Positions 1 through 64,000 of a DNA stretch of 64,000 nucleotides are shown here, piece by piece. Made by a program: the position numbers and the translations under genes. The notes under the pieces were generated by a model, which was given only the letters and a program-made list of their open reading frames with translations, ran no database searches and was not told where the DNA came from. How positions within the stretch are numbered: position 1 is the stretch's first letter; every line of letters starts with the position of its first letter. Origin of the DNA: Haliotis cracherodii. Taxonomy: Eukaryota. The stretch is from assembly GCF_022045235.1 (NCBI RefSeq), contig NW_027266275.1, positions 81,592,001 through 81,656,000 of the forward strand, given 5' to 3'.

Positions 1-387
1 TTAATTGCCCATTACATCATTACTGAGTTTTTCGGGTTTTAGGAATTGATATAATCACATTCGGAGTCAGATTTATGGTTATTCAGCAATGATGGTTTGG
101 CTTAAGAGTTTAGCATATTAAGTTCTGTTATTGGTATGTTGGCATCTATTGTGTATTGTCTTGGAAAGCCACTAGTGAGCAATACATCGCTGGAAATGCT
201 ACATGAGCTGAAAGGAAATTGTGTATAGAAGATAGAATTGTTGGGCTCCACCTTTCAGAGAAATGTACGGTATGTCTCGAAGCAGGCACCAAAGTATATA
301 TTCCCTCTTTTACCAAATCCCAGACCTCCTATGAACATTTAATGGTCAGTTCCTCAGCAAGGTAGTTCTCCTTTTAACACTAGACAA

Positions 388-945
388 CCTTGTGGGGATT
401 CCGGGGTAAAAAGGCCCTCAGCAACCTATGCTGGGTGTAAGGTGGAATGGGGTTTAACACTGCGCTTGTATAGCGACGTGCATGTATGTCTGCTTGTACA
501 AGTTCGAACTAATGCTGATTTTATAGTCCTAGTCCACTGAGAAACCAGTTTCACATGAATACCCCACTCAGACACAGTATACTGACTCCGAGCTGACCAG
601 TCCTTGTTTTAGCCCCTTGATCCTGAGTACCAGGCAGGGTAACAAGAAGTACCATCTTTTAATGTCTCTTGGTATGATGCGGCCGGGATCGAAACCTGGA
701 CCTTTTGCTCTCCGGGCAGACGCTCTGCCACTAGGCCACAGAAGCAGTTCCATGATGGTTGTCAGTGGCGACCAAATGTAGTGGGTGACCAGGCTCGGTG
801 ACTTGGTTGATTTCGTGTCATTGTAGCCGCATGATGTCAATCAATGGATTATCTGGCTCAGACTTGATTATTTACAGACTGTATCATATAGCTGGAATAT
901 TGCTGAGTGCAGTGTTAAAATACAACCATACAAAACAGACAAACT
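388..945 (+). mobile_element. SINE-like family C element split by the 442-740 insertion
   Basis: 5' part (388-441) and 3' part (752-945) match copies at 8507-8725 and 12512-12620; ends GCTGGAATATTGCTGAGTG..GTTAAA. Confidence 0.65.
442..740 (-). mobile_element. tRNA-derived SINE (Meta-core-like), inserted in a family C element
   Basis: Reverse complement has an A box (GTGGCCTAGTGG), a B box (GTTTCGATCCC) and core 'cataccaagagacattaaaagatggtac...ccctgcctggtactcag'. Related copy at 8780. Confidence 0.75.
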
Positions 946-3900
946 GCCTTGATGAGCCACTTGACTCCTTGAGAGTGTAATCCCTAAACAACCTGCCCAG
1001 TGTTTTAAGAGGAATCAAGGATTTCAAAGAATAAACGAAGAGCTGATGTAATTAATTCTGACAGGCAGTGAGGACACATTTAGTTCCCTTCCTCAAAGTA
1101 ACAAGGTCAAATACCTGAATAGTATAGAATTTCCAAGCTATGGCCACCAGTTCCCAAAGAGGAAGTGTGTTTATTTATATAAAGGACTGAAGCTCTAAGA
1201 TGGCGTGCTCCAAGGTCCCTGTAGGGGATGTTGTCTGTGATGAGGATGTTGTCCGTGATGGATGGGACCGGGGTCAGGATCAATGTGGCAATGATTCCTG
1301 GATACTGTCCTCCCCCTGCCTCCAATCCAGAAAAGATCCATGTTGGAGGAAGTGCGCAGTAATTTCCGAAATCGATTATCGTCTGTATTATGTCATTCTG
1401 TCATTCAGACAGTCTGAGAAACAGCTTGTCACGTTATTACTATGTGGTAGGACATTAGCGTTAATAAATAGTTGCTGAACGTAGAATGGAGACAAGTATG
1501 TGTTCTTTGTGAGTTAGATATTAATTGTAAGAGCTTAAGGGCTTAAATTTATTTAAATGTTACGATGAAATGTATATTTTGAATAATAAACAAAATACAG
1601 CTGAAGACAAATTTGCTTTTACAGTAGAATTACGAGCAAACTAAACACATTTTTGACAAGGGGGAAAAAAAAGATTGAAATTCTTCTAAACGCAAGGCTT
1701 GTTGCTAAGTGTCGATGCATAAGTTTACCAGCTAAGGTTAATCCTTTCTTCAGGCTGACAGGAAGTTCCTACTTTTGTGCTGTACTAACAGTAACAAAAA
1801 CATCAGAAAAATGAATTTGCAACAAAAATATTTGTGCACAGATACAATATGCCATATATAAGTGATAGATATTAATTTGTCTCTCACCTGTTATGCAAGA
1901 GCACTTCCTCCCCTGAGCTGATAATGGACTGGTCTAGATTGCCTTCAGTAATGAGATCAACCAGTACAACAACTGCACACTTGATGTCAGACTCAGACCA
2001 ACCTGATAACTAACGTTGAGCAGGCTTAGGCGATTTGTCAACCTGTCCTGGGTCAGAGGTCAGGGGAACGTAACTGCATGCTCGTAACCTTGAATTTAGG
2101 AAATCCAGCTAGTTATAAGCACTCGTGAGAAGACTGTTGGTATAGGTGGAGGAGTACCACTAGTATGGGGGTTGCAGGATTACACACAAGGTAATGGAGG
2201 CGATACTGATTACTGTGAACTAGATGGTGACCATGAATGGTGTAGGTAACTTACTGCTGAGATTGGTAATGGCGTGATTGATACGGATGTTATATTGATA
2301 CTGGTATTGGTGACATTGATGATGGACGTGATTGATATCAGTGTTGGTTATGATGGACACAGCCCGTCAAGCTCTGCTTACTGTTTAACGAGGAGCCTGT
2401 TGGCTGAAATCTTGGTGTCGGCACAGTTAATTATTTGTAACCACAGACTCGAAGCATTACAAACAGACAGGACCTGTGTATTGCTTCAGAATGTGTGTCT
2501 CCTGAAAAATATGCTCTGAAATTTTGTGTACACATCAGCAAAATCTTTTATTACATAATACTCCAGGAACCTTGACACATTTTACGACAAAAGATAGTGA
2601 AAGGTTAATGTGCTTTAGAAGTCTTTCTGATCAAGAAGAGACCTACTCATGCAGATTACACAACCAGGATTTGCTGACTGTGAAAAATTATACAGCTCCT
2701 CCCACCAAGCAGTGTGCAGAGTTTGTGACGGTGGAGATATGTACATGTTGCTACACCTCCTGAAATGCTTTGATTTCAAATTATGTATTTAAAAATTGAA
2801 TTACTGTGAGTCATGGGTAGCAGTCTGCTCAGCAGGACAATGCTTGTTTGTTGCGTTGACTTTCAAGCCATTGCAGGTATCATGCAGTTAGATTTGAATT
2901 CTGATAAACTCGATTCCCTCAACCCCAAGTTTCAGCAATTGGAAAAGCAGTTATGCCATGTATGTGATAGGATTAAGTGTTGAATATATGACTCATCTTC
3001 TGGGGAAATATAGACCATAACTGCCACACAAGTGTGCTTTATTCACAGACTGATGGCCTCAGGACCTGCAGATCGTAGTGAAAGGTTGCAGGGTCAGTTT
3101 GTGTAGCCCAGGGGTATGGGAGGTGTGAACCTATGGGGGTGTTGTTGTTTTGTTTTTATTGGGGGGAACCGGGTCTGGGGGGTAGGTTTTACGAGTGAAT
3201 TTGGGAGTTGGTGAGTTGTGTTTAAGTGATGTATGTTGAAGCCCAATCTTATGAGACATGTTGTGGTGACAGACAGGTTGGGATGGGGAGGGAAGGGGAT
3301 AAGTGTTTTTGAGATAATTTCTCTCTATTTTTATGTTCTATTTTTTTTAAATGTTTATTTATATATTTTTTAGGGGTGGGGGAGACTAGGTGGGAGGCTG
3401 AGGGGGGTGGAGTAGTCTAGGTGGGATGTGGTATTGAGACTAGAGGTGGGAGGTTTTAAATCTATGCTGCGACATAGCTAGTTGTCATTGAGCTATATTG
3501 TTAAACATTTTTATGTGCCCGGTTTCCAGGCTCTTTAGGGGTCCTGAGGCCTGCTGTAATCAGTGGGTAGTGCTGTAACGGGGCAAATTGGCAGGTACTG
3601 ATGTAGGCTGATGAATGCCTGTCTCAGAGGGGGGCGGTGCAGCCATAGTAAGGGGATGTCTGTGGCTGGAAAAGTATGAAGTGAAAATTTTTTAACCTAG
3701 CTTTCCTCTTAGCAAACCTCAACTAGACTAATAGCAATATTTTATGCAAATCAATTTTGTTTTTGAATAAACAGTATCAATTGTTCCTGAGCTTTTTATA
3801 TCATCTGAAAGAATGAGATACAGGTACATTTGTTCATGGAAAGTTATGATAATTTTGAAGTATTTGAAGTTTTGAAGCCAAAATGTTGTCCAGAGATATT

Positions 3901-6900
3901 CTAATTCTTACAACAATATAATTATGCTAACAACAATATAAATATGCTTACAACAATATTATATTGCTTATCCCCATGCCTGTCATAATTGGTTCTAGAT
4001 AAGAAAACTTTGTCAAAATATTTCTCTAGGGTGCCTTAAGTGGATACAGTTGTTTTCATAGGGACTTATGTCTACCTTAATCCAGGCCTAGTTGTGTTGA
4101 CTTACAATAGGTAAACAAAACAATCTGCATTGTTCTTGTAAAGGCAGACAGGCCACTCTAGGAAGAAGGTGGGGGGAGGTAAAAAGTAATGGACTGATCC
4201 AAAATAGGGGTGACCAGGTAATAATGTCAGAGTGAGGGATTCCTATCACTGCAAGCATTGATTACATTCCTGTGCCGCACATGTTCACTGGCTGAATTTG
4301 CACCAACCTGAGAAGTCTGTCTTAGTCACTGTGCTGCTCAGCCATCTTCAGTCCCGGAGCTGTAGAAAGACAGGCAGCAGCTACAGATGGTCTGGCTACT
4401 CCTCTCTCCAGTCCAGAAGGCAGCAGTCAGGTGGTCAGTCTAGCTGGTTTGGAGCCGTTTCAGTGCTGTCCGACTGTAGAGGTGATAAGTCTAGTGGGGA
4501 GACTGGGTTTCCAGCAGAAGTGAAGAGCTCCACCATAGAAAACCTGGTTGTTCAGGGTTTAGAGGGTCTACCATCTTGCACCATCGATTCTTCCATCAAA
4601 CTGCAACATGATAATTGAAGAGAGGTATTTATGGTCCATGGTTGACGCTGTCCTCCACTGCGATGTTGTTGTGGAGAGTGCATGTGAGATGTAGACATGC
4701 ATATACCTAGGATTAGATCTACTGTGTTCAGATGCCATTGTTTGGCCATGCATTCTTGTAATGGTTTTCTCCAAGGGGCAACCCTTGTTATTTTATATGT
4801 GCCATTCATTTCCCAATTCAAATCATTTGAAAATACTTAAAATGCTTGTTGGATAGAGGAATTATTGCTTAAATTCCTGTTGCCAATGTGTCTGATAATG
4901 CATGCCCCAGATGTCAGAAGCAGACGACAAATGCCTGATCATGCATGCCCTGGCTGTTGGAAGCAGACGACAGATTCATTGGACTTGTTACGTGAAGTGA
5001 TGCAATGAATTACATCACATCTGATTCTGCCTTCAGAGTGTAATCATACATAACGTTGTTTGATCACAGCGTGTGTGGAAACATGGATACTTTATCAATA
5101 CGTGTTGAGGCCAGGTTTTAACCTCATGGAGTGATGTCTTGTCAGTATAAACATTAGGGCAAGTGTTACATTCAAGGGAAGAGTCTGAATGCTAATGCAA
5201 TGTTCAAAAGGTAAACAGAGAGAGACTTTAGTCATGTTGCATGACTTTATGGTGATGTGTAATGCAAGGCTGGCTGAATTTACCGCCGTCTTCTGCTTAG
5301 GATATTGATAAGATGGATTTTCAGTGAAAAGTATCCAGGAAATAATCTTCGTCTTTTGTCATCTGCATGTTGTATTAGTAAGGTGGATTTTCAGTGAAAA
5401 GTGTGTTCGAAAGTGTTTGAGATGTCTGCTTGTCGTATCAGTGAAGTGGATTTGTCGATAAACATCTCAAGAGGAATTTGATGAATTCCTCATCAAGATG
5501 TGGAATTTATGTTACTGTGCTGGAAACCTCCTTAACGGTGTGTCGATTCCGTTAGCTATCTCAGACCGATTCCGTTAGCTATCTTAGACCGATTCCGTCT
5601 GCAGTGAGTGTAGGGAGAACAATGTCAACATGACCCAACCTGTATTGATTTGATCGACTCCATTATCGATAACTACCGAGAAATAATTAGCTGCTGAATG
5701 CCGTCATTGGAGACATGGCCGTGCAAACACTGTCTCCAGTAAGGATTTGACCAAATGGGAAATCCACTGGAAGGAAGCTGAAAAGGTTGCAACACTTAAG
5801 AAATGTCATATTATCTTTTCTTCTGTGGGGACAGCCATCTGGGATTGAAATTTAGGAAGTCTGAGTTTTAGTACTGGTGTTCTTTGGACTGCATATATGG
5901 ATTTCAGCCACAGTGATTGAATTAGCACGCTGAATGTGTTTGTTTGTTTTCTGTATGTGATGGAGGAGTGGGTGTGTTGGTATGGAGCTTTCTCTTGTAT
6001 GCGACGTAGTCAAATTGCCTTCTCTCTTGGGGAATTAAATGTCAGACCTGTAATCGCAGGAAGATGTGATAGTCTTTGAATTTCATTTACATAACATCCA
6101 AACCATCGACAGGTTTCACGGCTTCTCCAGGGTTCCTTGTTTATGCTTCAGAAACATTAAACATTGTTTTGGTCACAGGAAAATTCAGTTAAATTTAATC
6201 ATTTATGGTGAATATATATTCAGATTGACTCTCTAGAAATAAAGTTGACTTGGCCAACTGTAAAACTTCTCTAGAAACAAATTTGATTCGGCCGACTGTG
6301 GAAACTCTCTACTAATAAAATAAAAATTTGACTCAGCCGACTGTAGGAACTCTCTAGAAATAAGGTACAAATTTGACTCAGCCAACGATAGGAGGAAAGT
6401 GCAAATATGTGCTCGGCATGAATGTACTTACGCAAATGCATTTTGTCTACGTTGTGTTATGCAGTTTTGTCAGCCATGTTTCAGGTACAAGGTGACAAGC
6501 TTGATTAAAACGACATGAGACAATATTTAAGCGTTGCTGCACAGGTGCTGAATGCCATGTTGTGACACACACGACCTGCACTTGTGAAAATGTTGATGCA
6601 CATGCCTGTCTGCACATTCTCCAAGTGTCCTTCAGCAACTCCATTAGACTGCACCTGTCCCTGTTCAGCAGGATTTATGGGAAATATTCTAATCTGATAC
6701 GTGTATGGACCTATTTCATAAGGGACCCCAAATGGCAATGTTTGCTTAGCTTTTATTGCCACTAATGCTTGTAGAAGTCAACTGCAATTACTCCAGAATA
6801 TTTATTCATTCTAGACTTGCTCGGTCTCCATAGGTTTTTTGTTTTCTTCAGTAGATAGTGAGATAGGGTTGCTATCAAGTTATTAATTAGTTAGTGTTTG

Positions 6901-7199
6901 TATATTATTCCACTGAACTTCTGATGGGGATGATCAATATGTCATTCTATTTAAATAAACACTTCACATATGATGGAAATCAGTTTTGTGTATCATGGAA
7001 AGATAAAGTATCCCCATCAGAAGTGGAACAGCATATTTATTTCTGCCATGTTGGCAAGTGAACACACATTTGTATAATGTGATAAACTATAAATGTTTTT
7101 GATATTGTTCAAATCAGACATGCAGAGCAAGGAAAAATATGCCAGTAGAGTTTTCGTGTCAGTGTGAAGATGTTTGCATTTCTTTCTGTTTGTTTCCAG

Positions 7200-7424
7200 T
7201 TTCTTGATCAGCTTCATGGTGGATGCTCGTGGCGGCGCCATGCGAGGATGTCGTCATTCTGGAGTACGGATAATTATTCCACCCCGCAAGGCCTCCATGC
7301 CCACCCGGGTTACTTGCCGTCTGCTGAAGAAGGAGAAGCTGATGCACCCACCTTCGCTCAATGAAGGTGAAGGTCTCGCTGCAAGGATTCTTGAGATGGG
7401 CCCTGTTGCCACTAAGTTCTTGGG
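7200..7424 (+). CDS. ANK2: Ankyrin exon: N-terminal part of ZU5-A (spectrin-binding) domain
   Basis: tttccAG acceptor, GG|GTAAGT donor (phase 2-2). Encodes [28 protein letters not shown]...[15 protein letters not shown], the conserved ankyrin ZU5 with the DARGG motif. The symbol denotes an ankyrin-2-like/unc-44 orthologue. Confidence 0.96.
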
Positions 7425-7482
7425 GTAAGTGGTTTGTTTACAAATTAGCATAGATATTTTATAACTGTGTTCATCACCATAG

Positions 7483-7630
7483 TTGAGTTAGTGAGGGAGT
7501 TGGATTTAACAGTATTCCAGTTATATCATGGCGTGTCAGCTTATTGTGGGAGGAAAGCCCGAAGTGATGCAGGTCTCAGACGTTTACCACTTCGGTGAAA
7601 CCCACAAGCACGGGTATAGTGCTGACAAAC
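7483..7630 (-). mobile_element. SINE family B (antisense copy)
   Basis: Reverse complement closely matches 27157-27282 and 26180-26270. Confidence 0.8.
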
Positions 7631-8506
7631 TGTTCAACAATAAAATCACAAACAAGCATGACCACCCAATCCATTTAGTCACCTTTAGACAATCAAAGCG
7701 AAGTTGCTGCAGAGCTATTTTCTTACCCAGAATCCCCAGGGTGAACCCAGTCAGGGTTACTGCAGACTAATTAACGTAATCCTAGTGAAAGTGCCTTCAT
7801 TGATATAGACAACGGTTCAAGCTATACATGATTATATGTACCAGTTGTGAAGATAATACACAGCAAAGTCTCACCACCATGTAGGCAAGTGAGTTGGTAT
7901 GTTGGCTTACAATCTACCACTAAACAAGTTACACACGACTCCATAAATAGTTCAACAGTATGGCGATACAGTATTTTGTCCCGATACAACCCTTGATACA
8001 ATGTATCAATTTACTGTCCCTGTATCGCGATACATGTGATTCCTTACATTACAAATTGTATTGATGTGAAACAAGTGAATAATAACAGAGGCTGTTCAAC
8101 AACCAGTTTACACAGATTCTCTAGTATTTCCCTGTTGGCTATAAATAGCTTAACATTCACAGTGCCCTCCAGCCTATATTATTCTGCCCTACAATGTCCC
8201 ATCTTCGATCTCTGAAACATAAAAACAAATGATAAAGGGTTGTGATTCACCTGCAAATTGAAAGAATATCGTACTATTGAAATAAATATACTGTATTTTG
8301 GGATGTGGACCCCAGCATTTCGTTAACCTCTAGACACCACTGACATCACAGCAACTCTTTCTGGTTTTTCTGAGAGACACCCACCTACAGCAGGTGATTG
8401 GCAAACCAACTGGAGAGGTAATTGAGGGGACGATACAAGAAAATAGCACGCACACCTTGTGCAGCTGAAGGAAGTGCCTTTCTAACACCCCTCTTTCTCT
8501 GTCACG

Positions 8507-8725
8507 TCCATGAAGATCTGGCATAGAATAGCATACTTGCCAGAAAAGGCAACTTTGCTTGTCGTAAGAGGCAACTAACGAAAACGGGTGGTCAGGCTCA
8601 CCCAATTGCATGGATCGATGCCCATGATGTCAATCACTGGATTGTCTGGTCCAGACTCAGTTATTTACTGACTACCTTCATATAGCTGGAATATTGCTGA
8701 GTGAGGCATTAAACAACAAACAAAG
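8507..8725 (+). mobile_element. SINE-like family C
   Basis: gcttgtcgtaagaggcaactaac..gggtggtcaggctc..ctggattgtctggtccagactc..GCTGGAATATTGCTGAG tail. Confidence 0.7.
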
Positions 8726-8779
8726 GAAAAATGTCATGTCAGCCAAGATAGGAGAAACGAGTGCTTTGACACGTGTGCA

Positions 8780-8948
8780 GTCACAGAAGGTCGGGGTTCG
8801 ATCCCTGGCCAAGTCACACCAAGATGATAACAAATATTACTTATTGTAAGCCCTGCCTGGCGCTCAGCATTAAAGGGATAAAACAAGGACTGGTCGGCTC
8901 AGAGTCCCTGTACTGTGAAGGGTATTAGTGTTGAACTGCGGACTTCGA
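8780..8948 (+). mobile_element. tRNA-derived SINE (same family as 442-740), runs into gap
   Basis: GGTTCGATCCC B box; 'ccctgcctggcgctcagcattaaaggg..aaaacaaggactggtcggctc' core. Confidence 0.7.
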
Positions 8949-9177
8949 NNNNNNNNNNNNNNNNNNNNNNNNNNNNNNNNNNNNNNNNNNNNNNNNNNNN
9001 NNNNNNNNNNNNNNNNNNNNNNNNNNNNNNNNNNNNNNNNNNNNNNNNNNNNNNNNNNNNNNNNNNNNNNNNNNNNNNNNNNNNNNNNNNNNNNNNNNNN
9101 NNNNNNNNNNNNNNNNNNNNNNNNNNNNNNNNNNNNNNNNNNNNNNNNNNNNNNNNNNNNNNNNNNNNNNNNNNNNN
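8949..9177. other. Assembly gap (229 N)
   Basis: Run of N. Confidence 1.
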
Positions 9178-9246
9178 CAGTGCAGTAATCTTGACTGTGA
9201 TGTTAGACCTCACCTCACCTCACCTCACCTCACCTCACCTCTCCTT

Positions 9247-9410
9247 GGGGGCGGTCGGGTAGCCTAGTGGTTGAAGCGTTCACATGTCACGCCGAAGACC
9301 TGGGTTCGATTCCCCACTGGTACAATGTGTGAAGCCCATTTCTGGTGTTCCCCGCAGTATATTGCTGGAATATTGCTAAAAGCGGCGTAAAACCTCTCTC
9401 ACTCACACAC
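9247..9410 (+). mobile_element. tRNA-derived SINE family A, full length
   Basis: A box GGTAGCCTAGTGGTT, B box GGTTCGATTCCC, 'gtacaatgtgtgaagcccatttctggtg', tail GCTGGAATATTGCTAAAAGCGGCGTAAAAC. Confidence 0.85.
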
Positions 9411-10227
9411 CTCTTCTTGACATTGATGAAAATGATAAAAAGATTATTCTACCAAAATGTCTCCATAGGCCATTCCTCAGACAAATGATAAACCCATCAC
9501 CAAGGTAAACTTGAGTTTTGATAGGAAGAGACAGATGTGTCAGTTAATTTACTTACACATGACATATCATGAGAATCAGTCTTGTGTCTCATGGAAAGAT
9601 GAAATGTCCCTATGAAAAGTGGAATAGTACATATCGCTATGTTATCAAACTAGGTTATCACTGACTCACAAAGACTTACAGCAAGCCAGTGTTCTCTAAC
9701 CAGTTTCATGTTGTAGTGTTTGTCGGAATGACGAGCACTTGTGACCCAGTCCATGCATCATGACATTAAACAACTACATGTTGTATTCTATTCCAAGCTT
9801 CAACTGTCATTTATGACTGCATAATGGCCGTTGATGCTAACAAAATGCAGTTAAATCAGGAAAATGACAGTGATTACTGAAAGTTTATTGGGATGTCAAA
9901 ACTGGTTACATCTCCTGTGGAGACGTGTTGTATAAAATTTTGATAATGAGGCAGCGAGACAAATTTGAATTGCTGTATTAAGCAGAGAGACACCATCACT
10001 TGTATCAAGTCTCATCGTACCATGTCAGTTTTAATTATGGAAATAGTCTGGGTTTTTTTGCAGTTTGTAATGAAATCAAAGGAACATTCCAACTGTTCTT
10101 TGTCAGGCAGTGAATGTCAAATAGCAGTTTGATAGAATGTCATCCTTTGTAATCTGTTTCATTATTACTGGTACTCCATATTACGAATTACTGGTATCTT
10201 TGAAAATATTACATGTATCTATAAAAG

Positions 10228-10409
10228 GGTCACGGGTGGCCAGTCGTCTAAGAGTTGTGGGTTCGAATCCAGCTTGGATAATGTTTCTAGGTTTGTCTGT
10301 CACGCAGACATGCTGGAATACTGTTCAAGACGGCTTTAAACCCAACTCACTCACTCACTCACTCACTCACTCACTCACTCACTCACTCACTCACTCACTC
10401 ACTCACTCA
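10228..10409 (+). mobile_element. SINE family B (internally deleted) with (ACTC)n tail
   Basis: GGTTCGAATCC, 'atgtttctaggtttgtc', tail and ACTC microsatellite. Confidence 0.7.
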
Positions 10410-11029
10410 CATGAACACACATGAAATATCGCCTTTTTCCCACTTAGCAAATATGGATGTACTTTTGTGAGGAAAGTTTGACAATGTAATGCTCGTTTCA
10501 TTGCCTCATTCAAGATCATGTTCACTGAATAATGGCTTTGTACAGCCGTTACTTTACACAAGCTTAAAGAGAGGTCATCTGTGAAGCTCTCCTGTCGCCA
10601 GTTGTTCAAGTCAAGATGTGACCGTGAATAGTTCATGTAGATGTTGTTGCCGAGAGCATTGAAGACAATTTAGACAGGTTTGGACCTAACACAAGATATC
10701 TTATCGGTTAAATAAGCATGCTATTTTAGGTCATTGACAGATTTGTTTCAAAATGTTGCAAAGCAGTTTGTTAGAATAGGTAATGAGTACAGAAAAGTTA
10801 TTAAATAAATATGTCATGGAAATGTCCTAATATTAAAAAGATGTTTATCCACTCATTGGTCAAACCAATACCCAACTGACTGGACCAAGGGAGTAAAAGT
10901 ATATTGAATACCCAAAGAAAACTGTCACTACCCAGAGTGAACGGCAGCATGTGGGTAGATACTCTGTGGCTCTGAAGTATTCGGATGCCTGATCAGACAA
11001 AGTTACAATTATAGGTGCAAATAGTTTGA

Positions 11030-11385
11030 CATTTGACAAGAAATTTACCAAACATTTAACAGCCAAGTTATCAAACACTTGAAAGCTAAATTCCCAAGCA
11101 TTTCACAGTGAAATTATCAAACACTTGAAAGCTAAATTACCAAGCATTTAACAGCGAAAATTATCATGCACTTGGAAGCTTGCTTACCAAAAATTTAACA
11201 GCAGAATTATCAAATACTTGAAAGCTAACTTACCAAGCATTTAACAACTAAATTATCAAACACTTAAAAGCTAAATTCCCAAGCATTTAACAACTAAATT
11301 ATCAAACACTTAAAACCTAAATTCCCAAGCATTTAACAGCTTAGTTATCAAACATTTGACGGGCACATTGCCAAATATTTGACAC
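11030..11385. repeat. 46-bp minisatellite, about 7 copies
   Basis: ttatcaaacacttgaaagctaaattcccaagcatttaacag at 11068, 11114 and onward. Confidence 0.85.
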
Positions 11386-11516
11386 GTGGTAAGGTATGGA
11401 CCATGTGATATTCTTGATACTCTTGATTGTCCTGAAAAAAATGTGTTTTGGGGGAAAACCAATTGTTGGCTCCTTTTAAGTGACTTTGCTTTGAATAGTG
11501 ACATTAAAATTGTCAC

Positions 11517-11607
11517 TGGGCTTCACACATTGTACCCATTAGGGGAATAAAACCCAGTTCTTTGGTGTGACGAGTGAACGCTTAAACCACTAGGCTACCC
11601 CACAGCC
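11517..11607 (-). mobile_element. SINE family A, 5' part, antisense
   Basis: Reverse complement of the 9247 element head. Confidence 0.75.
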
Positions 11608-11940
11608 ACTACACTTGGAAGTAAATATGAAGAAATACACATCCCAATAATAGTTTGCGACAGGTTGAAATAGACACAGCTCCATGATGCAGCAAGGTCA
11701 AGTGGCTTGTGTATAGACTAAGCCAGGCCTCCGTGTCTCCCTGTCAATCATAATGGCCATATAAACTGTTCATGACAACTGATGCACCCCCTTCTATTTG
11801 AGACTGATCAGGACATATTTCAACTTGCAATGGCAACCATGAGCTGGTGTTACTGAGTGATGTGTGGGGTGAAATGTTGAAACGTTGTCAGTTGGTACAG
11901 GGTATGGTGTGTGTGTGGACTGCATGGGGGGGGGGAGGAG

Positions 11941-12115
11941 GAAATAAGCAGGTCGGAGGCTGTAGATAACAGTGTTGGTTGGTCAGGACAGGTGATGGCT
12001 CCAGGGTGTGAAATAAGCAGGTCGGAGGCTGTAGATAACAGGATTGGTTGGTCAGGACAGGTGATGACTCCAGGGTGTGAAAAAAGCAGGTCGGAGGCTG
12101 TAGATAACAGGGATG
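11941..12115. repeat. 69-bp tandem repeat, about 2.5 copies
   Basis: gaaataagcaggtcggaggctgtagataacag at 11941, 12010, 12079. Confidence 0.85.
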
Positions 12116-12871
12116 TGACACCGGCTCTCTGTCAGGTCTGGCTAGCTGATGTACCACACACACATATGAGTCAGCGTCATAGCATGGAGACAGTATGGAA
12201 ACAACATAGATGTGACAGTGTTTACAGATTCCCTAAATAACTACAATATTTCTCTAAATCCATGCTATATTTAATTTTGATGAGACCATTGTGTTTATTT
12301 ACTATTATCTGGTAATAAGATAAATTTTAAACTGAGCCCAAAACAGTCAATTCTCTTCCTATGTAATTTCTTTTGCTATATTTAATTTTGATGAGACTAT
12401 TGTGTTTATTTACTTTCTAGTAATGGAATAAAGTTTAAACTGAGCTAAAAACAGTCAGTTCCCTTCCTATGTTATTTCTTATGATTCATGCTGTATTGAC
12501 ATTTTGATGCCTCGTGAAGATTCGGGTTAGAATTGACCTTCAGCAACCTATGCTTGTTGTAAGAGATGGCCATCAGGCCATGTAGCTGGAATATTGCTGA
12601 GTGCGACACTAACCAAGAGAAACGTTTTGATGGTTATTGAATGATATGTACACAGGAAAATCATGAAACTGATAAATGTTACGCATTCAGGATCTGGTGT
12701 TTAAAAGTTATTGATTACATGGACTGTTAGAGTTGTTAGGGAAACAAAATGTTTCATATAATGATTTCCAGTAAAGCTCCTAAATTGCGTGTGTAAAATT
12801 TTGATTTAAATCTGGATTATGAAAACTATTGCTGTTATCTGTAAGTATGTTGCAAGTATTTCAAATGATGA

Positions 12872-13042
12872 GGGCAGTAGGGTAGCATAGTGTTTGAAGA
12901 GTTCACTTGTCACCAAAAGACATGGTTTGGGTTCAATTCACACAAGGGTAAAATGTGTTAAGTACGTTTCTGGAATCCCTGCTATTAATTTGCTGCAATG
13001 TTGCTAAAAGCAGCTTCAAACCTTATTTACTCACTCATTCAC
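12872..13042 (+). mobile_element. SINE family A, diverged
   Basis: Colinear with 9247-9410. Confidence 0.7.
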
Positions 13043-13669
13043 TTCAAATGATGCCTTGTCAGACAGTTACTTTAATGCAGGTTAACTGACATAGGTTTGT
13101 TTTACACTGTAACGAAGGTAATCAATGCAAAAATATGCTATTGACCGTGTATGTTTATCTTGATGTCTATTGTCTTCTAGTTGATGTTCGACATTTGACA
13201 TAAGGAATACGCTAACAACCATTGTAATTGGATCATTGGCATGTAGTCTGTTACACTTCCTGTATAAAAAGTCTGAGATCAAAGGCTGATGATTTAAACA
13301 TACAAATATCCTTCCTACTAAACGCTGAGGTCAATTCTTGATCAGGTTTTCAGATGATGCGTCTCTTCAGCTCCCTGCTTATGTCTAAAAATAAGTACAA
13401 ACATGAGTGGCAGCCATTTCTTGTGTTTTGAATGTAAATGATACTGTGATGAAACAAGGGTGATATTGTCTGATAAGCACTATGTCTTTTGGGTTAACCT
13501 TTATACCGGCACACCAACAGGCGTTAATACACTCTTGACCTGACGCCAGGTCGCCATTATATGTTGCCGTTGACTTTGATTTATCAAAATATTATTCTGA
13601 CATTAAATTAGCCTCAGATGTGTTTAAAAATGATGTTGTTCAGGCATGTGTACACTGCTTAGTCAATTC

Positions 13670-13938
13670 CCTGCCTCCCTTGGCACACGCCAGAACCATG
13701 TGGTCATGGGTTCGAATCCCGCTTCACCACGATTATGTTTCAATGTTTGTCATCACCCTTACCGAGCTCCTGGGTCTCTCCAAAGTGAGAGCTACATCAC
13801 TTTGGGCATCCTTCCCATATATATCTGATGCGACGAGATATTCCTGGATTACTGTTTAAAGCAGCATTAAACCCAACTCACTCACTCACTCACTCACTCA
13901 CTCACTCACTCACTCACTCACTCACTCACTCACTCACT
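13670..13938 (+). mobile_element. SINE family B with (ACTC)n tail
   Basis: GGTTCGAATCCC; colinear with 26097-26328. Confidence 0.75.
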
Positions 13939-14289
13939 ACTGATAACTGTGAATTGTAGACATGTTAATGGCAATATTGGGAACGTGTGCATGTGACACT
14001 GAAGACCTGCATTATTCCATTGAATTCTGAAAATGTTAAACATAAATGTGTTAAAAGTATTAACATATAGGTAACTTTTTAATCATTGACATATCTTTTT
14101 GATCTCTGTGTCAGTACCTTTTTGATCTCTGTGTCAGTACAGCAGTACAAAGGTTAATTTACTTGATTAGACATCTTAGAGAATGTGTTCAATGTACTTT
14201 TGCAAATTTTAATATTGAAAATTTTAATATTTTAACTTATGGTATATATTATTTATTATATACGGTAATGTGTTTTGGAAATATTTCTT

Positions 14290-14434
14290 AGTGAGTGAGT
14301 GAGTTTTACCGTATTCAAGCCATATCACGGCGGGGACATCAGAAACAGGCTTCACATATTGTACCCATGTGGGGTATCGAACCAGGGTCTTCGGTGTAAC
14401 AAGTGAACGCACTAGCCACTAGGCTCCTCCCCCC
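14290..14434 (-). mobile_element. SINE family A, antisense
   Basis: Reverse complement matches 9247-9410. Confidence 0.8.
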
Positions 14435-15444
14435 TGCTGTTCATGGTTCCATTTAGATTTTAAACGTACAATAACAAGTCTTAATTATCCACCCAAAAAA
14501 CAGATTCCACTGAACGTAAAAGGCAAAAGAGTGGAAATTATGTACAATGTTCCGAGGCTCCCAATACAAACGTGCTCGACACAGGCCATTTTTGTGTGTA
14601 CATATTAGCCAGTTCTTTGTTATTGGCCATTCTGATCATCACACTGAGCTGAAATAGTTCAGTTACTTAAATACTTAAGAAATAGTTATCTTAACCACCT
14701 CCTTCAGATCAGTACACGTATTATTGTAGATTAAAGACTTGGGAATGTGAGGAATATTGATTGCAGAGATTATTTTGAAGAAAGGCTATGTGTTATGCTG
14801 TCAGATGCTGATAGAAGTCTTCGCTCAATCTACCAGCTATCAGATGTTAAATACACAGATATTTCAAGGGGGGATATGGACCCAATCAAAACATTTATTT
14901 TGTGCAGTCACCTGCAACGATTCCAGGTTGAGATAACGGTATGATTGTTGTTGTACAGCCGGGGTCAGCTCTTGTGTGGAGAGTGTAACAAGACACCCAG
15001 GAAGGTAGCTTGTACCTGGGAACTATCCCTAGACCAGACTTGGAGGGACTGGACTCTTTGATCTATGTCTGCTGATTATTGTCTTGGGTATCCTAGCAAC
15101 ATGCTAGTTTTGAGGTGGTGGCACCATTGTCGATGTACAGCCAAACCAAATTGGCAGAAGCATGACATTATCACAATGTTTATCTCTTTTAGTTGTAAGT
15201 AGCTTGGCACTAGGTAGATATGGAGTAATATACCAAACCCTACTGGTAGAAGCTTGACATTATCCCAATGTTTATCTCTAATAGTTGTCTATAAGTTGGC
15301 ATTAGGTAGATATGGTAGAGTTATACACCAGAAACATTGAGGTTAAAGTCTGATATTATACAGCTAGTCATCTCTATGAGTAGTGTGTAACACGGCACCA
15401 GGTAGATATGGGAGTTATACACCCAAACCAAACCTATATGGACA

Positions 15445-15720
15445 ACTTTCAGGCAACATGTGTTGCTCCAAGACTTCGATGCACCATCTTGAATCGTGTC
15501 TGTGAACAGGTGCCCTTGGACTAAGTAAACATGACTTGACCATTCATTCAGCATTGGCAGCAAGTTAATCTTGTTGCAAGGCTCTGTCAAAGACATATGG
15601 CTGGTGTTGGTGTAACCGTATCAAGATGAACTTTTCCAGGTATACAAAACACACATGCATAGACATCAACTTCACCATTTCACATTCAGCTGCAGTGTTC
15701 CAAATGAAGCATGATGTCAC
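15445..15720 (-). mobile_element. Degenerate Tc1-like transposase remnant
   Basis: Minus strand reads IEVLEQHMLP (15480-15451), similar to the Tc1 'Y..VLE.HMLPS' segment; upstream frame is broken. Confidence 0.45.
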
Positions 15721-16070
15721 AGGGACCTTGTCATAACTCTAATGTTGAAAGTTAAAGGTTTTTGGTCCCTAGATTCAAGTGCTTTAGAAGACCTAAAAGG
15801 CTCCAGAACCTCCCCTAAGTTCGAACAGTATGTTTGCATCAAATATGAAGCTGTTTCAATGAGAAAATGCTGGCTAAATTAACACACAATACACAAGACT
15901 GCCTAGATACATGCATACAATGGGTGTAGTTGGTTGTATTTTCTCATTGACTCCTTGTCAGCAAGGAATTATTAATGTCAAGAAAAGACCTCAAAAGCGT
16001 GTATTCGTGAAAAGACCTTGTGTACTATTTTTCACGAATACACGCTTTCATTGTTTCTTCATGACTGATC

Positions 16071-16221
16071 AAATGGGTCCAAAAACATTCTGACATCTGA
16101 TAAAAAATGCACCAGGCACAATATGTCTCATGATAATCTAGCTCTGTTTGAAGCTGACCCAGAAAGGTTCTTGCAACAATTTGTGACTCTGGATGAAACC
16201 TGGGTTCACCACTTCCAGCCT
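16071..16221 (+). mobile_element. Mariner transposase fragment
   Basis: KWV..(frameshift)LTSDKKCTRHNMSHDNLALFEADPERFLQQFVTLDETWVHHFQP: WVP-linker region plus the first catalytic Asp motif (VTxDETW). Confidence 0.85.
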
Positions 16222-16346
16222 CACTATACAAACACATCAAATCATATTTAGAAAAAGAGTCCTAGAGAGGACACCTAACCAAGTCACGAAATAAGGAAGT
16301 TCATGTATGTTGGAACATGTTGTTTATGTGGTAATGATTGTTTCAG

Positions 16347-16501
16347 ACCAATCATCATCGAGGTTCCCCACTTTGCATCACTCCGTGGCAAAGAGCGAGA
16401 GGTTGTGATCATGAGAAGCGACAATGGCAAGAACTGGTATGAACACCCCATGGTGGCCACAGAAGAAGCAGTGAACGATGCCCTTGGCGGCAGTCTGGAA
16501 G
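16347..16501 (+). CDS. ANK2: Ankyrin exon: ZU5-A continuation
   Basis: tttcAG acceptor; PIIIEVPHFASLRGKEREVVIMRSDNGKNWYEH...GGSLE. Phase 2-1. Donor AAG|GTGCTG chosen; in-frame alternatives at 16510 and 16558. Confidence 0.92.
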
Positions 16502-17440
16502 GTGCTGAAGGCGTGACGCCGTCACCATCACAGTCTGGCTCGGTGTCTAGCTTGTGGAGTGAGCATGTCCTTGGTTCTAGAGCACGCACATACCACTGTC
16601 ACATGTGCAGACTGACTCCAGTGTAGAATACTACTGGGATAAATGCTTCTTAAACACACTTATAGGGTATAAGGTAGACTAATGTTTAGTCTATCAAAAT
16701 ATATAATTTTGATAGAAATAAACACTAGTTAAATTAAAAAGGAGCCCCAGTTAGATGAAAGATTCTGAACCTGTGGAAAATCTAGACTTCATTTGTGGCA
16801 TTAGCATTACAGCAAGGACTGGGAGGAAGGGATATTAATATGCTTCAGGGGACTGAGACGGATGAGGTAAAAGGGAATGTGTACACAATCAGTATTGAGC
16901 GATCTAGGATAATTAGATTTGCTTGCTGTGTGACAAGCTGTCAATGCAGTTTTGAAAAATGATGTGTCAATTTGGTTTAAATAGATAGTTCTACAGTGGT
17001 AATCAATACATGGAGTCTGTCTGCATATTATGTGATGGTGATACATATAATATTACTTGTGACTGAAATTAAATCTTCAAAGTTCATATTCGGAAATCTT
17101 GTACCATGATTTACAAATCAATAAGTCAGGATGACAATTTGTAAAAGATCTCTAATTCTTTATATGTGTCTGTGTGCACAGATCATATGGAGAACTTCTT
17201 TCTTATCAAAAATGTGATATCTAAAAGTTAAAAACAAAGAAGTGGAAAACATTTCACACACTTTTAACATTCGTACCACATTCCAGAGAGAAAACAGTTG
17301 ACAGGTATCGACAAGGCACATCAGTTTTTGTACATTGTATCCTGTATGTTTCCTGTCTCCTCTGATTGTCAAATTTTTGTGTAGAACGTTCATTGTCTGT
17401 AGGCATCATTCGACAATGGAGGTCTCTATTCTATAAACTA

Positions 17441-17611
17441 TACTACTCAAAAGAAGTTAAAGAACACCGGATTCTTGCTTATTACTACAAGTAATCTGCC
17501 ATGCATGACAGATTAACTACAGTAATATGAAAGATTTGAGTGTTCTGAATGATAGATTTAGATATAACATTGTGGAAGAATTAGGTGTTCTTTAACTTCA
17601 TTTGAGTAGTA
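17441..17611. mobile_element. Tc1/mariner-type MITE
   Basis: 28-bp TIRs TACTACTCAAAAGAAGTTAAAGAACACC / GGTGTTCTTTAACTTCATTTGAGTAGTA flanked by TA. Confidence 0.85.
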
Positions 17612-18903
17612 TATATGCTCCTTTTATCAGTATATCCTGTCTTGTATTTTTTGTATTGCACAAACTCTGTATACTTTGTCTTGTTTTATATAAGTATTTT
17701 CTATTGATGTGGTGTAGTGATGTAGAAGTGGCAAATATATGTTTGCAAAGTGGCACATGTATGTAGATTTACATATTCTGTCCTATCCAAATCCATATGA
17801 ATCCCATTAGACAGAGCTGTGTGCTGAAATGGGGCATTATCAACTCCTACGTATAATCCTATTTAAGCATGAAAAACATTTGCCATGACCACTTTTTGGC
17901 ATTGAACTTCAAGTGGTTTGTCTACAAGCACTCGCATGTCTAAGTATGAGAATGCACTGAAATATGTCATCAACCTGTGCACAGCCATCTTTGATTCCAT
18001 CAAAGGGAGATAACTCAATTGATTTGTGGTGCAGGAGGTCAGCCCACTAGCTGTCAAGAAAAGTCATTATGTTTAAAACAGAAGTTCCACAGGTTTAAAC
18101 CCAAACTGACCGTTTCTGTGAAAATTGAAATGTCAATATAATTAACTCCTATATCCTGAAATATTATAGCTATTGATCATGACGTTTCGGAATGTGGAAT
18201 TTTGGTTCGAACACACTTCTGCGGTAGTTCAGTACACATCATTGTCGCCTTTTTGGTGAGGATAGTTATATTTTAATGTCTCATTTTCCAAATATTTTGA
18301 TTCTGTTTCCTGCTGAGAAAGTGCATGGATTCTCTCCTGTATATTGCCTGCCTGTGGCAGTATTATGTTGCCCCCCGAGTACAGTACGGCTATTATTGGT
18401 GTTGTTCATAGCAGTGTATATACAGTGTCTTCCTTCTCTTCACTGGCAGATCCACGCTTTGAAGAAGCATATATGTTTAAAGTGAAGTTTATCAAAATGA
18501 AATAAAAGAACTGAAAAATATTCTATAAATTTTAAGATTGATTAATGTCATACAAGTTTACCAGGTGAAATAGAAGAAGTGAAAAATATTCTGTTATGTA
18601 AATAATTGATGAAGGGAGTCATACTAGTTGGATACATACCTAATGCATACTTTTGGGTTATATTTGTAAAATTGCAAATATTATAACACACATTTTATTA
18701 TTTTTCTCTTTAATACAATGTAAGAATGAATAGTTACACCTGTCATTGGGCATCTCAAAGTAAGACTCTGGTTGATTCTGAGCCAGTGCTGTTCATCCAG
18801 CTTAGTGCAGATGCAAACAATTATTATGATTCTAATGTTGAATGTGTGTAATGCATACAGCATCTCCTGAACCTCTTGAAACCAACTATGGCTGTTATTG
18901 TAG

Positions 18904-19115
18904 AACTTGACCAAGAGGAAGAACTGACAGCCAAGAGAATCACCCGTATCCTGACAACAGATTTCCCACAATACTTTGCTCTGGTGACCAAGGTTCGCCA
19001 GGAGAACAAACAAATCGGTGAAGAAGGGGGCGTGATCAGCTCAACTGTCGTCCCCCAGGTGCAAGCCGTCTTCCCAGAAGGGGCTCTCACAAAGACCATC
19101 CGCGTTGGCCTGCAG
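18904..19115 (+). CDS. ANK2: Ankyrin exon: ZU5-A end / ZU5-B start
   Basis: tgtAG ... CAG|GTAGGT; [34 protein letters not shown]...[17 protein letters not shown]. Phase 1-0. Confidence 0.96.
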
Positions 19116-20687
19116 GTAGGTTCTTGTAGTGGAATAAAATAGCTGAGGCGACAACTCTCTGGGAACTCGTAAGGATGTCCATTGAGGTCACTTTTGGGGT
19201 GTGCACAGGTCAGGGTAATTACTAGATTTAATTTTATTTATTTGGGTTCATGAGAGTACTTGACATGAATTAAAAGTACAGTTCTTATAAAGTATTGGAA
19301 TTTCATTAGAATACCCATGACTTTCTTCAAAACATGCTGTTTATGGAAAAACAGGGGTGAGAATCTTCTGTGGATCTGCAAATTTGTTAATATCTCCTGG
19401 CTTCCCCCTAAACACCCCCAAAATATGGATCACGGTCCATTGCAAAGAAGTTTCAGCAGAAAGGGAACGTATCCATTCTCATCCTTGTATATCTGAGTGA
19501 ACTATTTAGTTGGGGCAGCTAGTTTTGGAAATGAGACAATTGTTTCCTTGTCATATTTTACCGTTACTGTTACCTATGGGGAGTGTGGTATACTCTGTTT
19601 CATCTAGATCATCAAGCTTTAAATGAGAGGAGAACATGTGAGGTACTTAGAGTGACAAAGTTCATTGATTTGTACCTGTAAAAGTTGAAATTGTACATGA
19701 AGTTCTGCAAGAACCATTGATGCTCTTGAAGTTCTCCTGGAATGTTGGGATTAGATGAATTCTTGCAGTACTCTTGGACTATTGTTAGGACGCTCCCTGG
19801 ACTCCATCGAGGGCTCAGTGGTCATTCTCTGTATAGAGCTGAATTCTGTGGTACATTTGAAAGTATTTCAAAAATCCTGTTTTAAAAACATATTGGATGT
19901 ATGTGTTTCTGTTGTTGCATACATATGGAACAAATTCAATAACCTTTAAGTGAGAAATATAAATCCAATTCCATTATTGGTAAGTTCAGAATTGTCTTGA
20001 ATATTTTCAAATGTATCTGATTAAAGAAAGTAATGGGATTTGAAGTTAGATGTTAGCTGCCAGAAATAGTGACATTAGGGTGATAATATCATGTTGTTAA
20101 ATGTCAAACATTATTGTTTTGTGTTTTCACTGCTCCTTCCTACATATTATTCTCATTTCTCAAGCCAGTTATAGTCACGGAAACAAATATTCCATCAGAC
20201 ACATCAAGGTTGATCCTGATTGAACAGACAAATCTCCATGTTTCTTTTCATTCTGTGATTTTGTTGATTATTTCAATTATGCCAGACCTGTATTCAAGAT
20301 ATGGACTTCCATGACTGACATAGGCTTTGACAGTAGAACTGCTTAGTGAAGCGGAGAAATAATCGTGTGGAATTTTGATTTTTTTGTTTTTAGCCTACCG
20401 GGCGTTATGCTGCAAGGCCAGTAAAGTTTGAAGATCTTTGAGATGACGGGAAATTTTGATTTATTTTTCTATGAATATATTTTGAGTTTATTTTGGACTA
20501 TGCTTTCTGTTGTCCCATTAGCCAGTGTAGCGGAGATTGTCGATTCTTAGCATGAAACACGAAACCGAGTTGGTCGTCCATTCAAACCCTGTCGTTTAGT
20601 TTCCTGGACGTAATGTTATGTTGGATCTTGTGGAACTGGACATTTTTTTGCCGTGACACTCGTTTTTCTGTGGTTTCCTGTCGCTAG

Positions 20688-20892
20688 GCACAACCCATTG
20701 CACCTGAACTCGTTGCTAAGCAACTTGGCAACCGTGTGGCAGTCAGTCCCATCGTAACGGTTGAACCCAGGCGCCGAAAATTCCACAAACCGATCACATT
20801 GACCATTCCGGTACCGAAGGCTTCTCAGAAGGGCATGATCAACCAATATGGGGGAGATCGGCCAACACTCCGTCTTCTCTACAGTATTTCTG
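20688..20892 (+). CDS. ANK2: Ankyrin exon: ZU5-B
   Basis: gctAG ... CTG|GTAAGG; [43 protein letters not shown]...[10 protein letters not shown]. Phase 0-1. Confidence 0.96.
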
Positions 20893-22427
20893 GTAAGGCG
20901 AGAAACAGTGTCAGCGGTTGTCATGTTTGTTTATTTTCACATGTCCTGTATCCGTTCAATGTTGTCTGGTCAGTGTATCAAAATACTTGATGGGGGAACA
21001 CGTTTGGCATATTTGACACTTTGAATTTTTCAAATATTTCATCTATTGGGGTTCTGACGTAAAGCCAAAACGAATTTGCCAATTCCACTGAAGAGTGCAT
21101 CAAAACACTCACTTGTAGGTTAAGTGTTTTTTTTGTTTTAACATTTTTCAAACAAGTACTCATTTAGCATTTGAATATTTGCAAACTCATCAAGAATTTT
21201 GTGCATTGTCGTAGACTGTTTTGAGGAATGATTATTATATTCTGTATTGTGTTGTAAATGTACCAAAACATGATGAATTGATATTTACTAGAGAGAAAAA
21301 CATCCAATAGGAATTAATCTTACAACAGAATTCAATTGACTAGGGCATGCCAAGCACGCTTCATTCTAATGGATTGTATTCCACAGTTTAAATGTAATTA
21401 TTTTGAATATAACAACATGCTGCATTAGCTCAGGCTATCACTTTTATTTTAAATATTTTAAATTGCTTAGAAATTTTACATTTGTTTTAACACAGTGATA
21501 GGCACAATGTTATTTTCTATATCATGTGTTGTATTTGTGCTTGTGTTTTCAATGTTTGTATCTGTACATTTAGAGATTGTATTGATGATGTATGTGTTCG
21601 CATGAACCAGGATTTAAGTGTATTTTCATGATCGTCATCAGCTACCATATTCCACTCAGTGACCTATTGTCACAGAAGCCCCATGTCCGATAATATTTAA
21701 TTACAAAAAACAGATGTTAAAATTTTGACCAAGTCTTTAACAGAGAATGTATTGGGTGCCCATTATGTGGGGAAGTCTGCATCCACAATGGTTCCTATCT
21801 GTGACTAGTCCTTGGATGCGTGACCGTCAGGGAAGACCATCTCTAGGCTGTGGCCTGGATGATACTGTGCCTTCGTACCCTAATTGTAAAGGTTGACATG
21901 AATGGGCATTAGGTGGTCAAAATGGCTACAGTATGTTGAGATAGTTTTGAATGGGTGACTAACATTGGAGAGCACTTTTTTGAGTGGCCAAGTAGCCTAA
22001 CGTGTGCAAATGATGTGCAGAGTTGCAGCTCTTTGTTGTACCAGGATCTGCTGATGGGCTTGAATCCTTGGTTTGTCTTGGTTATCGTCTGTGCCCTGCT
22101 GGTTCTGTGTATTATGGAACCCTAATGACATGCAATTGTGCTCACACTGTCACTCTGTTCGGTTCCTGACTTGATTCCCATTTCTGGTGTCTCCCGCTGT
22201 GATATTGCTGGAATATTGCTAAAAGCGGCATAAAACCATATTCACTCTCTCCTGACTTGATTACACAGTGAGGCGATATGGCTGAGATATTACTGAATGT
22301 GACACAGCCATCGCTAACATTTCACCAGATTATATTTGCATTTCTGTCTAATAATTATTAATATAAATTTGGTGAATAACTCCATGCATACAATGTTACC
22401 CATTCAAAACACTTCTTCAACTTGTTG

Positions 22428-22526
22428 GGTACAATGTGTGAAGCCCATTTCTGGTGTCCCCTGCCGTGATGTTGCTGGAATATTGCTTAAAGCGGCGTAA
22501 AACGATACTCACACACTCACTCACTC
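22428..22526 (+). mobile_element. SINE family A, 3' half (another fragment at 22177-22250)
   Basis: gggtacaatgtgtgaagcccatttctggtgtcccc...GCGGCGTAAAAC. Confidence 0.8.
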
Positions 22527-22686
22527 TTCAACTTGTGATATAGAACTTCAGACCCAATACAGATGCAGTCATGTCTACACTCTGCGATATATGTTCTTGC
22601 TGTGTAAATGCCCAGATAGTTGACCTTGACCTTGACCTTTGCCATTTAATGTATTGCTCTTTCTACTTTGTCTTTGCCGCAATTAG

Positions 22687-22710
22687 GCAACAACTCTCAC
22701 AACAGCCGAG
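22687..22710 (+). CDS. ANK2: Candidate 24-nt microexon in ZU5-B (GNNSHNSR)
   Basis: Long pyrimidine tract, then aattAG acceptor and GAG|GTAACT donor. Phase 1-1, no stop. TGCATG at 22784. Confidence 0.65.
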
Positions 22711-23959
22711 GTAACTGTCCTGCCTGCCCCTGCTCTTCGCTTGTCTGTCCGTCCGTCCGTCCATCTGTCCGTCCGTCCATCCATGCATGCACATCCTTGG
22801 TTCCTCGAGTTCCTTCCTGCTCTGCCTCCACATTCTGTTTCATTGCTATTCAATGTAGAAAATAGTTTGAAAATAAGAATTCAGGTGTTGGAATTATAAT
22901 AAATTTCCATAGTTTGTTGGTGAAGACTGTCTGTGAGGATTGTCTGTTCAAACCCTTAGGCTCTATATGCCATGTTAACCCAGACTGACTTTTTTAATGT
23001 TAATTATTTTGAAACCATCAATTTTATATTCAAATTCTTGAAGCCTTATTTTTTTTTTAATAGGTGTCTACATTTATTTTTATTAAAATATAACATATAA
23101 CATTTTGAGTAAATATTGTTACAAATTTCTACCTTTTTGGGAATACATTGGTATTTGGTTGAAGGTGTTTTATGAGAAAATATCTTTTCCTCCAAATCTG
23201 TAAACACCTAAAACAGGTTCGAGAAACCATTGTTACTAGACATGATCATGTATACAACGACCATGCTGCTTTGAATGCTGCTGCCGACACCCAGAGCTGT
23301 TGATTGCAACCCCTCCGCGTGTGGCTCTGTGTCAGAAGCTGTACTGGCATCAGCTGCTCCCTAACCTCAGAATGCATGGCGACAGCTCGTGATGGCTGCT
23401 TCCCCTGGCAGTGTGCATTTGCTGTAGGATCCATACAAGCCATTACAGCCACGCGGGATCACTAGTTTAAAAATAAGAATTCTATACATCTCTTTCTTCC
23501 CTTTCGGAAAATTTTGATATACTTTAACAAATATTTGAATATTTAATTTGTTTTGTGAGATTCATCACTAACAAAATCCTTTCCTCTTAGAACATTTCAG
23601 CCATTGTGAAAACCAGGGTGTGAAATAACCTCCGTTTTCCAAATCCATTTGATTTTGCTCTTTTTGATGATTAATAAATTAATCACCTAGATCAGAATTA
23701 CACTGAAAAAGAAAAGGGACTAGGCACATAATAATAATTCCAGAAACTTATCAGCTCTTTAGCATGCACTTAAATAACATTATTATGGAAAGAAAAAATT
23801 AAATTAAATTTATTTCATCCTGCATGGGAACCACAGCGAAAGATGTTTCAATTATTTCATTATTTTGCATGTAGATTGTCCAGATTAAATCTAAAAAACC
23901 TCAGAGTTTGTGAAATTAGTAAAAATTAAATTCCTTTAATAATGTAAAGTAATATATTA

Positions 23960-24057
23960 TACTGCTCAAAACAAGTTCAGTAAACACCCGTTTTTTTATA
24001 TGACTAACTATAGTCATTGGAAAATGCCGGATGTTCTTTACCTACTTTTGAGTAGTA
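23960..24057. mobile_element. MITE, same TIR family as 17441
   Basis: tactgctcaaaacaagtt... / ...cttttgagtagta. Confidence 0.7.
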
Positions 24058-24637
24058 TAATGTGATTGAATGTTGTCGTAAGTAGCTAGTTCACGCCTGG
24101 ACCCATCACACATCTTTGTAGTTTAGTCTGGCAGTGGTAACTTATTTCTGCACTAAATTGTTGGATTTGGAATTCATTTTGGGAAGGTTGAATTGTATTT
24201 TATACACTGATAAATCAAAGTTTTATGAATATAAAAATAATAGCAAATTTGGTTGAGTTAGTTGAATGTCTGTCATGATGCTTCAGTGATGCCTAGACTG
24301 TGTTTAGTGAGACATCATTCCGACGTCGTGATGATGTCACAGTGATGTTCAAGTTGGGTGGTAGGCTTCAGTAGGCTAGCTTCTTCAGCCAATGTTGTGT
24401 TCATCTGGTTGACTGACCAGATCCCATTTGGGGCTACGCTTCTGACTTGGTAACTTGCATGGAAAGCTAGACCATGCATTAACCAAAAACAGAATAAAGA
24501 AATAAACTTTCAATACATGCATCATGTATTAGTCTTGTTTTGGAATTAAAATATCGACCAAAACAAATCTTTCATTACTGTCACTCAGTAAAAGAACAGT
24601 GGCATGTTATTCATGATTTCAGTAGTTCATCAGAGAG

Positions 24638-24785
24638 TGGAGAGTAGCCGAGTGGTTAAAGTGTTAACTCACCGCACTGAAGACTCAGGTTTGATCCCCC
24701 TCATGGGTACAATGTGTGGAGCCCCTCTCTGGTGTCCCCCGCTGTGACATTGCTGGAATATTGCTAAAAACAGCATCAGTAAACA
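24638..24785 (+). mobile_element. SINE family A
   Basis: A/B-box head and shared tail. Confidence 0.8.
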
Positions 24786-24995
24786 TCCTCTTAATCAGTC
24801 CCAACTTACTTCATCAGAGAGCGTTATACAATTATAACCAGACTCTATATTTATGAGATGGAGGTAAGTTGTGGGAAGAGTGTGTGGCTCCAGAGTCTCT
24901 GCTTCATCTAACTAAGACATTCAAAACTTGATTTTACTCTTGAATGCCTGTCTGATGTAAAAGTGTCTGACTGATGACCTTATGCTGACTTCCAG

Positions 24996-25092
24996 GTGAG
25001 AAGGAGCCGGCGGTGTGGGAAGACATCACTGACGCGAAGCCCATGTCACTTGTCAATGACTGTGTATCTTTTACTACAACTGTGTCCGCAAG
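24996..25092 (+). CDS. ANK2: Ankyrin exon: ZU5-B end
   Basis: ttccAG ... AAG|GTACGT; GEKEPAVWEDITDAKPMSLVNDCVSFTTTVSAR. Phase 1-2. Confidence 0.95.
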
Positions 25093-25452
25093 GTACGTAC
25101 ATCTTCCTTCATAGCTGTAGTAGCAGTAATAACATTCTTGAGTGGATAAGTGATCCTAAGGTGTACAATTTGAGGTACAGAGTTGCCTCCCTTAGTTGTT
25201 CCAGGAACTGCTGGTCATGGGTTTGATTCCTGGTTTTCCCTGACATGGTCAAGCTTAATGGTTTTACCATATTGGTATATGCCTACAACCTTCCGTTTTC
25301 CACCTGCTACATTGATATCAACCATTACATCTGAGGTTTCACATATACAAATGGCTTTTGAAAGACCTAAATCCAAACGTGTTTGCTTTGTGAATGGGCC
25401 CAGTCCCCAGCCCCAACCACTGCCTGCTCTGTCATCTGTGTATGTGCTGCAG

Positions 25453-25681
25453 GTTCTGGCTGATTGACTGCCAGAACATCCAGGAGGCTACCCAGATGGC
25501 TACTGCCCTGTACAAGGAGTCAATCATCGTCCCCTACATGGCCAAGTTCGTCATCTTCGCCAAGCGGGACTCCCAGGAGGAGGGCAAGCTGCGCATGTTC
25601 TGCATGACAGACGACAAGGTGGACAAGACGCTGGAGAAACAGGAGAAGTTTGCAGAGGTTGCTAGAAGCAGGGACATTGAG
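25453..25681 (+). CDS. ANK2: Ankyrin exon: UPA domain part 1
   Basis: tgcAG ... GAG|GTCAGC; FWLIDCQ...[13 protein letters not shown]...[31 protein letters not shown]. Phase 2-0. Confidence 0.96.
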
Positions 25682-26096
25682 GTCAGCTATAGCAGTATTT
25701 TGATTGTATTTGGGACTTTAGACATAAAGAACATAACCCGAACATTGCTTGATATCAACTATATGAACACCATACTTTTATCATTAAGTGTCAATAGACA
25801 CTTTTGTGAGATTCTATGCATTGTCCAAAATCATTGTTCCAACATTTTCAGTATATAAACAGCAATGAGCAGTGTCTTGAGTGTAAAAAGTACTGCTAAC
25901 CAGCTTCAGTGGCATAGAGATTATCTGCTTGGAGGTATTGCTTGATCTAACCCAAGCGATATTTCCTGTGGAAGCCAATTTTTCATGATAAATTGATCTC
26001 TCAAGAACAAACAAGGTCAATGAGTTGTGAATATTTCTAAAAAGAATTAAATGGTAAGTTGTCTGATAATTATAAAGGTGGCATAAATTTTGTGCA

Positions 26097-26328
26097 GAGT
26101 TGCATCCCTTGGGCACGCCAGGAACCTATGATTGCGGGTTTGAATCCTGGTTCTCCCCGATTATGTTTCTAGGTTTGTCTGTCTGAGACCTGCATCACTT
26201 CTGGCTTTCCTCCCACATTAAGCTGACACGCCGCAATATAACTGGAATACTGTTAAAAGCGGCGTTAAACCCAACTCACTCACTCACTCACTCACTCACT
26301 CACTCACTCACTCACTCACTCACTCACT
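26097..26328 (+). mobile_element. SINE family B with (ACTC)n tail next to an exon acceptor
   Basis: gagttgcatcccttgggcac..GGTTTGAATCC..aagctgacacgccgcaatataactggaatactgttaaaagcggcgttaaaccc(actc)n. Confidence 0.85.
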
Positions 26329-26354
26329 GTAATCCGTGTGCACTGTTTTGTCAG

Positions 26355-26606
26355 GTTCTGGAAGGAAGGCCACAGTTTGTTGAAATGGCGGGTAACCTCA
26401 TCCCCGTCACCAAATCTGGCGACCAGCTCCACGTCAACTTTAAATCATTTCGAGAAAATCGCCTACCGTGCACGGTGAAGATCCGTGACCTTGACCAGGA
26501 GCCGTCTGCCAGAGTGGCCTTCATGAAGGAGCCTAAGGTGGCCCGAGGCGAGGCACCACAGTCCCCCATATGCAACCTCAACATCACCCTGCCAGACATG
26601 TCCAAG
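26355..26606 (+). CDS. ANK2: Ankyrin exon: UPA domain part 2
   Basis: tgtcAG ... AAG|GTAGGC; VLEGRPQFVEMAGNLIPVTKSGDQL...FRENRLP...ICNLNITLPDMSK. Phase 0-0. Confidence 0.96.
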
Positions 26607-27099
26607 GTAGGCCACTGCAATACTGGTGACTGCAGCAGAAAATACTTCAGTCTGTATCTAATGTGTCACAACTGCCTCTATTTTAAAGTGAGATGTAAAG
26701 CTTCATTTAAGGCTAATAAAATAATAGTCTTGGTTCTCCAGCATGGCCCACCTCATCATAAAATCTGCCACACATTTCATTTTTATTTCCATTTGCAAAA
26801 TAATAAAAATATCCTAATACTTAACAAAAATGTGATCCAATATAGCACACAGTTACTTCTCTCATGTTATGGTCGTGGCGATGAGAGGAAAGAAATAATT
26901 AAAAACTCCTTGTTTGTGTCGGGTGGCCCTTTCCTAGGTTGATGATTCACAACTGTTTATAGGGTTAGACTAGGACGCAAGCAACCTGTGCTGGTCATGA
27001 GAGGTCAACCCTGTGGGATTTGGGGTTAGAATACGGCCCCGACATCATTTGACTTTCCCCTGTGAAGATTCTGTGCGCTACAGCTTGCTGTGCTGACTA

Positions 27100-27310
27100 G
27101 TGTTCCTTGGCTATGACTGTGGGTTCGAATCCTGGTCGGCCCCGATTATGTTTCTTGGTTTGTCAGCACCATACCCGTGCTTGGGATTTCACCAGAGTGG
27201 TAAACGTCTGAGACCTGCATCACTTCGGGCTTTCCTCCCACAATAAGCTGACATGCTTTGATATAACTGGAATATTGTTAAAATCAGAGCTACACTCAAG
27301 TCAACTCAAT
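27100..27310 (+). mobile_element. SINE family B
   Basis: GGTTCGAATCC; colinear with 26097 and 37265. Confidence 0.8.
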
Positions 27311-27393
27311 CCTTTCCAAACTGCCATGATATGAATGAAATGTTGCTGATGGCAGCACATGATAACATTGCCACTCATGTTTCTGTGTTCCAG

Positions 27394-27469
27394 TCTGAAT
27401 CCAGCTTAGAGGACTCGGAAGCCCTTGAAGTCAGGAAGAGGCACTCGCTGCTGAGAGAGCATGGCATAG
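27394..27469 (+). CDS. ANK2: Ankyrin exon: UPA-death domain linker
   Basis: ttccAG ... TAG|GTGAGT; SESSLEDSEALEVRKRHSLLREHGI. Phase 0-1 bridges the flanking exons. Confidence 0.9.
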
Positions 27470-27639
27470 GTGAGTTGTTCCCTCTCACTCTCATTCAAAC
27501 TCAATACAACTCAATACAGGTGAATTTGTTGCAATGGAAGTTAACGGTAACAAACACTATTCATTTCATTGAAATGCAACAGTTATTTTTCAAGAACTGT
27601 TAAATATTTGTGTTTGTATGTCTGCTGTTAAGTTATCAT

Positions 27640-27930
27640 CTGCTATAATTAACTTGTCGTCAGCCGTTGTTAACAGACTGCCTGCTGTTTTTGACCGCTT
27701 GTCTTCTGTTCTTAATCACCCGTCTGCTGTTATTTACCAGTTGTCTGCTGTTATTAACTGGTCATCTGCCATTGTTAACAGATCGCCTGCTGTTTTTGAC
27801 CACTTGTCTTCTGTTCTTAATCACCCGTCTGCTGTTGTTTACCAGTTGTCTGCTGTTATTAACTGGTCATCTGCCATTGTTAACAGATCGCCTGCTGTTG
27901 TTGACCAGTTGTCTGCTGTTGTTGACCAGT
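27640..27930. repeat. Intronic tandem repeat (21-bp subunits, about 105-bp higher-order unit)
   Basis: ctgctgttgttgaccagttgt-like units filling most of the linker-to-death-domain intron. Confidence 0.8.
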
Positions 27931-27946
27931 CTTTATTATGTTCCAG

Positions 27947-28150
27947 TGGTCCAGGACACTGTGAGTCGGGGTCAGATGAAGCTGACAGACATCGCGGACA
28001 CCCTCCAGGGAGACTGGGTCATCCTAGCCCAGCAACTGGACATCACCATGTCGGAGATCAACCGCATCAAGACCGACTACAACACTGTCAACGACCAAGC
28101 TCTTGCCATGTTGAACCTGTGGGTACAGAAGAACAAAGAAAAGGCAACAG
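27947..28150 (+). CDS. ANK2: Ankyrin exon: death domain part 1
   Basis: ttccAG ... CAG|GTACAC; MKLTDIADTLQGDWVILAQQLDITMSEINRIK...DQALAMLNLWVQK. Phase 1-1. Confidence 0.94.
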
Positions 28151-28461
28151 GTACACTTCAGTCGCTTAGACAGAACCACAGCTACCATGATCATGTGTAC
28201 AAACCACCTGGAGGTCATTTTACACCAATTGCATGTCGCAAGGCCATTCAATGTCTGCTTCCTCAGAGTTCTTCCCCCCACATAAAGCTGACACGCCAAT
28301 ATACAGCTGGAATAGTGTAAAAAGTGGTATTGAACTCAACTCGCTCACCCTATAAGGATTACTGAGCGGAATATGTTCCAAGTACTAATTTTCATTTTAT
28401 TAAAATCATGGATGAGAGTAAATAAGGTTTAAGGTCTTAGTTTTCGTGATGTTTGTTGCAG

Positions 28462-28590
28462 GTAATGCCTTAGAGAGTGCCTTGCGTAAGATCAACCGAG
28501 AAGATGTTGCCCAGAAGTGTATGTACGACATCGAGACGGTGGAAGATGAGATGGAGGCAGCAGCAGCCAGGGTAGCCATGGATCAGTCAG
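28462..28590 (+). CDS. ANK2: Ankyrin exon: death domain part 2
   Basis: ttgcAG ... CAG|GTAGGC; GNALESALRKINREDVAQKCMYDIETVEDEMEAAAARVAMDQS. Phase 1-1. Confidence 0.93.
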
Positions 28591-28893
28591 GTAGGCAACA
28601 CTGTACACAATACGGAGGGGGGAGGGGGGTACAGGTAGTTATGGATCAGTCAGGTAGGCAACACTGTACACACTGGTCGGGGGTGGGGGGGTACAGGTAG
28701 CCATGGATCAGTCAGGTAGCCATGGATCAGTCAGGTAGGCAGCACTGTACCTGATTGCGATTGTAGTTTGGTCAGATCTTACCCATGCTCTTAGGCTTCA
28801 ATAACGTGACAAATTCTTGTGACCTGTGACATTCCATGACGTAACTACCGGTCACGTTGGACAGGTTCTATTCAATGGTGTTATCTCTTTCAG

Positions 28894-28991
28894 GTTTCGA
28901 TACATTTAAGGAAGAAGTAGGAATTACAAAAGACTCCATGAAGAGAGGCATGTCCCTCGACGTCCAATACGATGAACAAGACCTTATAAAG
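28894..28991 (+). CDS. ANK2: Ankyrin exon following death domain
   Basis: ctttcAG ... AAG|GTAACA; GFDTFKEEVGITKDSMKRGMSLDVQYDEQDLIK. Phase 1-0. Confidence 0.9.
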
Positions 28992-30054
28992 GTAACACAA
29001 AATGCGCTATTCCCCTACCACAAACCATCACCCCATAGTAAAGCTAGGACATCAGAACGGCCGCAAAGGTCTTGGAAGACTCGAAGTTGAAATAATTCAG
29101 TATTTTGTCAAATTTATTGATTTTGTAAACCATTTCCGTCGATATCTTATCTTTGTGGCCTTTCTGTAATAAGATATTAGACTAACAACTAGATTAGATT
29201 CACAACTAGAGAAGAGACATACGCTACCTATTTATAGATAAGGAATTTGCAGATCAGCAAGTTCGTCTGTGCTGTACAAATATACTGACGGGAAAAGACA
29301 ATAGGTGTTTGGTGATTACCTCCTGCCATTGGTGGACTCTTTCCATAGGATGATTCCGGGGTCGGGGTATCATTGCACGATGAGTATGGCCATTTTGGGG
29401 GGCTGTGTTTGTTTTCCTTGTTTTTAAATTTTGACAAGATTGTACTAGATACAGAGAAAAGGAAATATCTGAATTCCAGTATGGAAATCTGTGATTTTGA
29501 GTATGTCGACGTTTGTGTTGAGACAGCCCAGCACAGTGGGACTTGCTGTTTTGTAGATATAGCCATCACTGCAAACTAGACAGTAATGAGAGTAGATAGG
29601 CACCATACACTACAACTGAGTCGGCAAACAGGTCACATCCTATGCAGTTGGAATTTTGAAATGATCTATTGATTCTTGGTCTGTTTTGTCAAAACATTTA
29701 TGAAAATTTAGTACTTTTCTACCTGGGTCTGTGACTGTTTGTAGCTTGACCATAACTATAATACTCTAACAACTGCCTTCACCACATAACAGTATGCCTG
29801 TGCACTAATACAGTCATTCATTCCTTCAGGACAAATTCAACACTGACATTGGTACTTTCGTGCAGAAGTCAGCCTACGTGTTAAGACTGATTTAACCCTT
29901 TACTGGAAAGGTTACAGTAATAGCTCAAAGATACATTTGAACACGAGGTCCTTGTGTTAGAAATGTACAATGGTTGTTAATATGGAATTAACATCTACGT
30001 GTATATAACAGCTAGGTTGTCTAGGTCATCATCCCAGTGCCTGGTCCCACCCTC

Positions 30055-30872
30055 CCACCCGACCTACCATCTACCCGACATACCATCTACCCGACATACC
30101 ATCTCCATGACCTACCATATCCACGACCTACCATCTACCCGACCTATCATCCCCATGACCTACCATCTACCCGACCTACCATCTCCATGACCTACCATCT
30201 ACCCGCCCTACAATCTCCACGACCTACCATCTACCTCACCTACCATCTAGCCGACCTACCATCTCCATGACCTACCATCTCCATGACCTACCATCTCCAC
30301 GACCTACCATCTGCACGACCTACCATCTACCCGACCTACCATCTCCACGATCTACCATCTCCACGACCTACCATCTCCACGACTTACCATCTCCACGACT
30401 TACCATCTCCACGACCTACCATCTCCACGACCTACCATCTACCTGACTTACCATCTCCACGACCTACCATCTCCACGACTTACCATCTCCATGACCTACC
30501 ATCTCCACGACCTACCATCTACCTGACTTACCATCTCCACGACCTACCATCTTCACGACCTACCATCTCCATGACCTACCATCTACCCGACCTACCATCT
30601 CCACGACCTACCATCTACCCGACCTACCATCTCCACGACCTACCATCTCCACGACCTACCATATACCTGACCTACCATCTTCACGACCTAAAATCTCCAT
30701 GACCTACCATCTACCCGACCTACCATCTACCCGACCTACCATCTACCCGACCTACCATCTCTACGACCTACAATCTCCACGACCTACCATCCACCCGACC
30801 TACCATCCACCTGACCTACCATCCACCCGACCTATCATCCACCCAACCTCCCATCTACCTGACCTACCATCT
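30055..30872. repeat. 16-bp minisatellite (GACCTACCATCTCCAC), about 50 copies
   Basis: Directly visible. Confidence 0.95.
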
Positions 30873-31039
30873 CATTTTGACCTCTCATCTCTTAGCCACT
30901 CCCATTTTAGTTTGGTTGCTGCCACTCAACATCTTTGACAGCTTGCAGTCGCACTTTGACCCTGACCCTGCCTGCCGATTGGTCGGTCTCTGGCTGATTG
31001 ACATATTATTATCTCTTGCATGCCACTACCTTATTTCAG

Positions 31040-31057
31040 AGCCTGGACGATATTCAG
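31040..31057 (+). CDS. ANK2: Candidate 18-nt microexon (SLDDIQ in phase 0)
   Basis: cttatttcAG acceptor, CAG|GTAGGA donor, frame-preserving. TGCATG at 31017; YGCY-rich downstream. Confidence 0.6.
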
Positions 31058-33028
31058 GTAGGATTCTCATCCCAGCTGTAACCCCACCCCCATATGTCCC
31101 GCCTTCTCTGCTCAGTGCGTGCTTGCCTGCTTGCTGCTTCCCCTGTTTGTCCTAAGTTTGTCGCGCCGTTTGCTTGCTGCTATTATTGGATATCCGAATC
31201 AGTATAATTAGCCATTGAGTAGATATGTTTTTAAATTTTATTTTATTTTGTTTCTTTAGATTATTTAGTGAGTTTTATTCAAATTTATTGACTTTTCACT
31301 CTGTGTTGCACAAAGTTGTCCAAAATAAGTTTAGAGCTCATTCTATTATTTGGGGCATGGTGAAACCAAAATTTATACCTGTGTAAAAACTTACACTTGG
31401 AACCAAACTGAAATCTGTATTTTTCTTAATGTATATTGAAACTTTCTATATAAATACATAGAGTTGTTAAAAAAATAGTAACCCAGATATCACGTACGTT
31501 ATTAGTTTTGAGGAAACCAGGATGTTATTTGATTGTGAGATGCTCAGTGTTATATACCAGTGCCGTGTGGAACATACTGTTGTGCCCATGGTTGCCAAAA
31601 TTGCTCTGCACACAGCTGCCCCGATATTGCGTCTCTCCTTCAGTATTGTTTTCATTTGTCTTTCACATCACCCCTGAGCTCTTTCTGTTCCAGGAACCAC
31701 TTCTGACATTTTCTCATCTTGCCCTCCCTCACTATACCACATTAGATCTCTTAGAGAAAATACCTGGCACAACCCCGCTCTACCACCCCATCTTGATAAG
31801 ACAATTTGGAATTTTTTATCTTTCACCATTTCATTAGTGAAAAGGAATATTTTAGTTTTGTTGTATTTATGTTACATTTATGTGATACCGCATTTGTAGA
31901 ATGTAGAAATATGTAGAGGATTTTCTGCAATTCTGCCTCAGTTGCAATCCTCATCTCATCACCTTCATTAATAGTTGTCAGGCCACCAGTATCATCAATG
32001 GCCGCCATCGGCTCTGCTCTCCTCAGGAAAACCTTTCTATTTTGTCTCTTCCAGTAGAAATTCATAGACATGGAAACGGAGAATATGACAGATTGTGTTA
32101 GTAGGCCTCTCACCTCAGTGGATGTGTGGTAATGTGTTCAGATATGTGTGTATGTGTACAAGCTTGGGCAAGGAAGTCCGAAGGTCGCCACAAGCATCAG
32201 ACAGAAATGTCTTGTCATTTGTCTTACACCATTACATGCTAAGCCATTCACATTTGTTTTCACAAATTGCCAAAGAAATACTTGTTCATCTTTGAAAATA
32301 TTGTTTGATATATTTTGGATTTTATATATTTTATATATTTTTGTGTGTGTTAACATTTAGGATTTGACTTGTATGATTCACAAATGTCTTGAGGACTGTC
32401 CATTGTTAAAGCCAATTTTTTGTCCAGTTTGTAGTTACTCCTTGAGGGCCATTCATAAAAAAAACCAACTGCTTTTTTTCATCATATATTGCAAACAGTT
32501 ACTAGAGTCTTTTTGACTTTGATCTCAATTTATGGCATGGTTTTCAAAAATATTTTAAAATCTATTTTGCTTAAATCCATGCATGCTTGCATCATTTAAT
32601 ACCAGTAGGTTTTCCAAAAAATAATTTCACATAAAACATTACCTTTCCTGAAAATTTTCAAGTTTAATTTTGTAGATTCCTTAATGGACTTTGTTTCCTG
32701 TTTCTTCTTGTTTCAGATATTTGAGGGAGTGAAACATATAACTTTATGTTGGATTCAGATTCGAAAAGGGAAAATGAAATTCAAACTTGATTATTTTTTT
32801 CTTTCAAATTTATGGTTGGTAGTTTCAAGATATGTTATCGAAAGATGCAAACCTTAAACCATAAACATATAGTTTTTTGAAAGTGTGAAAGATGCATCCA
32901 TAGATATTCAAGAGGTCTGCCTAAAACAAGCCAAGTATTGACCAGACCTGCAACTGATTCAGATCAAGTTTCCTTTGAACTCAGTATCTGTTGTTAAGTG
33001 TGTCTAAGTCTGTGTATTTGTCTTTCAG

Positions 33029-33116
33029 GAGTCGGAGTCTGCAGCAGAAGAGTCCAGTCCAAGTAGTGACCGCGGGTCCTTTGTGGACAGGACTGCACCT
33101 AAAGTAGAAGCTGAAG
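33029..33116 (+). CDS. ANK2: Ankyrin C-terminal region exon
   Basis: tctttcAG ... AAG|GTGAGG; ESESAAEESSPSSDRGSFVDRTAPKVEAE. Phase 0-1, linking to the downstream phase-1 exons. Confidence 0.85.
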
Positions 33117-33289
33117 GTGAGGGATAGTTGTGAAAGTAGTATCAGTTATGAATCTGTTCTGTGATGTGCTGCAATCATTACAAGAAGCCACTATGTTGAA
33201 ATGTCAGATATTTTGACGTGTTTGGATATCTGAATCTGTATAATTAGTTATTAAGTAGTGAAGTTTTTGAAACTTTATTTTGTTTTCAG

Positions 33290-33307
33290 TAGATGATTTT
33301 TCAAATA
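33290..33307 (+). CDS. ANK2: Candidate 18-nt microexon (VDDFSN); NAGNAG acceptor gives a 15-nt variant
   Basis: ttttgttttcAG|TAG acceptor, ATA|GTGAGT donor. Phase 1-1, no stop. Confidence 0.6.
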
Positions 33308-33653
33308 GTGAGTTTGCACTCTATTATTCATAGCCTTGTCCATAGCCGATATGCTTTTGAGACCTGGACTCAGTGACCTTTTGTCCCAAAGTTGTGTTTG
33401 TCTTTGCAAAAGGTTAATTATTAATAATCTTGTGTTATGGGTGTATAAAAATCATGAGTTGATCTCTGTAAAATCATTTGGATCAAGTTTTGAATCTAGA
33501 AAGAATTTATTAAATTTTTTATTTCAGTATGAACAAATATTTAACATTCTTCTCAGATTCGTCATATGGTGGCTTTGACTTTTGATTCCAGCATATAATT
33601 AAATGTTTGTTTGAATGAGTTTTATTTCAGCTGAATATTTTAGCTGTCTGCTG

Positions 33654-33760
33654 ACCACTCAAAAGAAGTTAAGGATACTTTCATATTACTGTCATACAAT
33701 GTACTGTCAACTCTGGTTATATGATAGAATCAGGTGTTGTTTAACTTCTTTTGAGTAGTA
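33654..33760. mobile_element. MITE, same TIR family as 17441
   Basis: accactcaaaagaagttaagg... / ...ggtgttgtttaacttcttttgagtagta. Confidence 0.7.
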
Positions 33761-34249
33761 TATACTGTTGTATATGTATATATGTGTACAAACACTATGG
33801 ATATGTCTATGCACACTTGCTTAGCGGTAACTTAGTGCTGTCATGTTTTGTGAGAATACTTTTGTAGGACATGCTATTTTGACTTTCTGAAACTGTGATA
33901 ATTAGTTGTACTTTGAGGATGTCCGCTGGTATTATTTTGGTTTTTATCTCCTCAAACTGTTGTGTCGGGCTCCATTAACGTCTGTGGCTATGATGCTCTA
34001 TCCTGATGTGTGAATTCTTGGTGCCATTACGTCATCAATAACATATTTAAAATTATGGATATGTACAATTTGTATTTTGTATTCAATTTTGTTAAGACCT
34101 GCTCAAAAACATATTGCAATTTAAGTAATCTGTACAAATAAAGTTTCCAATTTGTGGTCAACCTAGTTCCGGATTCTTTTATCCAAATTTCTTTGAGAGG
34201 GAGATTCCCCGTGTGTTTCTGTTGTAAATCATTTGAGCAGACGGGTAGC

Positions 34250-34357
34250 TCACCTGCACAAAGCGATCTTTGCACTAAGATGATCTTAACTCCCATACTT
34301 TAACATAGGCTTACAATAGTCTTAGCGCTAAGATTGTTTTGTGCAAGGGGGCCCTGG
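34250..34357. mobile_element. Palindromic MITE-like element (diverged copy at 35905-36002)
   Basis: cacaaagcgatctttgcactaaga ... tcttagcgctaagattgttttgtg inverted arms; a second related copy is present. Confidence 0.65.
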
Positions 34358-34704
34358 ACTTGCTCATTGTCTTGAAGACACAGGTTCTATTCCTCTAGTC
34401 TTTCTGTTTTGCATACAACGAATCATTCTAGGTTGTAGACTGCATAGTATAAACAAGACTGCGTAGTATAAACAAGACTGTGTAGTATAAACTAATGTAC
34501 CTTTGACCATGAAGGAAGTAAAAGATGTGTCATAGAAGAGTAGGATCGTTTAAACCCTACCAGCGGACATCCATCACTGACATTTCAACACAACTGTAGC
34601 TGACATGTTATATATACACGAGTGTACTATTGTAGTGACATGTGAGAAGGATGATTGTCACAATGTAGCGGGGATATTGACACTTTGACCGTTATCTCAA
34701 TCAG

Positions 34705-34905
34705 CAACTAGCTCCCGCCCGGAATCTATAGCGGAGGAACAGATTTTAGCCGATTTAGATGTCCGTAGGCCGCTAGCAAAGGCAGAGTCACCAGAGGAAA
34801 CGGCAGAAACCTCTCGTAAAAAGAAAGAGGCTTATATGAGCCTTGTTAGCGAAATGGATCGTCTTGCTGATGAGCAGGAAGCATTGGAAAAATCCAAGAG
34901 AGAAG
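34705..34905 (+). CDS. ANK2: Ankyrin tail cassette exon (201 nt)
   Basis: caatcAG ... AAG|GTATTC; ATSSRPESIAEEQILADLDVRR...AYMSLVSEMDRLADEQEALEKSKRE. Phase 1-1, open. Confidence 0.8.
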
Positions 34906-37264
34906 GTATTCACTGTGGCCATTTGGACCTTCAGTCTGATGCACGTGCCTGCATTTTCCATGCATGTTAATTTCAAGAATACTGATCAATCTTTTCACCC
35001 ATGGCATGGAGCTTTTCAGTCGTCGTGCCTGCCATTTGTCACCATAACTGTCACTTCATATAACTTACTGCATCATGCACGACAAGATTGATCCCAGGAA
35101 CGTTGCCTCACCATCTGTATGTCCCTTGACCCACCTGTCTCTAGTCATCCAATCATGTAACTGTCTGACATCACTCGCCAATCATCCAATCATATGTCAG
35201 ACGTAGCGTTACTGTGTTGATGTTGTTTCTGTGAAAGATGGGAATTAGTCGTTCCCATGTCTGATGTGATTTTTGTTCAGTTTATTTTGGACTAATTGTG
35301 TGGAGACAAGTTCAGTGTTACATCTTTACATGAACATTTATTGTAACTGGTAAAAATTGTTTCATTCATCCTGGCATGTTCTAAATTAATGACAATTCCA
35401 AAGTAAACAGTTTATGTTATTTTGGAACAAATTTATAAGAAAGGGTTCATAATATCTGCTGTTTATTGAAACTATTGGGACATTTCAGTAAAGATTCTAG
35501 CATATTCGTCACACGTCCTAACAGTCTTAATAAAGAAGTTGTCATCCACACAGTTATTATTTTTACATTACCCAAATTCCACTAACTTTCACATCTGTTT
35601 CAAGGTTTTCCATATCCAGGAATTCCTTGTCATGTCTTTGTCAAGCAGTTTATGATTCCATGTTTTTTGTTCTAATTTGAACCTATTTTGTATGTGTTTA
35701 TCTGCTGTAGTGATGTACTGTACTCTGATAGTGTAAATCAGTGTGATAAGTTCCGTTTCATTTCATGATTGTTGAATTCCCATTTTGGTGTGTTTGGGTT
35801 ATCGGGGTTGCTGTGTCTTGGACTGTGTTGTATAAGGATGAAAGTTACCTGTACCTACTTCCCAACCCCCTATTACGTTTATCACATTGAACCAGGACCA
35901 CACTCCACAAAGCAGTCTTTGCGCTAAGGTGATTGTAACTCCGTTACTTGAGAATAGACTTACGACAATCCTAGTTCTACAATCACTTTGGGGACAAGGC
36001 CCACATCTTATCAAACAAGGCATGATGAGAACTTAGTTTACAAGTTGTATTTACAAATAAATGTCTTTGGGGATATGTTATTTTGAAAAATCAATTAAAT
36101 CATTGAGAATATGTCAAATATTTCCTGCAAAAAATGAGAAGTCGATTGAGTTCTACATTGAGAGCTATGTGGCTAGTATAATTGTGTGATCACTCAGCCA
36201 TTGCACATCGACATGTTTGTAGCCAAGCTGCATGTACATATCACACACTTAAGCAATGAATAGCAAGTCAGAAATAGCCTAAAGCTGGTGATTATCTGCA
36301 ATCCACAGCTGTCATACTATTGATTGACAGGCATACCTACATTCGTCAATATTGGCCTTGTCATGCAACGTGTCACGCTCTATATCTACACTATGTGTAG
36401 CAGCCCTGATCTTTCCTTCTCTCTTACAATGGGGCTGCCGAGGACACCCCAAGATCTTGTGTACTCCATCCTGTTCAGAATGTTGAAAAAACTTTTGATG
36501 ATAGAGCCAGTATCGTCATGGGCAATATCAGCTTGTATCCTTATGGGTAATCCACAAAGTAAGCTGGGACCATATCCCACTGACTAAACCAACTAGTCCA
36601 CTTCCTTCCCTAGCCATCTTCCTGGGGGTTGTATTATGGTGCTAGATGTCTCTCTGAACAGGTCAAAACTCTCTTGCAAGTGCAAGTATTAATTTGTAAA
36701 CATGGAAGTATTTTGTTTTTTAGAAGTCTCTAATTTATCTACCGTATGTGTAACACAGAACTCTTCACTTCCATCTGATGAAATGGAAGTTAATTCAGAA
36801 TCTGTTGTTTGGTCAGTTTATTATTATTAAATAAAAATAAGAAGTGGCTAATATTGATAATAACAATTTATCTCATCATTTTGTAAACGACCACTCCAAT
36901 TTGTTATGACAGCAAGACCTAGCTTCTCCGGTAACAGCATGCTTGGCATTTTTGTTGTGATTGTTGTACCCCTTTGTATCAACATGTTAAACTTGTATTG
37001 ATATTTGGCTGTGTTCCTCATGGCATGTGTTATCTGAAGCATGTTGCCACCACATGAATACCATACGTAACACAACCTGGTTTTAGTTCACAATCTGATT
37101 ATCATTGCCTACTAATTCACAGTTAATCAAACACTTACAGCTCGATGGTGCATGAGATTTAAAGTTTAATCCACATTTAATTCACAATTAAGCAGTAAAA
37201 GTTTTAATATCAGTTGTTTATATTTTGATCACTTAGACTGTGCAGAGATCACTTAGACTTTGCA

Positions 37265-37460
37265 GAGTTGCATCCCTTGGGCATACCAGAGATATATGAT
37301 AGTGGGTTTGAATCCCTGATTATGTTTCTAGGTTTGTCAGCACCATACTCGTGATTGTGGATTTCAGGAAAGTTTCACTGAGAGCTGCATCACTTCAGGC
37401 TTTCCTTCCAGATTAAGCTGACACGCTGTGATATAACTGGAATACTGTTAAAGCGGCATG
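37265..37460 (+). mobile_element. SINE family B
   Basis: gagttgcatcccttgggca... colinear with 26097. Confidence 0.8.
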
Positions 37461-38123
37461 AACGAATGATGAGTGATGTGTTAAGTACATAATGTCAATT
37501 AAATAATATATGTACTGTATTTATGCTGAATCAGTTGTCCATATTTACTGTCAGCTTTATTGACTGACCCCAGGTGTTGTGTTTGAAACACGGCCACTGT
37601 TTTCATAGCAATAATCTATATGTAGATGTTCAGTGTTGATTGTATGCTTGAGGATTATCTGCTGCAGCAGTCACTGACTGGAACATGCTCGGGAAATCTT
37701 TGTAACCAGTGGTTTGTTTTCAAATCATATTTCATTATTTTAGATGCTCATTTCGTTTAGATCTATTTTCTGATGCAGGTTGATTTGTCTTAAACTGGTC
37801 TATAGTTTCCTTGTTTCCATGTGGTGACTGTGGTCAAGTATTTATTGTTAATTTCCGACTGATGAAAGGAGGAACGTTTTAATATTTGAAGGTAGTAATT
37901 TTGGCTACATCTTTTTAAGTGAAACAGTGAAAAAAGCTGAGTCCAATAGTTTTATCACTTTCGAAATTCGAAATTTCATGAAATTTAAAAAAAACAAAAA
38001 TTGTTTGTATTTTTTTTTATATATATATATTTCCTTCATCAAGTCTCAACTTTGTTCCAAGCTGAGTAATCTGGAGACTAACAGATTAACTAGATGTTGT
38101 GCTTTTATCAATGCTGCGTCTAG

Positions 38124-38294
38124 TAACAGAAGAGAGGCACAGTGTTTCCGAAGACACAATTGTCCGAGTAGCAAAAGGCAGCCCGGAAGACCCTATGCAA
38201 CGTGTCCAGCAGGCTCCAGCACAAGCGCCCTGTGTTGATATGGAACCCGAGCGCTCCCCCAGTGAAACCTCCATGGTTTACAAAGGAGACCAAG
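38124..38294 (+). CDS. ANK2: Ankyrin tail cassette exon (171 nt)
   Basis: gtctAG ... AAG|GTAGCC; VTEERHSVSEDTIVRVAKGSPEDP...SETSMVYKGDQ. Phase 1-1. Confidence 0.78.
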
Positions 38295-38784
38295 GTAGCC
38301 CAGTCACAGTTGTCTCCCCTGCACCATGCACTGGTTTCACAAACAACATTTGCCTCAGTTGAAAGTTGAATGTATTTCTGTTTTGGTTGTCGTTTTGTGC
38401 ATGTTTCATATGTGATTTTTCTATTAACTTGAGTTTATTTTGAGTTAACAATTCTTTTTTCAGAAGGGTCATTCGAGAAATTTGCAACATTTGTTTGCTG
38501 TGCAGTGTATTTTAAAATTACACATGACATACTGGTATTAATTCTATTCATCACACAAAACATGGAAATATATATTAACTTTAAGAGGCACTGTTAGTTA
38601 AAGAAGAACACATTCATATCATTTATATATTACTTATGATCTAATACTTCCCAATGTCTAATAACTTTCCATGAATTAAATTTTCACTGGTGAAGGTGAA
38701 TTTAGCCATAAGTCTTATAAAGTCAACATTTTACTGACACAAGCTCTGCACGTGTCCTCATATCATATTCAAACAAGCCTCTTA

Positions 38785-39527
38785 TGACTACACACACGTT
38801 CCACATGTCCGACACATATCACTGCACACAAGTTGCACGTGTCCGACACGTATCACTACACACAAGTTCCACATGTCCGACACATATCACTGCACACAAG
38901 TTGCACGTGTCCGACACGTATCACTACACACAAGTTCCACATGTCCGACACATATCACTACACACAAGTTCCACATGTCCGACACATATCACTGCACACA
39001 AGTTGCACGTGTCCGACATATCACTTCACACAAGTTCCACATGTCCGACACATGTCACTACACACAAGTTCCACGTGTCCGACACATCACTACACACAAG
39101 TTCCACGTGTCCGACACATATCACTACGCACAAGTTCCACATGTCTGACACATATCACTGCACACAAGTTCCACATGTCCGACACATATCACTACACACG
39201 AGTTCCACATGTCCGACACATATCACTACACACAAGTTCCACGTGTCCGACACATCACTACACACAAGTTCCACGTGTCCGACACATATCACTACACACA
39301 AGTTCCACATGTCTGACACGTATCACTACACACAAGTTCCACATGTCCGACACGTATCTCTGCACACAAGTCTCTTATCACTACACACAATTTCCACATG
39401 TCCGACACATGTCACTACACACAAGTTCCACATGTCCGACACATATCACTACACACAAGTTCCACATGTCCGACACATATCACTACACACAAGTTCCACG
39501 TGGCCGACATGTATCACTGCACACAAG
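38785..39527. repeat. About 32-bp minisatellite (acacaagttccacatgtccgacacatatcact), about 23 copies
   Basis: Directly visible. Confidence 0.95.
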
Positions 39528-40512
39528 CCTGATAACCAATGAGAAATGACTGCCAATACTAAAACATTGCATGCTTGGTTGCATCTCAGTTGCCACAAAA
39601 CGTTTGTGTAATTTTGTTAACCTTTCTTTAATTATGCCATGATTAATTACCTGTCTGTTTATGTATGACAATTTTATGGACCTGTTTTGTGTCAGTTTCT
39701 ATTGTATGTCCTGTTTTGTATACTTTGCATTTCAAGTGCATGTTTGATAATGATCTAACATGAAAGCTGTTTCTGTTTGGTGTCTGTATACACAGCATGT
39801 AAACGTATGTATAAGCCAAGTCTGACCAATATTTCTGCCAGAATGATGTACCCTGATATAGGCCGGCACAACACTCTCTGTCCTAGCCTTATCACACAAG
39901 GGAATGTTGGGTTTTGGGTTGTTGTTTTTTAGCTGTTCATGCATTTTTTGCTTCTACAGGATGTAGCTTGGATCAGAGACCAATTTGATACGAGCCGTTC
40001 AGTGTCTTGATCTTTTATTGTTTCAGTAAATATATGTAAACTGCCTTTGTATGTTCGTATCCCTGTCACAATCTACCAACTGTAAGGTGATATACCATCA
40101 CAATGAACGGATGTTGTGCAATCTGTGTCAAAGTGTCTTCTCTCTCCATCCTGTTGCCCTTTTGATGTTTACCTGCGATCACAAACTGGTTCGTTTACAG
40201 AAGTGGTCATTTCTAACCCACTTAATGAAATTTGACACACACCAAAAAAGGGAAGAAAATCCATGATCTTTCTTTTGACAGATTTTCATCTCATTTGATG
40301 AATAATTATTAAAACATCTTGATGCATGGACAACATGAGTTATTTTGATACTAATGGGCAATGATTAAGGCCATTAAACACCAGCTGCATTTTACTAGCT
40401 TGCTTTGGAAGTTTCTAATAGCATCAAGCTGAACTGGAACTAGGGGAGACCACTCTGTATTCTCCACCCTTCCTGACTTGTTTAAGCTTTGCATGTCCTA
40501 AATTGCTTCCAG

Positions 40513-40587
40513 ACCAGGGATATGCGGAGGATGAGGAAACCGTCAAGACCCCACCCCCCAGTCCTTCAGAAAAACAACCATTCACAG
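40513..40587 (+). CDS. ANK2: Ankyrin tail cassette exon (75 nt)
   Basis: cttccAG ... CAG|GTAGAC; DQGYAEDEETVKTPPPSPSEKQPFT. Phase 1-1. Confidence 0.8.
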
Positions 40588-43070
40588 GTAGACTTCCACC
40601 CTTAGAAGTGACTTCATGTCAGTCGTCTCGCATGCTATCTTTCTGTCGTCAGTGACCAAGTGTAGCCCTAATTAGTGTCAGCAGCTGTCTTGTAGATAGA
40701 TCTGGAAGAAGCTGCAGTCTTAACTAATCTTACTGCTTATGCAATGAAGAGATATTTGGTTGTTAATGCACTTAATTTTTGTATACCTAATGTTGGTGCA
40801 TTTACAATCGGACTACTTTCACACATAGAAGATTTAATGTATGAAATGTTTTGATTTTGGATATTATTAATACCGTACGTAATATGGCTTTTTCCTAAAT
40901 TATTAATTTAGTTATACTTTTCTTCTGTAATGAATCATTGCAGATATTATAAGAGCTAATTTTATTTATTAGGATTCAATATTACTATTTGAGTTCAGAT
41001 TCATTCAAAGATCTGTAAAGTTTCTGATAGAAAATAAGTTTGAAACCTCCAAAGTTAAGCTGCGGCTTCTTTGCATGGCAGACCTCGACATATCTAAACA
41101 TCATCTGTTCCTCACGGCTCATATCAGGCTGAAATGGGCTTTGAGTTTCTCTCGTAACCAAGAGAAGCAGGACTGTGCATGTTTATCTCCTATAGGTTCT
41201 TCTATCTCCACTCATATAGAGTGGCAGTGTATATACTGGGCCTTTTAAGGACATCTTTTACCTGAAAATTATCTGCTAAATCATAGTTGTGTACTGATCC
41301 ACTGGCTGCTTAAACACAGGTACAATTCTCACCTTCATAAGATTGTACTTGCTGCCGATGCTGATTTTGCACCAGCATTCAAAAGCTTCATCAGAATAAA
41401 CATTACAGAGTACTGTGGATGTTTTTGTAGCCCTTGTTCCGAAATGATTTTTTTGTCTGATAGTGGAGCAGTACATTGGTACGATTTCGCAGCCACTAAT
41501 AAAAGTTTCGTTAGGGGGTCGAGTTTAAGGTATTTCATTTCTCTATCCTTAACAAAGGAATGAAGTAATTATGTTTGAGAACAAATCTGTATCTTCTATT
41601 CCCCATAACTCATCCTGACATCCTTTTTCTTACTGTCTACATCTCTTGTGTGATATGCTACATGCAGGGAGGTAATGGACAAGTCGACAGTGTTTGTTTC
41701 AGTGCTGTTTATTTTGCACCATGACTGGGTTTAATGATTTGGTCAGTTATGTTATGAGATCATTATCAATTTGTTGCACATCATTAATGGAAATATGTCT
41801 TATTTTGCACGACATGCATGCAACTTTTTATCAATTTATAACTGTGAAAATCTCCATGTTAAGGATACAGTTTCTGAAATGCTGACTGAAGATGACCAAA
41901 CAGACATTAATCAACTAATAATTTCATATAAGTGAGAGATATTTTAGCCTGCAGAGTAGGTATCTTGCATTGTCTTGGACAGAGTTGAAATTCTGTTACT
42001 TACCAAAATATCCAAAAGGGGCCAGTAGACTGTATCCAATCAGCTGGAGAACTAGGACTAGGTATGTCCTTGTAACGGGCAGAGTGTGTTACTGGGTTAA
42101 AGCTCTGTATGCCTGACATTAGATCTAGACCATCTTCTTGGCTTTCCAGAACAGAGAGTTTTTCCCATTCTGATAAATTTCTAGTACAGATGCTAAACAT
42201 GCTTTGTGTCATTTCTAATGACGTAGTTGTTGACTGGTGTGCTCTGTGCTGTACCATGTCAGAAGGACAGCGTTTTGTTTGTTACAAGGCTGTGGACCAC
42301 TGTGTATCAACCAGGGATTATCTACATCTGCTCACAGGATGTTTTTGGCCCCATGTCTGGAGCAAATGTCAGTAAAAAGACACAAACTGAAATTTAGAAT
42401 TTGTCAAGTCATGTAATTGCTTCACAGAGGTGATTTGCATTGCACTGATAACAGAACCACTACAGAGGCTTTTGTATTGAGCTTTACATTTTTGCATCAA
42501 GTCTTAAAATATCTCTGAATTTAAGAAAAAATGGACTTGTAGGAAAATCCAAATACTAACAAAATTATGTTTTCTTCCCAATTTAGGGTATGTAGTTTGG
42601 AATCCAAAATAACTCCTGTGAACAGTTTAATGTGGTGTTTAAAAAACAGCATTTTAGAAATTTCCTTTAAATAGCATTATTTGGAGTCTGTTTGCCTCCT
42701 TTTCAAAATTCTGAGTACCGGGGTATCTAACAGCAACAATATTCAGATCTAAGAAACACTTCGGCTAGTTTCCATAACGCAGTGGTACATGGGAAAACAT
42801 TTGCAACATCCTAATAATGTTTAACTTCTTGCAAAGGTTGTTGTTTCTGTTTCTGTACATTGTGGCTACATGTTAACGAGTGTAGTACTAACGAGGTGAA
42901 TCGCAGAGGGGCAAGTCAAGGATTAGCAAATATTCAACACAATGGGTACAGCTGGATGATAATAGCCATGTTTTAAGTTCCCATTTCTGTGGTTTATCAC
43001 ATTTATTTCTCATCACCCAATTCCCATTGGCAAATCTGAGTGTTTGTTTTCCCCACTGCTGCGTGATCAG

Positions 43071-43232
43071 CGGAGGAGCGCCATTTCGTAGAAGATGAGG
43101 AACATCATGATGAGGTCACAGAAATTGAGGAGATTTTCCAGATTTCTGAAGATGGGGAAACTTGGAAAACAATTCGTAAAGTGACCACCATAACACCACA
43201 GGGCACCTCTGAACGAACAGAGGTGATCAAAG
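43071..43232 (+). CDS. ANK2: Ankyrin tail cassette exon (162 nt)
   Basis: gatcAG ... AAG|GTAGCC; AEERHFVEDEEHHDEVTEIEEIFQISEDGETWKTIRKVTTITPQGTSERTEVIK. Phase 1-1. Confidence 0.82.
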
Positions 43233-44138
43233 GTAGCCGATTGTCGTCAAATCAATTTTGTCCCTACACGTAACAATTTCCAACACCCAATTGTCAAAGT
43301 CTTTATTTTTTGCTTCCTCAGTTGTTTTGCAAAGAAGATATCACAATCTTTTTAATTCTAAATAGAAATCTGGATTTATTTTGACCACATAAACCATTGT
43401 TGCTATTTCACCTTTGTTTTGCCTCCTGTGAGTTGAGTTTGATAGGAATAGTTGAACCTCCTTGGGAGTTTCTTTTCAGGATGTTTGCCATATCACTGGA
43501 TCGAAGCGTGCATGAATACAGGTTTAGCTTCTTTCACATTGTGCAATAGGGCATTTTTCTCTAGAATTGAAACTGCATTTGAACTTGACAGACTAACACT
43601 GTATTTCCTTCAATAAATACCTAGAATTATGATCAACAGGTTTTGATGGTTCTACTCTCATAACTCCTATGTGTGAACACAGATGGTCAGAGAATGTACC
43701 TCTTTTCTAAACAAGTCCCAGTTCCTTCACAGGCATCCTCAGAAGCTCATTTTAAAGGCTTCTGTCATGTCATTCTTTTGGCGAACACCTGGTGTCGTCT
43801 CTGATTTTCAGTGGTCCATCCGTATACTTTTTAATGCTATTTTGGCTTTTATGCCCAATGGAATGTGTCGGTGGATAATCAAGACTGGTTATTCTCTTGG
43901 CATTGACGTTTATTTTTGTAACATCTTGTAGGAATGTGTATTAGTGCAAAGAGTGTTTTGCTGATGAAATTTATCCGAGATTCCTCCATGTTTAATAATG
44001 TTGGTGTATATTCAAGGAAATACAGGATATAACTTATACTTTGTTTATTTTATGGTGAACTCTGACCTCACTATATGATGACTGTATGTGCATGATCTCT
44101 GCATGGTTTGTTGCAGTATGTGTGCTGCACTGAGTGTT

Positions 44139-44948
44139 CTGTGATATACTGTTATTCAGCTGCCAATATCCCCTACTATGTGATTTACTGTTATTCAGCT
44201 GCCAATATTACCTCCTATGTGATACACTATTATTCAGCTGCCAATATTACCTACTTTATGATATACTGTTATTCAGCTGCCAATATCCCCTACTGTGTGA
44301 TATGCTGTTATTCACCTGCCAATTTTACCTACTATGTGATATACTGTTATTCAGCTGCCAATATTACCTACTTTATGATATACTGTTATTCAGCTGCCAA
44401 TATCCCCTACTGTGATATGCTGTTATTCAGCTGCCAATATCCCCTAATGTGTGATATACTGTTATTCAGCTGCCAATATCCCCTACTGTGATATACTGTT
44501 ATTCAGCTGCCAATATCCCCTAATGTGTGATATACTGTTATTCAGCTGCCAATATCCCCTAATGTGAGATATACTGTTATTCAGCTGCCAATATCCCCTA
44601 ATGTGAGATATACTGTTATTCAGCTGCCAATATCCCCTAATGTGAGATATACTGTTATTCAGCTGCCAATATCCCCTAATGTGTGATATACTGTTATTCA
44701 GCTGCCAATATCCCCTAATGTGAGATATACTGTTATTCAGCTGCCAATATCCCCTACTGTGTGATATACTGTTATTCAGCTGCCAATATCCCCTACTATG
44801 TGATATACTGTTATTCAGCTGCCAATATCCCCTACTGTGTGATATACTGTTATTCAGCTGCCAATATCCCCTAATGTGTGATATACTGTTATTCAGCTGC
44901 CAATATCCCCTACTGTGTGATATACTGTTATTCAGCTGCCAATATCAC
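44139..44948. repeat. 39-bp minisatellite (gtgatatactgttattcagctgccaatatcccctactat), about 21 copies
   Basis: Directly visible. Confidence 0.95.
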
Positions 44949-45534
44949 CCGACTCTGTGATAGTTTCATACACAGTAATCCATTTTATTTCAGGTTTACA
45001 CCTTGCAGTTTGAACTGCCAACTGCACAACACCACTCACTGTGTCATGACTAAAATTAATGTGAATTTCCTTTTTTGATTGAGTTGTAATGATGAAAATG
45101 CTTTTTCCTTAAGTACTTGTTACAGATTTAGACATATTGTTGTATAAAAGTGAAGTTATTAGTAGTGATATAATTAAATAAATGTAAGGTGTCAGATTAC
45201 GCTAATTATGTAAGTTGAGAGAGCGGTTAAATTTAGATTTGTATTTCCCAAGGTTTATAGTTATTGTGATTAATGTTTAAGTAGTTTTTGTGCTTAAGTG
45301 ATGTACTGTCATAAGAACTGTAAATAATTAATGCTACTTTTTTTAGGAATAATATTACGGTACATGTTTTTTAATGTAAATACATTATGTTACATGTTTT
45401 TTAATGAAAATATAATTTTCGCTAAGAGATTGAAAGCCTCGGAAGAAAAAAAATAATATTTGAAGTAACTTAAACCTGGGTCAGATTGTCAAGAAGGCAC
45501 CAAACTCACACACAGATTTTCTTAAATGTTTCAG

Positions 45535-45629
45535 AAGAAAGAATAACTCCTTTCTCGAACGTTGAGCAAGCTGCTGCACGATTGGCTGCCGAGGCTGAAG
45601 GAGCTGACCAATCGGAGTCTGGTGTGTAG
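45535..45629 (+). CDS. ANK2: Ankyrin exon: probable alternative last coding exon (or 87-nt cassette ending 45621)
   Basis: gtttcAG acceptor, phase 1; EERITPFSNVEQAAARLAAEAEGADQSESGV* (TAG at 45627-45629). Weak internal donor CTG|GTGTGT. AATAAA at 47049. Confidence 0.7.
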
Positions 45630-47048
45630 TCGAATACTGTGTGCCTTGCCAATCCATGACAGGCTTTTGGGCCACATGATTAGCGCAGAGTGTAGCATAC
45701 AACAAGAGAACAATAGCCGATTATTATGTTTTAGCTATCCCTGAAGAATCTCATGAACAGAGAATTACTTAGAGGCTTCTGTATGTAGGATTCGGTTTTT
45801 GTCGAGATGGAGTTCTCTTTCTCAGCCCGCTCTAATGTAAGCAAGTTTTAAATGCGTAATTGTACATGTATTTGCTTGGCGGTTATTTCCAGGATATTTC
45901 AGCTTTGCATATTATTGCATGAGTTAAGAAACTGCGCGTATACTGTTTCCTGGACATCATGTTCAGCTAACAGACATAGGGTGTCAGGAAAGCATGGTTG
46001 GTTGAGCACTATTTTGCACCTGTCAAAAATGGTTTCATTTCACAGTTTTACACATGTGCATGGTTTTGATTGATTTCAATTATGCAAGAATATTTTCATA
46101 GTTATGATTGAACTATGGATATTGCGCTATATAATTTTATTTTCTCAATTCTGATATTGCTGATACGTGTTCGTAAGGTTATTGGGTTGGTGGAACCTGA
46201 GGAAGAAATCACTTTATGCATTGGCTCTGATTTGAATTTGACAACTGTTTGTGGAAATAACAAACAACTTACTAAATTACACTTGAAAGTGTCAGTGTTT
46301 CTTCCACAGGGTTGGATAAAATGAGATTCTTCAGACTTTGAGACAGGAGAAGCTTTTGCACTGAATTCAAAATTATTTATTATTTCATAATCCAAAGTAG
46401 ACAGTATTTATGGATAACAACTTCTTTAATTACTGTTTCGGTATAGATCCTTATTCCATTGTCAAGCAAGGATTTCATAATCCATTGAATCCTTTTTATT
46501 TAAGTTGATTCTTTTGTTTTCCTAAGTGTTGTTATACAGCTATACATGTTCGTTTGGCCGAGGGAGACCTTCGAAAAATGGCAAGCATTATTGATGTGAC
46601 ATCTTTTGTCAATAACGAAAAGTGCAATTTATATTCTCTTAGCTCATTGGATTTTACTTTCTTTGATATTTGTAATGTTATTTTAATGAGCAAGTGCAAT
46701 TTGTTGATTTTGATGAATATTTGCATATAAGGTTGTGACTTTTGATTGTTTTCATCTTAGTTGCTCTCAGCAGTGCTGATAAGAAAGCACGAGCTAGATA
46801 TAAGAAAATGATTTTGGGCATTAAGCAATCATTTCTAAATTTTAGAGTAAGAAGTTGAAATAATTTGTGTCACTTTAATTGTATTTAGTGTCTGTCCACT
46901 TTTAATTAACTTTTCCGCAAAAGAATTTCTTACATAATTTAGCTATTCATTACTCTTTAACATCTGCTTGATTTTCATATTTACATGATGTATAGCTTAT
47001 CTCACTGCCGTATTGCTTCGTCTATATTGTCATACTTTGTTGTCATTG

Positions 47049-47054
47049 AATAAA
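47049..47054 (+). promoter_or_regulatory. Putative polyadenylation signal for short isoform
   Basis: AATAAA followed by a GT/T-rich tract (ttggttgtggtattctttgtt), 1.4 kb after the stop at 45629. Confidence 0.45.
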
Positions 47055-48639
47055 TGTCTCCATCATTTAGTTACTTGGTTGTGGTATTCTTTGTTATTAT
47101 TAGTATATTTTATGTTCAATTTCGTTTTCGATTTGGTGAATTTTGTTCTGTAAACCATCACTCAGAGGCCAGGAGTATAAAAATACACGATTGACCGAAT
47201 CACCACAAGGTGCCGACTTCCAGGGTTAAATGATATTATGATGGTCTATGGATTGGTTAGAAGGCAATATTGATGTTAACAACACCTGAAAGAGAATCTT
47301 CAGTGTAAACGTTGTACAAACAGTTCCTGTTAATATAATGAACACACTATGTCAACTGGATATTATTCATGACAAGAAACATCATATGTAACAATACATC
47401 GTATCTCTATCTCATTTCATTTCCTTCATTTGCCTCAAAGTCAGGTTTAGTTTTCCAGTGTACAAAATCTCTTCACTTGAATATTTTTGAAAATCGTATA
47501 AGCAAAGATAAATACTGATTTCGGAAGTTAAAGATTATTTTCTTAACATAGTGCTTGCTGAACTCAGATTTGAAACATTATTGGATTCAGATTCTGGAAA
47601 ACTACATGTGGCTCTGTATAATGAAGGCCAAGTTCCTGATCATCCCCAATACTGCATGAAGTGTGTCTGTATTGCTTTCTTCAAGCGCATGTTGCTCAAC
47701 ATTTTTTCATAATCATGTCAAAGATCTGTTATTTTTATGGTTACACATGCCAAAGCATCCAAGCCAAATGCCAAGACGTACCTAGTTTAGGAATGAAACA
47801 TCATGGTCTGTGCCGCATTGTCCTTTTACCAAAAAAAATCTAAAATAAAGTATTCTGCCCCGCAGCCAGTGTTACAAAGCAGAGGAGGAGTGTTCTTGTA
47901 TAGGAGAGACCTACACCAACATGACATGGATGTTTGAACTCTTCTGGAGGGATGCTGGTTAATTTGACACTGTTACCCAGATGTTCACAACGCTGCGTAA
48001 ATGTTTTGTAGATGGTGACATTACTTCATGAATTATAGGATTTTCTCATTCTTCACATCGTCAGATAGTATAGTTTATTTGATACTGCTTAAATTGGCTT
48101 GTATGCTTTGTGCTTGGATCATTTCCTAACCCTTGATTCTTACTATTTCTGCATTGCAAATTCATGCTAGAGACATGCTGTTTATCTTTAGATAGCACAC
48201 TTTTGCATATAGTTTTCCTTCTAACTCAAAAAAAACTTCTTTCCTCTACTGTTTCAACTGTTGAATTAGGGCACTTACTCTAGGTGAGAATACAAGGGTT
48301 GAAATGCTACCAGCAACACACACACAAAGTGTAACCACTGTTCAAGTTGTGATATTTTATTTCATTACTAGTTAGTCTTACTAATGACTTTGTTTCACAT
48401 ACATTGTGTAGACCACAACTGTTTTGCTCGCCTTGGCCTAGTTTGAGCCACACTGATGACATCTGTGCATGGCTCCAGCTGCTCCAGCTGCTTATACTAG
48501 TACTGCAGAGTGACTCTTCTTCTGCTGTGTGTCTGCATGGTTTGCCTTCTGTCTGCCTCTAGAAATACAGCCTGCCTCCATCTAAGATGTCCGTAAGTCT
48601 CTCAATGCTTGGTATACGATAACATCCTGCAAATTTCAG

Positions 48640-51021
48640 AACAAGCTGAGTGGCTCAGGCAAAAAGAAGCCGAAGAACAGTCACGTCTTCAACGGCAGGA
48701 AGAGGAAGCTGAACTCCATAGAAAACAGGCTGAGTTGTATCGACAAGAGGCAGAGGAACGTGCACAACAACAACAGGTGGATGATGAGCGACGGAGGCAA
48801 GAGGCAGAAGCCGAGAAGCAAAGATTAGAAGATGACCGGTCAAGACAGCAAGAAATTGATGCAGAGAGATTGAAACAAGCAGAGTTAGATGCTGACAGGC
48901 TGAGGGACCAAGAGGCAGAAAGACTCCAGCAGAAAGAAGCTGAGCAGCTCCAGCAAGACGAAGCTGCTAGGTGCAGACAAAAAGATGCGGAGAAGGAAAA
49001 AGAGCTTGAAGAAGAAAAACAGCAGAGACTATTGAAAGAGCGAGATGATGATCTTGATGAAGTAGATAGGCTCCGCCAACAGAGGAAGGATGACGATGAC
49101 GATGAGATAGAGCGTCAGGAACTAGATCAACAGGAGAGACAGAGACAGCTTGAAACAGAGGATGATGGTGACCAGTACAGGCCACAGAAGGATCGAGCAG
49201 AGGATCGAGTCCGAGGTCCAGACTCAGAAACAAGAGTGGAGGCTGCCCACACCGACAAAGTTGCTAGCCTACCTCCAGGAGGGCCAATGTCTCTAGAACC
49301 TGAGCCTTATGGAGAAGCAGCAGAACAGATCATCAGTCCAACATCGGATGGATCATATCATGATGGACCATCCTCTGTCCCTGAGCCTCAAATGCCAGCA
49401 GGATTTGTTGCAGAAGACAGAGTAACTGACAAGGAATCTCCAATGTATGATTATGATCCAAGCTTTGATGAATTTGTTGACCATAGAGAAGAATACATAG
49501 TCGAGGAAACTGCTACTGAGAGGAAAGCAACCAGTCCTACCTACACAATTCCCTACAGTATCATAGGACAACCTGGTGTCACAGGAGAACAACCTGAGGT
49601 TGTTACCACTGGAAAACAGCCTGAGGTTGTTACCACTGGAAAAGAGCCTGGAGTCTTTGCCACTGAACAACAGCCTGGAGTCTCTGCCACTGAACAACAG
49701 CCTGGAGTCTCTGCGACCGAACAACAGCCTGGAGTCTCTGCCACTGAACAACAGCCTGGAGTCTCTGCCACTGAACAACAGCCTGGAGTCCCTGCGACCA
49801 AACAACAGCCTGGAGTCTCTGCCACTGAACAACAGCCTGGAGTCTTTGCCACTGAACAACAGCCTGGAGTCTTTGCAACTGAACAACTGCCTGGAGTCTC
49901 TGCAACCGAACAACAGCTTGGAGTCTCTGCAACCGAACAACAGCCTGGAGTCTCTGCGACCGAACAACAGCCTGGAGTCTTTGCGACCGAACAACAGCCT
50001 GGAGTCTCTATGACCAAACAACAGCCTGGAGTCTCCCCCACTGAACAACAGCCTGGAGTCTTTGCAACCGAACAACAGCCTGGAGTCTCTGCGACCGAAC
50101 AACAGCCTGGAGTCTTTGCGACCAAACAACAGCCTGGAGTCTCCCCCACTGAACAACTGCCTGGAGTCTTTGCAACCGAACAACAGCCTGGAGTCTCTGC
50201 AACCGCACAACAGCCTGGAGTCTCTGCGACCGAACAACAGCCTGGAGTCTTTGTGACCGAACAACAGCCTGGAGTCTCTGCGACCAAACAACAGCCTGGA
50301 GTCTCCCCCACTGAACAACAGCCTGGAGTCTTTGCAACAAAACACCAGCCTGGAGTCTTTGCAACCGAACAACAGCCTGGAGTCTTTGCAACCGAACAAC
50401 AGCCTGGAGTCTCTGCGACCGAACAACAGCCTGGAGTCTCTGCGACCAAACAACAGCCTGGAGTCTCCCCCACTGAACAACAGCCTGGAATCTTTGCAAC
50501 CGAACAGCAGCCCGGAGTCTCCCCCACTGAACAACAGCCTGGAGTCTCCCCCACTGAACAACAGCCTGGAGTCTCCCCCACTGAACAACAGCCTGGAGTC
50601 TTTGCAACTAAACAACAGCCTGGAGTCTCCCCAACTGAACAACAGCCTGGAGTCTTTGCAACCGAACAACAGCCTGGAGTCTTTGCCACAGGACCACAGT
50701 CTGATGTCATTACCATAGAACGACAGCATGGGGTCTTTGCAACAGGAGAACCTGATGTCACGGTTAAAGGACAAGAACCTAAGGTCGATGTAACAACAAA
50801 ACAGCCTGAGGTCACTTCCACAGGACAACAGCCCATATTTTCTGCCACAGGGCAGCATGACATGGAGGTCAAAGAACAACAGCCTCAGGCTGTTGTAACG
50901 GGAACACAACCTGAGCAGCTGTCAAGAAAGCCTGATGTTCTTACTGGTATGACAGGAGTCCAGCTGATAACCACCACCCAACAGTACTATGATGAAGAGG
51001 TATCAGGAGAATCTACTCAAG
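48640..51021 (+). CDS. ANK2: Ankyrin giant exon 1 (2382 nt): E/Q/R-rich coiled coil plus 9-aa repeat array
   Basis: Part of the 806-aa ORF 48609-51029. aatttcAG acceptor, AAG|GTACTT donor, phase 1-1, 794 codons. Confidence 0.88.
49647..50690 (+). repeat. Coding minisatellite, 27-nt unit (PGV[S/F][A/P]TEQQ), 39 copies
   Basis: First and last CCTGGAGTC at 49647 and 50673 are 38 x 27 nt apart; degenerate 9-aa units lie on both sides. Confidence 0.95.
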
Positions 51022-53338
51022 GTACTTAAACACTCTCAGTACTGACCAGAGTCAGCACTACCGGTACATAGTCACCAGGCACAATCAGAGATACTTACAT
51101 AGAATGCAATACAAGGCTTCCTATGGAAACGAGCACTCTATTCTCAAAAGTTGACAGTGATGACATAGGATGGATCGAACCACCATTTGGACACATGTAT
51201 CAATCCACACATTTTCAATAATCAAATAAAATAGCATATGTGCCATTTTGTCGTCACCTTCAGCTTTTGGAAGAAGTGTGGCTCATGTTTAGGCTACACA
51301 GGTTTATCTTATTAGTTCATGGCAGAAGGAAGGGTTTTGGGTGATATCTAACCCCTAACATGACATGTTTGTGTAAGCATATGTTTATGGCCGTACATCA
51401 TACTCCCTACAACTTGAGGACATATCTTGACCGTTGAGTTCCTCATTTCTGTAGCATGGGCCAAGCTGTTTGCATGCCAGTCATGTTTTGTTCATGCATT
51501 GTCATTATATATTTCCGTATGATCAACTTTGCCTTTGTTCATTTCCTCATCTGCATCATTCTCATATCACTTAAAACATGACATACATATGTCGCAACAC
51601 AGAGATAAAATCATTTCTGCGCATGGAATTATTTTAGGTTTCTTTATTTTTGTATCTGCAAATTTGAGTACAAAAACGTTTGTGGTACATTCATGATTTT
51701 TTTTAGATTTTACTCTCTTTTTTATATTGTACTCATGCAGTATGTTACATACACACACATAGTTTTGTTAAAAACTATTACAGTTATAATCAGTTTGAAT
51801 ATAACAAATTACAGCTTGTTGTGCTGTAAAGATATTGGAGTGTATATATTGTTATTTGACATCTGTCCAAACAAAACTTGATGAAAGAGCAAATTCATGT
51901 ATTTAATGGATACAATATCTGAAGGAAAATATAGCCTGGCCATGGCGATCACATGTTTAACTCTATGATATGCCAACAAGACATGTAATCTAGACACAAA
52001 GCTGAAAACAAGCCAACACCATAATGGACATTTGTGAAGAATAGGAAAGGTGGTTTCATCATCGGCAGGTAATTTTAAATTTTGAATTCTACCAAACCCT
52101 TACCAAGTGCTTCAAGCCTTAACCGTCCAAGCCTAAGACCAACTGCACCTTGTACTACCCAGGAATCCCTCACCTAACTATGGGATGACATGGGGCTTTA
52201 CAAACCATACAACCTACCTTGCTGAACATACTGTTGCCATTAACTGTGTAACTATTACATAGGACTTGACATTGTCATCAAAGAGTCTGATCATTTTGCA
52301 TCAGGTCTTAAAACAGGATTTACCATTTCAATCACAGAGATTTTGTATTTGGTAAATATGTTTGATTTTGATTTGATTTTGATTTTTTTACAGAGATCAA
52401 TACTGAAAAGTGTTGATTTGAATTATAGATTTCTAGTTTGCTGTTAGCTTGAGCTTGTTAACGTTGTAATTTTGATAAATGTATATTTGTTGATAATAAG
52501 TGATGTTTTGACTAGCAAGCACAACTGTTGTTGAAATGCTTCAGAATAGGCTTTTGCTTGAGAAGATGGTAAAAGAGTAAATTAAACACTGCCTCACAAT
52601 AAGATTTGCTAGAACAAAGTTCACCAAAGTTTGCATGCTTTGTGTATTTACTAACACTGTACATGCCATGTATTAGAGTAGAAGCCTGTAATTTTTTGCT
52701 GTTGTCACATTTGCTGCGGAGCTGTTGTCACATTTGCTGCGGAGATGGTTTTCACGTCTTCCGACTCTGCTTGTTGTTGTTTACCATCTGAGAGGTTACG
52801 CTACATAAATATACATTACTACTTGCACGACAAATTTCCGGTAATAAACAATTTATTTAAGAGGCTTTTACTCACGACAACAGCAAAGCAATGCTTTACT
52901 ACCTATACTTATATACTAAACCATTGAAATGAGGGATAGATTGAGTTTGACGCACTAACCAAGCTCATACCTGACCTGTATAATTGCCATGTACATGCTT
53001 TGCCTTGGTGATGGGACAATCCTCCTCAGGACCCAGCAATCCCCACCAATTCTCCCCCTTCCCAGTCTGTCCTCAGCACCCCAATAAACCAGGTGCCTGG
53101 TTCCCTCGGGTTTCCTCAGTTTCCCGCGGGTGTCTTTCAGCAGGGTTTGCGGTAGTTTGCTAACAGTGTGGTTTGTGCTGTAGTATTGGAATGACTCCCT
53201 GTAATGTATTGGACCTAGTGTAGACACTAGGAGTCTTCACTGTGTGTTGGCCAGCACGTGTGCAGTCGGCAGCTGCCATTGTTTGCGGTTTAGTCTAGTT
53301 ACTTGTTCTCACAATGCCCCACTTTCTCTGATTTCCAG

Positions 53339-54322
53339 TTTTCGATCAAGTTTTCGATCCTAGTCTGTCATCACAAGACACTATGTATGAGGAGGTTCTT
53401 CCTGATGGAACTAAGGTTAAGCATCGCAAGATCCATCACCAAGGTAAGAGTGTTGGAGCACGTGTGATGGAACTTGTGGAGTCTGAGGGACCTGCTCATG
53501 ACAGGGAAGAGGTACAGGAGTATGAGGAGGTCCTGCCAGATGGCACAGTACACCACACACATACGGTCAGAAAGCAATCTTTGAAGCATGTGACAAGGAC
53601 CCTGTCCGTAGACGAGGAGGAAAAGTCTCTTTACGATCGGGAAGTGGTTATTCCTGGTTCAAAAAGAGAAAACATGCTTGAGACTTTCGTTGCTCCTCCC
53701 ACATGTGTGACCGAGGAAGAGGAAGTTGAGCATGTGCTGCCTGATGGGAAGACGGTTAAGAGGCATGTCATAATGAACAGAATGGTGCACCACATCAAGA
53801 CCCATCAGCAGTCTTTTGATGAGGACTCGGGCACACTGGAGGAGGAAGACTATGAGATTGAAGAGGTTATCCCTGGGACCGTATCAGCTTTCATTGCTGG
53901 ACAAGATTCGGAGTCAGATGACGATGAACTGTCTGGCCAGATGATTGCCAACATGGCAGAATTTCAGGAGATCCTGGATGATGGGACGGTCGTTACAAAC
54001 AAACTCCTCATCAGTGAAGAAAAACGGACAGTCAGATCTAGGTCTGGGTCAATTGATGAGTCTGAGGAGTCTCGCAGAGTGGAAGAAGTTGCAGTGACGC
54101 CAAGTCCACATCCAGGTTCCTTTGTACAAGGAGAAGCCATACCTTACGATACCACAGGTCACGTGCCTGTCCAGACGAGAGAGAGAGTTGCCCATTTTGA
54201 GGAGTTTCGTCATGGTGGCATTGTAGAGGACACCCTGGAACTGAGGGAGGACTCGGAGAGGAAGGGAATTCTCCAGCAGAGGACTGTCCTGGATGATACT
54301 CCAGACAGCTTCGGGACACCAG
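53339..54322 (+). CDS. ANK2: Ankyrin large cassette exon (984 nt) with repeated EEVLPDGT motifs
   Basis: tctctgatttccAG acceptor, CAG|GTAATA donor. Phase 1-1, same frame as the 324-aa ORF at 53383. Confidence 0.87.
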
Positions 54323-56249
54323 GTAATACAGAGGTGCTGTGGAGCTCAGGGTCATAGGTACAGGGTAGATGGTAGCATTTCAGTTTGCTGTGGCCAGATG
54401 AAGCTGGTTGTCTGTTCCTTGTAGAGATTCAGCTTGAGAATGACATTTGCTTAGTTTTCACTTGCTTCAGAGTGATTCATCAATCAGGTATGGCTAGATT
54501 GGATGTGAAGATATGATTGTTGTATCTTAATGGCTGTGTTGGCTTTTGTTCCTAAAGTTCTTTGAGAACAGATCTGCGTCCTTGTGATGAAAAATATTCT
54601 GCTTATTATGAGGGCTTAAAATGGTTGGTGGCTCCTAGGGACATGTATCATGATATATCGCTGCTTAGTGGTGCTTCAGCGATTATCCATTGTCTTGTGA
54701 CAGAGTAACATTGACCTGTATGGCTTTGCAGTAGGATGTCTTCTATGGTTGTAGATGAGTTCAGATTATTATCCAGTATACAGTGAACACTATAGTGTCA
54801 AGCTATAGCACTGCATGTTGATTGTTGTAAACTGTTGTGAGGTTTGTGGGGAGACTACTTATCAACTAACACATTTGGTAAGGGTTGTATATAATGGTAT
54901 ATATCCTTGATGACAGGTATTATCAACTATGCTATATAGGACGAAGTAGGACATCTTTGATGTAAATTGTAAGTGTCAAAGTGATTATGATTTGATGTCA
55001 ACAAGTGTAGGTTTCTGAGGCTCACATTTGAAATATTAGCACACCTTTAAGAGACACAACACCATACACAATTATTGAAGACACTAGGGTTGAACATGAT
55101 AACAAATTTGCTGAAGAAATAGCATAATAAGTCAAAATTAGGGTATTTTGAAGATGAACATGTGCATGACGAGTTCTTGTGTTTAGTTGAATCTTCAATT
55201 TCACTCAACAGCTTCCATAGTAAGGTCTAGCATTCAATGCAGAGTGTTGTTTCTTGTTGGGTTTAGAGTGCCGTGAGTTGACTGACAGTGGCTTGGCTAA
55301 GCGGCAAGTTAAGAAGGTAACATGGCAACCAGACCATGTTGAGGTTGAAGGTGGGCAGAGCTTGTTTTCTGTGCATCTTGCGTGTGAAATGGCATGACCA
55401 TGCCAATATCCTAACAACTTGTTCAGTACCCATGAGAAGCAATTTCCTAACAACAGTTTATTGTTTGGTTCAAATGATACCACCAACTGACTCATTTTGT
55501 TGAACTTAACATGGCCGGAGTGATAGTCTTTGTGATATTTTCTTGGGCTAGAACAGTGTTTGAACAGATGGAGTGTATATGTATTTAGTTACAGCCATTC
55601 TATTGTCATGAGTTACGTAGAAGCATGGTAACATAGACTCACCTCTAACGAGTTCTGAGGGAAGCAGTTTCTCCTCAGGAAGATTTCCACCTTTGATTAA
55701 ATAGGGTTTACATGCTTATGATAGTTAATATAATGCCTCAGATTTACAGTCATTGAAAAAGCAACATAAACATTAGATTCGTTGTTTTTCAGTAATATTC
55801 ATAAAATATCAATAAAATGAACAATAAATTAGATAATAATACATGTAAAGACAACATCACACAAATACAAAGCACAACTGACTCCGACTTTCTTTGCTTG
55901 TGTCAAACATTAAGTTGTGATATGTTGAGTTTTTAAGACATTCTTTGCATGTGCTTGTCAGTATACTTGAAGAGGCATTAATTGTATATGTGTCTCTCTT
56001 CGTGTTTTTCCTCTTTATCTTGTGTGTGTTTAGCTTTAGATAGCCTTCTACCATTTGTCCCTAACCCCCATGAGTAATCCATAACATGTTCAGTTTACTA
56101 TCATAGACCAAAAACAGATTTAGAAAAATTGCAATTTTCAAAAATTTTGCCTGACGTTTGTTGCATCCCAGGGGAGTTGCCTTCGTCAGTAGATACGAAT
56201 TAAAAGACCGAGGGATTATCACCCTCCTTTGGTATTTTTGTTGTTTCAG

Positions 56250-56372
56250 CGAGTTTCGAGAATGGTGCGCCAGACACACCTGTCATTACCATTACGGAAG
56301 ATCTCAGCACCCCCCCTGATGAAGATGATTATATATCTTGCTACGGAATCGTACAAGAATCTGATTCGAAAG
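56250..56372 (+). CDS. ANK2: Ankyrin tail cassette exon (123 nt)
   Basis: tttttgttgtttcAG ... AAG|GTTAGC; ASFENGAPDTPVITITEDLSTPPDEDDYISCYGIVQESDSK. Phase 1-1. Confidence 0.8.
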
Positions 56373-58266
56373 GTTAGCGGAGACCCTACACCCTTGAGGA
56401 TGTGGATCTCAGTACTTTTGACTGTTTCAGAAATATGCAGCCTTTCTTTTAACTTTATCTGTTACAGAACTTTCTTTAACGATTTGGTTATGGGTAGTTT
56501 GATTTCCACTGTCTAGCACATTATCTTGTTTTGGGATTGGGTTATGTTTATGGGTATTATTTCGTAACTAACCAGCACTTCTTCAATGAGCACAGTCTTT
56601 TGTCCAATGGATTTGTATTGGGATAAATTGAGGAATTTTTTTTCTGCTAATTTTCTCAGCTTTCACAGTTAATGATTTCAACTCTTTGTGAATTTTATTG
56701 CAGGACACAAATTTCACACTTTCCTTACATTAAAGCCTCTTATTTTTCCTGCCAAATTTTTAGTTTTTAATTTTTTAACTAACATTTTAATTATGTATTG
56801 AAACTAACATTCTTTTTCTGAAGCAGTCAAAAGTTGTCAAAATGTCTGTATCTAATCAAAGCAAAAAGAAGCATTCAATTTTGCGAAAGAACTGCAAAAT
56901 AACTGTGTAGTCGAATGGGTGTATGGCACAGAACTCTCAGTGAATCTACCAATATGCATCCCCCAGGGGTGGTCTTGCAACATTTAGCTTACAGCTACTG
57001 CTTTTGCTGTCCTACATATATACCAGATTTTTCATGACCTGGTTCACATGGCAGTATTGTGTATTAAAGTGTCAAATTAGAAATTTGTGTGTATGAGAAG
57101 GTAACAATACAGTCGTAGCTAACATAGTATCATCATCAGTATGAATTATTAATTAACATTTTGAAAGGAGATTATTCAGGACCTCTTATAAAAACTCTTT
57201 TTGCTCTTCAGTATTTAAAATAATTCATGACGTAACCAATGCCAGCAAGATTTTTTGAAGATCTGATGCAACTGATGTTGTGAACCAGGGAAGAGTGTTG
57301 TTTAGCAGCAACCCTTACTTGCCGACTATTGCTGTGTAGATTTGAATTTTACAGTTTCATGCTTTTGTGTGGCATTATGCAGAATGCACATGTAAATGCT
57401 GATGGTTGTATATTGCATGCCAGTCAATCCAAGATTGCAATGGCTGCTTCTAAATTCTACTCCTGAATCAGGATGCATACTTTGACCACTACTACACCAT
57501 GACGGTTCTGATCTGGAACCAGAATGGCACAGAGGTATCAGAACTAGTTTCAGTGTGGAGCATCTGGATTGCATGGGACGGGGCTGCAAGAAATGTATTG
57601 CCATCTGTGTTGGACATTTTTGTTTATTGCTATTTTGAAATTTCGCTTTTTTATTCTTGTCTTTTACTTGAATGGTAGAATGCAGGTTCTACTGAATCGT
57701 GTGAAAACAATAGTGAATTAGGCAGATGTACACCCACTTCATTCTATGTCTGGAACATGTCGGCTGAATATGCACTCACAGACTACAGAGGCAATGTCCG
57801 GGAAATATTTGATTTGAGTAGCTAATCGCAAGATGTATCTCAATGGACTGCCATTACATAGCTGCCAATTGTTTAAAGTTTAGAGTTTAAAACAACAAAG
57901 TCTGCATCAGGAGCATAAGTTTAGACATTCTGCATACCTTTCCATTGAATAAAGGTATTACTAGGTGATATGTAATAATACTGTTGTACACTACACACAG
58001 TATTGTTTTAACAAACACTAATTTTGTCTCTTAAAATGAGGTAAACTTGTGTGCCAAAACATTTCAAACTTTTGGTAGCTATGTAATATTGTAAGATTGT
58101 CCAATAATTTTAATCTCAATATCTTATTGACATAATATAAAAACACTCTTTTCAAAATTGACAATTTCTTCAAAGAAAAAATTAAACCAATTTTAGGCCC
58201 CTGCCATTGCCTCGTCTTTTAGAATGCCTATGCATCTATCTAACATTTGAACATCTCTCAACCTAG

Positions 58267-58311
58267 GTGTGGAGGCGGCTCCCAGTGAGGAACCAAAGGC
58301 CCAAACAGAAG
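58267..58311 (+). CDS. ANK2: Ankyrin tail cassette exon (45 nt)
   Basis: CTAAC branch-like motif at 58240, acctAG acceptor, AAG|GTACCA donor; GVEAAPSEEPKAQTE. Phase 1-1; TGCATG at 58320. Confidence 0.75.
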
Positions 58312-59834
58312 GTACCATCTGCATGTTGTCAACACCTCAGTATGGTCTTGTTCTTTTCAGTATCCATTTATTTTGTACCCATGTTCAATGTAATCTGTAG
58401 AATAATCATACATTGTGGTTTTGCCTTCGTTTCAGGACCGTGGTCTTCCTTCATGTGTCGTGCACCCGTTATAGCACTGGTCACAGTCGTGGCCTTTAGT
58501 TGTCTGAAAAATGTTTCAGTAACTTTCAGTTGAAAAATGTCACAAATTTCATTAATCTAGTTTTCATGCATGGCCTGCTGGTCATATGAATTCAGAAATT
58601 GGAGGTAAGATCACCTGGGTGACTATTTCTCTTGAAAGGTCCTTGTGAACAGTTAGACAGTTTTAAAGATTATCCTTCTCCATGCAGTTCTAATGATTAA
58701 AAAATATCAATACGTTTCGTCTTAAAACTGTTAAAATTTTATCTAACACGTTTGAAAGATTTGAAAGATAAGGGACAGAGCCACACATAGTTTGCCTATT
58801 GTGCAATTGTTAATAGTTTTGATAGAATCCTGGTTTAGACCCCTGACATAGTTTGTGTTAGAACCAGTTCATCCTTTGGAAGCCAATTTACAACATTTAT
58901 AATCCTGTATTTTAATCCTGTTTAGCCATATTGTTTATCACCAAATGTGGTAATACATTACAGGAATGCCCAAGGCTTTCCTTATGTCACTGAACCAAAA
59001 CACAAATAGAACCATAGGTATACAGGTAGATGATGTCAACTTGTCTGTAAATGTTGCAAACTTTCAAAGAAAACCAGTCAAGATTTATGGGTATGGAAGA
59101 GAATAATGATGAACATGGCGGGTTGTTTGCTAAGATCCCCAGTATTTCAACTACAGCAGCAATGAGATTCAGACATTTTACCAATGATGAAGATCAAATC
59201 TAGGAAACGTTATGTTATTCCACCAATGAATTAAGTGGATTATTTCTCAGTTCTGATAAATTAATGTCATCACAATTGATTTTATCATCAAATATCCAAT
59301 AAATACCATAAAAGCATTTGAATTCTAAATGTGCTGCTTTTCAGAAGTACATAACTTGAACTGTGGACTGTTGAAATGGTTATGTCAGAATACTGTATAT
59401 AAAACAGTGCGATATTTTAGTTACGTTTGTGAATGATTGCAGCATTTTACTGGCAAAAGACTCTTAAAGTAAGATGGAAAATAAAAAGCCCAGAGAAAGC
59501 ATTAATTACTGCCCAGTTGAGATGTTTATATTCATATGACCAGTTAGACAACAGTACATCGTTGTTTTAGATTTCACTACAGATGACGCAATGTGTATCA
59601 GTAGATTCATTGTGAGTCAAGTCGTTACCAGTGTGTATTTAGTAAGACTTGTCCTGCAGATTTAAGTTTTTTCTTTTTCTGTCTCACTCTGTCATCTTTT
59701 ATAATAAGGAGTATATACTTGGATTATTTAGCGAAATTAATGTCCTGTCAGACAGCGATAGGTTCACTAACAATCCCATCCTCTGCTTCTTTTAATGCCT
59801 CCTTCCCTTGGATTGGCTATGGGATTGTGCGCAG

Positions 59835-62800
59835 CAGGTAAAGAGGTTTCAGAGAGCAAATATCAAGAGGAAGTAAGTGAGATTGTAACCAGGGAAACCT
59901 CAGAAACCGTTGCGTCTGCCGTCCATGTACACACAACAGAGGAAAGGATAGAAACTGTCAAAACAGAACATGTGTCTGAAACATATGAGGAGAAGGAGGA
60001 CCTTGGTGATACAGAGATCATTTCAAAGGAAAAGATTATTGTAACAGAAACTGAAAGGATTGTTGATGATGAAGTTTCAGAACCCGATGAAACTGAGGAG
60101 GGCAGAGCCGAAACTCCGACCAAGACCATTGAAGATGAGACATTTCCAACTCAAAAAACACCTGATGAACAGGAAGATATTCCTGATGAATGTATATCAG
60201 AAACCAAAGAGGATTCATTTGAATTCCAAAGGGACCAGAAAACTGTTTATGACTCTGAAGAACATATTTTGTCAGAGGAAACAACCAAAGAGATTTACAC
60301 TGAGGACCACAAAGAAGTTTTTGTGTCTGTTCAAAGGGACCATGTTGTTACTGAACAAGAGGAAGTGCATGAGGTGGTGGAGGAGAGGGAAGTGATAGTA
60401 CAAGATGAAGAAGAGCCTGTAAAGGAGGAGGTTGAACAAGAACTTTTGGAGGGAGTTGAAGGGGCAGAGAGAGGGCAGGAAGTAGATGATGCCACAGAAC
60501 TGTCTGAGCCTGTGAAACCAGAGGAGTATGTGGAGGAATTTGCACCAGCAGTGGAGCAAATTGAGGAGAGAGAGGAGGAGGTTGTCAAGGATATTGCACA
60601 ACAGGAACCTGAAAGGGTAACTATTGCTCAGGTTGTTAGTTTCGATGAGCAAGAGGACACATTCCACGAGGCAGAGGTTGAAGATGAGACAGTTTCAAAA
60701 GAACACGTTGTAGAGCAGATTGAGCAAGTAGACTTCAAAGATACCTTTGTAGAATCAGAAATTTCCAAAGATGAACAAGTTGTAGAGCAGATTGAGCAAG
60801 AAGAGTTCAAAGATACCTTTGTCGAATCAGAAATTACTGTTACTGATAAAGAGCCAGCTGAAGAACAGCTAGATATCAAGGAAATTGACAAGGTAGAGAC
60901 TGACATGGTCACAGCTGAGAAAGATGAATATGCTGAAAGTCAAGAAATTGAAGAATTCCAACAAGCTGAAGCTGAATTGGTTATCAAAGTTGAAGAACAA
61001 GAGAAACAAGTATTGGTAGAATATGATGAACAGGTAAAAGCTGAGAAAGTTGAGGAACAAGCTGAAGATAATGAAGAATTTGAACAAGCTGAAACTGAAT
61101 TGGTTAAAGAACAAACTGAAAGTCAAGACATTGAACAGGAAGTGTTGAAAGAAGTGGAGGAAACACATGTCCAGGAAGGGCAGGTTCAGTTTGAGGAATC
61201 TCAGCAGCAAGCTGCAACTGAAGTAGTCACTGAAGAAGTTTATGAACAAGTCGAGGACCATGTCCAGGAAACCTCGGAAAAGGTTCTGGAAGTAGAGATT
61301 GTGTCTGAAGATAGGGAAGAACCGAAAATGGCATCTGAGCAAGAGCTTGAGGAAATCTTTGAACAGGCAGTGGAAGAAGATGTCACATCTGAGCAACTAC
61401 AAGGACAGGAAGAGACTCAGCAGGAAGAGGCAACATTCCAAGGGACAGTAACAGAAACTGTATTAGCCGAGAAAATCTGTGAAGATACAGTTGATGTGAC
61501 AGAAACTGTTATAGACAAAGAAACTGAATTTGTTACTGTTGAAAAGGTTGAAGAAACAGTTACTGAGGAAGCTACCATTACTGAAACTGACAGATCAGAG
61601 GTGCAACTTGAGCAGGAGGCAGTTAAGAGTATTGAAAAGGAGGAGGAGATTTTACCAGAAACATCTGCAGTGGATGAGATTGAGGATACAATTGTTGAAC
61701 AAGCTCCCGACGAAACCGAGATTCTGAAAGAAGAGAAAATGGTTGAAGAACAACTTGAACAGCATGTAATTGAGCCAGTGTCATCAGAACGAGTAGTGGA
61801 AAGTGAAGTTTTGGATGTAAAGGATGATGTTGATGCTGTTATTGTCAAACAGGAGGAAAGTGAATCAGAAACGGAAGAAGCTGAGGCACCATCTGATACC
61901 CCGGAACTAATATTTGTGGACAAAGCGACCGAGGAGGTCGAGGTAGTAGAACAAGAAATGATACATGAATCTGACATGGAACCCGCTCATGTAACTATCG
62001 AATCCACTGAAGAAGTAACAACCCATTTAGTTGAGACTGAACAAGTTGATGAACAGGATGCCAAGATAACATCTGTTGAGCAGGAAGCCTCCAGAGAGAT
62101 AGTAGAGGAGACATTTGAAGTGGCAGTAGTAGAAACTGTTGATCAGGGAGTTTATGAAATACCAGAATCTTTCCCTAAAACTGATGAACGTGAAGCACCT
62201 ACAGTTGGAGCTGAAGAAACATTTGAGGAGGCAATGGCAGAAACCTTCACTTCTGAAAGACCAGAGGAAGAAATAACAAAGTTGGTAGAAGAAGAGAATG
62301 TTGAGACAATTACTTCTGTTGAACAACCAGAAGCCCACGAAGAAGTAGTTGAGGAGTTTGAGCTAGAAGCTGTTGTTACTGAAACAGTTGAGGAAGAAGT
62401 ACCGGAATCTTTCATGGATACAGTAGAACAAGAGAAGGCAGAGAGCATTGTTTCTGTTGAACAAGAACATCCAAGAGAAGCTATTGAGGAAACATTCGAA
62501 GAACCGGAAGCATACAAAGAAGTAGTTGAGGATGTTGAGCCAGAAGCTGTTGTTACTGAAACAGTTGAGGAAGAAGTACCAGAATCTTTCATGGATACAG
62601 TTGAACAAGAGAAGGCAGAGAGCATTGTTTCTGTTGAACATGAACGTCCACGAGAAGCTGTTGAGGAAACATTCGAAGAACCGGAAGCATACAAAGAAGT
62701 AGTTGAGGATGTTGAGCCAGAAGCTGTTGTTGCTGAATCAGTTGAGGAAGAAGCACCCGAATCTTTCATGGATACAGTAGAACCAAAGAAGGCAGAGAGC

Positions 62801-64000
62801 ATTGTTTCTGTTGAACAAGAACATCCAAGAGAAGTAATTGAGGAAACATTTGAAGAACCGGAAACATACAAAGAAGTAGTTGAGGATGTTGAGCCAGAAG
62901 CTGTTGTTGCTGAAACAGTTGAGGAAGAAGCACCCGAATCTTTCATGGATACAGTAGAACAAGAGAAGGCAGAGAGCATTGTTTCTGTTGAACAAGAACA
63001 TCCAAGAGAAGTAATTGAGGAAACATTTGAAGAACCGGAAGCATACAAAGAAGTAGTTGAGGATGTTGAGCCAGAAGCTGTTGTTACTGAAACAGTTGAG
63101 GAAGAAGTACCAGAATCTTTCATGGATACAGTTGAACAAGAGAAGGCAGAGAGCATTGTTTCTGTTGAACATGAACGTCCACGAGAAGCTATTGAGGAAA
63201 CATTCGAAGAACCGGAAGCATACAAAGAAGTAGTTGAGGATGTTGAGTCAGAAGCTGTTGTTGCTGAAACAGTTGAGGAGGAAGAAACACCCGAATCTTT
63301 CATGGATACAGTAGAACAAGAGAAGGCAGAGAGCATTGTTTCTGTTGAACAAGAACATCCAAGAGAAGCTATTGAGGAAACATTTGAAGAACCGGAAGCA
63401 TACAAAGAAGTAGTTGAGGAGGTTGTGCCAGAAGCTGTTGTTGCTGAAACAGTTGAGGAAGAAGCACCCGAATCTTTCATGGATACAGTAGAACAAGAGA
63501 AGGCAGAGAGCATTGTTTCTGTTGAACAAGAACATCCACGAGAAGTAATTGAGGAAACATTTGAAGAACCGGAAGCATACAAAGAAGGAGTTGAGGATGT
63601 TGAGTCAGAAGCTGTTGTTGCTGAATCAGTTGAGGAAGAAGTACCAGAATCTTTCATGGATACAGTAGAACAAGAGAAGGCAGAGAGCATTGTTTCTGTT
63701 GAACAAGAACATCCAAGAGAAGTAATTGAGGAAACATTTGAAGAACCGGAAGCATACAAAGAAGTAGTTGAGGATGTTGAGCCAGAAGCTGTTGTTACTG
63801 AAACAGTTGAGGAAGAAGTACCAGAATCTTTCATGGATACAGTTGAACAAGAGAAGGCAGAGAGCATTGTTTCTGTTGAACATGAACGTCCACGAGAAGC
63901 TATTGAGGAAACATTCGAAGAACCGGAAGCATACAAAGAAGTAGTTGAGGATGTTGAGCCAGAAGCTGTTGTTGCTGAAACAGTTGAGGAGGAAGAAACA
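59835..64000 (+). CDS. ANK2: Ankyrin giant exon 2 (>4.1 kb, 3' end outside window), Glu/Val/Thr-rich with 59-aa tandem repeats
   Basis: CACTAAC at 59765, pyrimidine tract, gcAG|CAG tandem acceptor (59835 or 59838), phase 1. GKEVSESKYQEEVSEIVTRE... reads in the same frame at the start, through the repeats and at base 64000 with no stop seen. Confidence 0.9.
62366..64000 (+). repeat. Coding tandem repeat, 177-nt (59-aa) unit, 9 full copies plus start of a 10th
   Basis: GAAGCTGTTGTT at 62366, 62543, 62720, 62897, 63074, 63251, 63431, 63608, 63785, 63962. Confidence 0.96.

What the first reader, a model, noticed from the sequence alone, without database searches (positions are those of the whole stretch)
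33029..64000. Combinatorial ankyrin tail built from about 10 symmetric phase-1 cassette exons plus alternative ends
Seen: every exon I can read after 33116 starts in phase 1 and, where its end is visible, ends in phase 1 with a length divisible by 3. These are 33290 (18 nt), 34705 (201), 38124 (171), 40513 (75), 43071 (162), 45535 (87), 48640 (2382), 53339 (984), 56250 (123) and 58267 (45), then 59835 (>4.1 kb). The ZU5/UPA exons upstream have mixed phases. Inference: any subset can be spliced in frame. One invertebrate gene could then make hundreds of tails from tens to thousands of residues, doing by splicing what vertebrates do with three ANK genes.
Basis: partly seen in the sequence, partly recalled or inferred. 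Interest (0 to 1): 0.8.

Follow-up and report, generated by a model that had tools for sequence, protein, structure and literature searches.

The report
Alternatively spliced same-phase ankyrin tail
The tail of a snail-like mollusc's single ankyrin gene is built from a long run of exons that all keep the same reading-frame phase and are joined in several different ways in RNA, an ordinary though unusually tidy case of the giant, many-isoform ankyrins already known in invertebrates.

Summary
All 10 claimed exons have AG/GT borders, a length divisible by 3 and an open phase-1 frame. Upstream ZU5/UPA introns have mixed phases. That criterion alone is not above chance for small exons: 1,287 pseudo-exons fit it in 27,996 intron bases. 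Independent support is strong for 8 of the 11 listed exons, weak for 38124 and 45535, and absent for the 18-nt 33290.

The last exon runs to about 69287 (9.45 kb). Beyond the window come four more phase 1-1 exons, one of them 7.95 kb, and then a conserved C-terminus that breaks the pattern.

RNA contigs of 4 runs show alternative joints: 54322 to 55267, to 59838, and to a C-terminal exon 29 kb away; 51021 to 58267; and 58311 to an exon 12 kb away. No joint touched 56250-56372.

Cassette use is therefore real for the downstream half. "Any subset, hundreds of tails" is untested. RefSeq models already list 40-50 ankyrin isoforms in other molluscs, and giant mollusc ankyrins are published (PMC5135030). 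All earlier scan notes were on this same window. Verdict: new member of a known kind.

The parts
27947..28991 (+). Three death-domain / post-death-domain exons (27947-28150, 28462-28590, 28894-28991). The first two are already phase 1-1; the third goes from phase 1 to phase 0.
   Evidence: Spliced fit to Pomacea P0139, lengths, 70-82% identity to relatives. The Death domain Pfam hit is on the Arion homologue P0081.
33029..33116 (+). E0, the first tail exon (88 nt, phase 0 to 1). It sets the phase-1 register.
   Evidence: Homology z 10.8-14.1 in 4 of 7 mollusc tails.
33290..33307 (+). E1, candidate 18-nt micro-exon (phase 1-1), unverified.
   Evidence: AG/GT and open frame. It is the only called exon to pass the strict splice filter, against 0 intronic decoys. 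No homology. No RNA was laid here.
34705..34905 (+). E2, 201 nt, phase 1-1, conserved module.
   Evidence: tblastn E 1e-11 to 2e-5 in 5 of 12 relatives. z 18-25 in the four best of 7 tails. The homologous 65-aa block is optional in Pomacea isoforms.
38124..38294 (+). E3, 171 nt, phase 1-1.
   Evidence: Only weak homology, in the right order (z 1.6-1.9; the TEER..IVR.AK.SPE pattern directly follows the E2 homologue in Nucella and Babylonia). The homologous 38-aa block is optional in Pomacea.
40513..40587 (+). E4, 75 nt, phase 1-1, TPPPSP module.
   Evidence: z 7-12. The homologous 19-aa block is optional in Saccostrea (absent in 2 of 15) and in Octopus (present in 8 of 33).
43071..43232 (+). 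E5, 162 nt, phase 1-1, 'DG.TWKT' module.
   Evidence: z 14-21. tblastn E 1e-10. Optional in Saccostrea (absent in 1 of 15) and in Pomacea.
45535..45621 (+). E6, 87 nt, phase 1-1. Reading through its donor gives ..SES-GV-stop, and an AATAAA lies at 47049 (possible short end).
   Evidence: Weak homology in the right order (z 2.1-2.4). Arion transcript protein P0080 ends ..SDTGV right after the homologous block.
48640..51021 (+). E7, 2,382-nt long exon, phase 1-1: a coiled-coil-like acidic/basic start, a conserved SPVPEP patch, and 39 copies of a 27-nt repeat.
   Evidence: Partial homology. Its donor 51021 is joined to 58267 in an RNA contig of X1.
53339..54322 (+). E8, 984 nt, phase 1-1, the best conserved tail module (EEVLPDGT motifs).
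   Evidence: Its donor is joined to 55267 (X1), to 59838 (X2) and to the C-terminal exon E14 (X1, X4, X13). It is skipped in the 51021>58267 joint.
55267..55350 (+).
   Evidence: z 9.2-10.3 in 3 of 7 tails. Joint 54322>55267, and a loose end from 55350 to an exon at about 80357 in window numbering. The homologue is a 28-aa cassette in Arion and a 39-aa cassette in Saccostrea.
56250..56372 (+). E9, 123 nt, phase 1-1, conserved ITITED module. No inclusion was seen in the 4 runs.
   Evidence: z 10-20 in 4 of 7 tails. 79% identity to Pomacea. No joint and no rise in depth.
58267..58311 (+). E10, 45 nt, phase 1-1, RNA-supported, no homologue found.
   Evidence: Loose ends on both sides in X1: 51021>58267 and 58311>70758 in window numbering. 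No homology.
59835..64000 (+). E11, giant acidic exon. It runs on to 69287 beyond the window (9,450-9,453 nt) and holds a 177-nt repeat array from 62319.
   Evidence: Joint 54322>59838 in X2, and exon-level depth in X1 and X2 only.

Best explanation
This is the 3' half of the only canonical ankyrin gene found in this mollusc assembly. After the death domain, one exon (33029-33116) puts the reading frame into phase 1.

From there, over about 50 kb, at least 15 and probably 16 consecutive exons begin and end in phase 1. Twelve lie in the window and four beyond it. Three of them are long exons of 2.4, 9.45 and 7.95 kb. A 67-nt exon (phase 1 to 2) and a conserved last exon then close the protein.

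Because every one of these exons is frame-neutral, the spliceosome can join any earlier donor to any later acceptor and still reach the conserved C-terminus. RNA contigs show that it does so at several nodes. They give a short tail (53339 exon straight to the C-terminal exons), a medium tail (through 55267 and a 45-nt exon at 80.36 kb), a giant tail (into the 9.45-kb exon), and a path that skips the 53339 exon altogether.

Shown here: the phases, the joints, the conservation of most modules, and their optional use in relatives.

Inferred: that the modules are disordered acidic spacers or short binding motifs; that tissue, and above all neurons, decides the choice; and that the uniform phase arose because optional exons that lie between the same flanking constitutive exons must all share that intron's phase to be tolerated.
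For: Gene identity:
- ZU5 and UPA Pfam hits.
- 64-89% identity of the ZU5-UPA-death-domain exons to mollusc ankyrin-2-like proteins.
- The UPA exon and the 53339 exon each match only this locus in the 1.18-Gb assembly.

Phases and lengths.

Downstream exons and C-terminus. The C-terminal exon E14 was predicted from homology before loose ends in 3 of 4 runs landed on it.

Alternative joints, all GT..AG (targets placed):
- 54322>55267 (X1)
- 54322>59838 (X2)
- 54322>83433 (X1, X4, X13)
- 55350>80357 (X1)
- 51021>58267 (X1)
- 58311>70758 (X1)

The runs are RNA: exon bins have depth 18-585 and intron bins 0-17.

Conservation of modules.

Optional use of homologous blocks in relatives:
- Saccostrea, 15 isoforms.
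- Pomacea, 19 isoforms.
- Octopus, 33 isoforms, with 6 of 8 possible combinations of 3 tail blocks.
- Arion transcript proteins.

Composition: tail exons are 67-93% disorder-promoting residues with D+E of 18-57%. No Pfam family was found in any tail piece scanned.
Against: - Only 6 kb (54000-59999) was laid on RNA, so no joint of this species is known for 33290 through the 48640 acceptor.
- 56250-56372 showed neither a joint nor extra depth in 4 of 4 runs.
- Each joint rests on one contig per run, and contigs cannot give proportions or show which choices occur on the same molecule.
- The runs are labelled RNA only as a guess, and their tissues are hidden.
- The isoform sets of relatives are mostly automatic gene models, not cloned cDNAs.
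- Disorder is inferred from composition only.
Confidence: 0.8

Rival explanations
1. Fully combinatorial tail. Each of the roughly 16 modules is included or skipped independently, so that hundreds of distinct tails coexist and act as a cell-type code.
For: All modules share phase 1-1. 16 of the 17 phase-1 donors that precede a phase-1 acceptor (E0 to E13b) end in G, so the junction codon is G plus the first two bases of the next module, whichever donor is used. Long-range joints of 12-29 kb occur. Octopus models show 6 of 8 combinations of 3 tail blocks. Pomacea models show homologues of the 34705 and 38124 exons absent separately and together.
Against: Independence was not tested. The joints seen can be read as four chains. 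56250 was never seen included.
Confidence: 0.2
2. A small fixed repertoire. There are three to six tails (short, medium, giant, and a truncated -SGV end) built from coordinated blocks. The uniform phase is a passive by-product of new exons having arisen inside one ancestral phase-1 intron, not a device for diversity.
For: The joints sort into few paths. 54322>83433 is seen in 3 of 4 runs, the others in one run each. Any optional exon between the same two constitutive exons must be symmetric in that intron's phase to be tolerated (inference). Symmetric exons, disorder and alternative splicing go together in general (PMC3632108, passages).
Against: Homologous small modules are optional one by one in three other molluscs. 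Only 6 kb of this locus was tested.
Confidence: 0.35
3. Constitutive tail. All exons are normally included, and the symmetric phases are coincidence.
For: None beyond the open frames.
Against: 54322>83433 skips eight exons in 3 of 4 runs. 51021>58267 skips the 984-nt exon (call 53339). X4 and X13 have only intron-level depth on the 9.45-kb exon (all).
Confidence: 0.02

Closest known systems
Drosophila Ank2 and C. elegans unc-44 giant ankyrins
   Same: One invertebrate ankyrin gene. Long exons lie downstream of the death domain and are included by alternative splicing. Repeat arrays sit inside the long exons (PMC5135030, introduction passages and section 8).
   Different: Here there are three long exons (2.4, 9.45 and 7.95 kb) interleaved with at least 12 small modules of the same phase. 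Exon phases of the fly and worm genes were not examined here. The isoform names for those genes are recalled, not taken from a call.
Mollusc giant ankyrins in Jegla et al. 2016 (PMC5135030)
   Same: The paper reports giant ankyrins in molluscs and two non-homologous long exons in Aplysia ankyrin, positioned after the death domain (section 8).
   Different: The text I read says nothing on exon phase, small cassettes or RNA joints. Its tables S2 and S4 (sequences, exon lengths) are supplements that I could not open and may overlap with the exon sizes given here.
RefSeq/Gnomon isoform sets of 'ankyrin-2-like' genes of other molluscs and arthropods
   Same: Isoform numbers reach X40-X50 in Mytilus, Crassostrea, Octopus, Pomacea, Babylonia, Biomphalaria and Scylla. 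Homologues of the 34705, 38124, 40513, 43071, 48640, 53339 and 55267 exons are optional blocks.
   Different: These are automatic models of other species. This species has no protein in the searched collection. The models carry no statement about phase.
Vertebrate ANK2/ANK3 giant exon and spliced C-terminal regulatory domain
   Same: A giant neuron-type exon plus many splice variants in the C-terminal domain. Mouse Ank3 has 28 novel splicing events in heart, 6 of them in the C-terminal domain (PMC4449188, passages).
   Different: The vertebrate giant exon lies before the death domain (PMC5135030). No vertebrate sequence was compared here.
General rule: symmetric exons encode disordered, alternatively spliced modules (Schad et al. 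2013, PMC3632108)
   Same: A run of successive same-phase symmetric exons coding low-complexity acidic sequence that is alternatively spliced (passages).
   Different: That study is on the human genome and is statistical. This locus is one extreme example: 17 consecutive phase-1 introns.

Membership tests
Canonical ankyrin (ANK repeats - ZU5 - ZU5 - UPA - death domain) | ZU5 and UPA domains | tested here: met
   Pfam ZU5 at E 1.1e-19 (7168-7425) and UPA_2 at E 4.7e-22 (25394-25855).
Canonical ankyrin (ANK repeats - ZU5 - ZU5 - UPA - death domain) | Death domain after UPA | tested here: met
   Exons 27947-28150 and 28462-28590 align at 70-79% identity to the death-domain part of P0139 and P0036. 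The Arion homologue P0081 scores Pfam Death at E 1.8e-15. A raw ORF piece of the window (28422-28697) gave no Pfam hit on its own.
Canonical ankyrin (ANK repeats - ZU5 - ZU5 - UPA - death domain) | N-terminal ankyrin repeats | not tested
   They would lie upstream of the window, which was not fetched.
Giant ankyrin of the protostome type (long exon after the death domain; PMC5135030) | Unbroken ORF of several kb inside the gene, downstream of the death domain | tested here: met
   48640-51021 (2,382 nt), 59835/59838-69287 (9.45 kb) and 71328-79277 in window numbering (7,950 nt).
Giant ankyrin of the protostome type (long exon after the death domain; PMC5135030) | The long exon is spliced to ordinary ankyrin exons in RNA | tested here: met
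   Joint 54322>59838 in X2 and joint 51021>58267 in X1. This was not tested for the 7.95-kb exon.
Giant ankyrin of the protostome type (long exon after the death domain; PMC5135030) | Neuron-enriched expression of the giant form | not testable with these tools
   The tissues of runs X1-X22 are hidden. Exon-level depth on the giant exon appears in X1 and X2 only.
Cassette exons (frame-preserving, both included and skipped) | Length divisible by 3 with equal phase at both ends | tested here: met
   16 of 16 exons from 33290 to 80401 in window numbering.
Cassette exons (frame-preserving, both included and skipped) | Inclusion and skipping joints both seen in the same species | tested here: inconclusive
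   Met for 53339, 55267, 58267 and the 9.45-kb exon. 56250 was seen only skipped.
Independent combinatorial splicing (many cassettes chosen independently on one transcript) | Statistical independence of the choices on single molecules | not testable with these tools
   Only assembled contigs were available, and they break at branch points.

The most novel reading that the evidence does not exclude
The whole 55-kb region after the death domain is a conserved 'splice grammar'. About 16 modules are all in phase 1. Of the 17 phase-1 donors that precede a phase-1 acceptor (E0 to E13b), 16 end in G, so each module brings its own first residue whichever donor it is joined to. The modules are joined over distances of up to 29 kb. 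Much of the module set (homologues of the 34705, 40513, 43071, 53339, 55267 and 56250 exons, the 70758 exon and the 7.95-kb exon) is shared among gastropods and partly with bivalves and cephalopods. If the choices are independent, one gene yields hundreds of tails from about 100 to about 7,500 residues, a cell-type code for the membrane skeleton comparable in logic to other famous combinatorial genes.
Probability: 0.2. Interest if true: 0.6.

Novelty: new member of a known kind. Interest (0 to 1): 0.4.

Why it matters
Ankyrins tie ion channels and adhesion molecules to the spectrin skeleton, and their giant isoforms organise axons. The locus gives a clean, complete map of how one mollusc gene can produce short, medium and giant tails. 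All optional exons share one phase, and a conserved C-terminus is reachable from any of them.

That makes isoform-specific probes, knock-outs of single modules, and cross-phylum comparison of modules straightforward to design. The 53339, 55267 and 56250 modules are conserved among gastropods and in bivalves.

It does not change what is known about ankyrins. Many-isoform and giant invertebrate ankyrins are already on record.

Tried and rejected
Only in-frame optional blocks in protein isoforms were available.

2. Finding this species' own annotated or transcript-derived proteins. Three word-index searches and one full HMMER search gave only P0001, a 324-aa genomic-style ORF at 98% identity. No row was marked as the window's own. 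The best relative in the ZU5-death-domain part was Pomacea at 81%.

3. Pfam on tail pieces gave no family.

4. Looking for the penultimate exon with simple motif patterns failed. A donor-plus-composition scan found it at 83433-83499 in window numbering, and RNA loose ends later confirmed it.

5. Weak splice donors as a mark of cassettes, rejected. By my own reading of the donor strings, 4 of 18 tail donors fit GTRAG and 2 of 11 upstream donors do, so there is no contrast.

6. Homology for the 18-nt and 45-nt exons: none above shuffles. No further conserved block outside the called exons at E < 0.5 with 12 relatives.

7. Literature. 'ankyrin-2' with 'intron phase' gave 0 papers. None of the 12 papers listed holds 'giant ankyrin'. 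Searches gave no paper on exon phase in ankyrin tails or on mollusc ankyrin splicing. The library lacks most subscription journals, so this is not proof of absence.

8. Papers seen:
- PMC5135030: passages and all of section 8. Its supplements were not seen.
- PMC3632108: passages.
- PMC4449188: passages.
- All other titles: search listings only.

Full report
WHAT THE LOCUS IS

The + strand of the window carries the 3' half of an ankyrin gene.
- Pfam finds ZU5 (7168-7425, E 1.1e-19) and UPA_2 (25394-25855, E 4.7e-22).
- The ZU5, UPA and death-domain exons align at 64-89% identity to 'ankyrin-2-like' proteins of Mytilus, Saccostrea, Crassostrea and Pomacea.
- The nearest relative in the searched collection is Pomacea, at 81% over 641 aligned residues. 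No protein of this species itself is in the collection.
- The window is G000:C12:81592001-81656000 of a 1.18-Gb assembly.
- The UPA exon and the 53339 exon each match only this locus in that assembly. By this test there is one canonical ankyrin gene.

CHECK OF THE OBSERVATION

All 10 claimed exons have AG before and GT after, the stated lengths, and no stop in the frame that begins two bases in, which means phase 1 at both ends.

A fit of the upstream exons to Pomacea P0139 gives intron phases 2,1,0,1,2,0,0,1,1,1. The next intron (28991|33029) is phase 0, and 33029-33116 goes from phase 0 to phase 1. 'Mixed upstream, uniform downstream' is therefore correct, although the two death-domain exons are already phase 1-1.

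Is this more than chance? For the long exons it is, because of the ORF length. For the small exons the stated criterion is not enough:
- 1,287 AG..GT stretches of 15-300 nt in the 27,996 intron bases are also open in phase 1 and divisible by 3.
- A strict filter (11 or more of 14 pyrimidines, Y at -3, GTRAG donor) leaves 0 decoys. It also passes only one called exon, the 18-nt 33290.

The small exons therefore stand or fall on other evidence.

INDEPENDENT EVIDENCE FOR THE EXONS

Peptides of single exons were compared with the tails of other molluscs' ankyrins, against shuffled controls, and by tblastn with 12 relatives.

Clear homologues in the right order:
- 33029: z 10.8-14.1
- 34705: z 18-25; E down to 1e-11
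- 40513: z 7-12
- 43071: z 14-21
- 53339: E down to 2e-40
- 56250: z 10-20; 79% identity to Pomacea

The exon 53339 also has 52 relatives at E of 0.001 or better among 1.84 billion representatives.

The exons 38124 and 45535 have only weak scores (z 1.6-2.4), but the matches lie exactly where expected. The exons 33290 and 58267 have none.

1. A conserved 84-nt exon at 55267-55350, also phase 1-1. It scores z 9.2-10.3 in 3 of 7 tails.

2. The gene does not end near the window. I fetched 39 kb downstream. The open frame of the last exon runs to 69292, with a donor after 69287. After it come, in window numbering:
- 69600-70052 (453 nt)
- 70758-70844 (87 nt)
- 71328-79277 (7,950 nt, the part best conserved among gastropods; E 1e-133 to Patella)
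- 80357-80401 (45 nt)
- 83433-83499 (67 nt, phase 1 to 2)
- a last exon from 86513 to the stop at 86711, which carries the conserved ankyrin C-terminus

The run of phase-1 introns is therefore 17 long, or 16 without the unverified micro-exon. If phases were independent with probability about 1/3, that would be about 2e-8 (my arithmetic). They are probably not independent; see the section on how it most likely works.

Of the 17 phase-1 donors that precede a phase-1 acceptor (E0 to E13b), 16 end in G. The junction codon is therefore G plus the first two bases of whichever module follows.

RNA EVIDENCE

I laid four of them (X1, X2, X4, X13; four studies) on 54000-59999, the richest 6 kb: four introns and eight splice sites. 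All four are assembled contigs. Exon bins reach depth 18-585 against 0-17 in introns, so they behave as RNA with some unspliced background.

Joints and loose ends, all with GT..AG borders:
- 54322>55267 (X1)
- 54322>59838 (X2). Seven letters are shared by both sides, and only this cut is GT..AG, so the acceptor used is the second AG of a CAGCAG pair.
- 54322>83433 (X1, X4, X13). This lands on the C-terminal exon that I had predicted from homology beforehand.
- 55350>80357 (X1)
- 51021>58267 (X1)
- 58311>70758 (X1). The target was found by pattern search and turned out to be a conserved module (z 7-15).

Against the claim:
- No joint and no rise in depth at 56250-56372 in any of the 4 runs.
- No 58311>59835 joint and no 56372>58267 joint.
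- Each joint rests on one contig per run.
- Contigs give neither proportions nor linkage between choices.

RELATIVES

Names come from the sources. Automatic RefSeq models number ankyrin isoforms up to:
- X47-X49 in Mytilus
- X43 in Crassostrea virginica and Octopus bimaculoides
- X45 in Pomacea
- X48 in Biomphalaria
- X50 in the crab Scylla

Aligning isoforms within a species shows optional blocks homologous to this window's modules:
- Saccostrea, 15 isoforms of a cluster of 29. The 40513-like block is absent in 2, the 43071-like in 1, the 53339-like in 2 and the 55267-like in 3.
- Pomacea, 19 isoforms: 15 of the 40 in the cluster plus 4 others. The 34705-, 38124-, 43071-, 48640- and 53339-like blocks are each optional, in differing combinations.
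- Octopus, 33 short isoforms. There are 3 tail blocks with 6 of 8 combinations. There are also 7 optional blocks in the linker before ZU5, so splicing diversity is not confined to the tail.
- Arion, three transcript-derived proteins. They differ by a 28-aa block homologous to 55267-55350. One ends ..SDTGV just after the 45535 homologue, matching the ..SES-GV-stop read-through in the window with an AATAAA at 47049.

HOW IT MOST LIKELY WORKS

After the death domain the gene offers a chain of frame-neutral modules. They are acidic and low in hydrophobic residues and contain no Pfam family.

Splice-site choice decides how many modules stand between the spectrin-binding and death-domain core and the conserved C-terminus, or whether the protein stops early.

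The uniform phase is best read as a constraint. An optional exon that lies between the same constitutive neighbours is tolerated only if it is symmetric in that intron's phase, so every exon added to the tail had to be 1-1. This part is inference. The general link between symmetric exons, disorder and alternative splicing is published for human genes (PMC3632108, passages).

COMPARISON AND NOVELTY

Giant ankyrins with long exons after the death domain are described for Drosophila, C. elegans and many other bilaterians, molluscs included. Aplysia is reported to have two non-homologous long exons (PMC5135030, section 8 and passages). Vertebrate ANK3 is also richly spliced in its C-terminal domain (PMC4449188, passages).

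What seems not to be in print is the strict phase-1 register of the whole tail and the long-range joints. This holds only as far as five searches of this library can show.

I file it as a new member of a known kind, of moderate interest.

LIMITS

- Only one 6-kb stretch could be laid on RNA.

Noticed in passing
Inside it, an AAG|GTAACA looks like a strong alternative donor, which would shift the frame.
   Followed up: partly
window 59831-59840: Tandem CAGCAG acceptor at the start of the giant exon. The one RNA joint fits the second AG (start 59838). Using the first AG would add one alanine.
   Followed up: partly
window 45622-47090: Reading through the donor of the 45535 exon gives ..SES-GV-stop, with an AATAAA at 47049. 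An Arion transcript protein (P0080) ends ..SDTGV at the same place, so a short PDZ-ligand-like end may be conserved in gastropods.
   Followed up: partly
window 30060-30873, 38783-39527, 44140-44962: Three long intronic tandem arrays (16-nt x 51, 34-nt x 17-22, 39-nt x 21) that create long spurious ORFs on the + strand.
   Followed up: no
proteins P0026 (2,706 aa) and P0028 (1,900 aa): Unnamed proteins from other assemblies that match the 53339-exon module in 20 and 16 separate stretches. These are proteins built of many copies of this module. Their organism and gene are unknown.
   Followed up: no
runs X1 versus X2, X4, X13: X1 contigs are identical to the assembly apart from one letter. X2, X4 and X13, which carry other organism labels, differ by about 1.5-2% in introns and show small indels. 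This points to strong polymorphism or closely related taxa under different names.
   Followed up: no
Octopus and Pomacea isoforms: The linker between the ankyrin repeats and the first ZU5 domain also carries many optional blocks: 7 blocks with 14 combinations in 33 Octopus isoforms. The tail is not the only variable region of mollusc ankyrins.
   Followed up: partly
window 27947-28150 and 28462-28590: The two death-domain exons are themselves phase 1-1 (204 and 129 nt), so skipping them would also keep the frame.
   Followed up: no
window 8949-9177: Run of 229 N inside the intron after the first ZU5 exon.
   Followed up: no

What the first reader, a model, noticed from the sequence alone, without database searches (positions are those of the whole stretch)
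59835..64000. Giant acidic exon missed by the ORF track, with an actively expanding 59-aa tandem-repeat domain
Seen: an open frame of at least 1387 codons with no stop inside the window. From 62366 it has near-identical units EAVVTETVEEEVPESFMDTVEQEKAESIVSVEQEHPREAIEETFEEPEAYKEVVEDVEP, with degenerate precursors at about 62030-62365. Established: giant ankyrins (vertebrate giant AnkB/AnkG, Drosophila Ank2-L/XL, long UNC-44) organise axons, and Ank2-XL has a tandem-repeat domain linked to microtubule spacing and axon calibre. Inference: this is a molluscan XL-type spacer with an independently evolved repeat unit, possibly length-polymorphic.
Basis: partly seen in the sequence, partly recalled or inferred. 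Interest (0 to 1): 0.75.

Follow-up and report, generated by a model that had tools for sequence, protein, structure and literature searches.

The report
Mollusc giant-ankyrin exon with acidic repeats
This is a very long, spliced-in exon of a mollusc ankyrin gene that encodes a strongly acidic tail with at least nine near-identical 59-residue repeats, likely a floppy spacer in nerve fibres; such exons are already known across animals, so it is an ordinary new example.

Summary
One frame is open from 59771 to the window end. From 62366 there are nine full 59-aa units (one has 60) plus a partial one, 4.7% apart on average, with real degenerate precursors at 62030-62365. The host gene is a molluscan ankyrin: ZU5, UPA and death-domain exons lie upstream, so the exon has the protostome position after the death domain. 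Public contigs from two studies show in-frame GT..AG joints into both predicted acceptors (58311|59835 and 54322|59838; short overhangs), and other contigs bypass the exon, so it is alternatively spliced. The encoded tail has net charge -0.29 per residue and no basic patch, so it is likely a disordered spacer, not a direct microtubule binder. Novelty is low. Jegla et al. 2016 already list long exons in Aplysia and Lottia ankyrins and lineage-specific repeat arrays, including 60-aa acidic units in sea urchins. I found no match for this unit, as expected for the class. 'Actively expanding' is not shown: the array shows recent homogenisation and block duplication only. Neural expression, exon end and copy-number polymorphism remain untested. 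Verdict: new member of a known kind, interest 0.22.

The parts
59835..64000 (+). Giant ankyrin long exon (at least 4166 nt; 3' end outside the window); phase 1; tandem acceptors CAG/CAG give starts at 59835 or 59838
   Evidence: joints 58311|59835 (run X1) and 54322|59838 (run X13)
59837..62029 (+). Non-repetitive acidic region (E/V/T-rich, predicted disordered), with a small 72-bp duplication at 60701-60835
   Evidence: covered by contigs of 4 of 4 runs laid
62030..62365 (+). Degenerate precursor copies of the repeat unit
   Evidence: 0 of 500 shuffles; 81-84% DNA identity in two blocks at 62285-62363
62366..64000 (+). Tandem array: 9 full units of 59 aa (unit 6 has 60 aa) and a partial tenth; mosaic variants
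58267..58311 (+). 45-nt micro-exon, phase 1-1, spliced onto the giant exon or onto an exon outside the window
   Evidence: tables 5 and 7
56250..56372 (+). 123-nt exon, phase 1-1; homologue in oyster ankyrin
55267..55350 (+). 84-nt exon, phase 1-1; homologue in oyster and Dreissena ankyrin
53339..54322 (+). 984-nt exon, phase 1-1, conserved in mollusc ankyrin tails; donor to the giant exon
48640..51021 (+). Second long exon (2382 nt; acceptor predicted) with about 39 copies of a 27-bp (9-aa) repeat
   Evidence: its 3' end appears as loose ends before 53339 (X1) and 56250 (X4)
45535..45621 (+). 87-nt tail exon (acceptor predicted); donor spliced to 53339, or read through to a stop after ...ESGV
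27946..28592 (+). Death-domain exon (27946-about 28150) and the next exon (28458-28592)
   Evidence: Pfam Death E 6.6e-12
7195..26600 (+). ZU5-ZU5-UPA exons of the ankyrin core (about 7195, 16348, 18903, 20688, 25007, 25451, 26352)

Best explanation
The ORF is an alternatively spliced long exon of a molluscan ankyrin gene, placed after the death domain, and it encodes a strongly acidic tail that likely stays unfolded and likely acts as a spacer between the membrane-spectrin scaffold and microtubules, probably in axons. Shown: ankyrin host gene; in-frame splicing into both acceptors; isoforms that bypass it; charge. Established for the family: the ankyrin repeats bind membrane proteins, the ZU5-ZU5-UPA core binds spectrin, and fly Ank2-L/XL with Futsch organise axonal microtubules. 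Inferred: the tail works by length and charge repulsion, and any microtubule contact is made by a partner or by a segment beyond the window. The 59-aa array likely arose locally from the adjacent sequence and is turned over by unequal crossing-over or gene conversion, which changes length without breaking the frame. Identity as an ankyrin long exon about 0.93; the axonal spacer role about 0.6.
For: Upstream exons hit Pfam ZU5, UPA_2 and Death (the second ZU5 piece is below the curated cut-off). All 4 of 4 and 5 of 5 PDB hits are ankyrin-1/2/3. The top 66 of 95 hits of the UPA exon are 81-94% identical, and the named ones among them are mollusc proteins; insect hits are 62-68%. Joints 58311|59835 (X1, study P1) and 54322|59838 (X13, study P5) are GT..AG and keep the frame (phase 1). 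The only gap in the listed giant-exon contigs is a 12-nt deletion at 60898 (X4, X17); 10 of 11 listed intronic indels are not multiples of three (16 more not shown). Oyster ankyrin models P0063-65 carry homologues of the 53339, 55267 and 56250 exons in the same order, followed in P0063 by a 697-aa acidic tail. S+E+T+D+K+P make up 57.5% against >55% for long exons in PMC5135030. Charge-hydropathy lies on the disordered side (H 0.405, boundary 0.518), and no 20-residue window has a net positive charge. 16 of 55 informative site pairs fail the four-gamete test, and a 312-nt exact block duplication lies 4 units apart.
Against: The joints rest on one contig each, with 23 and 28 letters on the short side, below the 31 that the tool asks for to count a bridge; likeness was set to 88; the runs are only guessed to be RNA. 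No contig links the ankyrin core to the giant exon in one piece. Tissue is unknown. In X17 the depth shows almost no step at the exon (18-29 against 15-17). Serine is low (5.3%) and valine high (14.8%) compared with the family bias. In fly, only a fraction of the XL array is needed for axon diameter (PMC5135030), which argues against a strict ruler. Molluscs have neurofilaments (recalled; squid NF/MT ratio in PMC7337489), so the fly role need not carry over. Selection among units is not significant (pN/pS 0.55, p 0.15).
Confidence: 0.62

Rival explanations
1. The exon is a real ankyrin long exon, but the array is nearly neutral: tandem turnover inside a weakly constrained disordered linker, with selection only against stops and frameshifts. 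The unit has no dedicated role.
For: 15 of 22 distinct changes among units alter the amino acid, and the excess of synonymous change is not significant. Lottia and several other ankyrins have long exons with no array (PMC5135030 S4 Table). Only a fraction of the fly array is needed.
Against: pN/pS is below 1 (0.55) and most changes are conservative, though the test is weak. Arrays have arisen repeatedly in long exons, and vertebrate gAnkB repeats are functional (PMC7401806).
Confidence: 0.2
2. The giant exon serves a non-neural (for example muscle) isoform, perhaps from an internal promoter without ankyrin repeats, as an elastic glutamate-rich tether like the poly-E parts of titin (comparison recalled).
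For: The stretch is held by 22 listed runs from 9 studies whose tissue is not given. Oyster models P0063-65 begin at the ZU5 domain, without ankyrin repeats. No single contig ties the exon to the core.
Against: Giant ankyrins are neuronal in fly, worm, vertebrates and Ciona larvae (PMC5135030; PMC7337489). The oyster models are predictions.
Confidence: 0.12
3. The exon is real, but copy number and the exact block duplications of the array are partly assembly artefacts.
For: The window has a scaffold gap (N at 8949-9177). Exact blocks of 312 and 162 nt recur. The listed contigs of X1 and X13 appear to end about where the array starts (inferred from record coordinates).
Against: No two of the nine full units are identical (1-15 differences), the frame is intact throughout, and the array grades into real precursors.
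Confidence: 0.05
4. The ORF belongs to a separate nested gene or a mobile element, not to ankyrin.
For: No sequence homology to any known ankyrin long exon was found.
Against: In-frame joints from exons that are homologous to mollusc ankyrin tails. Lack of homology is the rule for long exons (PMC5135030).
Confidence: 0.01

Closest known systems
Protostome giant ankyrins of Aplysia (long exons 7569 and 6560+ bp; repeats 5x32 aa and 5x24 aa) and Lottia (6818 bp, no array); PMC5135030 S4 Table
   Same: Molluscan ankyrin with long exon(s) after the death domain; acidic composition; two long exons and short arrays in Aplysia
   Different: Unit of 59 aa, not like the listed Aplysia units by eye (not computed); at least 9 copies, highly homogeneous; exon end unknown; their long-exon sequences were cut in the supplement, so no alignment was possible
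Sea-urchin ankyrin long exons (Strongylocentrotus 16x60 aa, Lytechinus 12x60 aa); PMC5135030 S4 Table
   Same: After the death domain; E/V/T-rich acidic unit of almost the same length and a similar copy number
   Different: No evident sequence homology by eye (not computed); different phylum, so likely convergent
Drosophila Ank2-XL (27.8-kb exon, 93x76 aa)
   Same: After the death domain; near-identical long units; spacer role proposed
   Different: The fly unit mixes K with D/E, this one has 22 acidic and 3 basic residues; far fewer copies seen; terminal position and Futsch link untested here
Vertebrate giant ankyrin-B 12-aa repeats (PMC7401806)
   Same: Disordered tandem repeats in a giant exon
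   Different: Those are basic (pI 10.6), bind microtubules directly and lie before the death domain; this unit is strongly acidic and lies after it

Membership tests
Canonical ankyrin (host gene) | ZU5-ZU5-UPA cassette | tested here: met
   Pfam ZU5 and UPA_2; PDB ankyrin hits E 1e-26 to 1e-15; colinear exons
Canonical ankyrin (host gene) | Death domain after UPA | tested here: met
   Pfam Death E 6.6e-12
Canonical ankyrin (host gene) | Best matches are ankyrins | tested here: met
   4 of 4 and 5 of 5 PDB hits are ankyrin-1/2/3
Canonical ankyrin (host gene) | 24 N-terminal ankyrin repeats | not testable with these tools
   They would lie upstream of the window: first match of full-length homologues is at about 7195; no genome held
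Protostome giant-ankyrin long exon | Position downstream of the death domain | tested here: met
   Death domain at 27946; exon at 59835
Protostome giant-ankyrin long exon | Unbroken ORF of thousands of nucleotides | tested here: met
   At least 4163 nt; published range 2091-27804 bp
Protostome giant-ankyrin long exon | S+E about 25%, S/E/T/D/K/P above 55% | tested here: met
   35.8% and 57.5%, but driven by E (30.5%)
Protostome giant-ankyrin long exon | Spliced in frame to ankyrin tail exons | tested here: met
   Two GT..AG joints in two studies, short overhangs
Protostome giant-ankyrin long exon | Present in one transcript with the ankyrin core | tested here: inconclusive
   Only a chain of local joints and oyster gene models
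Protostome giant-ankyrin long exon | Neural expression and axonal localisation | not testable with these tools
   Run tissue not given
Drosophila Ank2-XL type | Large core array of near-identical long units | tested here: inconclusive
   At least 9 units; array end outside the window
Drosophila Ank2-XL type | Exon at the 3' end of the transcript; microtubule organisation with Futsch/MAP1B | not testable with these tools
   Exon end not in the window; needs experiments
Giant ankyrin-B microtubule-binding repeats | Positively charged repeats upstream of the death domain | tested here: not met
   Unit has 22 D/E and 3 K/R; best 20-aa window is -1; lies after the death domain

The most novel reading that the evidence does not exclude
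The array is a fast-turning, length-variable molecular ruler: copy number differs among individuals or sister species and sets membrane-to-microtubule distance and axon calibre in this mollusc. That would give a natural allelic series to test the spacer model of giant ankyrins outside the fly.
Probability: 0.08. Interest if true: 0.6.

Novelty: new member of a known kind. Interest (0 to 1): 0.22.

Why it matters
It adds a splice-supported molluscan example to the view that bilaterian giant ankyrins keep length and acidity while sequence and repeat units turn over. It also gives gene annotators an exon that is easily dropped. It would matter more only if copy number varies naturally and tracks axon diameter or conduction speed, because that would test the molecular-spacer idea directly.

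Tried and rejected
No whole genome is held, so the exon end could not be read. Homology searches for the exon or unit were blank: Pfam 0 families; word-based search 0 of 2895 candidates, proteins of 2429-5000 aa only; HMMER over 1.84 billion representatives, 0 hits; PDB 0; ESM Atlas no usable hit; none against 50 fetched proteins. These blanks are weak evidence: the query is low in complexity and giant isoforms above 5000 aa were not searched. No run is on record as RNA ('no RNA holder listed'). Contig depth was not used to rank exons. BLAST tests of the precursor region at protein level (best 34-35 bits, shuffle max 33) and DNA level (33.7 bits, codon-shuffle max 36.5) did not beat composition noise; a gapped two-unit alignment did. 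The 48.6-kb exon query was in the wrong frame and is void; it was redone. No SxIP motif, and no convincing hit of my LIR pattern (patterns recalled). Direct microtubule binding of the gAnkB kind was rejected on charge. Stephan et al. 2015 is not held; it is cited only through other papers. Literature searches: unit motif 0 papers; Ank2-XL + tandem repeat + spacing 0; nothing relevant among the listed rows for mollusc giant ankyrin or for repeat polymorphism. Earlier scan findings: none. No structure or complex prediction was run: a single low-complexity sequence would not be informative.

Full report
OBSERVATION. One + frame is open from 59771 to the window end (1410 aa); 59837-63997 gives 1387 codons with no stop. 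Translation from 59835 itself is full of stops, because the exon is phase 1. Chance is excluded: about 1e-27 for the 843 non-repeat codons, with 45 and 117 stops in the other two + frames. TRF reports a 177-bp period, 9.5 copies, 94% matches. There are nine full units from 62366 (eight of 177 nt, one of 180 nt) and 39 nt of a tenth; unit 1 is the quoted sequence. Mean pairwise difference is 4.7% (0.6-8.5%). The precursor zone 62030-62365 is real: score 149 against a two-unit query, 0 of 500 shuffles, best of 62 upstream windows 110. Simpler BLAST tests did not beat composition noise.

HOST GENE. Upstream ORFs hit Pfam ZU5, UPA_2 and Death, and every PDB hit of two of these exons is an ankyrin (4 of 4; 5 of 5). 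The UPA exon's top 66 of 95 hits are 81-94% identical, and the named ones among them are mollusc proteins, gastropods first; insects reach 62-68%. Over five exons from UPA onward the identity is 83.7% to Batillaria, 82.0% to Octopus, 77-80% to heterobranch snails, 69-78% to bivalves and 46-56% to insects. So 'mollusc' is supported and 'gastropod' is likely but not settled. Homologue mapping gives a colinear exon series from about 7195 to 54100. The ankyrin repeats lie upstream of the window and were not seen. The giant exon is about 32 kb downstream of the death domain, the protostome position (PMC5135030, section 9 part 1 read).

SPLICING. 22 public runs from 9 studies hold half or more of the sampled words; none is on record as RNA. 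I laid 4 of them on 51100-62300, which leaves out the array. Joints, all GT..AG: 54322|59838 (X13), 58311|59835 (X1), 56372|58267 (X1), 54322|55267 (X1). The four small exons are phase 1-1 and keep the frame. Caveats: one contig per joint, 23-29 letters on the short side (below the tool's bar of 31 for a bridge), likeness 88. Short side plus shared letters equals 30 for the two giant-exon joints, which is what unitigs cut at a branch point would give (inference). Loose ends behind donors 54322, 55350 and 58311 go to two exons that are absent from the window (0 matches), presumably downstream; these are likely isoforms that skip the giant exon. Loose ends before 53339 and 56250 match the ends of exons at 45621 and 51021. 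Depth steps up at the exon in X1 and X13, weakly in X4 and hardly in X17; the tool warns against ranking by it, so it is a hint only. The only gap in the listed giant-exon contigs is a 12-nt deletion at 60898 (X4, X17), while 10 of 11 listed intronic indels are not multiples of three (16 more not shown). Oyster models P0063-65 carry homologues of exons 53339, 55267 and 56250 in order, followed in P0063 by a 697-aa acidic tail with 55% S/E/T/D/K/P. No contig joins core and giant exon in one piece, and tissue is unknown.

THE PROTEIN. 30.5% E, 14.8% V; S+E 35.8%; S/E/T/D/K/P 57.5%; net charge -0.29 per residue. Charge-hydropathy falls on the disordered side (H 0.405 against a boundary of 0.518; formula recalled), and no 20-residue window is net positive. 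The unit has 22 acidic and 3 basic residues. Giant ankyrin-B binds microtubules through basic repeats (pI 10.6; PMC7401806, outline and passages read), so that mechanism does not fit. An extended, self-repelling spacer does (inference). The exon is 37.5% A with 71 GAA per kb, like the A-rich giant cassette exons, ANK2 and ANK3 among them, that SAFB represses in mammalian cells (PMC10901741, passages read). This is a lead for regulation and partly a consequence of glutamate codons.

THE ARRAY. Unit variants are mosaic. Units 2, 5 and 9 differ by 1-2 nt; a 312-nt block repeats exactly 711 nt away and a 162-nt block 531 nt away; 16 of 55 informative site pairs fail the four-gamete test. This indicates recent duplication and exchange among units. 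It does not show net growth. Of 22 distinct changes, 7 are synonymous and 15 are not (pN/pS 0.55, p 0.15); none makes a stop, and the one indel is a whole codon. Copy number in other individuals was not measured.

MECHANISM. Shown: ankyrin host, in-frame inclusion, bypass isoforms, extreme acidity. Established for the family: membrane-protein and spectrin binding by the core (PMC5135030 introduction passage); fly Ank2-L/XL with Futsch organise axonal microtubules and calibre (passages in PMC6703079, PMC6131297 and PMC7337489; Stephan 2015 itself not held). Inferred: the giant isoform tethers at the membrane and projects a long acidic coil that spaces the cortex from microtubules, with contact made by a partner or by a segment beyond the window. 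Against a strict ruler: only a fraction of the fly array is needed. Rivals are a near-neutral array (0.2), a non-neural tether (0.12), partial assembly artefact (0.05) and a separate gene (0.01).

COMPARISON AND NOVELTY. From PMC5135030 I read the abstract, passages, sections 8 and 15, part 1 of 2 of section 9, S4 Table whole and two cut rows of S2 Table. It reports long exons in 23 of 36 bilaterian ankyrins, Aplysia (two) and Lottia among them; arrays of 5 to more than 160 units of 36-228 bp in a subset; and homology of units only between very close species. Sea urchins have 16 and 12 copies of an acidic 60-aa unit, honey bee 41 of about 61 aa. An unmatched 59-aa unit is thus what the class predicts. 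My blank searches are weak and add little. The cut S2 cells may bear on homology to Aplysia or Lottia long exons.

VERDICT. Observation confirmed and the splice test passed with caveats; interpretation partly supported; new member of a known kind; interest 0.22. The boldest reading not excluded is a length-polymorphic ruler for axon calibre (probability 0.08, interest 0.6).

Noticed in passing
window 48640-51021 (+): A second long exon (2382 nt) with a Q/E/R-rich start and about 39 copies of a 9-aa repeat. Its 3' end is spliced to 53339 or 56250, so the locus has two repeat-bearing long exons, as Aplysia does.
   Followed up: partly
window 59836, run X17 (table 7): A contig enters acceptor 59838 from 25 letters that match nowhere in the window but read in frame: an exon missing from this assembly, a back-splice from a downstream exon, or a paralogous joint.
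   Followed up: partly
window 45535-45630 (+): Read-through of the donor at 45621 ends the protein in ...ESGV. 50 of 67 top hits end in GV (48 share one ending, as in the Octopus isoforms; one Batillaria; one Potamilus), so short isoforms likely end by the same route. S/T-G-V resembles a class I PDZ-binding end (recalled).
   Followed up: partly
window 53339-54322 (+): Exon with repeated EEVLPDGT-type motifs, conserved in oyster, Dreissena and P0062 (35-49%); no Pfam, PDB or Atlas match. It recalls the C-terminal repeats of vertebrate ankyrins that include the obscurin-binding site (recalled, untested).
   Followed up: partly
window 60929, run X17 (table 7): A contig leaves the exon into 255 or more unlike letters at a place that is not a GT donor.
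   Followed up: no
window 30060-30873, 38783-39527, 44140-44962, 11029-11384, 27639-27931: Intronic minisatellites of 16, 34, 39, 23/46 and 21/105 bp.
   Followed up: no
window 8949-9177: A run of 229 N (scaffold gap) in the intron between the first two ZU5 exons.
   Followed up: no
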